Shown here: positions 1-49,483 of the stretch, one piece after another
Numbering within the stretch: the stretch's first letter is position 1
How the letters are laid out: each line of letters starts with the position of its first letter
The notes under the pieces: generated by a model
What the model was told of the DNA's origin: nothing
Database searches by the model: none
What the model saw: the letters and a program-made list of their open reading frames with translations, nothing else
Assembly: GCA_964459315.1 (NCBI GenBank)
Contig: CAYWMH010000001.1
Coordinates: 1-49,483 of the forward strand
Direction of reading: 5' to 3'
DNA: 49,483 bases
Source of the DNA: an uncultured Verrucomicrobiota bacterium
GTDB lineage: Bacteria; Verrucomicrobiota; Verrucomicrobiia; Limisphaerales; UBA1096
Made by a program: the position numbers and the translations under genes

Positions 1-216
1 GTTGAGTTCAATCCACTCCTGCTGATCCTCCGGCACATTGTCCTCGGCGAAGATAGCCTCCACCGGGCACTCCGGCACACAGGCATCGCAGTCAATGCAG
101 GTGTCCGGATTGATCAATAACTTATCAGGTGCCTCATGAAATGCCTCTACCGGGCAAACATCCACGCAACTGGTGTAAACACAATCTACGCAAGCTCCTG
201 TTACTACAAATGCCAT
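1..216 (-). CDS. fdxA: 7Fe (FdxA-type) ferredoxin; C-terminus runs off the left window edge
   Basis: Not in the ORF track because there is no stop codon in the window. My translation of the reverse strand from ATG 216..214 is MAFVVTGACVDCVYTSCVDVCPVEAFHEAPDKLLINPDTCIDCDACVPECPVEAIFAEDNVPEDQQEWIELN. It has the Cys clusters C-x2-C-x4-C-x3-CP and C-x2-C-x2-C-x3-CP, and it is colinear with Azotobacter-type ferredoxin I as I remember it. Confidence 0.85.
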   Translation of the reverse strand, partial: MAFVVTGACVDCVYTSCVDVCPVEAFHEAPDKLLINPDTCIDCDACVPECPVEAIFAEDNVPEDQQEWIELN

Positions 217-262
217 AATCTAATCGTTTTTCTTCTTTGATGACATTAATGCCAACGCGGGC

Positions 263-290
263 AGTATAGATTGCTTTTAAAGGGAGACAA
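263..290 (-). promoter_or_regulatory. Possible sigma70-like promoter for fdxA in an AT-rich intergenic region
   Basis: The intergenic region 217..345 is about 34% GC by hand count. On the minus strand there is TTGTCT (290..285), a 16-nt spacer and TATACT (268..263), about 46 nt upstream of the fdxA ATG. PVC promoter consensus is poorly known. Confidence 0.3.
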
Positions 291-345
291 GAAATCATTT
301 TATAATGCAAACGGGTCTCAATATCAATTTATTGTGACTAATCGG

Positions 346-3249
346 CTAGTCGATGTAAACGAACTCGTTAGCGTTAAGCAGGACTCGGCATAAGCCGTTG
401 AGGGCAGCGTCCGCGTCGGCCGCCTGTCCCAGCAGACGGCCGAAATACCGGGACTCCTCTGAAGTTGGCGGACGGCCAAGTACCAGCCGACAGGACAGGC
501 GCACTTTTTCCTGCACGCTCCCCCCGGCCTCGCGCTGGATGCGCCTTGCCAGGGCGGCGGCTTCCTCGTTCACGAAATCGCCGTTGAACAGCGACAACGC
601 CTGCAGCGGCGTGACGGAGGTGCGGCGGCGAGGCCGCGACTCGGCGCACACCGTCGAGTCGAACGCCTGCATGAACGGCATGTTCAGCGTGCGCTGCTGG
701 TAGATGTAAATACTGCGCTTGCGGCCGGCTTGGTCGAGCTGCGTGTCCCACTTGTTCTCGGAGTACTTCACCGTCTCGGCGATGTCGCCCGGCAGCGGCG
801 GGAAAATCGGCAGGCCATACAGCTCCGGGTTCAACCGGCCACTCACCGCGAGCACACTGTCGCGGATCGCCTCGGCGTCGAGCCGCCGCCGCTCGTAGCG
901 CCACCACAGGTGGTTCAACGGATCGATAGCTGCAGCCGCCTCGTTTTTCTCCATCGACGACTGGCGATAGGTGCTGGAGGTGACAAGCATGCGGTGCATT
1001 GATTTCAGGCTCCAGCCGCTGTCGACGAAGCGCGAGGCCAGCCAGTCGAGCAATTCCGGGTGCGTCGCGCCACCGCTGAGTTTCCCAAAGTCGCTCGGCG
1101 TCCGGACGATGCCGCGGCCAAAGTGCCGGTACCACAAGCGGTTCATCATCACGCGCGCCGTGAGCGGGTTGTCCCGGCTGGCGATCCACTGTGCCAATGC
1201 CATGCGACGGCTGCGCGTGGGCCAACGCTTGAACGGATCGAGCCGAATGGGAGCCGGATTCGAGTGGCCGGCGATGATGCCCGGGAACCCGGCCTTCACC
1301 ACCGGGCCGTGGTTGTCGTACTCGCCGCGCAGCTTGACGGTGGTAACCGGCACACCCGGCTCGTACGGAGGCCCGAACGAATGCCGCAGCGACATGGCAA
1401 CCGGCTTGAGCCGCTTGATGTGCTGCTTGACGAAGCGCTCCCGGTTCTCCAGCCGATAAAAGAGATCCCGCTCGTTCTTAGTGAACAAATCGTTGGAGTA
1501 GTCGTAGATTTGGTCACGCAGTTTGGTTCCCTTGGCCGCGGCCGGATTGATGAACGTCCCGAGCATCGCGCCGGCACCGCCGACCTCGAATCCGTATCCC
1601 TCGCCGGTGTGGTCGGCGGAAAACACAACCACGACCGTGCCGGCTTGGTCGTCGAGGAACTCGGCCAGGTCGCCACGGGCGAGGTCTCCCCGCAGAAAAC
1701 TTTTGTCGAAATACAATGCCGGCGCTTGGCCAAGCCGCGCGAGCCGGGGCTGCCGACTGACCTCCGCTTGGCCAAGCGCGGTCTTCGTGACCTTGTCCAC
1801 CCAGACGCCGATGCGGTCGCCGTCGCCCGGGTTAGGAGTCTCAGCGTTGGCGTCCAGGTCGGCGGCGTCGAGCCAAAACCGCAGCCCGTCTGTGGGTAAC
1901 TCGGGCACCGCCCCTTCGCCGTAATACTTGGCCTTCACATAACGGTCCAGCGCGCCAAGTTCGCTGCCGTTCAGCGGACGGCCGTAAATCATTACCTCCG
2001 CGAACGCTCCCTTGTGGCCGGCGTTTTTGGGCTGGCCGGTGCCCTCGGTATAGTCGCCGAGGCTGACGTACTCCGGCTTGGGAAGATCGCCGTACCATTT
2101 GCCGTTGTTCGCGCCGCTCTTGCTGCCCAGCGAACCGGCCGGTTTCCCGTCGGTGAAAAACGACCAAACCCTGCCATCGGTCGACGCGACGGCGTAATGC
2201 GGCTGGCCGTCGGTCACGTTCGCGGTGTCGTAAAGATAGTCGTTGCCCAGGCCGCCGCCGTAAACCTGCAGGCCGAACCCGGCATCGCGCCTGGCGATGC
2301 GCGGCTCCAGTTGCCTCGTCAACTCGGTCAGTTTCGACTTGGCCTCGCCGGCCTCACGCTGCAGTCGGGCACGCTTGTCGTTGATCAACGCTTCCTCATG
2401 GGCGCGATAAAACCGCGCTGACAACGGTCCGCCGATCTGGAAGCCGTCGCCACGCTCGGGCGGCGGGAGCTGCACCGTCGAGAAGAACGCCTGCATGCGG
2501 TAGAAGTCCGCGATCGGGATGGCGTCATGCTTGGTGTCGTGGCAGTGCGCGCAGCCCATCGTAAGCCCGAGAAACACGGAACTGACCGTCGAGGTCATCT
2601 CGCTGAGCAGCTCGTGCCGGGAACGGTCGCCGCGCGGCTCGGTGAACGGCGCAAGCCGCAGAAACGTAAGCGCGACCGTGCGTTCGGCGTCCATCCCCGG
2701 CAGTTCGCCCGCGCCCATGATCTCGTTGAACTCGTCGCCGGCGATCTGCTCGCGGATGAACAGGTCGTACGGCTTGTCGCGGTTGAGCGAGTCGATGACG
2801 TAGTCGCGGTAGCGCCAAGCGTGCGGCATGTCGGGGTCGCCCTCGTAGCCCGCGGTGTCTGCGTACCGCGCCAGGGCGAGCCAGTGGCGTGCCCACCGTT
2901 CACCGTAGCGCGGAGCGTTGAGCTGCCGGTCGACGAGCCGTTCGTAGGCAAGCGGGCTGCGGTCGTTGACGAAGGCGTCGGCGACCTCCGGCTCCGGCGG
3001 CACCCCGAGCAGGCCGAAGTACAGCCGGCGCACCAGCGTGCGACGCTTGGCCAAGGGTGCCGGCTCGATGCCGCTGGCCTCCAGCCGGGAGAGGATGAAC
3101 GCGTCAACCGGGTTGCTGACCCAGTTGGTGTTCGTCACTGCGGGGGGGGCGCCCGGGGCAACGGGTGTGAATGGCCAACGCTTGGCGTGATCCGCGAGGC
3201 CAAGCACACCCAACAACAGCGTGGCGGCGATGGTTGAAGCAAATCGCAT
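346..3249 (-). CDS. PSCyt2 (DUF1549) / DUF1553 domain protein with a central lectin-like (LamG-like) insert
   Basis: ORF 346..3381 is trimmed to ATG 3249. That start gives a signal-like MRFASTIAATLLLGVLGLA and avoids overlap with the divergent neighbour. DUF1549-type motifs: NPVDAFILSRLE, RYGERWARHWLALARYADTAGYEGD, GCAHCHDTKHD. DUF1553-type motif: NPLTARVMMNRLWYRHFGRGIVRTPSDFG. The LamG-like call for the middle part is tentative. Confidence 0.9.
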   Translation of the reverse strand: MRFASTIAATLLLGVLGLADHAKRWPFTPVAPGAPPAVTNTNWVSNPVDAFILSRLEASGIEPAPLAKRRTLVRRLYFGLLGVPPEPEVADAFVNDRSPLAYERLVDRQLNAPRYGERWARHWLALARYADTAGYEGDPDMPHAWRYRDYVIDSLNRDKPYDLFIREQIAGDEFNEIMGAGELPGMDAERTVALTFLRLAPFTEPRGDRSRHELLSEMTSTVSSVFLGLTMGCAHCHDTKHDAIPIADFYRMQAFFSTVQLPPPERGDGFQIGGPLSARFYRAHEEALINDKRARLQREAGEAKSKLTELTRQLEPRIARRDAGFGLQVYGGGLGNDYLYDTANVTDGQPHYAVASTDGRVWSFFTDGKPAGSLGSKSGANNGKWYGDLPKPEYVSLGDYTEGTGQPKNAGHKGAFAEVMIYGRPLNGSELGALDRYVKAKYYGEGAVPELPTDGLRFWLDAADLDANAETPNPGDGDRIGVWVDKVTKTALGQAEVSRQPRLARLGQAPALYFDKSFLRGDLARGDLAEFLDDQAGTVVVVFSADHTGEGYGFEVGGAGAMLGTFINPAAAKGTKLRDQIYDYSNDLFTKNERDLFYRLENRERFVKQHIKRLKPVAMSLRHSFGPPYEPGVPVTTVKLRGEYDNHGPVVKAGFPGIIAGHSNPAPIRLDPFKRWPTRSRRMALAQWIASRDNPLTARVMMNRLWYRHFGRGIVRTPSDFGKLSGGATHPELLDWLASRFVDSGWSLKSMHRMLVTSSTYRQSSMEKNEAAAAIDPLNHLWWRYERRRLDAEAIRDSVLAVSGRLNPELYGLPIFPPLPGDIAETVKYSENKWDTQLDQAGRKRSIYIYQQRTLNMPFMQAFDSTVCAESRPRRRTSVTPLQALSLFNGDFVNEEAAALARRIQREAGGSVQEKVRLSCRLVLGRPPTSEESRYFGRLLGQAADADAALNGLCRVLLNANEFVYID

Positions 3250-3350
3250 CGTCGTTTCTGCTTTGACAGAAGCTAGACGCGCCCGGACAGAATTGCAATC
3301 GTACAGTTGAAGCATTGAAAACCGCACGGAATCGCGTACGTTCCCGGCAC

Positions 3351-6300
3351 ATGACAAGGCCGTCCACAAACCGGAACCCATGCGCCTCGCGCCTTTTTGT
3401 GCGCGCGGTGCTATGGCTGCTGGCTCTGTTTTTTGCCGCCCCGCTTGGGCAAGCGGTGACGCTGGTTGATTACGGTTCGGACTGGAAACTGTGGCGCGGC
3501 CGCAAGACCCCCAGCCGCCCCGACTACTGGGCCTGGACCAAGGCGGCCCATGACGATTCCGACTGGGAGACCGCGCAGACGCCGGTGTTCTTCGGCGAGA
3601 AAGTCACCGGCGGCACCGAGTTGGAGGACATGAAAAGCCGCTACAACTCGTTTTTTCTGCGGCGAAAATTCCACGCCCCCAACCCGGGGACGGTCACCTC
3701 GATGACCCTCCGGGCCAAGGTGGACGACGGGTTCGTCGCCTACATCAACGGCACCGAGGTGGCGCGGCACAATGTCGAAACCGCAAAACCCAAGTACAGC
3801 TCGGCTGCCTCCAAGGCGGCGTCGGAGCCGTTGCGCTTCCGCAACCACGCGCTGAAGAGCCCAGGGGAGTTTCTTGTCGGGGGCGAAAACACGATTGCCG
3901 TGATTGTGCTCAACCAGCGGCGCACCAGCCCAGACGCATTGTTCGACGCACGCCTCTCCGCGGTATCGGTCGAGAGCGTCCCGCCCAAGGTGGAATCGGT
4001 CGATCCACCAGCCGGACTAGCCTCGAACCTGAGCCGCGTCCTCGTCACCTTCACGGAGCCAGTCACCGGCTTGGACGCCGCCGACCTGCTGGCGAACGGC
4101 GTGCCGGCCCAATCGGTCGAGGGCGGCGGCCGGACCTGGCTGTTTCAACTCGGCAGCCTGCCCCAGGGCAAGGTGCGCCTCCACTGGGCCAACGGCCACG
4201 GGATTGTTGACCAGGCGCAGACCCCCAACGGGTTCCGCGCCACCGCCACGGGCAACCGCTGGAGCTACACCCACGCCGACGACAATCCGCCATACGTCAA
4301 GCGCACCAACCCACCGGCAGGACTCGCGGTGAAGTCGCTCGACGCGATTGAGGTGGAGTTCAGCATGAACGTCAGTGGCGTGGATGCCAACGACCTCCGG
4401 ATCAACGGTCAGCCGGCCCAGAGCGTGACAAGGATCAGTAACAGTCGCTACTCGTTTGCACTTGGCCAAAAGCCCAGTCCCGAGGTGAAAATCTCCTGGA
4501 ACCCGGACGCCGGCATCACCGGCACGAACCCGTTCAAGAAAGCCTTCCTGCCACTTGGCTGGTTTTACCGCGTAGACCCCAACGCGCCGCCGCCGCCGCG
4601 CATCGTGATCTCCGAGATCATGTACCACCCGATCGAGGAGCCGGAATTTGACAAGCGCGGCAAACCAGTGCTCGACCTGTCGGAGGATGTGCATGAGTTC
4701 ATCGAGTTGCACAATTTTAGCCGCGAGACGGTCGCACTGGACAACTGGCGGATCAGCGGCGGCATCGACTACGCCTTCCCAGCGGGAACCAAGGTCGAGA
4801 GCGGCGGATACCTGGTTGTGGCAAAAAGCCCCGGGCGTCTTGCTGCCATCAAGGAATACCGCCTGACCGGCATTAAGGTTCTGGGTCCTTACGAGGGCGT
4901 GCTCAGCAACAACGGCGAGCGCATAAACGTAGAAAACGACGGCGGTAACGCCGAGGACAGCGTTCGTTACTCGGCTCAATTCCCCTGGCCTATGGGCGCG
5001 GACTCGATCGGTGCAGGGCCGAAGTGGACCGGAATCGACCCGATGCAGTACCAGTACCGCGGCAGGTCGCTGGAACGAATCAATTTCTCATTGCCGGGGA
5101 GCGATCCAGCCAACTGGGTCGCCTCGACCCTCGAGAAAAACGCCACGCCCGGTCGGCCGAACCACATCGCGCGCATGCGCTCCATGCCGTCGCCCATCGT
5201 CACCTCCATCCGCGCAGTCGACCACACCGGGGACACCCTGATCAGCAAAGTGGACACCGCCACCATCGAGGCCAAGTTCTCCACCAACGAGACGCTTGCC
5301 GGCGTCACGCTTGAGTATTTTTACGACAATCTCGAAAAGGAGGGGGAGACCTTGGCCAAGCGGGACATGAAACTGAAGGACGGCGCCTGGACGCACACGC
5401 TGCCGAAGAAACCGGACCGGACGCTGGTGCGCTATCGCATTCTGGCCGACCTTGGCCAAGGGCTGAAACAGGTTTCTCCGCGCAAGAGCGATCCATACCA
5501 GTGGCACGCCTACTTCGTGATGCCAAAGTTCAGCGACACACGAAAATACTTCGAGCTGCTGGTATCTCGAAAAGGTATCAGCCAACTGTCCAAAAACGCG
5601 GCGGCCAACCCGCGCAGCGGCTATCGCCCTGCAAAAAACATCAGGCCGCGCGGTCCGTGGAACGACACCGTGCACGGCATCCTCGTTTACAACGGCGAGG
5701 TGCGCGACGTGTACGCTCGTTGGAACGGCAGCTTCTTCCGCCGGAACGCCGGCCGCAACTCATGGAAGGTGCGCCTGCCCCGCTACAACCAGTTCGACGG
5801 CCAGAGCGACCTGCTGTTCATGGACAAGGACAACGTTACTGTGGCTGGACATACGCTGTACCGCGAGCTTGGCCTGCCGACCTCGCACACCGAGTGGGTC
5901 GATGTCGCCATCAACAAGCGCAAGATGCGGCGCCTGATGGTGGAGGATCACAACGATCGTTTGCTCGAAAGATACCATGAGGACCAGGCCCGCCGGAACC
6001 CCGGCACCGAGGTCGAGCCCAACGGCCACATCTTCAAGTCGAGTGGGATCCTGCAAAACCTCGGCCCGTACGGCCGGGGCGACGGCAGCAAGCTAGGCAC
6101 CAACGACGGCTGGACCGCGCTGAAGCGGTACGAGTGGATTTACTCCTCCAAGAACCAGGACTGGAAGGGGCACACCGAGCTGAAGGAAATGATCGATGGC
6201 CTCGCCAAGAACCGGAGCAACCGCACCCGACTCAAACAATGGTTCGAGGCAAACTGGGACATGGAGTCGCTCATGAGCTACATCGCGGTGCGCAACTGGA

Positions 6301-8729
6301 TGGGCACGTGGGATGATACGGTCCACAACTTCTATATTTGGCGCCGAGCCGATGGCCGCTGGGCGCTGTTACCGTGGGACTTCGACAACGACATGCGGAA
6401 CGACTACATCAGCCGGTCCATCTTTATCGGCGAGGCCGGAAACCCCAACACCACCCACGGCACGCACCCCATCAAGGACGCGTTTTTCAAGGCGTTCCGT
6501 ACCGAGTACAAGGAGCATCTTTACTACCTGAACAACACGCTGCTCACGCCGGAGAATCTCCGCCGCATGGGCCTGATCAGCTACACCTCGTTTGCACGCG
6601 GCCGCCAGTCCAACGTCAACAAGCAGTGCGGCAAGGTGAAAATCCCGAGCCAGCCATCGGCCCTGCAGATGACCGGCGGCGGCTCCGTCTACGCCCCAGC
6701 GTCAATGGTGGTGTCGGCGTTCAAGAGCACCGAGAAGGCGACCACCCACGCCGAGACGATCTGGGAAATCCGCACCGCCGACGGCTCGTTCACCTATCCC
6801 GTTTTCAAGGCGAGGACGGCGGAACAGTTGACCGAGATGCCGGTGCCGTTTGAACTGCTCGAGTTCGGGCGCACCTACTTTTGGCGGGCCACCTACATCG
6901 ACTCCGCCGGCCGCAAATCGCTGCCCAACACCGAGGCCGGCTTCCGCTACGGCGGCCACGCCCGGTCGGAGGATCTCGTTTCCCTCACCGACACGGAATG
7001 GAAATACAACGCCGACGGCAAAAACCTCGGCACGACCTGGCGCAAGGCCGAGTACGACGACTCCGCTTGGCCAAGCGGTAAGTCGTACCTGGGCCGCGCC
7101 ACCTCACGCCAAAAATACAAGATGGCCACCACTCTCAAGATGGGGGCGACCACGTTTTATTTCCGTAAAAAGTTCACCTTCGAGCCGCCTCCCGGCGGCG
7201 GTGAGCTGCAGATCCGCTACCTCGTCGATGACGGCGCGGTGTTTTACCTCAACGGCAAGCAGATCCACCGCGTGAACATGAAGGAGCGCGGCAGTATCCG
7301 CTACACCACGCGGGCGTTGAGTGCCGTAACCGACGCGGAGTTGAGCGGGCGCATCACGCTCCCCGGCAATTCGCTGAAGCAAGGCGAAAACATCATTGCG
7401 GTAGAGGTGCACCAATACTCGACCAACGACCGGGACCTCGCCTTCGGCATGAGCCTGAGCGCCACCGTCGAGAGCCTGCCTGACGGCGTCATCCTCAACG
7501 AGTTGATGGCCGCCAACCGCGGCTCGGTACCGCACGCCGGCACCAACCCCGACTGGATCGAGTTGCACAATCCGACCAACCGCGACATCGACCTCGATGG
7601 CGCCGGCCTTGGCGACGGGGTCACCCTCGAGCCGTCGTTCTTTTTCCCTGCACAGACCATCCTGCCGGCTAAGGGGCACCTCGTCGTCTGGTGCGATGAC
7701 CAACAGGAGGCGCCCGGGCTGCACACCGGCTTCGCGCTCGATGCCGACGGTCAAAACATCGCGCTGTGGTGGCCAAGCGATGAGGGGCTGGTCATCCAGG
7801 ACGCCGTTGGCTTCGGCCCGCAGGCCGCCGACCTCTCCATCGGCCGCGAACCGGATGGCCTGGGCCCATGGACACTCACCACCCCCACCCCCGGCTTGGC
7901 CAACGACGCGCCAAGCCTCGGCAGCGTCAAGTTGATCGTCATCAACGAATGGATGGCCCGGCCGGAGAACGGCAGCGACTGGCTAGAGCTGTTCAACAAG
8001 TCGACCCTCCCGGTCCCGCTCGCCGGGTTGAAGCTGAGCGACGACCCGTCCCAACCGGACAAGACCGTCCTGCCGCCGCTCTCGTTCATCGGCCCCGGCG
8101 GCTTTCTGCGTCTGGCCGCCGACAACGCCCCCGCCGACGGGCCGACCCACCTTGGCTTCCGCCTGAGCGGCAGCGGCGAGGAGAGCGTCCTGACCGACGC
8201 CAAAGACAAGGAGATCGACTCGGTGCTTTTCGGCGAGCAGACCCGCGGTGCCTCCGAGGGACGCTACCCCGACGGTGCCAAGTCGATCGTCTTTTTCCCG
8301 AATAGCCCCACGCCGGGCCGGGCCAATCTGATCCTCGGCGACGCCGACAAGGACGGCCTGCCCAACCTTTGGGAGGCCCAGTACGGCCTCAACCCCAACG
8401 ACCCGGCCGATGCCGGGCTGGACCCGGATCGCGACGGCCACACCAACGTTGAGGAATACCTCGCCGGCACCCGGCCCGACGACGACACCAGCGTACTGGC
8501 ACTAGCCATGACGCTGCATGAACAAACCGTGACCGTCTCGTTCGAGGCGCAGGCCGGTCGCGCTTACGTACTGTGGAGCACCGCCGACCTCGGAGGCGGC
8601 GACTGGATCAAGGTGCAGATGTTCTCGGCCGGGGAATCCAAGCGCACGATCACCTACGGGATTCCCGCCGAGCACCGGCCGCTGCCCGGCGGCTACTACC
8701 GGCTCACGATCCCGGCGGCGATCGACTGA
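3351..8729 (+). CDS. Giant secreted CotH-family (kinase-like) protein with three lamin-tail domains, Ig-like and galactose-binding-like modules, and C-terminal TSP3-type Ca-binding repeats
   Basis: The track ORF starts at TTG 3315. I prefer ATG 3351, which gives MTRPSTN... followed by the hydrophobic LWLLALFFAAPLG. LTD motifs: ISEIMYHP...HEFIELHNFS, VILNELMAAN...DWIELHNPTN, IVINEWMARP..DWLELFNKS. CotH core: NSWKVRLPRYNQFDGQSDLLFMDKD...WDFDNDM. Two Ig-like repeats (PPKVESVDPPAGL... and PPYVKRTNPPAGL...). Two similar beta-sandwich modules ending DDGFVAYINGTEV and DDGAVFYLNGKQI. TSP3-like DADKDGLPNLWE..DPDRDGHTNVEEY. Confidence 0.85.
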   Translation: MTRPSTNRNPCASRLFVRAVLWLLALFFAAPLGQAVTLVDYGSDWKLWRGRKTPSRPDYWAWTKAAHDDSDWETAQTPVFFGEKVTGGTELEDMKSRYNSFFLRRKFHAPNPGTVTSMTLRAKVDDGFVAYINGTEVARHNVETAKPKYSSAASKAASEPLRFRNHALKSPGEFLVGGENTIAVIVLNQRRTSPDALFDARLSAVSVESVPPKVESVDPPAGLASNLSRVLVTFTEPVTGLDAADLLANGVPAQSVEGGGRTWLFQLGSLPQGKVRLHWANGHGIVDQAQTPNGFRATATGNRWSYTHADDNPPYVKRTNPPAGLAVKSLDAIEVEFSMNVSGVDANDLRINGQPAQSVTRISNSRYSFALGQKPSPEVKISWNPDAGITGTNPFKKAFLPLGWFYRVDPNAPPPPRIVISEIMYHPIEEPEFDKRGKPVLDLSEDVHEFIELHNFSRETVALDNWRISGGIDYAFPAGTKVESGGYLVVAKSPGRLAAIKEYRLTGIKVLGPYEGVLSNNGERINVENDGGNAEDSVRYSAQFPWPMGADSIGAGPKWTGIDPMQYQYRGRSLERINFSLPGSDPANWVASTLEKNATPGRPNHIARMRSMPSPIVTSIRAVDHTGDTLISKVDTATIEAKFSTNETLAGVTLEYFYDNLEKEGETLAKRDMKLKDGAWTHTLPKKPDRTLVRYRILADLGQGLKQVSPRKSDPYQWHAYFVMPKFSDTRKYFELLVSRKGISQLSKNAAANPRSGYRPAKNIRPRGPWNDTVHGILVYNGEVRDVYARWNGSFFRRNAGRNSWKVRLPRYNQFDGQSDLLFMDKDNVTVAGHTLYRELGLPTSHTEWVDVAINKRKMRRLMVEDHNDRLLERYHEDQARRNPGTEVEPNGHIFKSSGILQNLGPYGRGDGSKLGTNDGWTALKRYEWIYSSKNQDWKGHTELKEMIDGLAKNRSNRTRLKQWFEANWDMESLMSYIAVRNWMGTWDDTVHNFYIWRRADGRWALLPWDFDNDMRNDYISRSIFIGEAGNPNTTHGTHPIKDAFFKAFRTEYKEHLYYLNNTLLTPENLRRMGLISYTSFARGRQSNVNKQCGKVKIPSQPSALQMTGGGSVYAPASMVVSAFKSTEKATTHAETIWEIRTADGSFTYPVFKARTAEQLTEMPVPFELLEFGRTYFWRATYIDSAGRKSLPNTEAGFRYGGHARSEDLVSLTDTEWKYNADGKNLGTTWRKAEYDDSAWPSGKSYLGRATSRQKYKMATTLKMGATTFYFRKKFTFEPPPGGGELQIRYLVDDGAVFYLNGKQIHRVNMKERGSIRYTTRALSAVTDAELSGRITLPGNSLKQGENIIAVEVHQYSTNDRDLAFGMSLSATVESLPDGVILNELMAANRGSVPHAGTNPDWIELHNPTNRDIDLDGAGLGDGVTLEPSFFFPAQTILPAKGHLVVWCDDQQEAPGLHTGFALDADGQNIALWWPSDEGLVIQDAVGFGPQAADLSIGREPDGLGPWTLTTPTPGLANDAPSLGSVKLIVINEWMARPENGSDWLELFNKSTLPVPLAGLKLSDDPSQPDKTVLPPLSFIGPGGFLRLAADNAPADGPTHLGFRLSGSGEESVLTDAKDKEIDSVLFGEQTRGASEGRYPDGAKSIVFFPNSPTPGRANLILGDADKDGLPNLWEAQYGLNPNDPADAGLDPDRDGHTNVEEYLAGTRPDDDTSVLALAMTLHEQTVTVSFEAQAGRAYVLWSTADLGGGDWIKVQMFSAGESKRTITYGIPAEHRPLPGGYYRLTIPAAID

Positions 8730-8735
8730 CCGTTA

Positions 8736-10727
8736 ATGAGCGGCGTGTTGACAACTCTCGACTCGCCCGGGCTTGAACTGGTTGTCCCGGCGGGATTGCT
8801 GCTGGTCGCGGTTGCACCGTTCCTTGGCCGGGCGACCCGCCTGCAGGCCGCCGGACTGGTGGCGCTGCCCCTCGCGCTGTCCGCCGCCCTGGGAATCTTC
8901 AAGTACACCGCGGACACGCACAACGACACCTCGCGCGCCAGGCTGCTCTCCTCCGCACCGGCGCAGTCCACTCTCAAGCCGATCAGCGCGCCAGGCAACC
9001 ATTACATCTCGTCACAAACCTGCCGCACCTGCCATCCCTCCGAGTATCGGAGTTGGCACCAAAGCTACCATCGCACGATGACACAGTTGGCCAAGCCGGA
9101 AGCGGTCCTGGCCAAGTGGCACGGTACCAAGCTTCCGCTTGGCCAAGCGGAGCTGCAGCTCGAGAAAAAGGGTGACGAATACTGGATCACCACGGTCGGC
9201 GCGGATGGCATCAAGCCGGTCGAACAGCGCGCGACCCTGACCACCGGCTCGCATCATCTGCAGGTTTATTGGGTCGCCGACGCCAAGGGCAACCTGCAGC
9301 ATCCCTTCCCCTACGGCTGGCTGGTTGCCGATCAAAAATGGGCACCAGTGTCGGACACCTTCTTACGCGATCCGAACCTCGCCCCGCCTGACGCCAAGTG
9401 GAACAACGTTTGCATCAAGTGCCACGCAGTCGCCGGCCGCCCTGGCGTCGATGCCCGCACCCGCACTGTCAACACCGAGATCGCGGAATTGGGCATCGCC
9501 TGCGAAGCCTGCCACGGCCCGGCCGGGACACACATCGCGCATTACCAGAATCCGGCCAACCGGTACCGGGGGCACTTGGGCGGCGGCAAGCCCCACAGCA
9601 TCCTCAACCCCGGTGGGGGATTCGACCATCGGTTGTCGGCGCAAGTCTGCGGCCAGTGCCACGCCTACCAGTACACCCCCAACAATGGGGACTGGCTCAA
9701 GAATGGCCCGCGGTTTCTGCCGGGCAACCCGCTAAAAGCCAACACGACAGTTGTGCACGCCAGCTCATTTGCCGGCACACAGCCAGCTCTGGGAGAGGAG
9801 GCCAAAGCGTTTCTCTCTCAGCACGGCCATCCCCACCCCGGCGACGAATGGTTAAACGACCGGTTCTGGCCGGACGGCATGGTCCGCGTCACCGGCCGTG
9901 AGTATAACGGCCTGCTCGACACACCCTGCTTTCAGCGAGGCAAAATGTCCTGCCTCTCCTGCCACTCGATGCACGGCTACCACGACCGCAATGACCAGCT
10001 CGCGCCCCGCATGGATACCAACGAGGCGTGCCTCCAGTGCCATGACAAATTCCGGGAAAACCTGGCCGCGCACACCCGCCACAACGCCGCGTCGGCCGGC
10101 AGCCGTTGCTACAACTGCCATATGCCGCACACAACCTACGGCCTGCTTGGCGCCATCCGCAGCCACCAGGTCGATTCCCCCGACGTCACGACCCAGTTGA
10201 AAACCGGCCGCCCCAACGCCTGCAACCTCTGCCATCTCGACCAGACCCTCGACTGGACCCGGCGCCACCTCGCCGAATGGTACGGGCATCGGAAGCCGCC
10301 GCTCGACGACGACGACAAGTCGATCTCATCGATTCTCAGGATGCTACTACAGGGCGACGCCGGCCAGCGCGCCATCGCCGCCTGGCACATGGGCTGGGAA
10401 CCGGCGCGGCGCGCCTCCGGCGGGGACTGGCAGGCACGGTGGCTGATCCGCACAATGGACGACCCATACGCGGCAATCCGCCATATTGCCCACAAGGCGC
10501 TGACGGCCCATCCCCCCCTAGCCGGCGAGCCGTTCGACTACACTGCCCCCTTGGCCAAGCGCGCCGGGCAGATCGACGCCATCCGGCGGCGCTTGGCCAA
10601 CGCCGCGCCGCTTGGCCAGGCACCGCGGGCCGAACTTCTGCTCGCCGCCCGGGGCCACCCACTGGAAGATAACGCCAGCCGGTTGACCGCCAAGCGCAAC
10701 AACCGCCCGATGACCTTGCAGGAATGA
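8736..10727 (+). CDS. Membrane-anchored octaheme c-type cytochrome with a C-terminal helical (HEAT-like) region
   Basis: It has eight CxxCH motifs (CRTCH, CIKCH, CEACH, CGQCH, CLSCH, CLQCH, CYNCH, CNLCH) and two N-terminal hydrophobic helices. It starts 6 nt after the CotH stop. Confidence 0.9.
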   Translation: MSGVLTTLDSPGLELVVPAGLLLVAVAPFLGRATRLQAAGLVALPLALSAALGIFKYTADTHNDTSRARLLSSAPAQSTLKPISAPGNHYISSQTCRTCHPSEYRSWHQSYHRTMTQLAKPEAVLAKWHGTKLPLGQAELQLEKKGDEYWITTVGADGIKPVEQRATLTTGSHHLQVYWVADAKGNLQHPFPYGWLVADQKWAPVSDTFLRDPNLAPPDAKWNNVCIKCHAVAGRPGVDARTRTVNTEIAELGIACEACHGPAGTHIAHYQNPANRYRGHLGGGKPHSILNPGGGFDHRLSAQVCGQCHAYQYTPNNGDWLKNGPRFLPGNPLKANTTVVHASSFAGTQPALGEEAKAFLSQHGHPHPGDEWLNDRFWPDGMVRVTGREYNGLLDTPCFQRGKMSCLSCHSMHGYHDRNDQLAPRMDTNEACLQCHDKFRENLAAHTRHNAASAGSRCYNCHMPHTTYGLLGAIRSHQVDSPDVTTQLKTGRPNACNLCHLDQTLDWTRRHLAEWYGHRKPPLDDDDKSISSILRMLLQGDAGQRAIAAWHMGWEPARRASGGDWQARWLIRTMDDPYAAIRHIAHKALTAHPPLAGEPFDYTAPLAKRAGQIDAIRRRLANAAPLGQAPRAELLLAARGHPLEDNASRLTAKRNNRPMTLQE

Positions 10728-11230
10728 GCCAACAGAACCCCACTCGGCGCGAACGAAGCGAACAGGCCAGAAACGCCCCGGCCAACCCTGGGCCCCGCGA
10801 TCCCCAGGGGCAGGCCACGCCGCAGGAGCAGTGGCATTTCCGTCTTGGCTGGTGGTCGCTGCTTGTATTTGTGTGCCTCGGCATCGTGCTCGAGGGCATG
10901 CTGGCATTCCGGGTCGGCTGGTACCTCGATGTAGGCGATAACGAGACGCACCGGCTGATGCTCCGGCTGGGCCACGCGCACGGCGCGCTGTTGTCGGTGC
11001 TCAACATCGTGTTCGCAGCCTCGTTGCCTCGGGTGGACCTGCCAGTCGGTGCCCGCGTGCTGGCCTCGCGCTGCCTCGCGGCGGCCACCCTGCTGGTTCC
11101 CGGCGGGTTCATCCTCGGCGGCCTGATCACACACGGAGCAGACCCAGGACTGGGCATCATACTCCTGCCTGCCGGTGCCGTCCTACTGCTGGTTGGCATC
11201 TTTTCGGTTGCCCGCCATACCGGGAAATAA
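10724..11230 (+). CDS. Small polytopic membrane protein of unknown function, translationally coupled to the cytochrome
   Basis: Its ATG overlaps the cytochrome stop (ATGA at 10724..10727). About 4 predicted TM helices follow a polar, disordered N-terminus. I recognise no family. Confidence 0.6.
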   Translation: MSQQNPTRRERSEQARNAPANPGPRDPQGQATPQEQWHFRLGWWSLLVFVCLGIVLEGMLAFRVGWYLDVGDNETHRLMLRLGHAHGALLSVLNIVFAASLPRVDLPVGARVLASRCLAAATLLVPGGFILGGLITHGADPGLGIILLPAGAVLLLVGIFSVARHTGK

Positions 11231-11234
11231 CCGG

Positions 11235-12650
11235 TCAGCCCGGCAAATGCTTTAGCACGAATAGCACGTACACCGTGGCCAGAGCGATGTGAAGCAACGC
11301 GAACGGTAGCGCTTTTTTCACAAAGCCCATGAAGGAAATCGTGAGGTCGTGCTTGTGCATGATGGTCACCGCCACGAGCGTCGAGGCGGAACCGATCGGC
11401 GTCAGGTTGCCGCCGAGGTTCGCGCCGAATATCACCGACCACCACATACCGGGATCAACGGCCGGATCCATCGACTTGAGGATGTTTGACAGCACAGCTG
11501 CCAACGGAATGTTATCGGTCACGCTGCTGGCCACTGCGGAAGAAATCAGCAACAGGCCGCCGCCCACTTTGGCTCCCATGCCGATGATCGGCGCGATGCC
11601 CTTGCCGATCAGGTCGAGCACGCCGGCCTGCTCCATCGCGTAGATAGCGACGAACAGGTAGACGAAAAAGAACAGCAAATCCCAGTCGATGCCGCTGTAA
11701 AACTTACCGACACTCGACTTGAATTTACAAAGCATGATCACTGCGAACATCATCGCCACGAAGCCCATTCCAAGCTTGCCAATTGGCCAACCGTCAAACG
11801 ATGCGGTGGCAATAAAACAAATGAACAGCAAGAGCATAGCTGCGCCGAACCAAAAGAAACCCATGCTCTCGATGCCGTCCATCTCGTCGAAACTCGAAAC
11901 TTGCCTAAGCGCAACAGCGCGCTCCTCGTCGGTCTTGAGCGACTCGATTCCAAATACTTTGGCGCCCATCACGATGGTTGCGGCGGTTGCCACAATGACG
12001 TACGGCGCGGACTTGATGAAGAAAGGCACAAACCCGATCCCAGCTGTGGTGCCGACGATGATATTCGGTACCGACGAGATCAACGTGAGAAGGCCGCCAA
12101 TGTTAGTCAGTAATCCCTCCACCAGCAGGAAGCCGAGTAGCTTTTCTCGTTGGCCAAGCTTGCCCAGCGAGACGGCACTCAACGATCCGACGATGATCAT
12201 TGCCGTGACATTGTTGAGCACGGCGCTGAACACCACAGTCATAACTCCGTAAAACCAAAGCAGCCGGCGTGGATCGCCCCTCGACGCCTTGGTCAGCTTG
12301 ATGGCGATAAAGGTGAACAGTCCCGACTTGCTGGTGACATCCACAAACAGGCTTGATCCAAGGATGATCGTAATCACTCCCCACTCGATTCCGGGAATGA
12401 ACACCGGTAGTTTCATCTCGTGACCGTTGGGGAGATGCACCGCACCAAACGGCAGGATGCCGGTGAATGCACCCAGCAACAGAGCCACCACCGCCGTCAC
12501 CCCGACGATAACCGATTTTTTCGCGTGGATTTTTTCCTCCAGCGCAAGACACAATACCATGGCCCCCAGCAGTCCGGTGAACATGTAGGTGATCCACGAC
12601 GCCACCTCGGCGGCAGGATGACCCGCAGCGGCAATCATCATGAGTTCCAT
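11235..12650 (-). CDS. ArsB/NhaD/CitMHS-type ion transporter superfamily permease
   Basis: Polytopic membrane protein with the motif FGANLGGNLTPIGSASTLVAV, typical of this permease group. I prefer ATG 12650; a GTG at 12659 is the alternative start. Confidence 0.8.
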   Translation of the reverse strand: MELMMIAAAGHPAAEVASWITYMFTGLLGAMVLCLALEEKIHAKKSVIVGVTAVVALLLGAFTGILPFGAVHLPNGHEMKLPVFIPGIEWGVITIILGSSLFVDVTSKSGLFTFIAIKLTKASRGDPRRLLWFYGVMTVVFSAVLNNVTAMIIVGSLSAVSLGKLGQREKLLGFLLVEGLLTNIGGLLTLISSVPNIIVGTTAGIGFVPFFIKSAPYVIVATAATIVMGAKVFGIESLKTDEERAVALRQVSSFDEMDGIESMGFFWFGAAMLLLFICFIATASFDGWPIGKLGMGFVAMMFAVIMLCKFKSSVGKFYSGIDWDLLFFFVYLFVAIYAMEQAGVLDLIGKGIAPIIGMGAKVGGGLLLISSAVASSVTDNIPLAAVLSNILKSMDPAVDPGMWWSVIFGANLGGNLTPIGSASTLVAVTIMHKHDLTISFMGFVKKALPFALLHIALATVYVLFVLKHLPG

Positions 12651-12663
12651 TCCTGCCACCTCT

Positions 12664-13524
12664 CTATAGCATCAGCAACGGTGTCGATCGCAACTCGACC
12701 GCAAGCGGATACGCGATCCCGTGCATTGCCAACTGTTCTTCGTCCTTCGTATACATGACCAGCAGGTCAATTTCATTCTCCTCAACCAACTCCTTGTAAT
12801 CAGCAAGAAAATGCCCAAGTTTAACACAACTCTCCACCTTGATTTGAGAGCCTTCTCTAGCCAAACCGGCTCGACACGACTCGATATACTCCATCGGATC
12901 CTCCAGCAATCGTACTCTGATTTCCTCCCTAGCAATTTCGGTGTCCAAGTCAGGGATTTTCCCAATCGCTGCGATGTAACGCTCAAAAACCGTGTCGTCC
13001 TCAACATGCGCAAGAAAAAGTGTCCCGCCGTCCCGCGTAAAGTGCGCTGCGTGGCTTACCAACCGGTGGTCTCCAGCCAGGTGATCCGTCACCGCCATCA
13101 CCCGGTCGGTGTTCTGAAGAGCGTGGCCCGGCATATTCCCCCGCGCTGGACACGGCAGCACCAGCACCGGAGTCACCGTTGCCTGTGTCAGCACATCCAC
13201 ATGCCGACCCAGGCTCTGCGGCCATTCCCCGGCAGCGCCGTGAAGATCACGGTACGTCACGACCAAATCTGGCTTGGCCTTCTCTACTGCATCGAGCACC
13301 TCCCGAATCCCAAAAGGTGTGTCACCTCCAAACAACTTCCACTCTGGCCCGCCCGGGACCTCCAGCACCGAGAGAAAGCCCTTAGCCAAGTAGAGAAAAT
13401 CATCTCGCTTGGACTCCGGAAGGTCGTGGACAAGCAGCACACGATCGATCTCGACCGGCTGCCGCGCGAACACCTCCCGAGACGCGGCGTTAAAGACGCT
13501 CTCGAATCGATCCAGCGTGGACAT
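12664..13524 (-). CDS. Tandem universal stress protein (UspA-like) domain protein
   Basis: Two USP-like halves (..RVLLVHDL.. / ..DLVVTYRD..TPVLVLP and ..DRVMAVTD.. / DLLVMYTKD...TPLLML). It lies 4 nt upstream of the permease, so the pair is probably an operon. Confidence 0.55.
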   Translation of the reverse strand: MSTLDRFESVFNAASREVFARQPVEIDRVLLVHDLPESKRDDFLYLAKGFLSVLEVPGGPEWKLFGGDTPFGIREVLDAVEKAKPDLVVTYRDLHGAAGEWPQSLGRHVDVLTQATVTPVLVLPCPARGNMPGHALQNTDRVMAVTDHLAGDHRLVSHAAHFTRDGGTLFLAHVEDDTVFERYIAAIGKIPDLDTEIAREEIRVRLLEDPMEYIESCRAGLAREGSQIKVESCVKLGHFLADYKELVEENEIDLLVMYTKDEEQLAMHGIAYPLAVELRSTPLLML

Positions 13525-13591
13525 GCCGCCGACAGGATAAAAGAGATGACAAAATCATCAAGCCATATACCGCCCCCGCTTGGCCAAGCGC

Positions 13592-14473
13592 TCACTCGCC
13601 GCGCCATTGGGCCAGGCGCTTGGCCAGGCGGGCTTCCGCTTCGGGCGGGGTGATAAGGTTAGGCAGGTCGGTTTTCAATTGCTCAAGCGTCGGGATTTCG
13701 CCCCAGGCAGTGACGCCGAACACCTCCGCCATCGGCTCGCCACCGAGGCCAAGCTCGCGGTTGCGCTTGGCATAGCGATGCTCAAGCGTCGCGCGCCATT
13801 CCTCCCTCGACTTAGGCACGTCCATGTCGTGCCGCCCGACCCACGGCAACCACTCGGTCACTTGCGACTGGTGGCACCATGTCATGTCCACCATCAACTT
13901 GAACGCCGCACTGACATCCACCGCCAAGTCGAACGAGTTCGCCCCGAACATATACGAATCATATGCGGTGAGGATGACCGGCACCTTGCACGGCTTGGCC
14001 TCGGCCGCGTCGGACGGGTACTCCGGCGTGAAGGCGTGCGGCACGTTGATCATGTAGGCCACCTTGCGCACCGCCTCGGCCACGGCCACGTGGTCAACGT
14101 GCAGCCCGGCGACCGGGTCGGACGGCATTGGCGGGGCGAACAGGTAGTCCGGCTCGAAGTCGCGGATCGCCTTCCAGAGCGCCGCCAGCAGATCGCTGTC
14201 CACCTGCAGGCAAGCCTCGCGGGGCGGGCGGCCGTTCGGCAGCCGCAGCGGCTCAACCTCGCACTGGGCCAGCTTGGCCGATTCCATCTGCTCGGCCAGC
14301 CGGACGCGCGCCGTCTCCTCCCGTGACATCCGGTGATGCCCCGCCGCCCCGTCGGTGCAGATCACCAGCCGCGCCCGAAAGTCGCCGCCCAACCGCCGTC
14401 GCCACATTTCGAACGTACCGGCAGCGGCAAACTCGTAGTCATCAAAATGCGCGTGGACAAACAACGCCTTCAT
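13592..14473 (-). CDS. PIG-L/LmbE family deacetylase
   Basis: MKALFVHAHFDDYEFAAAGT and LVICTDGAAGHH match PIG-L family signatures. I chose the ATG at 14473 over the TTG at 14497. Confidence 0.7.
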   Translation of the reverse strand: MKALFVHAHFDDYEFAAAGTFEMWRRRLGGDFRARLVICTDGAAGHHRMSREETARVRLAEQMESAKLAQCEVEPLRLPNGRPPREACLQVDSDLLAALWKAIRDFEPDYLFAPPMPSDPVAGLHVDHVAVAEAVRKVAYMINVPHAFTPEYPSDAAEAKPCKVPVILTAYDSYMFGANSFDLAVDVSAAFKLMVDMTWCHQSQVTEWLPWVGRHDMDVPKSREEWRATLEHRYAKRNRELGLGGEPMAEVFGVTAWGEIPTLEQLKTDLPNLITPPEAEARLAKRLAQWRGE

Positions 14474-14540
14474 CGATTGCAGAAAAAGTAGAGCCAAAAA
14501 AACCGGCTCCGCTCAAAAATCAATGGAAGTCCCTGTTTAT

Positions 14541-14813
14541 TTAATTTGGCGGTTTCGGCGCAGCAGCCTTCTTTTCTTTGGCCTCCTTGGCGTTGCCGAC
14601 CGCACCGCCCACGCCGGCACCGATAAGGCCACCGACCAGGGCGCCCTTGTCGCGCTCGCCGGATTGATGGCCGATGATGGCCCCCGTCGCCGCACCAATT
14701 GCTGCGCCCACACCGGCTCCGATTGCCGTCTTTTTTCCCGGCTCCGTGGCACAACCACTCACAAGAAGCATGCCCGCAACCGCCGCCAACAATGTTTGTT
14801 TTGCGCGACTCAT
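14541..14813 (-). CDS. Glycine-zipper small lipoprotein (OsmB/17-kDa-antigen-like)
   Basis: Start at ATG 14813. The lipobox is LLVSGC. Gly-zipper repeats are GAGVGAAIGAATGAIIG and GGLIGAGVGGAVG. Confidence 0.7.
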   Translation of the reverse strand: MSRAKQTLLAAVAGMLLVSGCATEPGKKTAIGAGVGAAIGAATGAIIGHQSGERDKGALVGGLIGAGVGGAVGNAKEAKEKKAAAPKPPN

Positions 14814-14980
14814 TTTGTTTCGAAAACGAGGCAGAGTTTCCACGGTGCCCCCGGTTGGGGCAAGCCAAAACTATGCCCGGCCGTATTTTCCATGGATCAA
14901 CCGGCAACCAACCATGCTACATCCCCGGACGTGGTGAATCGGCTTGCAAGCCATTGGCAAAACCGGATGATCGCCCCCCC

Positions 14981-15832
14981 ATGTTTTCCTCATTTCGAAT
15001 CATTGGTGCCCTCTTTGTGGGCTCACTACTGCTCGGCTTGGCCGCCCCCCGGTTAAACGCACACGACGGGGATGACCACGGCGATGGTAAGCCCAACAAG
15101 GACGAGTTGACGCGCGTCCTCATTTTTTCAAAGACCGCCTGGTATCGTCACCCGGCCATCCCAGAGTTGAACAGTTTTCTCGTTCAACTCGGTGGCAAAT
15201 ACGGCGCGCAATTTGACGTTACCGAGTCGCCGGAGGATTTTTCCCGGCTGCACCTCTATCAAGCCGTGATCTTTAACAGCACCACCGACATCGGCAACTC
15301 GCTCAATGAAAAACAGCGCAAACAACTCAAGGACTGGTACCAGGCCGGGGGCGGCATCATGGCCCTCCACGCAGCGGCGGTGCATCACAATACCTGGCCA
15401 TGGTGGACCAAACTCGTCGGGTGCGACTTCAACAGCGACTCCGATTTCGTCAAGGCCAAGCTCATCGTGGATCCGGAAAACAAGAATCATCCTTCGGTGA
15501 AAGGCTACGGCCCGGAGTTTTACTACACCGCCGACTGGACGAACCACGACAAATCCGTCACCGGTCTGCCCGGCGTAAAGGTACTGCTGCGAATCGACGA
15601 AACCAGCTACGACCCCGTCCGCGAATACTTCAAGACCCGCGGTGGCAAGCCAATGGGCAAGGATCATCCGGTGAGCTGGATTCGGGAGTTCGAGGGCGGC
15701 CGCTTTTTCTACACCGAACTTGGCCACGAGGTGAAATCGCTCGCCACCAAGTTCGGCCATCAACACCTCATGGAAGGCCTGCGCTGGATCACCAAAACCA
15801 AGCGCTTCCACCGTGACCCGAAGAAAAAATAA
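14981..15832 (+). CDS. ThuA-domain protein (secreted)
   Basis: ATG 14981 gives a signal-like MFSSFRIIGALFVGSLLLGLAAP. ThuA-type motifs: RVLIFSKTAWYRH, GGGIMALHAA, HPVSWIREFEGGRFFYTELGH. The longer track ORF (14699) overlaps the lipoprotein gene. Confidence 0.8.
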   Translation: MFSSFRIIGALFVGSLLLGLAAPRLNAHDGDDHGDGKPNKDELTRVLIFSKTAWYRHPAIPELNSFLVQLGGKYGAQFDVTESPEDFSRLHLYQAVIFNSTTDIGNSLNEKQRKQLKDWYQAGGGIMALHAAAVHHNTWPWWTKLVGCDFNSDSDFVKAKLIVDPENKNHPSVKGYGPEFYYTADWTNHDKSVTGLPGVKVLLRIDETSYDPVREYFKTRGGKPMGKDHPVSWIREFEGGRFFYTELGHEVKSLATKFGHQHLMEGLRWITKTKRFHRDPKKK

Positions 15833-18800
15833 TGAGTCGTTGGTTCTGCACTCTTTTTGTTTCCCTTGCGCTTGGCCAAGCGCTGTTGGCTCAGCCCGTG
15901 GATGGCCGCAACAAACCAAGCGGGAAAAAGGCCCCGATCGAAAGCCCCGATCTCGCACGGTACGCGCTGTTTGAAAAAACTGCGCCCCGACCGGAATCCA
16001 CTTCACCGGTCGACACCCAACTGCCGCTCAAGGTTGAGCCGGGTATGAGCATTGCGCTAATCGGCAACACGCTGCTCGACCGCTCACAGGATTTTGGCTA
16101 CCTCGAAACGCTCATTCAGCAGGCGTACCCGGCTCATCGACTGACAGTGCGCAACCTCGCCTGGTCGGCGGACTCGCTCCACTACCAGCCACGACCGGCC
16201 AACTTCGCCGACACGGATCAGCATCTGGTTTTCATCAAGGCCGACATCATTTTTGCGGCTTACGGTTTCAACGAATCGTTCGCGGGGCCGGACGGCTTGG
16301 CCGAATTCAAAACCAAGCTCACCGAGTTCGTGCAGGCGAGCAAGGCCAAGGCGTTCAACGGCAAAAGAGGACCGCAGCTTGTGTTGCTCTCGCCGATCGC
16401 CAGCGAGAACATCACCGGGGTCGACGCGGCAAAAAACAACAAAAACATCCGACTCTACACCCGCGCCATAAGCGAGGTGGCCAAGATGCAAAAAGTCGGC
16501 TTCATCAACGTCTTCGACTCTACCAACAAGGCGATGGGTTCCACCGGAAATGACCTCACATTCAACGGTTGCCACCTCAATGACGCCGGCTACCGGCTAT
16601 TTGGCAACTTGGTTTTTAATGCGGCATTCGACCAGCCCACCCCGGTCATCAACGAGGAAATTCGTGCGGCTGTGCTGGAGAAAAATAAACAGTTTTTTCA
16701 CCGATATCGGCCGGTGAACACCTTTTATTACACTGGCGGGCGCAACCGCAGCTACGGCTATCTCGACTTCCTCCCGGCGATGCGCAACTTCGACATCATG
16801 ACCGCCAACCGCGACCAGCGCATCTGGGACATCGCTGCGGGTAAACAGGTACCAGCGAAGATCGACGACTCAAACGTGCCGCCTTTGCCCGCGACCAAGC
16901 AAAGCCGCGGCGCCAATCGCCTGCTTTCGCCCGAGGCCGAGTTGGGCGAGTTCGAGGTCGACCCGAGGTTCGACGTGACGTTGTTCGCCTCAGAGACGGA
17001 CTTCCCGGAACTCGCCTGCCCCATCCAGATGCGATGGGACTCGCAGGGGCGGCTGTGGGTCAGTTGCTCGACGACCTACCCGCACGTTTATCCCGGCAAC
17101 GAGCCGAACGATAAACTCGTCATCCTCGAGGACACAGACGGCAATGGTCGTGCAGACAAGACTTCCGTCTTCGCCGACGATCTGCACATCCCATTGTCGT
17201 TCGAGTTTGGTAACGGCGGCGTCTACGTCTCGGAGGAGCCGCACTTAACGTTTCTCAAGGACACCGATGGCGACGGCCGGGCGGACACACACGAAAAACT
17301 GCTCACCGGTTTCGGCTGCGAGGATTCGCACCACGCGCTGCACGACTTCGCGTGGACACCGGACGGCGACCTGATTTTTCGCGAGGGGATCTTCCACCAC
17401 AGCCAGGTCGAGACACCTTACGGCCCGGTGCGGCAGCGGGACAGCGGTTGGTTCCGGTTCGAGCCGCGCAGTCACCGACTCACCTCGTTTGGAACCCACA
17501 TGAGCACCAACCCTTGGGGTGTCACGTTCGACGACTGGGGACAGCACATGGCCAGTTACCCGATTTACGCGCAGGCATTCCACGCGCTCGACCCGGCCTA
17601 CCCGGTGCAGCACCCGCGCCCGATCGGCCTGCGCGCCTACTCCGGCACGTGCGGCCAGGAGTTCGTCGATTTCCCCAACTGGCCGGAGGAGATGCAGGGC
17701 GGCTTCGTCAAGGTGCGCTACAAGCCAAGCAACCGCGTCGAGTTCCACCGCTGGGTCGAGTCTGACTTTGGCTACGAGGAGGAATACGTCGGCAACCTCG
17801 TTTTCTCGCGCAACCTCAGCTTCATCCCGGTCGACCTGCGGTACGGCCCGGACGGCGCGATGTACGTCTGCGACTGGTACAACCCGGTCAAGGGCCACGC
17901 CCAATACTCCCTGCGCGACAAGCGGCGCGACCGCGTCAGCGGCCGCATTTTCCGCATCATGCCCAAGGGGGCCAAGCCGCAACAGATGCCGCAGATCGCC
18001 GGCGCTCCGCTTGGCCAACTGCTCGACATCCTCAAGCGCCCGGAATACCGCTACCGCTACTGGGCCAAGCGCGAACTGCGCGATCGCGACCCGGCCAGGG
18101 TCAAGGCCGCGCTCGATGCGTGGGTGGCCAAGCTCGACCCGACTGCCCCCCGCCATCGGCATCACCAAATCGAGGCCGTCTGGCTTTACCGCGGCATAGA
18201 CGCCATGAATGCAGGGCTGCTCGCAGAGCTACTCGAGTGCGACAACCACAACGCCCGCGCCGCGGCGACGCACCAGTTGCGCTACTGGCACGATCAACTC
18301 GAGAACGGCCAAGCGTTGCTCCGCAAACGCGCCAACGACCCAAGCGGCCTCGTTCGCATGGAGGCCGCCATCGCTGCGAGCTACGTCGGCACCCCCGCCG
18401 CGCTCGACGCACTGCTCGACACCCTCAATCACCCGAGCATCGGCCACCTCAGCTACGCCATCCGCACCGCGCTTGGTTCCCGCACGATCGAGCCGTTGTG
18501 GAAAGGCAGCATCGACTTCGCCGCCGCGCACCCGGAACTGCCGAAGTTCATGGCCGCATTCGATCTCCGCCAGAAAATGGCGCCCAAGCGCAACACCTCC
18601 GCCCGGGACGCGGAGTTTGATTCGCAGAAAAACCTGAAGGTCGTCAAAATCTCGGCGGTGAAGGAGCGAATGCTGTATGACGTCACCCGGTTTGTGGTGC
18701 GCGCCGGACAGCCGGTGCGGATCGACTTCACCAACCCGGACGCCACCGCGCACAATATCGTAATCGTCGCCCCCGGTGCCGACGAGGAAATCGGCTTGGC

Positions 18801-19011
18801 CGCCAACGAGATGGCCAAGAACCCCAGGGAAGCCCAGCGCGGCCAATACGTGCCCAAGTCAAAAAAAGTGCTGCACGCCACGCGGATGATCGCCCCGCTC
18901 TCCGCGACGGCGCTCCGGTTCATCGCGCCAAAAAAGCCGGGCGACTACCCGTACATCTGCACCTTCCCCGGCCACTGGACCATCATGAAAGGCATCATGG
19001 TGGTGAGGTAA
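15832..19011 (+). CDS. PVC-type putative membrane-bound dehydrogenase: SGNH-like N-domain + beta-propeller + HEAT repeats + azurin-like cupredoxin C-domain
   Basis: Its start overlaps the ThuA stop (TAATG). The propeller/dehydrogenase region includes PIQMRWDSQGRLWV and DTDGNGRADK/DTDGDGRADT. The C-terminus AHNIVIV ... YPYICTFPGHWTIMKG matches the azurin type-1 Cu ligand pattern (H ... C-x4-H-x3-M; azurin has FFCTFPGHSALMKG). There is no CxxCH motif. Confidence 0.85.
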   Translation: MSRWFCTLFVSLALGQALLAQPVDGRNKPSGKKAPIESPDLARYALFEKTAPRPESTSPVDTQLPLKVEPGMSIALIGNTLLDRSQDFGYLETLIQQAYPAHRLTVRNLAWSADSLHYQPRPANFADTDQHLVFIKADIIFAAYGFNESFAGPDGLAEFKTKLTEFVQASKAKAFNGKRGPQLVLLSPIASENITGVDAAKNNKNIRLYTRAISEVAKMQKVGFINVFDSTNKAMGSTGNDLTFNGCHLNDAGYRLFGNLVFNAAFDQPTPVINEEIRAAVLEKNKQFFHRYRPVNTFYYTGGRNRSYGYLDFLPAMRNFDIMTANRDQRIWDIAAGKQVPAKIDDSNVPPLPATKQSRGANRLLSPEAELGEFEVDPRFDVTLFASETDFPELACPIQMRWDSQGRLWVSCSTTYPHVYPGNEPNDKLVILEDTDGNGRADKTSVFADDLHIPLSFEFGNGGVYVSEEPHLTFLKDTDGDGRADTHEKLLTGFGCEDSHHALHDFAWTPDGDLIFREGIFHHSQVETPYGPVRQRDSGWFRFEPRSHRLTSFGTHMSTNPWGVTFDDWGQHMASYPIYAQAFHALDPAYPVQHPRPIGLRAYSGTCGQEFVDFPNWPEEMQGGFVKVRYKPSNRVEFHRWVESDFGYEEEYVGNLVFSRNLSFIPVDLRYGPDGAMYVCDWYNPVKGHAQYSLRDKRRDRVSGRIFRIMPKGAKPQQMPQIAGAPLGQLLDILKRPEYRYRYWAKRELRDRDPARVKAALDAWVAKLDPTAPRHRHHQIEAVWLYRGIDAMNAGLLAELLECDNHNARAAATHQLRYWHDQLENGQALLRKRANDPSGLVRMEAAIAASYVGTPAALDALLDTLNHPSIGHLSYAIRTALGSRTIEPLWKGSIDFAAAHPELPKFMAAFDLRQKMAPKRNTSARDAEFDSQKNLKVVKISAVKERMLYDVTRFVVRAGQPVRIDFTNPDATAHNIVIVAPGADEEIGLAANEMAKNPREAQRGQYVPKSKKVLHATRMIAPLSATALRFIAPKKPGDYPYICTFPGHWTIMKGIMVVR
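15868..15883. repeat. Perfect 16-bp copy of the iterated palindrome GCGCTTGGCCAAGCGC
   Basis: Read directly from the sequence. It lies inside the signal-peptide region of the dehydrogenase CDS (..SLALGQALLA..). Confidence 0.95.
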
Positions 19012-19059
19012 GGTGGAAGGTTGAAGGAAGAAGGCCGAAAACCAAGCGCTTGGCCAAGC

Positions 19060-19494
19060 TCAGCCTTTGATCCCCCGCCCTTCCCGTTCGTCGATGACGT
19101 CGAAGGCGGTTTGGAGTTCGGGGCGGTTGTCTAGTCCCTCCTTCTTCTTGAGGTCGTCAATGACGGAAGTTGCGAGGTCGCGCCAGCCAAATTTTTCCCA
19201 GAACCCATTCCAGATGCGGCGTTGCATCGAATTCGGGCGCAGACCGGTGGCGAAACACCATTCCAACATCTCGTCATCACTCAATCCCTCGAAGATTTTT
19301 TGCCGAACGTCCGCAAACTGAACTCTGAGAAAACCGCAGATGAAACCGTCCAGCGCCACCGATAGTCCAAGGTTCGGGCGATACTCCTCCGGCAGCGTGC
19401 CGGCCAAGTCGCACCGTATCTTGTCAAGCATCCGTCCGAGGTGGTGCAGGCCGCCGAGATTGGTTCGCGGAGACCGGAACGGCGGATCGATCAT
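19060..19494 (-). CDS. DUF5069-like protein
   Basis: Start at ATG 19494. PFRSPRTNLGGLHHLGRMLDKIRCD resembles the DUF5069 N-terminal motif. The upstream part of track ORF 19060..19824 overlaps the thioredoxin-like gene and is Arg/Ser/Pro-rich, so I treat it as spurious. Confidence 0.7.
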   Translation of the reverse strand: MIDPPFRSPRTNLGGLHHLGRMLDKIRCDLAGTLPEEYRPNLGLSVALDGFICGFLRVQFADVRQKIFEGLSDDEMLEWCFATGLRPNSMQRRIWNGFWEKFGWRDLATSVIDDLKKKEGLDNRPELQTAFDVIDEREGRGIKG

Positions 19495-19516
19495 TGACAC
19501 TGCTTCGGACTGAAAA

Positions 19517-20263
19517 TTACTTCGCGTCCGGGGCGGCGAGGAGGGCCTCCACTTTCCCCTCAAGGTCGGCCCGGGCATTGAGGTCGGCGAGGTTGCCCTG
19601 CTTGTCCACCAGCCACATGGCCGGGATGCTACGGATGCCGTGCGCGGTCGAGATGCTGTTCTTCCAGCCTTTGCCGTCGAAGAATTGCGGCCACGGCATC
19701 TTCTCCTTCTTGACGAACTTGCGCAGCGCGCTCTCCTTGCTGTCGAGCGAGATGCCGACAATCTCGAATCCCTTCGAGTGCAGCTTGTCATAGGCGCGCT
19801 TGACGTTGGGCAACTCGGCCACACAAGGCCCGCACCAAGTCGCCCAGAAATCGATCAACACGACCTTGCCCTTCATTTTTGACACATCGACTTTTTTGCC
19901 GTCGAGGGAGGTGAACTTGATGTCCACCGGCTTGCCGATGCGGTCGTCCGCCTTCGGCTTGGCCTTGGCCAGTTTAACTGTCTTGCCAGTGATGTCCTTT
20001 ACGATCGCCTCGATCAGCGGGATGCTCTTGCCGCAGGTCTGGTCGTCGTTGCGGCACTGGGCCACGGTCATTTTGCAGCCGCAATCGCACCCCTCCGTAT
20101 TGGCGCGCTTCATGATTTCCGCCTGCTGCTTTTCGCTGAACTGTGTCAGGTCAAGCAACGGGATTTTTTTGTATGCTGTCGTTTTGGATTCGGTTTGTGC
20201 CTGCGGCGCGACGACGACGGCAAGCAACACGACGGCGATGGACAGGATCGATAGTGATTTCAT
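19517..20263 (-). CDS. TlpA/ResA-like periplasmic thiol:disulfide oxidoreductase with an N-terminal Cys-rich domain
   Basis: Signal peptide MKSLSILSIAVVLLAVVVAPQA. Thioredoxin motif LIDFWATWCGPCVAELP. The N-domain contains CDCGCKMTVAQCRNDDQTC. Confidence 0.85.
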   Translation of the reverse strand: MKSLSILSIAVVLLAVVVAPQAQTESKTTAYKKIPLLDLTQFSEKQQAEIMKRANTEGCDCGCKMTVAQCRNDDQTCGKSIPLIEAIVKDITGKTVKLAKAKPKADDRIGKPVDIKFTSLDGKKVDVSKMKGKVVLIDFWATWCGPCVAELPNVKRAYDKLHSKGFEIVGISLDSKESALRKFVKKEKMPWPQFFDGKGWKNSISTAHGIRSIPAMWLVDKQGNLADLNARADLEGKVEALLAAPDAK

Positions 20264-20334
20264 AACGTGGAAACTTTCACCGACTTGCTACGGCGTAACA
20301 AGCTTTATTCCGCATAAAAGTTCCGGCCCCGCTA

Positions 20335-22224
20335 TCAGCGGCGACGGCCCCTGGGCGCGGGCATGGACTGGATAAAGCCCTTGATGACGGAGGAAATCTC
20401 CGCCGTACTCAACCTGCCGTCGGCATTTTTGTCGCCATCCGAGGCCCATTTTTTGGCGGCGGACTGAACCTCCTCAGCGGTGATTTCCCGGTCGCCGTCG
20501 CTGTCGGTGGCGTAGCTGAAAGCCCGGGCGACGACTGCGCCCGGCCCGGTGGGCCGACCGCCGCGTTCTGTGGTTTGGTCGCCAAGCAGCCCGCCAAAGC
20601 CGCGGACCAGGTCGTTCCGGCTCGTGGCCGATTCCCCGTCTCGCCACTCCGTGTGCAACTCCACCCAAGCTGATTCAAACCCCCGCTTGGCCAAGCCGGA
20701 CTCAGCCTCGGCATGGGCGAGCAGTTTTTCCGCGACGCGCTTGGCCAAGCCGGTCGCGTCGATGGCCGGCGGAGCGCCCCCGCCGGACGGACGCCGCCCC
20801 CCGCCGCCGGGGCGGCCTCCGCGACTGCGCATCAGCCGTGCCACACTCTCGTCGGTGTCGCCGTACTGGACCCGCGCCTTGGCCAGGGCCGCCTTGAGTT
20901 CGGCGATCCGCTTGGCGTGCTCGGGGCGCTTGGCCAGGTCGTTCAACTCGTGGGGATCGTTTTTCAAATCGTACAGCGACACCCGATTTTCACTCCCCCG
21001 ATGAAACAGTTTCCAACGATCGTCACGTATCGTGCGCTGATCCTGCATGTACGCGGTGAACAGGTGGTCACGTACTTTTTCAGATTTACCGCGAATAAGT
21101 TTCGTCAGGTTTTTGCCCTCGACTCCTTCTGGCACCGGCAACCCTGCGAGACCGCACAGCGTCGGGTAAATGTCGTAAAGATAGACCAACGCATCCGATG
21201 AGCCTTTGGGCACGGTGGCTCCACTGAACACCATCTGCACCCTCGAAGTGTGCTCGTAGGCGTTGTTCTTGCCGCTCGCTCCGTGGCTACTCTTCGACAT
21301 GCCGTGGTCTGTGGCCAACACCACGATGGTGTTGTCGGCCTGCCCGGTTTTCTCAAGCGTGTCCAGTACGCGGCCGACGTGATGGTCGAGGTGCGAAATT
21401 AGCCCGTAATATTTTGCGTAGTCCTGCTTGGCACGCTCCACCGGCGAGGTTTCACCATTTTCATCTCCACCCCGGCCACGGCCCCCACGGCCTCCGCCGC
21501 GCCGGCTGCCACCCCGGGTCGACTCCGCGAGATCCGGCCGCAACGCAACGTGGTTGGGCGGGAGGGTGATTTTTTTTGGATCGTACATCGTGGCCCACTT
21601 GCCCGGAGGCGTCACAGGCGAGTGCGGCGCAGTGACCGGTATGTAGCAAAAAAACGGCTTGTCGATTTTTTCACGGCTCTCGATGTACTCGATCGCCGCG
21701 TCGGCAAACAATTCGGTCGAGAAGGATTCGCCGGAATCGTACGGCACCATCAACCCGGCGATCATGCGATGCACCGGCACGCCGATGTGCGACCGGGCCG
21801 CCCCGCCGAAAAACACCGCCTCGGCCTCGTCAAAACTATTCTCGAACGACAACTCGCCGTTGTGCCACTTGCCTGTGGCGAAGGTGTGGTAGCCGCCCTT
21901 TCGCAATGCCTGAGGGAGGATCGTGCCGGAGTCGAGTCGCATCGGGGCTCGGAACAACGACTTGCCACTCATGAGCATCGCGCGGCTGGGTAGACAGGTC
22001 GCAAAGGTCATCGATCCCTGAATGTAAGCCTGTTTGAAAACAAAGCCGTTGTGGAACAGCCGATCCATGTTGGGTGTCTTGACGTCGGGATTGCCCACCG
22101 CACCAAATGCGTCCGGGCGCTGGTCGTCGGTGAAGATGAACACGACATTTGGGCGCTTGACCACAGCACTTGGCCAAGCGATGGCAGCGAACAACACAAG
22201 ACTGAAAAGGATTCGTGTTTTCAT
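20335..22224 (-). CDS. Formylglycine-dependent sulfatase with an RGG-rich insert and a C-terminal EF-hand pair
   Basis: ATG 22224 gives a signal-like MKTRILFSLVLFAAIAWPS. Motifs VVFIFTDDQRPD and the C-x-P-x-R box ATCLPSRAMLMSG. EF-hand loops DSDGDREITAEE and DKNADGRLSTAE. Confidence 0.9.
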   Translation of the reverse strand: MKTRILFSLVLFAAIAWPSAVVKRPNVVFIFTDDQRPDAFGAVGNPDVKTPNMDRLFHNGFVFKQAYIQGSMTFATCLPSRAMLMSGKSLFRAPMRLDSGTILPQALRKGGYHTFATGKWHNGELSFENSFDEAEAVFFGGAARSHIGVPVHRMIAGLMVPYDSGESFSTELFADAAIEYIESREKIDKPFFCYIPVTAPHSPVTPPGKWATMYDPKKITLPPNHVALRPDLAESTRGGSRRGGGRGGRGRGGDENGETSPVERAKQDYAKYYGLISHLDHHVGRVLDTLEKTGQADNTIVVLATDHGMSKSSHGASGKNNAYEHTSRVQMVFSGATVPKGSSDALVYLYDIYPTLCGLAGLPVPEGVEGKNLTKLIRGKSEKVRDHLFTAYMQDQRTIRDDRWKLFHRGSENRVSLYDLKNDPHELNDLAKRPEHAKRIAELKAALAKARVQYGDTDESVARLMRSRGGRPGGGGRRPSGGGAPPAIDATGLAKRVAEKLLAHAEAESGLAKRGFESAWVELHTEWRDGESATSRNDLVRGFGGLLGDQTTERGGRPTGPGAVVARAFSYATDSDGDREITAEEVQSAAKKWASDGDKNADGRLSTAEISSVIKGFIQSMPAPRGRRR

Positions 22225-22272
22225 GACTGGCAATTAGAATGGCTGATAGTGGAAAAAGTTACAAAAAATCAA

Positions 22273-23877
22273 TTACCGACGCTTGGGCGGCGCGGACACA
22301 TACGGCGGTTTGTCGAAGGTCGAACCGTCGCCGAGTACACGCGGGTCGCGTGCCTTTTTCAGCCGGCTCATCAACTGCCTGTTGAGCCTACGCTTGGCGG
22401 CGGCGTACTTTTTGTCGTTGGCCACGTTTTTGATTTGGTCAGGGTCGTCGGCCAGCACGTACAACTCCTCGCGCGGGCGTTTGCCGAAGGCGTAGTCGTA
22501 GTACCACTTCCACTTGTCTTCGTTGCGATGCTCGATAACCCACGCCTTGGTCGGGCTTGCATCGAGATCGCCGTAGGTGATGAAGGTGTTGTGCTCAAGC
22601 AGCCGATGTTCCGGTGCGCTATCCTTGGTGAGATTGTACGGGTTGCCCATCGGCCAGCGGTCCGGCGCGAAGTTGATGATGTACAAATACTCCTCCGTGC
22701 GGAGGGCGCGTTGCGGATACGGCAACATCCCTTCGCGCGCCTTGGCCACGTGCCGCTCGCGGCCGGTGATCACCCAGTTTCGCTTCTTGTCAACCAGCCC
22801 CTCTTTTTTGGATTTCAAAACCGGCACGAGACTGCGGCCTGTCATGACCTTCGGCCGCTTGACACCGCAGATCTCAAGGAACGTCGGCGCCAAGTCCATC
22901 AGGTTCACGAAATCGTCGACCACGCGACCGCCCGGTTTTCCGGGCCACCAGATCGCCAGTGGCACCTGCACCCCGAAGTCGTACAGGTTGCATTTGCCGC
23001 CGGGGAAACCGGGCGCGCCATGATCCCCGCTGATAACCACCACCGTGTTGTCAAGTTCATCCACCGCCTCGAGGCGCTTGAGAATCAGGCCAAGCGCGGT
23101 GTCAAACGCCTGGACCTCGCCAAGGTAGTCGGCAAAGTCCTGCCGCACCTCGTGTACGTCCGGCAGAAACTTCGGCAGCCTGCCCTTGAGTTCGTCCGGG
23201 TTGATACCCCACAAATCCTTGCCGGACCCTTTCGTCCACTTGCGGTGAACAAGCGTCGGGCCGAACCAGTAACAGAACGGGTCGTCACCTTCGCGGGCGT
23301 CAAGGAACGAGTTGAAGTTGCCCATCACCTCGTCGTAGAGCGTCTGCTTGGCCGCCTCCACCGACATGCCTTCGGCCACGCGCTTGGTCGTCACCTGCGA
23401 AAATCCGTTGAACCGACTGCCGCTTTTCTCGTAGCTAAACTTACCTGCGCCGTACGGTGCGTCCCGCGGCGTCCCAGGCGTCCAAACCTTGTACGTCTCG
23501 CCGATGTGGTACCCGGCGTCATGCAGCATCAACGGGAACGACGGAATCGCCGGATCCCACTTGGCTCCCTGCAGGATCGCCCCCAGGCCGGTGCGAAAAA
23601 AGTACTGCCCGGAAAGCAGCGAACTACGGCACGGCGTACACGACGGCGCAGTGACGAACGCATGCTTGAACAGCACGCCGTTGCCCGCGATGCGGTCGAA
23701 CACTGGGGTCTTCACAACCGAATTCGCACTCGGCTGTTCTTCAACCTTAGCGTAGGCACTAGCGTATTTCCCCCAGTCATCAGCAAATGCGAATAGTATA
23801 TTTGGTGCATTTGTATTTGAAATCCCATGTAAAGGGGGTAATACTGCCGCGAGGGTAAAAATCAAAAACCTGTTCAT
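22273..23877 (-). CDS. Formylglycine-dependent sulfatase
   Basis: [12 protein letters not shown], the C-x-P-x-R box [12 protein letters not shown] and a signal-like N-terminus. The first ~40 codons are encoded by low-GC DNA. Confidence 0.9.
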
Positions 23878-25960
23878 GAAAAAAAATAAACGAAAAATAA
23901 ACTCTTTTAGTTTAAATGAGCTGAGGGCGATTCATCCAAAAAAGTCCTTCAAAATCAAGAAATTTTTAAACTCAATGTCACTTGGGTTATCTTTATTTTT
24001 TCTAAGCTCTGGAAGTATTGATTCTTCAGCATCAGATTGGAACCAATGGAGAGGGAATCTGACAGATGGCAGCTTCAAAGGCTCTGCTTGGCCCAATTCT
24101 CTCAATGATAGTAATTTAGTTAAATCATGGTCTACCGATAAATTGGGTGCGAGCTACTCCGGGCCTGTCAGTGATGGCCAATATGTATTCACAACGGAAT
24201 CCACTAAAGGAAAAGAATCTGTTCTTGCCTACAATCTCAAAGATGGGGAGTTGAAATGGAAACAAACTTGGGCCGGGGAAATGAAGGTTCCTTTTTTTGC
24301 GGCAAGAAATGGAAGTTGGATACGCTCTACTCCTGCAGTTGCTAACGGAAAGGTTTTTGTCGGCGGAATGCGTGACCATTTGCTTTGCCTCGACGCAAAA
24401 ACCGGAAAAATTTTTTGGGAAATAAATTTCGCAAAAAAATATGGCACACCACTCCCTGATTTTGGATTCGCCAGTTCCCCACTAGTCGACGAGAAGTTTG
24501 TTTATGTTCAAGCCGGCGCAAGTTTCAGTAAGATCGAACAAGAAACAGGTACAGTTGTATGGCAGGCGTTGAATGACAAAGGGGGGATGTACGGCAGCGC
24601 CTTTTCTTCTCCTACATTAGCAAAAATAAACAACAATGATTTAATTCTAGTCCAAACTAGATCTCATTTGAATGGAGTTAACCGTTTGGATGGAAAAGTA
24701 TTGTGGGATAGGCCAATTAAAGCATTCCGAGGTATGAACATTTTAACCCCTTTGGCTTTTGAGGACGGAATTTTTACGAGTACATATGGCGGAGGTTCCT
24801 CTTTTATTAGGGTAACAAAAAGCAAGGATGAATGGGCTACTGATATAAAGTGGAAAAATAATTCCCAAGGTTACATGTGCAGTCCCGTTCAATATAACGG
24901 TAAAGCTTATTTACACCTAAGAAGCAATCGCTTTGCTTGTTATGATCTCAAAACAGGTAAAGAACAATGGGTTAGCTCAAAAAGTTTTGGTAAATACATG
25001 AGTCTGGTTATCAACGCTGATAAGATCCTAGCACTGGACCAAAAAGGAATTCTTTATTTGATAAAGGCGGACCCTGAAAAATTAAACATTCTGTCAGAAC
25101 GCGAAGTTGTAGATGGCGAATCTTGGGCTCATCTAGGCATACAAGGTAATAAAATGATGATTAGAAGCCTTAATCGCCTTTATGTTTTTGATTGGAAAAA
25201 ACAGCAGTAAACCAAATCTAAAAGGAGTTATCTTCGGTAATTAATTTCCTGTGCAATTGAAACGAAGACCTGAGTGAGGTTGACAGCTTTTTCTGTAGAG
25301 CTTGTACATCTTGGTAAATAGAAACGTTATCGGCGTTAGGCTCGGTAGTTTCGCGTTTATTTAATCTCACAAATCGATTGGTAATTTCCTCTATTCCAAC
25401 TCTGTCTCCTTGATTGTTTCTAAGACTCCATAAAGCCTGAAGAGCTGCGCCGTAGGCAGCACCCTCACCCACCTTTAGTGTCACAACTTGCGCATTGAAC
25501 ACATCTGCCATTATCTGCCGCCAAAGCTTAGACTTCGAGCCTCCACCGGTCGCACGAATTTGTGTCGGCTTTATGCCCAGTTTCTTGAGCCGGCGCAGAC
25601 CATAATTCATTCCCATAGTCACGCCTTCCATAGTGGCACGAGCAAAATGTTTTTCGGTAAACGTTTTAGCACGGACCCCGAAATAAACACCTGTGCCATC
25701 CGGCACATTGGGCGTTCGCTCTCCCTCAAGGTATGGCAACAACATCAGACCATCCGATCCGGCGGGAGCCTTGCGCGCAGCAGACTCATACTTAGCATGC
25801 GTCCACTTGAAATCCCTACGGATTAACTCAGTGGCGACTGTAACGTTCATAGTACAGAGCAGCGGCAGCCAGCGGTTAGTTGAATCACAAAACGCAGCGA
25901 TTTCACCTTTCGGATCCACAACTGGTTTTCCAGCACAAGCGTAGATAGTGCCGCTTGTGC
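23740..25960. other. Low-GC segment with approximate boundaries that fall inside the two flanking CDSs
   Basis: Sampled 60-nt lines inside the segment are about 28-50% GC by hand count, against about 60-70% in the flanks. It contains no TTGGCCAA copies. Codon choice is AT-rich (aaa, aat, ttt). Confidence 0.8.
23975..25210 (+). CDS. PQQ-like (BamB-like) beta-propeller repeat protein, secreted
   Basis: WNQWRGNLTDGS, PAVANGKVFVGG, repeated ...G...W motifs and a signal-like MSLGLSLFFLSSGSIDSSA from ATG 23975. The track start, ATG 23876, would overlap the divergent sulfatase start codon (TTCATGAA) and adds a Lys-rich leader, so I consider it less likely. Confidence 0.75.
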   Translation: MSLGLSLFFLSSGSIDSSASDWNQWRGNLTDGSFKGSAWPNSLNDSNLVKSWSTDKLGASYSGPVSDGQYVFTTESTKGKESVLAYNLKDGELKWKQTWAGEMKVPFFAARNGSWIRSTPAVANGKVFVGGMRDHLLCLDAKTGKIFWEINFAKKYGTPLPDFGFASSPLVDEKFVYVQAGASFSKIEQETGTVVWQALNDKGGMYGSAFSSPTLAKINNNDLILVQTRSHLNGVNRLDGKVLWDRPIKAFRGMNILTPLAFEDGIFTSTYGGGSSFIRVTKSKDEWATDIKWKNNSQGYMCSPVQYNGKAYLHLRSNRFACYDLKTGKEQWVSSKSFGKYMSLVINADKILALDQKGILYLIKADPEKLNILSEREVVDGESWAHLGIQGNKMMIRSLNRLYVFDWKKQQ

Positions 25961-26756
25961 CGAAGCTCGCGGTCACGACTCCCGGGCTCGTGTTGCCGGT
26001 GCCGATCGCGCCCATCATGTTGTCGCCGCCACCGGCGCTGACCACGACGTCGGTGCTCAGCCCCAGCCGCTTGGCCGTGGAGGCCTGCAGTGTACCGGCC
26101 GATTGATCGCTCGAGATCAGCTTGGGCAGCTTGGCCTCCAACCCGGCGTCGATCGCCTTCAGCGTCTTCCTTGACCACTTGCGGGTGCGGACGTTGAGCA
26201 GCGCCGTGCCGCTGGCGTCGCCGTACTCCATCACGGCGTTGCCGGTGAGCCAGTAGTTCAGGTAATCATGCGGCAACAGCACCGTGGCCAGCCGCTTGAA
26301 ATTTTTCGGCTCATGTTTCTTCAACCAGAGAATCTTACCGGCGGTGAACCCGGGCAGCACCGCGTTGCCAAGTTCCTTGACCGCGCCCTTGAGACCGCCG
26401 AGCTTGGCCATGATCGCGTCGCACTCGGCGGCCGTGGAGGTGTCGCACCACAGCTTGGCCGGGCGAATGACCTGCCCCTTTTTGTCGAGCGGCACGAAGC
26501 CGTGCTGCTGGCCGCTGACACCGATCCCACGCACCTCGGCCGCCGTGGCCTTGGCCTGCCTGAGTGCGGCGCGAATGCTCGACTCGGTGGCACCGATCCA
26601 GTCGGCCGGATGCTGCTCCTTGGCCCCGGCAGGCAGGCCGTCGATCAGGCCGTACGCCTTGGCGCCCTCGCCAAGCACCCTGCCATTTTTCGCGTCCACC
26701 ACCAACGCCTTGGTCGACTGCGTCCCACTATCGATGCCGATGACAAGTTCTCTCAT
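25218..26756 (-). CDS. xylB: Xylulokinase (FGGY family)
   Basis: IGIDSGTQSTKALVVD, GVSGQQHG and ATGGGSKSKLWRQIMADVF. It is full length and colinear with XylB. The C-terminal ~240 codons sit in low-GC DNA. Confidence 0.9.
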   Translation of the reverse strand: MRELVIGIDSGTQSTKALVVDAKNGRVLGEGAKAYGLIDGLPAGAKEQHPADWIGATESSIRAALRQAKATAAEVRGIGVSGQQHGFVPLDKKGQVIRPAKLWCDTSTAAECDAIMAKLGGLKGAVKELGNAVLPGFTAGKILWLKKHEPKNFKRLATVLLPHDYLNYWLTGNAVMEYGDASGTALLNVRTRKWSRKTLKAIDAGLEAKLPKLISSDQSAGTLQASTAKRLGLSTDVVVSAGGGDNMMGAIGTGNTSPGVVTASFGTSGTIYACAGKPVVDPKGEIAAFCDSTNRWLPLLCTMNVTVATELIRRDFKWTHAKYESAARKAPAGSDGLMLLPYLEGERTPNVPDGTGVYFGVRAKTFTEKHFARATMEGVTMGMNYGLRRLKKLGIKPTQIRATGGGSKSKLWRQIMADVFNAQVVTLKVGEGAAYGAALQALWSLRNNQGDRVGIEEITNRFVRLNKRETTEPNADNVSIYQDVQALQKKLSTSLRSSFQLHRKLITEDNSF

Positions 26757-26862
26757 GTATTGCGTGTCGTTACGGCGGGGGGAATATCACAGCGCCGGCG
26801 TGAAACCAATACTGGAGGTGTTTGGTTGCCGAGTGGCCACCCCCTCATCCGGCCTCCGGCCA

Positions 26863-26878
26863 CCTTCTCCGGAGAAGG
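26863..26878. promoter_or_regulatory. Perfect 16-bp palindrome CCTTCTCCGGAGAAGG upstream of xylB
   Basis: Read directly. It lies 107-122 nt upstream of the xylB ATG (26756) and about 60 nt downstream of the stop of the preceding operon. It could be an operator or an RNA hairpin. Confidence 0.35.
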
Positions 26879-26939
26879 AAAATGATTCGCGTCCCTTGGC
26901 ATCCATTCGCGGTTCAAAAAACCCGCACTTGGCCAAGAG

Positions 26940-27923
26940 CTAATTCTGCCTGGCGGCCTCGATTTCGTCGTTCACGCTGGCCAACTCGAGGAACAGTTTC
27001 TCGAGGTCGCGGTAATACACCTCGGCGTCGACGGTTTTCTTGAGCGAACGGAGCGACTCGATTTTGGCCTCGGCGGCGAGCCGTTTTTTGCGGAGCGGCG
27101 CAGGGATATCCTGCTCCGCCGGGGGGATCACGGGGAAAACCAGGCGCGACAACTTCCCGTCGGCGCTGCTTTTGCCTTTGGCCTTTTTTTGCGTGCGCAC
27201 ACCGCGGAACCAGTCGGCCGGGGTGCCCATGCCGTCGCCGTTGTCGTCGAGCAGCGCGTTCTCGGAAACCAAGCGGTCGTTTTCTCGGTAAAATTCAGCG
27301 GTCTGACGCGAGGCGATCAGAAACGCCTCGAGCACCGATACCGCGCCATCCTTGTCGAGGTCGGCATCCGCCTGGCCAAGCGCGGCCGCCATGTAACCGC
27401 CGAAGCGGCAGAAGTTTTGCTCGTAGCCGCTCTTGGTCGCGGTGGCCACGACGCGGTTCGGGCCGGAGATCGCCCGGATGAACGGCGCGCTGCTCGAACT
27501 GGTATTGATGAACACGAGCGGCCCGTGGTGCGGCTTGAGCCAATGCTGAAACTCGGCGGCAGAGATGTCGTTGCCAACGAGGTTGAACTTGGCAGCCTTG
27601 CCGTCGAACGTGCCGTGGCCGACGAGCAGGATCCAAATTTCTTCGTCCGGTTTTTCGATCCATTTTTTGAGCGTGGCCTCGACGGTCTTTCGCGCGCCGG
27701 TGTTTTCCGGCTTGTTGGTGACACGCACCAGCTCAGCGGCCTGGCCGTCGAACGCCTTGGCCAAGTCGACCGCCCATCGAGCGAACAGCTCGTTGTAGTC
27801 GGCTTCGCCACCGGCACCGGTGACGACCATCACGCGGCGCTTCGTCGCGTCGTTGAACACGGCCTCTCCCGCGGCCGGCTTGGCCAACGGCAGCAGCAAC
27901 AAGCTCAACAGCAATGCTCTCAC
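26940..27923 (-). CDS. Secreted legumain/C13-like (clan CD fold) protein with Ser in place of the catalytic Cys
   Basis: A GTG start at 27923 overlaps the upstream stop (GTGA) and gives a signal-like VRALLLSLLLLPLAKPAAG. IWILLVGHG followed about 40 residues later by LVFINTSSSS mirrors the legumain pattern ..DHG.. / ..VFYIEACESGS. This is a motif-level inference only. Confidence 0.5.
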   Translation of the reverse strand: MRALLLSLLLLPLAKPAAGEAVFNDATKRRVMVVTGAGGEADYNELFARWAVDLAKAFDGQAAELVRVTNKPENTGARKTVEATLKKWIEKPDEEIWILLVGHGTFDGKAAKFNLVGNDISAAEFQHWLKPHHGPLVFINTSSSSAPFIRAISGPNRVVATATKSGYEQNFCRFGGYMAAALGQADADLDKDGAVSVLEAFLIASRQTAEFYRENDRLVSENALLDDNGDGMGTPADWFRGVRTQKKAKGKSSADGKLSRLVFPVIPPAEQDIPAPLRKKRLAAEAKIESLRSLKKTVDAEVYYRDLEKLFLELASVNDEIEAARQN

Positions 27924-30265
27924 GGCAGCCAATGCCTCCTCCGCAGCCACCACTCGGTGACGAGCAACAACAGTGCCACGGCAAACATCCACGGCAGGTG
28001 CCACAGCGTGGTCGGGAACGGCTTCATCACGTCCGCCTTTTTCATCGGCAACTCGTTCGCCCAGCCGGCCAGATCGCTGACGGCGAGCACATCGCCGCCG
28101 GTGCGCTCGGCCAATTTCTCCATCAGGCTGACGTTGGGCTGCAACGAGGCGTACTCGTCCGCAGCCGGGTTGCTGGCCCAGCCGGCCTCAACCTCGCCGA
28201 TCATCTGGCCGGCCTCGTCGCGCACCTTGGCCCGGGCCACGTAGCCGCCCTCCTCGCCGAGCCTGTACGACGACTCGAACGCGCCGGTCTCGGCACCCGG
28301 CTCGACTGACAGGTCGACCGCCTTCGACTCATCGCCGTCCGGCAGCACGTTCAGCTCGACATTGGCAAAGCCAAGCGGCTTAAACTCCGCGTCGCGCGCG
28401 CGAACGGTCAACTTGCGATGCAGCCCCGCGGCATCGGAAAGGTCTTTTGTATCCAGTTGCACACGGTTGGGCACCTCGGACACGAGCCAACGGATGATCT
28501 GCCGCCAGGCGCGCGGAAGATCTTCACGCTTGCCGTCGCCGGCCATCTGCCAGCGCCACATGTCACCGACGAGCAGTGCCGCCGACTTGCCGTGGCCGTA
28601 GCGCTGCACCACGAGCGCCGGGAGCTTGTCACCATTCCCGTCGAGCATCGACGCCATCACGGTGGCGCCGGGCTTGATGCGGTCGACCTGGTTGAGTACG
28701 CGAAACTTTGGCATGTCCTCTAGACGATCCTCTTCGTCGGCCTCGGTCTTGCGAAGGCGCATCCACCGGCTGAGCCGGCCCTCACGCTCGAGCTTGTACT
28801 CCAGTTTGTCCACCGGAGTAACCTCACCCCGGCGCTGCAGATAAACCGGCAACAGCTCCGCGATGGGCGTGTTTTCGTAGCCGCCCTGCGTGAACGATTC
28901 CTGGCCGCCGAGCATCATGAACCCGCCGCCGCGCTCGGACACATGGCGGCGAATCAGCTCGCGCTGGTGAGGCATGAAGAATGCCGACTCGAGGTCATCG
29001 AGAATGATCGCGTGGTAGCCGAACAACTCGGCCGCGCTCTTCGGGAAATCATCCTTCAACTCTTCCTCATCTTTGACGTTGAGCCGCTTGAGGATCGGCT
29101 TGTCGTACCGATCCCCATCGTCGTCGTCGCCCCCGAAGCCCTTGAACAGCGGGTTGCTGCTTTCGCCCCCACGACCGAGAAACACGAACTTAGGCTCGCG
29201 CTTGGCGATGCGGATTAGGCCGACGAGGTCGACCTGTGGATCATCATCGAGCGCGCGCTTCAGGAACTTGTATTCCCAGTTGGGCCGGCCAGCGACGTAG
29301 AGGATGCGGTACGGCTCCCGACGCCGCTCGACCGCAATAATGCGTCGGTTGTTGGCCAGGGTCGCCTCCGGCTCAACCGGCTGGCCGTCCGGCGGCTGCA
29401 CCTGGCCGGCCTCGACCGTGTAAAACGACACGCCCAACGCCTCCGGCTTGACTTCAAACTTGAGATTCATCGATTCCGCCGCCACGGGGGATTGGGTCTC
29501 GATCACCGTGCCGTCCGGGTCGAGCAGTCGTACCTCGATTGGGTCGTCGAAACCAAAGCCGGTGGCCGTGAGATCGCAATGAATCGTCACCGGCGCATCC
29601 TCGAACGGCGACGCCACCTGCACCAGGTTGGTGATCGATATGTCCCTGATGACTGATTCCGTGCCCATTACGACAGGGTAAACCGGCGGCAGCGTGCCCA
29701 GGCTGTCCAGGTCCTCGACGGTGCCGTCGGTGGCGTTGCCGTCGCTGAACAACAGGATGCCCGCGAGCGGCCGGCCGCTGAAAAGTTCGCCAAGTTCGCG
29801 AGTCGAACCGATGAGCGAGCTGGCGCGGCCCTTGAAATCCAGCGAGTCAAATTCGCCGGTCGGACGCCGCCGCGTATCGAACGTGTAACGCCGTATCACG
29901 AAATTCTCGTCAAGCGCCTCCTGCCAGCCGCCCGGTATCGACTTGAGCGCCTCGGCCATTTCCTCCGCACGGGAGGTCGTGCTGCCGGCATCCCGGATGG
30001 TCATGCCCTGGCTGTTGTCGGCCAGCACGGCGATGATATTCGCCTTCGGCACGGTCTTCTCCCGCACCCACTGTGGCTCAAGCAGGCAAAAGCAGAGCAG
30101 TGCGATGCCCAGCGTCTTGAGCGTGATCCCGGCAACCTTGAGCCGCAACGGCAACCGCGCCCGCCCGTAGCCCCACAGCGAAACCAGGATCACCAGCGCC
30201 GACACCCCCACCGACACCGGCAGCCACTCCCGGCTTAAAAAAACGATGGAACCAAAATCAGGCAT
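27920..30265 (-). CDS. Membrane protein with vWA-like and class-I glutamine-amidotransferase-like (DUF1355-type) domains
   Basis: N-terminal TM helices, NIIAVLADNSQGM, and YHAIILDDLESAFF...GGGFMMLGGQESFTQGGYENTPIAELLPV, typical of the GATase1-like domain found in Bat-like clusters. Confidence 0.65.
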   Translation of the reverse strand: MPDFGSIVFLSREWLPVSVGVSALVILVSLWGYGRARLPLRLKVAGITLKTLGIALLCFCLLEPQWVREKTVPKANIIAVLADNSQGMTIRDAGSTTSRAEEMAEALKSIPGGWQEALDENFVIRRYTFDTRRRPTGEFDSLDFKGRASSLIGSTRELGELFSGRPLAGILLFSDGNATDGTVEDLDSLGTLPPVYPVVMGTESVIRDISITNLVQVASPFEDAPVTIHCDLTATGFGFDDPIEVRLLDPDGTVIETQSPVAAESMNLKFEVKPEALGVSFYTVEAGQVQPPDGQPVEPEATLANNRRIIAVERRREPYRILYVAGRPNWEYKFLKRALDDDPQVDLVGLIRIAKREPKFVFLGRGGESSNPLFKGFGGDDDDGDRYDKPILKRLNVKDEEELKDDFPKSAAELFGYHAIILDDLESAFFMPHQRELIRRHVSERGGGFMMLGGQESFTQGGYENTPIAELLPVYLQRRGEVTPVDKLEYKLEREGRLSRWMRLRKTEADEEDRLEDMPKFRVLNQVDRIKPGATVMASMLDGNGDKLPALVVQRYGHGKSAALLVGDMWRWQMAGDGKREDLPRAWRQIIRWLVSEVPNRVQLDTKDLSDAAGLHRKLTVRARDAEFKPLGFANVELNVLPDGDESKAVDLSVEPGAETGAFESSYRLGEEGGYVARAKVRDEAGQMIGEVEAGWASNPAADEYASLQPNVSLMEKLAERTGGDVLAVSDLAGWANELPMKKADVMKPFPTTLWHLPWMFAVALLLLVTEWWLRRRHWLP

Positions 30266-30270
30266 TTTTC

Positions 30271-30317
30271 AAACGCAGAGGACGTAGTTGCTCTGCGCCT
30301 TGGCGGCCTCTGCGTTT
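30271..30317 (-). promoter_or_regulatory. Intercistronic inverted repeat (11-bp arms) filling the only real gap in the Bat-like operon
   Basis: AAACGCAGAGG (30271..30281) and CCTCTGCGTTT (30307..30317) are perfect complements. A third half-site, CTCTGCG, sits at 30291..30297. One arm overlaps the upstream stop codon (30316..30318). The other ends 5 nt from the next start codon (30265). Confidence 0.5.
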
Positions 30318-33300
30318 AATTATTGGGCTCATTCTCCTTTCGGCCGCCCAGACGTTCGTAGTAGCGGCGGACCAGCTCGGAGTATTGGGCCGGCACCGGC
30401 TCGTGGTCGACCGGGACCATTTCGCGCTTGGGCTGGCGCAGGGACAGTTCCTCCTCGAGCCGCTTGTTGATCTCGGTCATCGGGCGGAGAATCTGCATGT
30501 CCACCAAATCCCATTTCGGCGGCTTGCCGTTCTCCTTGTTTTCACGGCGTATGTCACGGGCGCTTTGGCGCACCTCGGAGACTTGGTTTCGCAACTCCGG
30601 AATCTCGATGACTTCCTCGACCTCGCGAAGCCGATCCTCCCAGTCGCGGTAGTCCAGGCCGGTCAGCGGGCCGTCGAAATCCAAGTCGCCCAAGTCTTGG
30701 AACAAGTCGGAACCACCGCTGCTGCCACCGTTGTCGCGGTTACCATCCGGGCGACGGCTGGACAGGTCGTTCGGGTTGCGCGGCTGGCCGCCCCGGCCTT
30801 GTGCCGTTTGCGGTTCCTCCGGATTGTCGGGCCGGCCCTGACCTTGGCCAGGCTGGTTTGGCTGTTCCTCCCGCGCTTGGCCACTGCCATTTGGCGGCTG
30901 TTCCTCCCGCGCTTGGCCTCTGCCATTTGGCGACTGGTTTTCGCCGCCTTGGGGGCGCTGCCCTTGGCCAAGCGGGCTTGGCTCGCCGCCTTCCCTCGGC
31001 TCCGGGCGGGTGGTCATGGCCTGCTCCATTTCGCGCTCGACCTCCTCGCGCAGTTCGTCGAGCTGGTCGGCGGCGAAGCGCATGGCGTCCTCGTCGCTGC
31101 CGATGATTTTCTCGGCGGCATCCTCCACGGAGCCGCGCAGCTCGGAGATGTTCTCGGTCAATTCACGCTGAATGTCACCGGTTCGGTCGGAGAGGTTGTT
31201 GCGCATCCTGTTCGACAGTTCATCGAACGCCGCTTCCAACGACAGGTTCTCGTTCGAGATGTCGTCGTTGACCCTGATGGACTGCTGCCGGGCGCGGCGC
31301 AGGCCGTCCTCCAGTTCCTGAGAAAGCAGTTTTTCCGACGCCTCGGCCTCGCGGGAAACCTGCTCCATCTGCTGCAGCAATTCCTCGAGCTGCTCCTTTT
31401 GCGACTCGGCCATGTCGATCGCCTCCTTGAGTTCGCCCTCATCGCTGAGGGGGCGGAAGGTTGCCTCCCGGTCCGCGTCGATCGCCTGGTTCAGTTCGCG
31501 TTGGTTGTTGTCCAGTTCGCGCGCGTCCTGGCGCATCTCGCGCATGGCCTCGGCGAACTCGCTCGCGGTTTGATCCCGGTAATCCTCGCGGACCTCGTCG
31601 AGGTTTCGGCTGGCACGCGATCCGGTGTTGGCAGCCTGCGAAAGCTCTTCGCGCTGGAGGTTACGGGCGGTCTCCTCCATCTGCTCGCGGGCCTCCTCGA
31701 GTTGCCGGCGCGACTCGGCCAGCTCGTCGTCCTGGCTGCTCTCCATCCGTTGCTGAACCTCGTCGAGATCATCGATCAGTTCGCGCTGTTCCTCCTGCAG
31801 GCGCTTGAGTTCGCGCTCGATGCGTTCGCGCTCGGCCTCGTCCTCGGCGTCGAGCAGGGCAATCTGCAGTTCCTGCACCCGCTCATTCAGGTCCGACTGC
31901 CGCCGGGCCAATTCCTTGAGGCGGCTGAGCGTCTGCAACTGCTCGGCGCGCTCGCCCTGCTGCCGGGCTTGTTGCTGCTGCCGCTCGGCCTTGCTCTCCA
32001 GCTCGTAGTTGTTGCGCGAATCCTGCATTTGAAGCTGGTCGAGCTGGCGCTGGGAACGGTTGCTGTTGCCGCGGCCCCGCTGCCGGGCCTGCTGCTGGGC
32101 CTGCTGGCGGGAGACGCGAAACTCATTCTCGCGCAGTTTCTGCAGGTGCTGCAGGGCGGTTTGCTCCTCGACGATCGCCCCGGAAAGCGCTTGGCCAAGC
32201 GCATCGCCGCTGGCGTCCCACGCCATGGCTAAGCGGTCGGCGGCGGCCAGCATCGCCTCGTTGGCCTGGTACGCCTGGCCGCCGGACTCGGCGTCCTGCA
32301 GCAGCGCCGACGCCTGCTCGAGCAAGCCGACCAATTCCTCCTGCGAATCGAGCACGACCCCAATGTCGTCGGCCAATTTTTCGTCGTTGGCATCGCGGCG
32401 CTTGAGGTTCCATGTGGCGCTGATGATCTCTTTTTGCGTGTCGAGCATGTTGGCGATGGACTGCTGCTGTTCGCCGCCCTGCTCGCCGCCCTCGCCCTGC
32501 TGCTGTTGCTGCCGCATGCCCTCGGTAGCGGAACGGTTTTGCCGGAAGATTTCCTCGAACGGCCGTACGGTGGCGAAATACAAATCGCTGAATCCCCGGC
32601 GCACCCCGCCGTCCCGGACGCGGTCGTCGGCCCACAGGAAATAGCTCACCACCTGCCCCACCTCGACGCCCAGGTCCTCCATGCGCAGCACATGTGCGAC
32701 GTCGAGCCGGTTCGTGGCCAGGCCGTCAGCGCCCAGCGAAATGTACTGTGGTTCCTCGCCGGCCAACTGGTAGCCGATGCCGGCATCGGCCAGCCCGAAG
32801 TCGTCGCGCGCCTCGCCGTGCAGCCGCATCTCCTCGATCGAAGAAACCTCAGTGTCGCCGGTCGGCGCCTCGAACTTGAGCGCCGGGGCGACATTCTCGA
32901 GCACGGTGAACACGTACCGGGCTGGGGATTGATTCTCGCGTCCCTCGGCATCCTCAAGGTGCAGCTCGTATCGGAACTCGCCCGGCTGGTCGAAGTCACG
33001 CAGGAGCTGGTACTCCGGGCTGCCGTCGGCCAGCGGCTTTAGCAGAATGTCATCGCCCCCGCCGTCGCGGGCCTTGAGCACGGCCGACTGGAGCGGCTTG
33101 TTGAACCGGAAATCGAACGTCAACCCGGTGCCCTCCACGGCGGTGAGGCGGCGGGTGTTGGGGATGACCTTATCGTCGCGGCCGGTGAACTCCGGGTAGT
33201 CGAGCTTGGCCTCGGACGACTTCAGCTCGGGAAAATCGAACACGGTCATCCGGTAATTCTCCCCATGTCGGCCGTCGTACTCGACGCGGTACACGGCAGC

Positions 33301-34020
33301 CGCCCGTACGTTGGCCAGGCGATAACTGTAGGTTGGGTCATCGAGGCTCTGCACCATGCGCCTCCTGCGCGGCTCCTGGCCCGGCTCCATCAACACCAGT
33401 GTGACGCTGCCCTGCTCGCGGGTGAATTTTGCGGAGATGATCCGGCTCATGCCGCGCTCGATCTCGAAATCGCCCGGCTCCACCACGACCCGCTCCTGTC
33501 GCGCCAACTGGCCACCGCCGGACCCCGGCAATTGCATCGCCGCCAGCACGAACACCACCAGCGCCACGGCGTGAAACAGGTGCGCTTGGGCAAGGCGTCC
33601 GTTGGCCTCGAATTCCCAGCCCTGCTTGTGGGCCGCGCTGAGCGCCTCGGTCAACACGCGCTGCTGCAGATAGTCGAGCTGGTCGGGGTCGTTATTCGCG
33701 ATCTGCTCCGAGGCGGTCTCGAGCAGCTTGTTGAGATCGGGATGATGCCCCTCGATCCGCTGGACGATCTCGGGCAGCGTCAGCCAATCGACGAGCAGCA
33801 CCTTGAGGAAAACCAACGCCGCGAGGACAGCGCCCGCCGTACCAATAATCGGCCAGCCGAGGCGCTGGTCGAATCCGGCCGCTTGGCCAAGCGCAAGGAC
33901 CCCGAGGCTTGCCAACGCGCAAAGCCCCCAGCAAACGGCCAGGCCGGTGTACAGTTTCTGCCGTCGATGCTGCCGCCGGTGGAGCATCAGGAATTCCTGG
34001 AGTGTTTTTGGCTCGTTCAT
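30316..34020 (-). CDS. Large membrane-anchored coiled-coil protein (DUF4175-like)
   Basis: Two or three N-terminal TM helices, a beta-rich middle, and about 500 aa of E/Q/R-rich coiled coil plus a G/Q/P/N-rich low-complexity tail. Its position after the BatA-like gene is typical for DUF4175. Its start overlaps the upstream stop (ATGA). Confidence 0.6.
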   Translation of the reverse strand: MNEPKTLQEFLMLHRRQHRRQKLYTGLAVCWGLCALASLGVLALGQAAGFDQRLGWPIIGTAGAVLAALVFLKVLLVDWLTLPEIVQRIEGHHPDLNKLLETASEQIANNDPDQLDYLQQRVLTEALSAAHKQGWEFEANGRLAQAHLFHAVALVVFVLAAMQLPGSGGGQLARQERVVVEPGDFEIERGMSRIISAKFTREQGSVTLVLMEPGQEPRRRRMVQSLDDPTYSYRLANVRAAAVYRVEYDGRHGENYRMTVFDFPELKSSEAKLDYPEFTGRDDKVIPNTRRLTAVEGTGLTFDFRFNKPLQSAVLKARDGGGDDILLKPLADGSPEYQLLRDFDQPGEFRYELHLEDAEGRENQSPARYVFTVLENVAPALKFEAPTGDTEVSSIEEMRLHGEARDDFGLADAGIGYQLAGEEPQYISLGADGLATNRLDVAHVLRMEDLGVEVGQVVSYFLWADDRVRDGGVRRGFSDLYFATVRPFEEIFRQNRSATEGMRQQQQQGEGGEQGGEQQQSIANMLDTQKEIISATWNLKRRDANDEKLADDIGVVLDSQEELVGLLEQASALLQDAESGGQAYQANEAMLAAADRLAMAWDASGDALGQALSGAIVEEQTALQHLQKLRENEFRVSRQQAQQQARQRGRGNSNRSQRQLDQLQMQDSRNNYELESKAERQQQQARQQGERAEQLQTLSRLKELARRQSDLNERVQELQIALLDAEDEAERERIERELKRLQEEQRELIDDLDEVQQRMESSQDDELAESRRQLEEAREQMEETARNLQREELSQAANTGSRASRNLDEVREDYRDQTASEFAEAMREMRQDARELDNNQRELNQAIDADREATFRPLSDEGELKEAIDMAESQKEQLEELLQQMEQVSREAEASEKLLSQELEDGLRRARQQSIRVNDDISNENLSLEAAFDELSNRMRNNLSDRTGDIQRELTENISELRGSVEDAAEKIIGSDEDAMRFAADQLDELREEVEREMEQAMTTRPEPREGGEPSPLGQGQRPQGGENQSPNGRGQAREEQPPNGSGQAREEQPNQPGQGQGRPDNPEEPQTAQGRGGQPRNPNDLSSRRPDGNRDNGGSSGGSDLFQDLGDLDFDGPLTGLDYRDWEDRLREVEEVIEIPELRNQVSEVRQSARDIRRENKENGKPPKWDLVDMQILRPMTEINKRLEEELSLRQPKREMVPVDHEPVPAQYSELVRRYYERLGGRKENEPNN
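30861..30932. repeat. 36-bp tandem duplication (2 units, 35/36 identical) inside the DUF4175-like CDS
   Basis: gctgttcctcccgcgcttggccActgccatttggcg / gctgttcctcccgcgcttggccTctgccatttggcg. It encodes ..NGRGQAREEQ(S/P)P.. twice. Confidence 0.95.
32187..32202. repeat. Perfect 16-bp copy of GCGCTTGGCCAAGCGC
   Basis: Read directly. It lies inside the DUF4175-like CDS (..DALGQALSG..). Confidence 0.95.
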
Positions 34021-36101
34021 GTCATGACTGGTTCGGCCGAGCGGCTGCCCTTCGCAGCCAGCACGGTTTCAAGAGTGACAAACAAAAGCACCGCCGCCAA
34101 GGCCCACTGCCAATATTCGCGACGGTGCGTTTCTGTTTTTTGGGCCGCCTCGATGACCATCGGGGCAGCGGCCGTGGCGCTCATCGGCAGGCCGAGTTTT
34201 TTGAATTGATCCATCCGAATCGGCTCGGTGCGGCTCTCCGCCGGCGGGAGGTTTACCGCAAACGTCTCCGACCAGCCGTTGCCATTCGCAGTGTAAAGGC
34301 CGGAAGCGCGCGGCGTGAACATGGCATCGACCGCCATCGGCTTGGCACCGTCGCCGGGTGGCAGGATAGTGACGCCGCCATCGGCCTGACCGTTGTTAAA
34401 ACGCGTCATGTCGACCTCGCTGCCGACGACGAACTGCCGCGACCGGGTCTTTTCATCCAGCACGGGCCTGAGGATCGAGTAGAGCAACGGGATGAACTTG
34501 GTCGAGAGCGCCAGTTGGCTGTCGGCTGGTTTCCAGCCGGAGGCCATCACCAGCAAACGGCCGGCACCGCGATCCGCCGACAACCAAGCCGGCGCGCCGG
34601 AGTCGAACCGGGCGAGCACGTCGATGCCGTCGTCCGGAAGGTTTAACAGCTCGCGATGTTTCCAGAAATGCAGGTTCGTGAAGTTGCTGTATCGCGCGTC
34701 GCGGAACACCATTAAAACCGGGTGATCCAGATTGAGCTCCAACTTGGCTCCTTGACCTGAAAAACGAGAGTTTAAATCGCTCGACTCGACCTCGCGGATG
34801 GCCACTCCGGTCGCACCCAGCCATTGGCCGAGGTTCGCCGCCTGGGTCGGCGACTGCACGATCACCAGCGCGATTACTCCCCCCTCGATCGCCTGGCCAA
34901 GCGCTTGGCCAAGCGGGTCGCCGACGGCATCGCCGATGACGTACAGATCGGCCTCCGGCAGTGGGCCAGTCGAAAGGCCGCTGACGGACTGGACCTGAAA
35001 ATCAAGCGCACTCGACGGCTGAAACGCGCTCGCCAAGTAAAACAGCGAGCCCTCGGCGTCATTCGGGTCGTCCTCGCCGACGTAAACGATGCGCACGGTC
35101 TGCTGCCGGATTGGCGCGAAATGAAACTGGTTGTCGAACGCCGCCGCGTCGCCCCGGATGGCCAGCCGCGCGATCGGCTTCCCGGCGCTTTCGGCCGGCA
35201 GCTCGACCACCCGGCTGCGCCCCGGCGGGACGTGCACCTTTTGGCTGAACGCATCGCCGGCCGCCGTATGAGCCACGAACTCGAGCTCATCGCTGATGCC
35301 GCTGGGCGAGTTGCTGATGCGAAACGACGGCGCGCCGCCGTTGGCAGCCCAAGGCACGCGGGAGGCGACCTGCTCGATGCCGGCGTTGCCCTGTTCACCA
35401 TCGCCGATCTGCTCGAGCGTCACCCGGATCTCGGCGGGCCACTCGTAGCCCTGCACCTCGTTGAGGCGGCTGCCCTTCTGTAAATCACTGATAACGATAA
35501 TCTCCCGTCGGGCAAACGGCTGTTCGTCCTCCTCCGTCTCGGTCTCGTGGATCGCCTCGCCGACGGAGACCAGCGCTTGGCCAAGGTTGCTGCCGCCAAA
35601 GCCCGGCTTGGCCAAGCGCTCCAGCTGGGCGTTCACCTCGCCGCCAGACGCGCTGCCCAGCCACGAGTCGATTTGGGCCAGTGGCTTATTCGAGTCGTCG
35701 TAGGCGATCAGTGAGAACCGGTCGCCGGGGCCGAGTTGGCCCAGCGCAGTTTGCACCTTGGCCTTGGCCCGCGCCCACAGGTCGCCGCGCTGCATGCTGG
35801 CGCTGCGATCGAGCAGCACGGTAATCCATTGCCGGTCGCGCCGCGCCTCGGCGGGATTGTCGACCTCGACAAACGGTCGCGCAAAAACGAATGCCAGCAG
35901 AAGCAGCGCGAGGCAACGCAGCAGCAGAAGCAGCAGGTGCGTCGGTCGCCGCTTGCGGTCGACCGGCGGCTTGGTCTTGTCGAGAAACATCAGGCTGCCG
36001 AACGGCTGCCTGTTTTTCGGACGGTCGTGCAGCAGGTGCAGGATGACCGGGATGGCGAGGCCTAGCGCACCCAGCAGGTAAAGCGGCGTCAGGAAACTCA
36101 T
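34017..36101 (-). CDS. BatA-type protein: N-terminal double-TM domain + vWA domain
   Basis: MSFLTPLYLLGALGLAIPVILHLL is the BatA N-terminal double-TM signature. vWA MIDAS-like ITVLLDRSASM. ATGA overlaps at both ends. Confidence 0.8.
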   Translation of the reverse strand: MSFLTPLYLLGALGLAIPVILHLLHDRPKNRQPFGSLMFLDKTKPPVDRKRRPTHLLLLLLRCLALLLLAFVFARPFVEVDNPAEARRDRQWITVLLDRSASMQRGDLWARAKAKVQTALGQLGPGDRFSLIAYDDSNKPLAQIDSWLGSASGGEVNAQLERLAKPGFGGSNLGQALVSVGEAIHETETEEDEQPFARREIIVISDLQKGSRLNEVQGYEWPAEIRVTLEQIGDGEQGNAGIEQVASRVPWAANGGAPSFRISNSPSGISDELEFVAHTAAGDAFSQKVHVPPGRSRVVELPAESAGKPIARLAIRGDAAAFDNQFHFAPIRQQTVRIVYVGEDDPNDAEGSLFYLASAFQPSSALDFQVQSVSGLSTGPLPEADLYVIGDAVGDPLGQALGQAIEGGVIALVIVQSPTQAANLGQWLGATGVAIREVESSDLNSRFSGQGAKLELNLDHPVLMVFRDARYSNFTNLHFWKHRELLNLPDDGIDVLARFDSGAPAWLSADRGAGRLLVMASGWKPADSQLALSTKFIPLLYSILRPVLDEKTRSRQFVVGSEVDMTRFNNGQADGGVTILPPGDGAKPMAVDAMFTPRASGLYTANGNGWSETFAVNLPPAESRTEPIRMDQFKKLGLPMSATAAAPMVIEAAQKTETHRREYWQWALAAVLLFVTLETVLAAKGSRSAEPVMT
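34893..34915. repeat. Head-to-tail double copy of the iterated palindrome (CTGGCCAAGCG + CTTGGCCAAGCG)
   Basis: Read directly. It encodes PLGQALGQA in the BatA-like protein. Confidence 0.95.
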
Positions 36102-37041
36102 GCGGCGGTCCTCCCGTTCGAGCGGCGCTGCCGGACCACGGCGCGCGCCGGGCGTTCCTCGAGGAAGCGGCGCAGCACCCGCTCGAGTGGCTCGGCAGTC
36201 GTCACGCGAAACCCGGGGACGCCCTGCGCACTGAACATCGCGTCGAGCGCGTCGTTGTGCGCGGTGATCTTCCGCCGGTACGCCTCGCGGGCCATACCGG
36301 GATCGAGGATGAGGTTTTGGCCGCTCTCCATGTCCTCGAAAATCGCGGCAGAATCGTAATCGAAATCAACCTCGCGCGGGTGCAGCACCTGCACGGCGCG
36401 GACATCGTGCCCAGCGGCGGTGAACAGGCTCAGGCAGCGCTCCAGTTCGTGGAGTGGCGAGAGGAAATCGGACACGAGCACGACCATCCCACGCTTGCCG
36501 ACCAGCGAGGCAAGTTTCTCCAGCGACTGGCACAGGTCGGTGGCGTTGCCGGCCGGCTGGGTCTCGAGCCGGCCAAGGATCGTCTTCAACTGGTCCTGGC
36601 GGTAGCGCGGCGGGATGAACTCTCGCACGTCACGGTCGAACGTCGCCAGGCCGACGGCGTCCCGCTGTTGCGTGAGGAACCACGCCAGCGACGCGGCGAA
36701 CGTGCGGGCATAGTCGCTTTTTTTCACGCCGGCGTCGTCGCCGCCAAACTCCATCGACCGCGAGAAATCGACCAGAAACGTGCACCGCAGATTAGTCTCG
36801 TCCTCGAATTTCTTGATGAACTCGCGGTCGGTTCGCGCCATCACCTTCCAGTCGAGGAAGCGGACGTCGTCGCCGGGCGAGTATTGGCGGTACTCGGTGA
36901 ACTCGGTGGAAAACCCGGTGCGCGGACTGCGGTGCAGCCCGCTCATGAAGCCCTCGACCACGGCACGCGCCCGGAGCGAAAGGCTCCTGATTTCCATCAG
37001 GGCCTTCGGGGCCAGGAAGCGGTGCGTTGTGGCGGGACGGC

Positions 37042-37045
<4 letters not shown>
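36098..37045 (-). CDS. DUF58 protein (vWA-like, MoxR partner)
   Basis: EFTEYRQYSPGDDVRFLDWKVMARTDREFIKKFEDET is the classic DUF58 motif. A GTG start overlaps the MoxR stop (GTGA). Confidence 0.85.
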
Positions 37046-38046
<1,001 letters not shown>

Positions 38047-38048
38047 AT

Positions 38049-38894
38049 CTAGTGTGTCATTGCGTAAAAAATGATGTTGATCCCCATAGGGTACGCCTTG
38101 GGCTCGGAGAATTCCTTGAAATACCATTCGCCGGCGCGGCTCTCCTCCTCCCATCCGTCGCCGAGGTCGGTGTTGTGGCAGATGACCGTCATCAGCCGGC
38201 CATGGTCGTCGTAAACCCCACGATAGTGTGGTTTCTCAGCGTCACGTCGCTCCCAGGTGATGCCATACGGTGCACCCTGCATCGCCGTGCGGGGATTTGG
38301 CACCTGCGGTTTCTCCTTCAGCGGGAACACGCACTGGAACACCTCGTGCCCAAGCGGCAGCTCGACGATCTCCCGCGACGGGAACACCCGCTTGAACTCC
38401 CGCTCAAAATTCCGCCACTCCGCCTCGCCCCAGAAGTCGTCAACCATCAGGAAGCCGCCGGTGAGTAGGTATTTGCGCAGCGCCTTGACCTCTTCGTCAC
38501 TGAGGGTCATTTCGCCCGGCTCGATGATGTAGATGAACGGATAGTGGGAGAGCTTGGCGTCCGTGAGGGTGAACACCTCGCCGTCGGGGTCGACCTTGAG
38601 CGCGGTGAGCTGCTGTAGCCGGAACGACATGTTGAGGTCGCTCTCGGGCCAGTCGATCGACCATTTACCGCGCCCGCGCCAGCCGCCGCCCCACGAGTCG
38701 TACTGGATTCGCGCGAAAGTAAACGTGTCGTGTGGCAGTTCCTCGTCACGCTCCCAGTCCTCGACCCCGCCGCGATCGACGCGATCACCGCGATGCCACC
38801 CACGCTGACTCCAAGCCGCAAGCGTGGCCACTGTCAGCGTGGCCAACACAAGGCCAAGGCTAAGTCGCCGGGCCGGTTGCCGGAACGGTCTCAT
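38049..38894 (-). CDS. DUF4159 protein
   Basis: FTFARIQYDSWGGGWRGRGKWSIDWPESD and YPFIYIIEPGEMTLSDEE...GGFLMVDDFWG match DUF4159. It has an N-terminal signal/TM. Confidence 0.8.
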   Translation of the reverse strand: MRPFRQPARRLSLGLVLATLTVATLAAWSQRGWHRGDRVDRGGVEDWERDEELPHDTFTFARIQYDSWGGGWRGRGKWSIDWPESDLNMSFRLQQLTALKVDPDGEVFTLTDAKLSHYPFIYIIEPGEMTLSDEEVKALRKYLLTGGFLMVDDFWGEAEWRNFEREFKRVFPSREIVELPLGHEVFQCVFPLKEKPQVPNPRTAMQGAPYGITWERRDAEKPHYRGVYDDHGRLMTVICHNTDLGDGWEEESRAGEWYFKEFSEPKAYPMGINIIFYAMTH

Positions 38895-41467
38895 TGCGCC
38901 TTCGCTTCCTCGGCGGGTGGCTTCGGCTTGGCCAAGCGGGTGAGCAGTTTCTGCGCAGCGCGAAACCGCGGGGCATCCTCGAGCGCCTGCAGCGCGTGGC
39001 GCTTGGCCTCGGCCGGGGCCGTGTCGGCGAGCGCGGTGGCCAGGCGGAAATGCAAATCCACCGGGTCGGCCGGATCGAGTAACAACAGCCGCTTGAGCGG
39101 ACGGACGGTCGCCGCCGTGTTGCCGGTCTGCTGCGCGCTCAATGCCATGTAACGGTGGCCGATGGGCGAGAGCGGGTTGGCCGAGAAGAACCGCTTGGCC
39201 AAGCGGTCGACCGCCTCCCAGTTTTCGCGCTTGGCGTAGATCTCCATCAACCGCCCGTACAGCTTGATCGCCGCGTCCTCAATGCCGGCCCATTGCTCGA
39301 GCACGGCCAACTCCGCCTCCGCCTGGCCCAGTTCGCGGTGGGCGCGGGCGAGCAGACCGTACGGTGAGCCGCCGCCGCGCTGCCTCGGGTGCAGCCGGAT
39401 CGACCGCTCGAGCAGCGGGATAGCCTCGAGGAATTTTTCCTCCTCGACCAGGTTGGCGCTAGTGGTGTTGAGCGCCCAGATGTTGTCCGGGTTGGCCTCG
39501 AGCCAGTCAACGATGGCGTTCTTGTCGAGCGGGTTGACCTCGAGCGGGGTTGGCTTGGCCAAGTCCGCCTCGGCGGCGAACGCCTTGGCCAAGCCGGTGG
39601 CGAACGCGGTGAACCCCTCCTCGAGCTTGGCCATCGGGGCTGCGTGCGTCTCGATGGCAATGTTGATGAACACGCCCTCCCCCAGGTCGCGCAAAATGTT
39701 GCTAATGCACGCCTCGCCGAAATGATCCACCAAATACTCGACCACGAGCGACGACTGGTAATAGGCAAACTGTATGTGCTCCGCGCTCTTCGGCACGAGG
39801 AACGCCATGCTAAGCCGCTCGACCGGCGTCATCTCGCCGTTGAGGATGAAGTCGCGGTACTCCGGCGTCATCTGCTCGCCCCACGAGCGGTGCCGCAGCC
39901 GCTCCTCGTAGACAGAGATACCCTCGCTGAACCAGCGCGGCATCCGGTTGCGCGTCTTTTGCAGCGTGATCACGTGGCAATACTCGTGCCACAACAGGGA
40001 CTGCCAGTTCTGCTGGAAGCCAACGAGCGACTTCGGGCTGTTGGCCGTGATCAGCTTGCCGAAGCAGACCCCCATGTAGCCGTCGCCGCCCGGGATGCCG
40101 AACGTCCGCACGGCGAAATCCTTTTTCTCCGGGAAAATCTCGACGATCACCGGGCCTTCGATTTGCGTGTCGTATTTTTTCGAGAACAGCCTGCGCGCCT
40201 CGGTCAGCAGCTCGATCGCCTCGTCGCCGTACAGCGCCGCCTCGTCGCGAGTCATCCGCAGCAGGAACCCGTTGCGCTCGATCGTCACGTATTTTTTCAG
40301 CGAGTCATGCAGCGTCAGCAGGTTGAATGTCGTTACGTCGTAGCCGTCCGCCTCGTGCGCTTCCGCGGCCAGCCGCCACCCCTCCTCATCCTCGCCCAGC
40401 CGCAGCAAATCCTGCGCAAGCTGCGTCTTGGCCGGGACGTAATCGTTGTCGAACTTGAGCGCCTGCCGCTGGTGTGCCGCGCCCTCGGCAAACAAATATT
40501 TCGACGACAGTTTTTTGCCGATCTCGTGGTCGACCAGCGGATTGGTCTTCCAATGTTTCAAGCCGTTGGCACGCGCCGCCTTGGCCTTGGCCGGCTCGTT
40601 GCGGACCGTGTGCAGCGCGGCCTGCAGCGCCCAACTCGCGGCGTGGTGCGGGTTGACCTTGAAGATCGCCTTGAGGATGCCGTTGGCCGCGTCGTACTGC
40701 TCGGCATCGGCCTGGTTGTGCGCCTGTAACAACAGCGACGGGACGTGGTCGGGATTGGCAAACATCGCCGTGTGTAGCGGCTCCTCCATTTGCGACGGGT
40801 CGCTCTCGGCATAAGCCTTGGCTAGGCCGTGCAGCAGATCGGCGTCCTCGGGGTAATAGCCGATCGCACGCGTGAACGTCCGCCCGGCCAATTTGAAGTC
40901 GCGCTTGGCCAAGGCCAGTTCGCCCACCGCCAGCAACGCCTCGCGGTTGTCGGGGTCGGACTGGAGCACGCGGTCGTACAGGTTCTCCTTCACCTGTTTC
41001 GGGTCGTACGTTTTCAACTTGAGCGCCGCGCGGCCTACGAAAACGATGGTGTTCTCGTCACTAATGGCGCGGCGACCATTGATGAACTGACGGATGACCT
41101 GCAGCATCTGGGTGGCCTGCGTGGCGTCGCCATTGGCCTCGTAGGCGAGGTGAAACAGCCATAGCGCCTCGGCGTTGGAGCGGTACCGGTAATCGTCAAG
41201 CAGATCCGTGGCGAAGCGCGCCGCCTCCGGGTACCGGCCGGTGGCCAGGCGCGCGCGCATCAGCAACAGCCGCCAGCCGCTGTCGTACTCCTTGGCGGCG
41301 ATCGCCTTTTCGCAAGACTCGATCGCCTTGGCGTACTCGCCGATGGCGTAAAACTGGCGGGCCTCCTTCAGCGTCTCTGCCCGCGCCTGGCTAAGCGCCA
41401 GACAGGCCAAGGCCAGCAGCGTGCAATACGGGAAAAAACGAGGAATCAAACCCACCACCCTCATCAT
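38891..41467 (-). CDS. Secreted TPR-repeat protein with an embedded peptidase-MA-like (HExxH) domain
   Basis: The ATG pair at 41467/41464 gives MMRVVGL...LALSQARA. HExxH lies in LLWHEYCHVITL...RWFSEGISVYEE. Multiple TPR-like helices flank it. ATGA overlap with the DUF4159 gene. Confidence 0.75.
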   Translation of the reverse strand: MMRVVGLIPRFFPYCTLLALACLALSQARAETLKEARQFYAIGEYAKAIESCEKAIAAKEYDSGWRLLLMRARLATGRYPEAARFATDLLDDYRYRSNAEALWLFHLAYEANGDATQATQMLQVIRQFINGRRAISDENTIVFVGRAALKLKTYDPKQVKENLYDRVLQSDPDNREALLAVGELALAKRDFKLAGRTFTRAIGYYPEDADLLHGLAKAYAESDPSQMEEPLHTAMFANPDHVPSLLLQAHNQADAEQYDAANGILKAIFKVNPHHAASWALQAALHTVRNEPAKAKAARANGLKHWKTNPLVDHEIGKKLSSKYLFAEGAAHQRQALKFDNDYVPAKTQLAQDLLRLGEDEEGWRLAAEAHEADGYDVTTFNLLTLHDSLKKYVTIERNGFLLRMTRDEAALYGDEAIELLTEARRLFSKKYDTQIEGPVIVEIFPEKKDFAVRTFGIPGGDGYMGVCFGKLITANSPKSLVGFQQNWQSLLWHEYCHVITLQKTRNRMPRWFSEGISVYEERLRHRSWGEQMTPEYRDFILNGEMTPVERLSMAFLVPKSAEHIQFAYYQSSLVVEYLVDHFGEACISNILRDLGEGVFINIAIETHAAPMAKLEEGFTAFATGLAKAFAAEADLAKPTPLEVNPLDKNAIVDWLEANPDNIWALNTTSANLVEEEKFLEAIPLLERSIRLHPRQRGGGSPYGLLARAHRELGQAEAELAVLEQWAGIEDAAIKLYGRLMEIYAKRENWEAVDRLAKRFFSANPLSPIGHRYMALSAQQTGNTAATVRPLKRLLLLDPADPVDLHFRLATALADTAPAEAKRHALQALEDAPRFRAAQKLLTRLAKPKPPAEEAKAQ

Positions 41468-41678
41468 ACCGTCCAACCGCACATTAAGTTACTGTCGCTC
41501 TCGAAAAAACGAGTCATCGGTTGCGGACACCGTCCGATTGTGGCCCTGTTTCTACAAGACAAATCGCCAGCCAGGCGGTGCGTCGCGGCCAGGCGTTGGC
41601 ACGGTTTCCCGTGAAAAGCCGTGCCAGCGGGTGCCAACCGGGGTTTCCTCCAAAAAAACTTGCCTCAACGGCGGCCCA

Positions 41679-41695
41679 GCGCGGACAGTCCGCGC
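41679..41695 (+). promoter_or_regulatory. 7-bp-stem hairpin abutting the start codon of the dUTPase-like gene
   Basis: GCGCGGA-CAG-TCCGCGC ends 1 nt before ATG 41696. A second inverted repeat, GGCACGG/CCGTGCC, lies at 41598..41625 in the same divergent intergenic region. Confidence 0.35.
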
Positions 41696-42076
41696 ATGGA
41701 TCAGCCGGATCAACTGCGGGAACTGTTTCGGATGCAAAAGGCGCTCAATGAGCGGATCGGGGTGCAGACCGACGGGATGAGCGACGAGCAGAAAACCGAG
41801 TGGGTGCTCAACTACTGCCGCGCCATGGGGCAGGAGATCGCCGAGTTGACCGACAGCGTGCCGTGGAAATGGTGGGCCAAGTACCAACAACTCGACGAGC
41901 AGAACGCCCGCGTAGAGGTCGTCGACCTGTTCCACTTCCTCATCAGCCTCGCACAGACCCTCGGCATGAGCGCGGACGACGTGTTCGCCGCCTACGTGAA
42001 AAAGAACGAGGTCAACTTCCAGCGGCAGGACAGCGGCTATACCGAGAAAAACGAGGACGACTCACGCCACATCTGA
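41696..42076 (+). CDS. All-alpha NTP pyrophosphohydrolase (dimeric dUTPase / MazG-like)
   Basis: The ATG at 41696 gives MDQPDQLRELFRMQKALNERI ... EIAELTDSVPWKWW ... VEVVDLFHFLISLA, which resembles the dimeric dUTPase family. Motif-level only. Confidence 0.55.
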   Translation: MDQPDQLRELFRMQKALNERIGVQTDGMSDEQKTEWVLNYCRAMGQEIAELTDSVPWKWWAKYQQLDEQNARVEVVDLFHFLISLAQTLGMSADDVFAAYVKKNEVNFQRQDSGYTEKNEDDSRHI

Positions 42077-42085
42077 ACACCGCCC

Positions 42086-42637
42086 ATGAGCGATCCCAGC
42101 GCAGACATCGCCCGGGTGCTGGTTTCCGAGGAGGAAATCCGGCGGCGCGTCAGCGAACTGGCGGCAGAGGTGGAGGCCGACTTTGCCGGGCGCGACCTCG
42201 TCGTGGTCGGGCTGCTCACCGGTACGCTGATGTTCCTCGCCGACCTCGTGCGCGAAATCGACCTGCCACTGCGGCTCGACTTCATGGGCGTCTCCAGCTA
42301 CGGCAACGGCACTGAGTCACGCGAACTGGTGTTCACGAAGGAACTGAAGCTCGACGTGGCCAACCGGGACGTACTGCTCGTCGACGACATCCTCGACACC
42401 GGCAAAACCCTCCGCGCCGTCATCGACAAACTCAACGGCATGGCCCCGCGCCAAATCCGCACCTGCGTCCTGCTCTCCAAGAAGGCCCGGCGCGAATACG
42501 ACATCCCCGCCGATTACGTCGGCTTCGAGATTCCCGACGAGTTCGTCGTCGGCTACGGCCTCGATTACGCAGAGAAATACCGCAACTTGCCAAGCATCGG
42601 TGTGCTTAAGGAGTTGGCAGTGAGCGGTGAGCAGTAA
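42086..42637 (+). CDS. hpt: Hypoxanthine(-guanine) phosphoribosyltransferase
   Basis: VVVGLLTGTLMFLADL, FMGVSSYG and the PRPP loop VLLVDDILDTGKTL. Confidence 0.9.
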   Translation: MSDPSADIARVLVSEEEIRRRVSELAAEVEADFAGRDLVVVGLLTGTLMFLADLVREIDLPLRLDFMGVSSYGNGTESRELVFTKELKLDVANRDVLLVDDILDTGKTLRAVIDKLNGMAPRQIRTCVLLSKKARREYDIPADYVGFEIPDEFVVGYGLDYAEKYRNLPSIGVLKELAVSGEQ

Positions 42638-42641
42638 ACAG

Positions 42642-42887
42642 ATGCTTATCAACGTAACATTCTGGTCGTACTTCCGGGATCACGCCGGTTGCTCGGAAAC
42701 GGTAGTCGAACTCGAAACCGGAGCCACCTTGGCCAAGTTACACGAGCTCGTTTGCCAGCAATTCCCCTCGGTGGCGGATGCCCGCTACAGCACGCTCAAG
42801 GCCGTCGGGCTGGAATACGAGAGTGACGATTTCGTCCTGAGCGACAGGGATGAGGTGTCTTTTTTCCCGCCGGTACAGGGCGGCTAA
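42642..42887 (+). CDS. moaD: MoaD/ThiS-family sulfur carrier (molybdopterin synthase small subunit)
   Basis: 81 aa from ATG 42642, with a C-terminal ..PPVQGG. It sits directly upstream of moaE. The GTG at 42627 would overlap hpt. Confidence 0.75.
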   Translation: MLINVTFWSYFRDHAGCSETVVELETGATLAKLHELVCQQFPSVADARYSTLKAVGLEYESDDFVLSDRDEVSFFPPVQGG

Positions 42888-42890
42888 GCG

Positions 42891-43283
42891 ATGAATACAG
42901 AGCTGACCATTACGACCGACCCGATCGACGAGCCGGCCTTGGCCAAGCGCCGCGCGATGAGCCACGGCATGGGGGCAGTCGTTCGTTTTCTCGGCGTGGT
43001 GCGGGGGAGCGAGGGCGACAAGACGATCACCGCGATCGAGTACGAGGCGTTCGAGCCGATGGCGCGTCACCAGTTCGGGTTGTTGTTCGACGCGCTTGGC
43101 CAACGATGGCCGGTGGAGTCGGTGCGCTTGGTCCACCGGGTCGGCGTCGTGCCGGTGAATGAGCCATCTCTCTGGGTGGAAGTGGTCGCACCGCACCGCG
43201 CGGAGGCGTTCGACGCCTGCCAATTCCTCATCGATGGCATGAAGCAAAAAGTCCCGATCTGGAAAAAACCGCTCCCGGTTTAG
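42891..43283 (+). CDS. moaE: Molybdopterin synthase catalytic subunit
   Basis: GAVVRFLGVVRG, ITAIEYEAFEPMA and KQKVPIWKKP. Confidence 0.9.
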   Translation: MNTELTITTDPIDEPALAKRRAMSHGMGAVVRFLGVVRGSEGDKTITAIEYEAFEPMARHQFGLLFDALGQRWPVESVRLVHRVGVVPVNEPSLWVEVVAPHRAEAFDACQFLIDGMKQKVPIWKKPLPV

Positions 43284-44614
43284 CCAAGCGACTCGCGGGC
43301 GTAGGCGAGGGCCTGTTCGCGGTTGGTGAGTTCGCCGGCGAGTTGGCGGTGGCGGATGTCATCGAGCAACTTCCCCAAGTCCGGCCCCGGCGCTTGGCCA
43401 AGCGCGATCAGGGCGGCGCCGTCGACGAGCGGTTGCTGCATTTCCGGCTGGTTTTGAAACTCGGCAAACTTATCCCGCAGGAACTCGTAGTTCTCCAGTT
43501 GGCCGCTTGAGGCGAGGCTGTCAAGCCGGTGCAGTGCCAACTCTTCCGGGAAGGTCGCGCGGAGGAACAGCTTGCGCAAAGTGGCCGGCCGCATCTTTTG
43601 CGCCTCCTTCAATTGCATATGGTGGCGCACGCAGGTTTTCACCGCAGCGCTGTCGACCTTTGGAAAGCGGAGGCGGTTCATGATTTCGAGCGTCATCTCC
43701 GCGCCAACGGTTTCGTGGCCCAGAAACCGGATGCGCCCGTCGTCGTGGGTCTGCGTCACCGGCTTGGCGACGTCGTGCAGCAGGACCGCCCAGGTCAGCG
43801 TCATGTCGGCGCCGGCCGGCAGGTGGCTGAGCATGAGGCGAATGTGGGTGAACACGTCGCCCTCGGGATGGTGCTCGGGCGGCTGTTCGCAGCCGAGGGT
43901 GGCGGCCAATTCCGGCAGCAACTCCGGCAGCAACCGGCTGTCGTTCAGTAGGTCGAGTCCGCGCGCGGCGTGCGGCGGCTGGAACAGTTTTAGCAGCTCC
44001 TCGCGGATGCGCTCGGCGCTCACCTCACGGATCGCGGTGGCATGCTCCCGCACGGCGGCGAATGTCTCCGGCTCGACGTCGAAGCCGAGCTGAGCTGCGA
44101 ATCGCACGGCGCGCAGCAGGCGCAGCCGATCCTCTCCGAAGCGCTGCGACGGGTCACCGATCGTGCGGATGCGCCGGGCCTCGAGGTCGGCCTGACCACC
44201 AACCCAGTCGTGCAGTTCGCCGGCGAGCGGATCGTAAAACAGGCCGTTGAGGGTGAAGTCGCGCCGCTCGGCATCCTCGCGCGCATCGGTGAAACGCACG
44301 CGGTCGGGCCGCCGACCATCGGCGTACCCGCCCTCGGCCCGGAAGGTGGCCATCTGGTACTCGTGCCCGCCGTCGAGCACGATGATCACGCCAAACTGTT
44401 TGCCCACCGGGATGGTCTTGGGGAACAACGACTCGATCTCGTCCGGCTTGGCGTCGGTGGCGATATCGTAGTCAACCGGCGCTTGGCCAAGCTGGGCGTC
44501 GCGCACGCAGCCGCCGACCCAAAACGCCTGGAACCCGGCCCCGGCTAGGCGCTTGGCCAAGCGAAGCGCGCCGGCCTTGAGGCTGTCGATTGGCGTGCTG
44601 GCGGTGTTGGGCAT
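43280..44614 (-). CDS. cca: CCA-adding tRNA nucleotidyltransferase with HD domain
   Basis: ATG 44614. FWVGGCVRDAQLG, DYDIATDA and HD motif LLHDVAKP. Its stop overlaps the moaE stop convergently (TTAG at 43280..43283). Confidence 0.85.
   Translation of the reverse strand: MPNTASTPIDSLKAGALRLAKRLAGAGFQAFWVGGCVRDAQLGQAPVDYDIATDAKPDEIESLFPKTIPVGKQFGVIIVLDGGHEYQMATFRAEGGYADGRRPDRVRFTDAREDAERRDFTLNGLFYDPLAGELHDWVGGQADLEARRIRTIGDPSQRFGEDRLRLLRAVRFAAQLGFDVEPETFAAVREHATAIREVSAERIREELLKLFQPPHAARGLDLLNDSRLLPELLPELAATLGCEQPPEHHPEGDVFTHIRLMLSHLPAGADMTLTWAVLLHDVAKPVTQTHDDGRIRFLGHETVGAEMTLEIMNRLRFPKVDSAAVKTCVRHHMQLKEAQKMRPATLRKLFLRATFPEELALHRLDSLASSGQLENYEFLRDKFAEFQNQPEMQQPLVDGAALIALGQAPGPDLGKLLDDIRHRQLAGELTNREQALAYARESLG
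43390..43405. repeat. Perfect 16-bp copy of GCGCTTGGCCAAGCGC
   Basis: Read directly. It lies inside the cca CDS (..LIALGQAPGP..). Confidence 0.95.
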
Positions 44615-44786
44615 GGCGGGGCGGCTCGGGCCGTTGAGCCGGTTTTCCCTCGAAAACCAGCCGTAATCAAGCCGCGGAACGCACCCGCGGCAGAGTCGGC
44701 GGCTTGTTTGGCTAATTGCCTTTTCGGAGTTTGGGGCCTCGACTACCCTCCCGCGCGTGCTGGAACAGCGCAAGACAGGCGAAAAA

Positions 44787-46535
44787 ATGCTGCGCGGCAT
44801 CCCCGCATCGCAGGGGGTGAGCCGCAGCCGTGTGGTGGTGCTTGACCGCACGCGGATCAACCCGGCCAAGTGGGGCATCGTCGAGGCTGACCGGGCCAAG
44901 GAGGAGGAGCGGCTCAAGGCATCGCTGGCGGATACACGGAGCCAGATCGTTGCCATGCAGGACCGACTGCGCGAGGCGATGGGCGCCAAGGAGGCGTTGA
45001 TCTTCGACTCGCACCTGCTCGTGCTGGAAGACCCGATGCTGCTCGAGGAAGTGTCGCGCTTCATCCGTGAGGATTTGGTCTCGGCCGAGTACGCCTTTTA
45101 CTCGGCGTCGGAAAAATATGCCAACGCCCTGGCCAACGTGGAGGACGCCTACCTGAGCGAGCGCGCCGCCGACCTCCGCGACGTGACGCAGCGCGTGCTG
45201 GCCAACCTCATGGGCCGGCCGACCTGCGCCGGGCTCGCCGACCTGGCCGAGCCGTGTATCGTGGTGGCCCACGACCTGACGCCCTCCGACACGGCGATGA
45301 TGGACTCGGCAAAGGTACTGGGATTCGTCACCGAGGTCGGCAGCCGCACATCGCACACCGCCATCCTAGCGCGGTCGCTGCGCATCCCAGCGGTGCTCGG
45401 GCTGGGCGGAACGATCGGTGAACTGAAGAGCGGCCAATCGGTGCTGATCGACGGCTTCAACGGCTTTGTCGTCATCGAGCCCTCAGACCAGACGCTCTTT
45501 GAATACGGCCAACTGGTCGATCGACAAGCCTCGATCGAAGAGAGCCTCGAGGTCATCCACGACGACGCGGCGGAAACGAAGGACGGCCACCGGATCATTC
45601 TCACCGCCAACATCGAGTTGGCGACCGACGTCGAGGGTGTCCTGCAAAGCGGCGCGACCGGCGTCGGCCTGTTCCGAACGGAGTTCCTGTTCATCAACCG
45701 CAGCGACCTGCCGGACGAGAAGGAACAGTTCGCCGCCTACCGCCGGGTGGCTGAGTCGCTTGCGCCGGACCCGGTGATCATCCGCACGCTCGACCTCGGC
45801 GGCGACAAACTGCTCTCCCACGTTAACTTGGCCGAGGAGATGAACCCGTTCCTCGGCTGGCGCGCCATCCGGCTCTGCCTCGAGGAAAAGGACCTGTTCC
45901 GTACGCAGCTCCGCGCCATCCTGCGAGCCAGCGTCTATGGCGACCTGAAAATCATGTACCCGATGGTCTCCGGCGTGGAGGAACTCGAAGCCGCCAATGT
46001 GCTGCTCGACGAATGCCGGGCCCAACTCCGCGCCGAAGGCACGGCCTTTGCCGACGCCATCGAGATCGGGGTGATGATCGAGACGCCGTCCGCGGCGATG
46101 ATCGCCGACAGCCTGGCCAAGCGCGTGCAGTTTTTCAGCATCGGCACCAACGACCTCATCCAGTACACGCTGGCCGTCGACCGGTTGAACGAAAAGATCG
46201 CCCACCTTTACGAGCCGACGCATCCCGGCATCCTGCGCCTGATCAAGGCCACGGTGGACGCCGGCCAGGCGCACGGCATCTGGACTGGCGTTTGTGGCGA
46301 GATGGCCAGCGACCTGGCCGTCGTGCCGCTGCTGCTCGGGCTGGGCGTGGCCGAGTTGAGCGTCACGCCGTCGATGGTCCCGCGTGTCAAGATGCTCATC
46401 CGCAGCATCGAGATGGCGCTGGCGCAGGAGCTGGCGGCGTTTGCGCTCGACAGCGATTCGCCGAAGGAAATCCTCACCCGTGCCGAGGCTTTGGCCAAGT
46501 CGGCCGTGCCGGATTTTTTCGAGGGCTCGGTGTAA
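44787..46535 (+). CDS. ptsI: Phosphoenolpyruvate-protein phosphotransferase (PTS enzyme I)
   Basis: I prefer ATG 44787 (MLRGIPASQG) to GTG 44757. Phospho-His motif GSRTSHTAILARSLRIPAV; FFSIGTNDLIQYTLAVDR. Confidence 0.95.
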   Translation: MLRGIPASQGVSRSRVVVLDRTRINPAKWGIVEADRAKEEERLKASLADTRSQIVAMQDRLREAMGAKEALIFDSHLLVLEDPMLLEEVSRFIREDLVSAEYAFYSASEKYANALANVEDAYLSERAADLRDVTQRVLANLMGRPTCAGLADLAEPCIVVAHDLTPSDTAMMDSAKVLGFVTEVGSRTSHTAILARSLRIPAVLGLGGTIGELKSGQSVLIDGFNGFVVIEPSDQTLFEYGQLVDRQASIEESLEVIHDDAAETKDGHRIILTANIELATDVEGVLQSGATGVGLFRTEFLFINRSDLPDEKEQFAAYRRVAESLAPDPVIIRTLDLGGDKLLSHVNLAEEMNPFLGWRAIRLCLEEKDLFRTQLRAILRASVYGDLKIMYPMVSGVEELEAANVLLDECRAQLRAEGTAFADAIEIGVMIETPSAAMIADSLAKRVQFFSIGTNDLIQYTLAVDRLNEKIAHLYEPTHPGILRLIKATVDAGQAHGIWTGVCGEMASDLAVVPLLLGLGVAELSVTPSMVPRVKMLIRSIEMALAQELAAFALDSDSPKEILTRAEALAKSAVPDFFEGSV

Positions 46536-46548
46536 CGCCGACGCGACG

Positions 46549-46564
46549 GCGCTTGGCCAAGCGC
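46549..46564. repeat. Perfect 16-bp copy of GCGCTTGGCCAAGCGC in a 30-nt convergent intergenic gap
   Basis: Read directly. It lies 13 nt after the ptsI stop and 1 nt before the stop codon (46566..46568) of the minus-strand gene. Confidence 0.95.
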
Positions 46565-46565
46565 G

Positions 46566-49483
46566 TTACGGCTGCCAAGCCTTGAATTCCGGCAGGCGGC
46601 GCACGTCAGTGAAGCGCGGGTCGTTCATCACCCGCTTGTGAATATTGTCCGCCGCCGCGTTGGTGGCCCGGCGCTGTTTGTCGAGCGCAAGCGCCTTGGC
46701 CAGGGTGGCCCACGAATCCGCCGTTCGGTTCCGCTGCGCCGCCTGTACCGCCGCCAGGTCGTACCAGCCCTCGGGGCTGTCCGGCATCTTGCGCGTCAGC
46801 GCCACCAGTGCCGACTCCAGTTGTTCCTGTTTGCCGAGGTGGTTGAAGAACTGGGCGGCCATCAGCAGGTTGGTCGTGTTGATTGATGGCTGCTCCACGG
46901 CGTTTGCCATCACGTCAGTCCCCTTTTGCGCTTGGCCAAGCTGCACATGCGTGGTCGCCAGGTCCAGCGCAAGCTCGAAGTTGGCCGGCTCGGCGGCCAA
47001 CCGCGCCTCGAGCTGCCGGAGCGCATCGCGTGCGATCTTGTCTTGCTGCTCGGCCTTGGTTCCCTGGCCGAGGTTTTGATAGACCGACGCAATGGTGAAT
47101 CGGGTACTGATCTCGAGGCCGGGCTGCTGCACCAGCGCGTCGATTAACTTGAGTGCCTGGTCGTTCTGCTTCAGGCGCAGGTAGATCGTGGCCAACTCGA
47201 GCGTCACCCTGGGGTCGTCGGGATTGGCCGCGTGCCGTTGTTGCAGCCCGACGAGTTGCTGCTGGATCTGCTGGATCTCCGGTTCGCTCAGGCCCAGCCC
47301 CTTTTCGGTGGCCGCCGGCTTGCCATCGAGCGCGTCGTTGAATTGAAAAATGCTCCGTTTCAGGTGAAGAAGCAAAGGGCTATCGGGGTCGAACTGCTCG
47401 TAGGTCGCAATGAGTTGGATGGCGTCGTCGCGCCGGGCCGTCGCCGTCGCCTTGTCGCCCGCCCTGAATTCATCATACCCCAGAGAGAGCAGCAACTGGG
47501 TGAAGTGCGACAGTACTTCCGGACTGTAAGGGCAGAACGCCCAAGCCTGTTTGAGGGCAAATATGAATTCGCGCGTCATCCGGTCCTGCTTTTGTTTCAT
47601 TTCGTCGCGCTTGGCCGCGTCGGACTCCTGCGAGATGGCCAGCTTGTAGTTGTTGATGCGCCAGCGATAGATATCAGCGATTGAGGTGCGCAACTTGCTG
47701 AACGCCTTCTGCGCTGCCTCGTCCCGCACGAACGCCGGGTCGCCAGTGTAGCCGTCGAGGTCCCACCGCCTGTAAGTCTTGATGGCCCAGTCGCCGATGT
47801 CCTTGATAGATGTGTCATCGGTAATCCAGTTGCCGGTAAGTCTTTCCTGGTAATTCGCCCAGAATAGGCGATCCTTTCGCATCATCTCGTCCGTGATTTC
47901 CGGAACCTCATCGCGATTAAGCTTCAGAATTATCCCATAAGGTGTGAGGTGCGGATACATCCACTCCAACGGAAAGCTCACCTCAATGAAAAAGTCACGT
48001 TCCGGATTTTTGTCGAACAAAAGCTTGGCCAGCTTGGAGTTGATCTGCATGACCGAAACCTGCCCGGCCACGGAGACACGATCGCCAATGCGGTTGACGA
48101 TCTCGCCCGGCTTCAGCGCGCCCGCTTTCTCGCGAGCATCTGCCTCTTGTAAATATTCCGCAAAAGCCATCTCCGCCTCGAGTTGCGACGGTGAGTTTAG
48201 TTCGAGATCGGGATATAACCCCGCTTGGCCCGGCGCAACAAAGTCGGCCAGCAACTCGTCAATCAACCGCCGGTTCAACCGCACTCGAGCCTGTCTCCAG
48301 CGGATGTAGCGGCCGTTCTCCTCGATTCGCCTTGGCTGCGCCTGACCAAGCGCTGTAACTTGCTCACTTAACGCTAGTGTTGTATTCGAAAACTCGGCCC
48401 CAGCAAACGCGGCTTCATCCCAAATCGGGTCACCATCAACGATTGCATTGAATTCGCTCGCCAGAATTTCGCGGAGTGTGTCGTCGGAAGGCGGGTTGGC
48501 GCAGGCCTCCCTGCCGTTGTCAGAAAGCTTCCCAAGAATGAACCGTGCTAAATCATCCTCTTGCACAATGCGCTTGGCCAAAGCGCTTGGTTTCACAATT
48601 TGTTCCGGCTCAAAATAGGAACCGCTCGTGCGACGTTCCACCTCCCAGTTCGCTCCCATGCCAATCATCCACTTGTCAATGGATCCGGAAAGACCAAATA
48701 GGAAGTTGGTGCCCAAAGCACCCGATGCAAACGGGAGATAAGTTGGATCGGCTAGGTTCCAGTCGATCTGTTGACTGCGCTGATAGTGGGCGCGAACGGT
48801 ATCGAGATAAGTGCTGTCAGCGAGCGCATTTTGGGTAATCAACGCAACATCGCGGCGGTCGAATTCTGGATCACGTCGCTTGGCTGGGTCGGTGAAACTC
48901 TCGGCAAAGATCATGTAGGTCGGGTTGAATCGGCCGGGATCGGTGCCGCCAAACAGGATGGCGTTCTCCGACATCTCCGGATAAATCGGGCTACCATCCG
49001 CCTCCGTGTACGGCGGTGTGAACATATCGTGCCCGTACCAGAATCCAAACAGATGCCCGCGCTGCTCATTCTTCCCCCAGTGCGACAAAACCGACCACGC
49101 TGGAAGCATTGCCAGTACCGCCAAAACAATCATCGGCGATAACGATTGACCTTGGCTTCTCCCTTGTTGATCGCGATGCACTAGAAACAGTGCCGTCAGG
49201 AACACCACTAAACAAAATGCAAAACCACGCGTCCAGTGATTCAAGAAAAACTGTGTCTCGGCCAATTCAGTGGACCAAGCAACCATCGCAAAGGCAGCGG
49301 CCACGACAAGCCCGATACCAAGCCATATCCGTGTTTCAATATACCGCCGCACCACTAGCGCACAAAAAAGCGTCAATCCAAAACCGATCCACATTGCGAG
49401 CAGCACGTGTGACGCCGCAAAAAACACCCGCGTCATGTCGCGCCCGTGCTTGTCCGGTGTCGGGTTGAGCAGGATCATCAGCA
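46566..49483 (-). CDS. DUF2723-like polytopic membrane protein (glycosyltransferase-like) with C-terminal TPR repeats; N-terminus probably beyond the window edge
   Basis: Several TM helices, NAILFGGTDPGRFNPTYM (DUF2723-like) and TPR-like C-terminal helices. The frame stays open upstream of ATG 49478 to the window end. Confidence 0.65.
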   Translation of the reverse strand, partial: LMILLNPTPDKHGRDMTRVFFAASHVLLAMWIGFGLTLFCALVVRRYIETRIWLGIGLVVAAAFAMVAWSTELAETQFFLNHWTRGFAFCLVVFLTALFLVHRDQQGRSQGQSLSPMIVLAVLAMLPAWSVLSHWGKNEQRGHLFGFWYGHDMFTPPYTEADGSPIYPEMSENAILFGGTDPGRFNPTYMIFAESFTDPAKRRDPEFDRRDVALITQNALADSTYLDTVRAHYQRSQQIDWNLADPTYLPFASGALGTNFLFGLSGSIDKWMIGMGANWEVERRTSGSYFEPEQIVKPSALAKRIVQEDDLARFILGKLSDNGREACANPPSDDTLREILASEFNAIVDGDPIWDEAAFAGAEFSNTTLALSEQVTALGQAQPRRIEENGRYIRWRQARVRLNRRLIDELLADFVAPGQAGLYPDLELNSPSQLEAEMAFAEYLQEADAREKAGALKPGEIVNRIGDRVSVAGQVSVMQINSKLAKLLFDKNPERDFFIEVSFPLEWMYPHLTPYGIILKLNRDEVPEITDEMMRKDRLFWANYQERLTGNWITDDTSIKDIGDWAIKTYRRWDLDGYTGDPAFVRDEAAQKAFSKLRTSIADIYRWRINNYKLAISQESDAAKRDEMKQKQDRMTREFIFALKQAWAFCPYSPEVLSHFTQLLLSLGYDEFRAGDKATATARRDDAIQLIATYEQFDPDSPLLLHLKRSIFQFNDALDGKPAATEKGLGLSEPEIQQIQQQLVGLQQRHAANPDDPRVTLELATIYLRLKQNDQALKLIDALVQQPGLEISTRFTIASVYQNLGQGTKAEQQDKIARDALRQLEARLAAEPANFELALDLATTHVQLGQAQKGTDVMANAVEQPSINTTNLLMAAQFFNHLGKQEQLESALVALTRKMPDSPEGWYDLAAVQAAQRNRTADSWATLAKALALDKQRRATNAAADNIHKRVMNDPRFTDVRRLPEFKAWQP

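What the first reader, a model, noticed from the sequence alone, without database searches (positions are those of the whole stretch)
1726..48581. Highly iterated palindrome TTGGCCAA (consensus GCGCTTGGCCAAGCGC) at about one copy per 1.1 kb, mostly inside unrelated genes
A manual scan finds 45 exact TTGGCCAA copies. Their starts are 1726, 1768, 3047, 4462, 5352, 5452, 7067, 7896, 9087, 9139, 10551, 10593, 11783, 12150, 13580, 15872, 18011, 19050, 20687, 20741, 22170, 26929, 27757, 27880, 30964, 32191, 33883, 34905, 35577, 35608, 38928, 39195, 39555, 39585, 40904, 42729, 42939, 43097, 43394, 44483, 44553, 46491, 46553, 46932 and 48574. Twenty of them are the 12-mer GCTTGGCCAAGC. Four are the identical 16-mer GCGCTTGGCCAAGCGC (15868, 32187, 43390, 46549). 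There are also many one-off variants, for example CTGGCCAAGCG at 27372, 34893 and 46113, and CGCTTGGGCAAGCG at 3442. My rough independent-base estimate for about 62% GC is below one copy of this 8-mer per 49 kb, so the excess is on the order of 50-fold or more. 41 of the 45 copies are inside CDSs on both strands and are read in all three frames. In the CotH gene alone the readings are CTT-GGC-CAA = LGQ at 4461 and 5451, TTG-GCC-AAG = LAK at 5352, GCT-TGG-CCA-AGC = AWPS at 7065, and TTG-GCC-AAC at 7896. This yields recurrent LGQA/LAKR/AWPS peptides in unrelated proteins. Use of all three frames argues that the drive acts on the DNA sequence rather than on protein. The density and the coding-region tolerance parallel HIP1 (GCGATCGC) of cyanobacteria. 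I am not aware of a described HIP of this sequence in PVC bacteria. The core contains TGGCCA (an MscI/BalI-type site) and GGCC (a HaeIII-type site). That suggests a link to a solitary methyltransferase plus very-short-patch repair drive, or a recombination or uptake function.
Basis: partly seen in the sequence, partly recalled or inferred. Interest (0 to 1): 0.9.

Follow-up and report, generated by a model that had tools for sequence, protein, structure and literature searches.

The report
Clade-wide iterated palindrome CTTGGCCAAG in Verrucomicrobiota
A group of uncultured marine Verrucomicrobiota carries the palindrome CTTGGCCAAG about once per kilobase, mostly inside unrelated genes and kept in place across species; it is the same kind of thing as the cyanobacterial HIP1 repeat, whose function is still unsettled, but in another phylum with another sequence.

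Summary
The window holds 45 exact TTGGCCAA against about 1 expected. 41 are in genes, against 4.8 after a shuffle that keeps every protein. The excess therefore acts on DNA, not on protein or codon usage.

The real unit is the 10-mer CTTGGCCAAG, with weaker flanks out to GCGCTTGGCCAAGCGC. It is not a local feature:
- All eight related species genomes (PtsI identity 76% or more) have 0.85-1.6 copies per kb.
- 65 unrelated metagenome loci have about 1 per kb.
- The sister lineage and 70 other Verrucomicrobiota loci have about 0.03 per kb.

Copies sit at the same positions in orthologous DNA far more often than control 8-mers. In genes they arise by substitution, and they have changed the proteome (LGQA 141 versus 1 in the outgroup).

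Three findings are new:
- Long forms sit 2-12 nt behind stop codons.
- Neighbouring copies are spaced in multiples of 10.5 nt.
- A phage-like contig also carries the motif.

I file it as a new member of the highly-iterated-palindrome class. It is most likely a word read on double-stranded DNA by a dimeric protein and kept by selection. Its function is inferred only; no methyltransferase, reader protein or competence gene was found.

The parts
1726..1733 (.). motif copy in PSCyt2/PSD1 gene 346-3381(-), read CTT-GGC-CAA (LGQ)
1768..1775 (.). motif copy, same gene, LGQ frame; 42 nt from the previous copy
3047..3054 (.). motif copy, same gene, TTG-GCC-AAG (LAK) frame
4462..4469 (.). motif copy in LTD/CotH gene 3315-8729(+), LGQ frame
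5352..5359 (.). motif copy, CotH gene, LAK frame
5452..5459 (.). motif copy, CotH gene, LGQ frame
7067..7074 (.). motif copy, CotH gene, rare TGG-CCA (AWPS) frame
7896..7903 (.). motif copy, CotH gene, TTG-GCC-AAC (LAN)
9087..9094 (.). motif copy in multihaem cytochrome gene 8736-10727(+), LAK frame
9139..9146 (.). motif copy, same gene, LGQ frame; 52 nt from the previous copy
10551..10558 (.). motif copy, same gene, LAK frame
10593..10600 (.). motif copy, same gene, LAN; 42 nt from the previous copy
11783..11790 (.). motif copy in CitMHS transporter gene 11235-12659(-), TGG-CCA (GWPI) frame
12150..12157 (.). motif copy, same gene, LGQ frame
13580..13587 (.). non-coding long-form copy (CGCTTGGCCAAGCG), 4 nt after the stop codon of gene 13592-14497(-)
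15872..15879 (.). motif copy (full 16-mer 15868-15883) in gene 15832-19011(+), LGQ frame
18011..18018 (.). motif copy, same gene, LGQ frame
19050..19057 (.). non-coding copy between convergent genes (CCAAGCGCTTGGCCAAGC), 2 nt after the stop of the DUF5069 gene (19060..,-)
20687..20694 (.). motif copy in sulfatase gene 20335-22233(-), LAK frame
20741..20748 (.). motif copy, same gene, LAK frame; 54 nt from the previous copy
22170..22177 (.). motif copy, same gene, TGG-CCA (AWPS) frame
26929..26936 (.). non-coding copy, 3 nt after the stop of gene 26940-28004(-)
27757..27764 (.). motif copy in gene 26940-28004(-), LAK frame
27880..27887 (.). motif copy, same gene, LAK frame
30964..30971 (.). motif copy in gene 30316-34020(-), LGQ frame
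32191..32198 (.). motif copy (full 16-mer 32187-32202), same gene, LGQ frame
33883..33890 (.). motif copy, same gene, LGQ frame
34905..34912 (.). motif copy in BatA/VWA gene 34017-36101(-), LGQ frame; the outgroup has LSA here
35577..35584 (.). motif copy, same gene, LGQ frame; kept in L028, L035 and L037
35608..35615 (.). motif copy, same gene, LAK frame; 31 nt from the previous copy; the outgroup has LDK
38928..38935 (.). motif copy in TPR/peptidase gene 38891-41482(-), LAK; kept in 6 of 7 aligned species; the outgroup has LNE
39195..39202 (.). motif copy, same gene, LAK; the outgroup has SAK
39555..39562 (.). motif copy, same gene, LAK; the outgroup has LTK
39585..39592 (.). motif copy, same gene, LAK; 30 nt from the previous copy
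40905..40912 (.). motif copy, same gene, LAK
42939..42946 (.). motif copy in MoaE 42891-43283(+), LAK; kept in 8 of 9 aligned species
43096..43103 (.). motif copy in MoaE, LGQ; a recent gain by several substitutions (relatives have GTCGAAAAGC)
43394..43401 (.). motif copy (full 16-mer 43390-43405) in CCA-adding enzyme gene 43280-44614(-), LGQ
44483..44490 (.). motif copy, CCA gene, LGQ; kept in all aligned species with readable sequence; the outgroup has LSL
44553..44560 (.). motif copy, CCA gene, LAK; 70 nt from the previous copy; the outgroup has LVK
46491..46498 (.). motif copy in PtsI 44757-46535(+), LAK; distant relatives mostly have LAR
46553..46560 (.). non-coding full 16-mer (46549-46564) between convergent genes; 5 nt after the stop of 46566-49478(-) and 17 nt after the PtsI stop; species without it have a shorter spacer
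46932..46939 (.). motif copy in TPR gene 46566-49478(-), LGQ
48574..48581 (.). motif copy, same gene, LAK; kept in all 7 aligned species; the outgroup has LIK

Best explanation
This is a clade-specific highly iterated palindrome, of the same kind as cyanobacterial HIP1. The unit is the perfect 10-bp palindrome CTTGGCCAAG, with a graded palindromic extension to GCGCTTGGCCAAGCGC and, in places, to CCAAGCGCTTGGCCAAGCGCTTGG.

Shown here:
- In genes, copies arise by point substitutions rather than insertion. They use non-preferred codons, and where needed they replace amino acids.
- Once present, a copy stays at the same position across species more often than neighbouring sequence does. That fits selection on the DNA word itself, although a continuing restoring drive would look similar.
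- Perfect copies greatly outnumber one-mismatch copies.
- The short coding form cannot fold as RNA.

Inferred:
- The word is read on double-stranded DNA by a sequence-specific protein dimer, either a methyltransferase or a binding protein (about 0.6).
- It marks the clade's own DNA. The single most likely use is in DNA uptake or recombination, as for the uptake sequences of Neisseria and Haemophilus and as now proposed for HIP1 (about 0.3).
- The long forms just behind stop codons additionally act as small two-way hairpins at gene ends (about 0.3).

The stated confidence refers to the shown parts plus 'read on duplex DNA by a protein', not to the specific use.
For: Excess and DNA-level nature:
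- 45 observed against 1.09 expected.
- 41 in CDS against 4.75 with proteins kept and 1.50 with codon order shuffled.
- LGQ is encoded CTTGGCCAA in 173 of 226 cases and LAK is encoded TTGGCCAAG in 218 of 340 cases in the clade. Neither spelling is among the top codon combinations in the outgroup.
- In the window, CTT makes up 11% of Leu codons and CAA 31% of Gln codons.

Genome-wide and clade-wide distribution:
- Relatives at 94-85% PtsI identity have 0.7-1.3 copies per kb.
- Eight GTDB species at 76% or more have 0.85-1.59 per kb. The sister lineage at 72% has 0.05 per kb. Seventy loci at 60% or less together hold 30 copies in 1.09 Mb.
- 65 unrelated metagenome loci give a non-redundant set of 565 kb with 581 copies.

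The unit and its sharpness:
- The 10-mer occurs 450 times in the clade against 1 in the outgroup, and the 12-mer 278 against 0.
- The core 10 positions of the 12-mer have only about 55 one-off copies against 278 perfect ones, and central GGCC variants show no excess.

Selection:
- Window sites are intact in L043 (74% nucleotide identity) at 7 of 13 against 12% for all 8-mers (P = 3e-4).
- In L039 the figure is 11 of 15 against 30% (P = 7e-4), and in L112 10 of 12 against 44%.

Substitution origin and protein cost:
- Orthologous sites without the motif align without gaps, and some gains need several substitutions.
- Only 4 of 17 motif tripeptides are identical in the motif-free outgroup, which has LDK, LNE, LTK, LSK, LVK and LIK where the window has LAK.
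- LGQA occurs 141 times in the clade against 1 in the outgroup.

Not an RNA structure in genes: the 10-mer has 0 kcal/mol, the 16-mer -6.9 and the 24-mer -15.3.

Gene-end long forms:
- 37 copies start 2-12 nt after a stop codon among 410 genes.
- In loci chosen without reference to the motif, density is 11.9 per kb just after stops against 0.78 per kb in CDS (Poisson P = 6e-7).
- These copies match 7-8 of the 8 GCGC flank positions.

Phasing: spacings of 15-165 nt give a single periodogram peak at 10.5 nt (R = 0.37, n = 149).

Analogy: HIP1 sites are conserved and 15- to 300-fold over-represented (PMC5861425). HIP1 avoids deviation at positions 4 and 5 (PMC4390886). [quoted passage not shown]
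Against: - No reader protein, methyltransferase, Vsr or competence gene was identified. There are none in the window and none by signature in 555 clade ORFs. That sample covers only a fraction of one genome's worth of DNA.
- Known uptake sequences are not palindromes, and they show a gradual mismatch spectrum (PMC1939737). Here the spectrum is sharp.
- Helical phasing of neighbouring copies fits an intracellular DNA-binding protein better than an uptake receptor.
- A phage-like contig carries the motif at about half the host density. That also fits a process acting on any DNA resident in the cell.
- The conservation test used all 8-mers as control and was not matched for local protein conservation.
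- Part of the 10.5-nt phasing may come from alpha-helix periodicity of Leu-x-Lys/Gln in proteins. Motif-free relatives give R = 0.17 at 10.6 nt.
Confidence: 0.55

Rival explanations
1. Methylation-linked repair ratchet. An orphan methyltransferase recognises GGCC, TGGCCA or YGGCCR. A methyl-directed or very-short-patch repair pathway then converts near-matches into the word, which accumulates without being selected for its own sake. This is Elhai's model for HIP1 and the first reader's suggestion.
For: - The core contains classic type II sites, and the palindrome suits a type II methylase.
- Central GGCC positions show no excess of one-off variants, as in HIP1 (PMC4390886).
- A phage-like contig also carries the word, as expected if any DNA in the cell is affected.
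- A candidate m5C motif TGGCCA was reported from a marine MAG of unstated identity (PMC8919816).
Against: - Specificity extends over 10-16 bp.
- A known repair bias of this type (Dcm/Vsr in E. coli; my own knowledge, not tested here) changes word frequencies only modestly, not the 37- to 580-fold seen here.
- TTGGTCAA/TTGACCAA are not depleted relative to motif-free relatives, ratio 0.99.
- Positional conservation well above background argues for retention rather than constant replenishment, the same argument Xu et al. made for HIP1 (PMC5861425).
- No m5C methylase or Vsr signature in 555 ORFs.
- The same metaepigenome study found no methylated motif or methylase gene in its five Verrucomicrobia MAGs.
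Confidence: 0.2
2. Binding sites of an abundant chromosome-structuring protein. A clade-specific dimeric DNA-binding protein binds the palindrome about once per kb, cooperatively on one face of the helix, and organises the nucleoid. This is the function Xu et al. favoured for HIP1.
For: - Perfect palindrome with sharp specificity.
- Neighbour spacing is phased at 10.5 nt out to about 150 nt, including pairs not within one gene (R = 0.32, p about 0.01).
- Copies cluster at short range: 2-3 times more spacings of 40-100 nt than a Poisson model gives.
- Positional conservation.
Against: - To my knowledge no nucleoid protein needs an exact 10-bp word at this density and forces amino-acid changes.
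- This reading does not explain the concentration 2-12 nt after stop codons.
- Phasing is partly confounded with alpha-helix periodicity, and the planned empirical null was not completed.
- Contigs are too short to test 10-90 kb periodicity.
Confidence: 0.2
3. RNA-level element. The word acts in transcripts as a terminator or stabilising hairpin, and the coding copies are by-products.
For: - Density is 3- to 15-fold higher within 20 nt after stop codons, often exactly filling the spacer between convergent genes.
- Long forms fold at -6.9 to -15.3 kcal/mol.
Against: - 78-90% of copies are inside genes.
- The 8-12-mer form has no folding energy.
- No T-runs follow the gene-end copies, and the terminator scan is at chance level.
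- No Rfam family matches.
- This can only be a secondary role of the long form.
Confidence: 0.05
4. Miniature mobile element of the REP/RAYT or MITE type that has spread by insertion.
For: - Non-coding copies are short palindromes just downstream of genes, as REPs are (PMC3733652).
- At 46553 the species with the copy have a spacer about 25 nt longer, and L028/L038 carry a 190-nt insert with its own copy.
Against: - Coding copies align with motif-free orthologues without gaps, so they arose by substitution.
- There is no GTAG or CGTC tag.
- The unit is 10-16 bp, not 20-40 bp.
- Most copies are in-frame in genes.
- No transposase lies nearby.
Confidence: 0.04
5. By-product of protein or codon preferences (recurrent LAK/LGQ peptides), or an assembly artefact.
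For: LAK and LGQ are individually plausible helix-surface tripeptides. Frame use is unequal at 21/17/3.
Against: - The protein-preserving shuffle gives 4.75 against 41 observed.
- Rare codons are used specifically within the word.
- The peptides themselves are 3- to 6-fold (LGQA 141 against 1) more frequent than in motif-free relatives.
- Copies also occur in non-coding DNA.
- The word appears in independent NCBI, ENA, JGI and Logan assemblies at conserved positions.
Confidence: 0.01

Closest known systems
HIP1 (GCGATCGC) and alternative HIPs of cyanobacteria (GGGATCCC; CAGGCCTG in Synechococcus PCC 6312)
   Same: - A palindromic octamer core at about 1 per kb (HIP1: 300-2700 per Mb).
- Tens- to hundreds-fold over-representation.
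- Mostly inside unrelated genes, in all frames.
- Palindromic extension beyond 8 bp.
- Positional conservation above control words.
- Avoidance of mismatches at the two central positions.
- Lineage-specific replacement of the word.
- CAGGCCTG even shares the GGCC centre.
(PMC4390886; PMC5861425.)
   Different: - Different sequence and a different phylum.
- No cognate methyltransferases are known here.
- One-mismatch copies are rare here, whereas they are common for HIP1.
- Concentration just behind stop codons and 10.5-nt phasing of neighbours have not, to my knowledge, been reported for HIP1.
- The 10-90 kb periodicity of HIP1 could not be tested.
DNA uptake sequences (Neisseria DUS, Pasteurellaceae USS)
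   Same: - A 9-12 bp word at about 1 per kb, shared by a family-level clade.
- Tolerated in genes through suitable codons and peptides.
- More frequent than expected in non-coding DNA.
- An enrichment of this size has an experimentally established cause only in this case.
(PMC1939737.)
   Different: - DUS and USS are not palindromes.
- Only about 10% occur as inverted pairs.
- Their mismatched forms are gradually over-represented (PMC1939737).
- Competence of this clade and any receptor are unknown.
REP elements with RAYT transposases
   Same: Short palindromes in high copy number, predominantly just downstream of coding regions, sometimes providing or abutting stop codons (PMC3733652).
   Different: - REPs are 20-40 bp imperfect palindromes with a GTAG or CGTC tag.
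- They are essentially extragenic and spread by insertion.
- Here most copies are 8-12 bp words made by substitution inside genes.
Word bias from Dcm-type methylation with Vsr repair
   Same: A palindromic methylase-type site whose frequency is raised by a DNA-level process.
   Different: That effect is small and confined to a 5-bp site, with depletion of the T:G product words (my own knowledge, not tested here). Here enrichment is 37- to 580-fold over 8-10 bp, and the product words are not depleted.
Chi sites
   Same: An over-represented octamer that marks own DNA for recombination enzymes.
   Different: Chi is asymmetric and polar with respect to replication (my own knowledge). A palindrome cannot be polar.

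Membership tests
Highly iterated palindromes (HIP class) | Palindromic octamer core hyper-abundant relative to composition (HIP1: 15- to 300-fold, 300-2700 per Mb) | tested here: met
   The window has 45 against 1.09 expected. The 565-kb non-redundant clade set has 1029 per Mb, 37 times the density in motif-free relatives.
Highly iterated palindromes (HIP class) | Dispersed over the genome, mostly inside unrelated genes, in all reading frames and in non-coding DNA | tested here: met
   In the window, 41 of 45 copies lie in 16 of 29 genes, with frames 21/17/3. The clade set gives 259/180/15 plus 127 non-coding. 65 unrelated loci carry it.
Highly iterated palindromes (HIP class) | Excess not explained by codon or amino-acid usage | tested here: met
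   The synonymous shuffle gives 4.75 +/- 2.04 against 41. The codon-order shuffle gives 1.50.
Highly iterated palindromes (HIP class) | Palindromic extension beyond the octamer | tested here: met
   C at -1 in 41 of 45 copies and G at +1 in 37 of 45. Information content extends to +/-4. The 10-mer occurs 450 times against 1.
Highly iterated palindromes (HIP class) | Sites conserved between genomes above control words | tested here: met
   7 of 13 against 12%, 11 of 15 against 30%, and 10 of 12 against 44%. The control was all 8-mers and was not matched for local protein conservation.
Highly iterated palindromes (HIP class) | Bias against deviation at the central positions 4 and 5 | tested here: met
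   TTGNCCAA variants occur at 0.68-1.0 times outgroup density. Outer-position variants occur at 1.7-3.4 times. The 12-mer spectrum agrees.
Highly iterated palindromes (HIP class) | Cognate orphan methyltransferases acting on internal sub-sites (DmtA and DmtC for HIP1) | not testable with these tools
   No whole genome of the clade can be read. There is no methylase in the window and no signature in 555 ORFs.
Highly iterated palindromes (HIP class) | Periodic distribution at 10-90 kb | not testable with these tools
   The longest stretch available is the 49-kb window.
HIP1 proper | Sequence GCGATCGC in cyanobacteria | tested here: not met
   The word is TTGGCCAA/CTTGGCCAAG in Verrucomicrobiota.
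DNA uptake sequences (DUS/USS) | Clade-specific 9-12 bp word at about 1 per kb in coding and non-coding DNA, with a non-coding excess | tested here: met
DNA uptake sequences (DUS/USS) | Asymmetric (non-palindromic) word | tested here: not met
   Perfect palindrome.
DNA uptake sequences (DUS/USS) | Graded over-representation of mismatched forms (molecular drive) | tested here: inconclusive
   Outer-position one-offs are at 2-3 times and central ones at 1 times. Perfect copies far outnumber one-offs.
DNA uptake sequences (DUS/USS) | Preferential uptake by competent cells through a specific receptor | not testable with these tools
   The lineage is uncultured and no competence genes are in the sampled DNA.
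REP/RAYT elements | Extragenic 20-40 bp imperfect palindromes with a GTAG or CGTC tag | tested here: not met
   78-91% of copies are in genes. The unit is 10-16 bp and has no tag.
REP/RAYT elements | Spread by insertion | tested here: not met
   Coding copies align without gaps to motif-free orthologues. Some non-coding copies do coincide with indels.
REP/RAYT elements | Located just downstream of coding regions | tested here: met
   True for the long form only.
Methylase/Vsr word bias | Depletion of the deamination-product words next to a modest excess of the methylase site | tested here: not met
   TTGGTCAA/TTGACCAA ratio is 0.99. Away from the motif and its one-offs, TGGCCA is at outgroup level.
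Intrinsic terminators | GC-rich hairpin followed by a T-run | tested here: not met
   No T-runs follow the gene-end copies. The scan is at chance level.

The most novel reading that the evidence does not exclude
This is the first highly iterated palindrome system found outside cyanobacteria. It is also more elaborate than HIP1: a dedicated clade-specific reader protein binds helically phased copies of CTTGGCCAAG along the chromosome. The same word in long form marks gene ends directly behind stop codons. The requirement for the word has rewritten a measurable share of the proteome and has spread to the clade's phages. If so, 'genomic watermarks' evolved independently in two phyla, and this clade offers an independent test of what HIP-type words do.
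Probability: 0.3. Interest if true: 0.8.

Novelty: new member of a known kind. Interest (0 to 1): 0.68.

Why it matters
HIP1 has been known for three decades and its function is still argued over: methyl-directed repair, nucleoid structure or DNA uptake. All work so far rests on one phylum and essentially one word.

An independent case helps in three ways:
- It allows a clean phyletic comparison. The word switches on between lineages at 72% and 76% PtsI identity, so one can ask which genes appear together with it.
- Stop-codon-adjacent long forms and 10.5-nt phasing are new, testable properties that can be looked for in HIP1.
- It shows how far a DNA-level requirement can reshape proteins. LGQA is about 250 times more frequent per residue than in relatives.

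The word is also a practical marker. It is a near-diagnostic k-mer for binning this marine clade and for assigning phages to it.

Tried and rejected
- Maximal-order Markov expectations give O/E of about 1 for every nested word, because the sub-words are themselves dominated by motif copies. This is not informative.
- My first gene list contained a spurious ORF at 42738-43247(-). It was corrected to ThiS and MoaE from synteny.
- A crude GC3-based gene caller picked wrong strands. I replaced it with a codon log-odds caller, which reproduced the database gene calls of L035.
- Multi-sequence MAFFT of 11 sequences of 14 kb timed out twice. I used pairwise alignments instead. The outgroup L044 was too divergent for nucleotide alignment and was compared by tblastn.
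- The look-up of encoding contigs found no record for the window's own proteins, so the source assembly could not be named.
- Regex screens of 555 clade ORFs for m5C-methylase, Vsr and N6/N4-methylase motifs gave only false leads: a sulfatase, seryl-tRNA synthetase and a polysaccharide exporter.
- The terminator scan was at chance level and Rfam had no hit.
- Viral scans mostly gave single chance hits, at 0.046 extra copies per kb. Only L296 is dense.
- The final script crashed before three tests ran: the jitter null for phasing, the comparison of Leu-Leu distance with centre distance, and the non-coding-only pair test.
- The identity of the MAG with the candidate m5C TGGCCA motif in PMC8919816 is only in a supplement that is not held.

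Full report
**1. The observation**

The window (49,483 bp, 61.6% G+C) holds 45 exact TTGGCCAA. Dinucleotide-preserving shuffles give a mean of 1.09 and at most 4. The 12-mer GCTTGGCCAAGC occurs 20 times. The 16-mer GCGCTTGGCCAAGCGC occurs 4 times at the stated places. The quoted near-variants exist. TTGGCCAA and the words overlapping it are the most frequent 8-mers of the window. No other palindromic 8-mer comes close.

**2. Not codons, not peptides**

The window is an ordinary chromosomal stretch of a Verrucomicrobiota genome. Its genes include PSCyt2/PSD1, LTD-CotH, multihaem cytochrome, sulfatases, a BatA-MoxR operon, dUTPase, ThiS, MoaE, the CCA-adding enzyme and PtsI. With corrected gene calls, 41 copies are in genes and 4 are not.

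Frame use is 21 for TTG-GCC-AAx (Leu-Ala-Lys/Asn), 17 for CTT-GGC-CAA (Leu-Gly-Gln) and 3 for TGG-CCA (Trp-Pro). The first two frames are mirror images of each other on the two strands.

- Shuffling synonymous codons within each gene, which keeps every protein, leaves 4.75 +/- 2.04 copies (maximum 12) against 41 observed.
- Shuffling codon order leaves 1.50.
- The word uses minority codons: CTT is 11% of Leu codons, TTG 16%, and CAA 31% of Gln codons.

The peptides themselves are inflated:

| Peptide | Clade, per 1000 residues | Motif-free relatives, per 1000 residues |
|---|---|---|
| LAK | 2.07 | 0.72 |
| LGQ | 1.37 | 0.23 |
| LGQA (counts) | 141 | 1 |

 The pressure is therefore on the DNA, and proteins have given way to it.

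**3. What the unit is**

Position counts show C before the octamer in 41 of 45 copies and G after it in 37 of 45. Information fades out at +/-4, giving sCGC-TTGGCCAA-GCGs.

I compared 565 kb of non-redundant clade DNA with 1.09 Mb from motif-free relatives:

| Word | Clade | Motif-free relatives |
|---|---|---|
| 8-mer | 37-fold denser | reference |
| 10-mer CTTGGCCAAG | 450 | 1 |
| 12-mer | 278 | 0 |

 The word is sharp. The ten core positions of the 12-mer have only about 55 one-mismatch copies against 278 perfect ones. Variants of the central GGCC show no excess at all, while outer positions show 2- to 3-fold. Elhai reported the same intolerance of central mismatches for HIP1 (PMC4390886).

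**4. Where it occurs**

PtsI identifies the source as a Verrucomicrobiota MAG, and the window is a whole 49,483-bp NCBI contig.

| Loci | PtsI identity | Copies per kb |
|---|---|---|
| PtsI-anchored contigs of relatives | 94%, 90%, 85% | 0.7-1.3 |
| Eight GTDB species representatives | 76% or more | 0.85-1.59 |
| Next lineage (Limisphaerales MED-G186, 41% G+C) | 72% | 0.05 |
| 70 further Verrucomicrobiota loci | 60% or less | 0-0.16 |

The relatives' counts include flanks with different genes. A ninth representative at 76% or more is a 2-kb contig with one copy.

A metagenome scan for the 16-mer returned 120 loci before hitting its limit. Of these, 65 (539 kb, with unrelated gene content) carry 0.4-1.9 further copies per kb. 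After masking everything homologous to an earlier locus, 565 kb remain with 581 copies, or 1.03 per kb. The word is thus genome-wide and restricted to one clade of marine Verrucomicrobiota.

**5. How copies arise and persist**

In pairwise alignments of the syntenic 13.7 kb, window copies are intact in the other species far more often than 8-mers in general:

| Comparator | Window copies intact | All 8-mers intact | P |
|---|---|---|---|
| L112 | 10 of 12 | 44% | 0.006 |
| L039 | 11 of 15 | 30% | 7e-4 |
| L043 (74% nucleotide identity) | 7 of 13 | 12% | 3e-4 |

 This is the test by which Xu et al. inferred selection on HIP1 (PMC5861425). My control was not matched for local protein conservation.

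Where a species lacks the word, the orthologous sequence aligns without gaps and usually differs by one transition. Some gains required several substitutions within ten bases. At 43096, for example, relatives have GTCGAAAAGC where the window has CTTGGCCAAC.

Against the motif-free outgroup, only 4 of 17 motif-encoded tripeptides are identical. The outgroup has LDK, LNE, LTK, LSK, LVK and LIK where the window has LAK. Coding copies are therefore made by substitution, not insertion.

**6. New: long forms behind stop codons**

All four non-coding copies of the window lie 2-5 nt after the stop codon of a minus-strand gene.

- In the clade set, 37 copies start 2-12 nt after a stop among 410 genes. 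About 4.5 would be expected at the average density.
- In the loci that were not selected through the motif, density is 11.9 per kb in the 20 nt after stops, 0.78 per kb in genes and 0.64 per kb in other non-coding DNA. The Poisson P is 6e-7.
- In the metagenome loci the excess is 3-fold even after dropping every exact 16-mer, which was the selection pattern.

These copies are the long form. They match 7-8 of the 8 flank positions. Some extend to CCAAGCGCTTGGCCAAGCGCTTGG or to overlapping copies in a 12-nt register. Between convergent genes they can fill the whole spacer.

As RNA the 16-mer folds at -6.9 kcal/mol and the 24-mer at -15.3, while the 10-mer does not fold. No T-runs follow them, and the terminator scan is at chance. 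At 46553, the species with the copy have a spacer about 25 nt longer than those without. Non-coding copies may therefore come with indels.

**7. New: helical phasing**

Copies are 2-3 times more often 40-100 nt apart than a Poisson model gives. Spacings of 15-165 nt cluster at 21, 31, 42, 52, 63, 73, 84, 94 and 105 nt.

The periodogram has a single peak at 10.5 nt, with R = 0.37, n = 149 and Rayleigh p about 1e-9. R is 0.64 for spacings of 15-65 nt and fades beyond about 200 nt. The pairs come from different loci with different flanks.

| Pair class | R at 10.5 nt |
|---|---|
| Same gene, same frame | 0.51 |
| Same gene, mixed frames | 0.33 |
| Not within one gene | 0.32 (p about 0.01) |

 A protein-level cause is possible. 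Leu-x-Lys/Gln tripeptides in motif-free relatives also show a 10.6-nt period, but more weakly (R = 0.17, n = 1488). The planned jitter null and the test of Leu-Leu distance against centre distance did not run. I treat the phasing as real but its cause as open.

**8. Phage**

Two scans of viral contigs gave almost only single chance hits, at 0.046 further copies per kb over 1.05 Mb. One contig, L296, is different. It encodes a large terminase, a DnaB-type helicase, a DnaD-type loader, an exonuclease and RusA. It has 8 copies in 13.7 kb against 0.29 expected, one of them 4 nt behind a stop.

**9. What it is**

Every property of the highly-iterated-palindrome class that I could test is met (see the membership table). 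It is not HIP1 itself, since the word and the phylum differ. It is not a REP or MITE, since coding copies are substitutions, there is no GTAG or CGTC tag, and the unit is short (PMC3733652). It is not a codon artefact.

It shares density, clade restriction, coding tolerance and non-coding excess with uptake sequences. But it is a palindrome with a sharp mismatch spectrum, unlike DUS and USS (PMC1939737). No paper in the searchable library mentions this word as a repeat or reports a HIP outside cyanobacteria. That is absence in a partial library, not proof.

**10. How it most likely works**

Shown:
- The pressure is at DNA level.
- Coding copies arise by substitution.
- Copies are retained in place above background.
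- Specificity is sharp over 10 bp.
- The short form has no RNA structure.

Inferred:
- The word is read on duplex DNA by a dimeric sequence-specific protein.

The function is open. By analogy with the only words of this size and excess whose cause is experimentally known (DUS and USS), and with recent work on HIP1 (10.1101/2024.09.10.611283; 10.64898/2026.06.24.733823), I rank the options as follows:

| Reading | Probability |
|---|---|
| Self-DNA mark used in uptake or recombination, possibly through methylation of the GGCC/TGGCCA centre | about 0.3 |
| Architectural DNA-binding sites (favoured by the phasing) | about 0.2 |
| Methylation-linked repair ratchet without selection | about 0.2 |

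The repair ratchet is disfavoured by the conservation result, by the 10-16 bp specificity and by the undepleted TTGGTCAA/TTGACCAA. The gene-end long forms may in addition serve as hairpins.

No methyltransferase, Vsr, reader protein or competence gene was seen in the window or by signature in 555 clade ORFs. That sample is far from a whole genome. A candidate m5C motif TGGCCA has been reported from a marine MAG whose identity I could not retrieve. The same study found no methylated motif in its five Verrucomicrobia MAGs (PMC8919816).

**11. Verdict**

I file it as a new member of a known kind. It is of good interest because it offers an independent system, with a sharp phylogenetic on/off boundary, for a question that has stayed open for HIP1.

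Noticed in passing
window 13580, 19050, 26929, 46553; clade loci listed: Non-coding copies sit 2-12 nt behind stop codons and are the long palindromic form. Between convergent genes they can fill the whole spacer. Density there is 3-15 times that in genes.
   Followed up: yes
window pairs 1726/1768, 10551/10593, 20687/20741, 35577/35608, 39555/39585 and others; the 565-kb clade set: Neighbouring copies are spaced in multiples of about 10.5 nt (single periodogram peak, R = 0.37, n = 149). A weaker 10.6-nt period of Leu-x-Lys/Gln exists in motif-free relatives, so a protein-helix contribution is not excluded. The empirical null was not completed.
   Followed up: partly
clade loci, e.g. L135 5200-5219 and L212 2406-2425; window 19042-19059: Overlapping copies occur in a 12-nt register (TTGGCCAAGCGC repeated; 12 adjacent pairs at spacing 12). 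The interleaved palindrome AAGCGCTT is the second most over-represented palindromic 8-mer.
   Followed up: partly
L296 1-13670 (IMGVR_UViG_3300032087_002358): A phage-like contig (terminase, DnaB-type helicase, DnaD-type loader, exonuclease, RusA) has 8 TTGGCCAA against 0.29 expected. It is probably a phage or prophage of this clade. The word could serve for host assignment.
   Followed up: partly
L028 about 11780-11960 and the same stretch of L038, aligned to window 46541/46542: A roughly 190-nt insertion lies between PtsI and the TPR gene. It carries its own motif copy and a CTCCCTCTCCC...GGGAGAGGGAG inverted repeat, and looks like a small mobile or hairpin element.
   Followed up: no
window 42642-43283: The longest ORF here (42738-43247, minus strand) is spurious. 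The real genes are ThiS (42642-42887, +) and MoaE (42891-43283, +), as in all relatives. Because the word is a palindrome, a wrong-strand call swaps the LAK and LGQ readings.
   Followed up: yes
L045, at positions orthologous to window 42939, 44541 and 46932: This species (85% PtsI identity) has three TTGACCAA/TTGGTCAA at places where relatives have the word. These are C-to-T changes at the inner C of GGCC, and the species retains fewer of the window's sites (4 of 14). It may be a lineage in which the word is decaying.
   Followed up: no
window 22178-26928 and 35616-38927: These are the longest stretches without a copy (4.8 and 3.3 kb). They cover a sulfatase, a PQQ beta-propeller gene and a FGGY kinase, and the DUF58-MoxR-DUF4159 genes. 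The distribution among genes is uneven, and the second stretch contains well-conserved proteins.
   Followed up: no
literature: PMC8919816; PMC5861425: A candidate m5C motif TGGCCA was detected in an unnamed marine MAG. The cyanobacterium Synechococcus PCC 6312 over-represents CAGGCCTG, another palindrome with a GGCC centre.
   Followed up: partly
L054, L056, L066, L067, L068, L069, L074, L111: GTDB records titled Klebsiella, Akkermansia muciniphila, Acidoferrum or Bifidobacteriaceae carry a PtsI 57-59% identical to this Verrucomicrobiota protein, in G+C-rich contigs. They are probably mislabelled MAGs.
   Followed up: no
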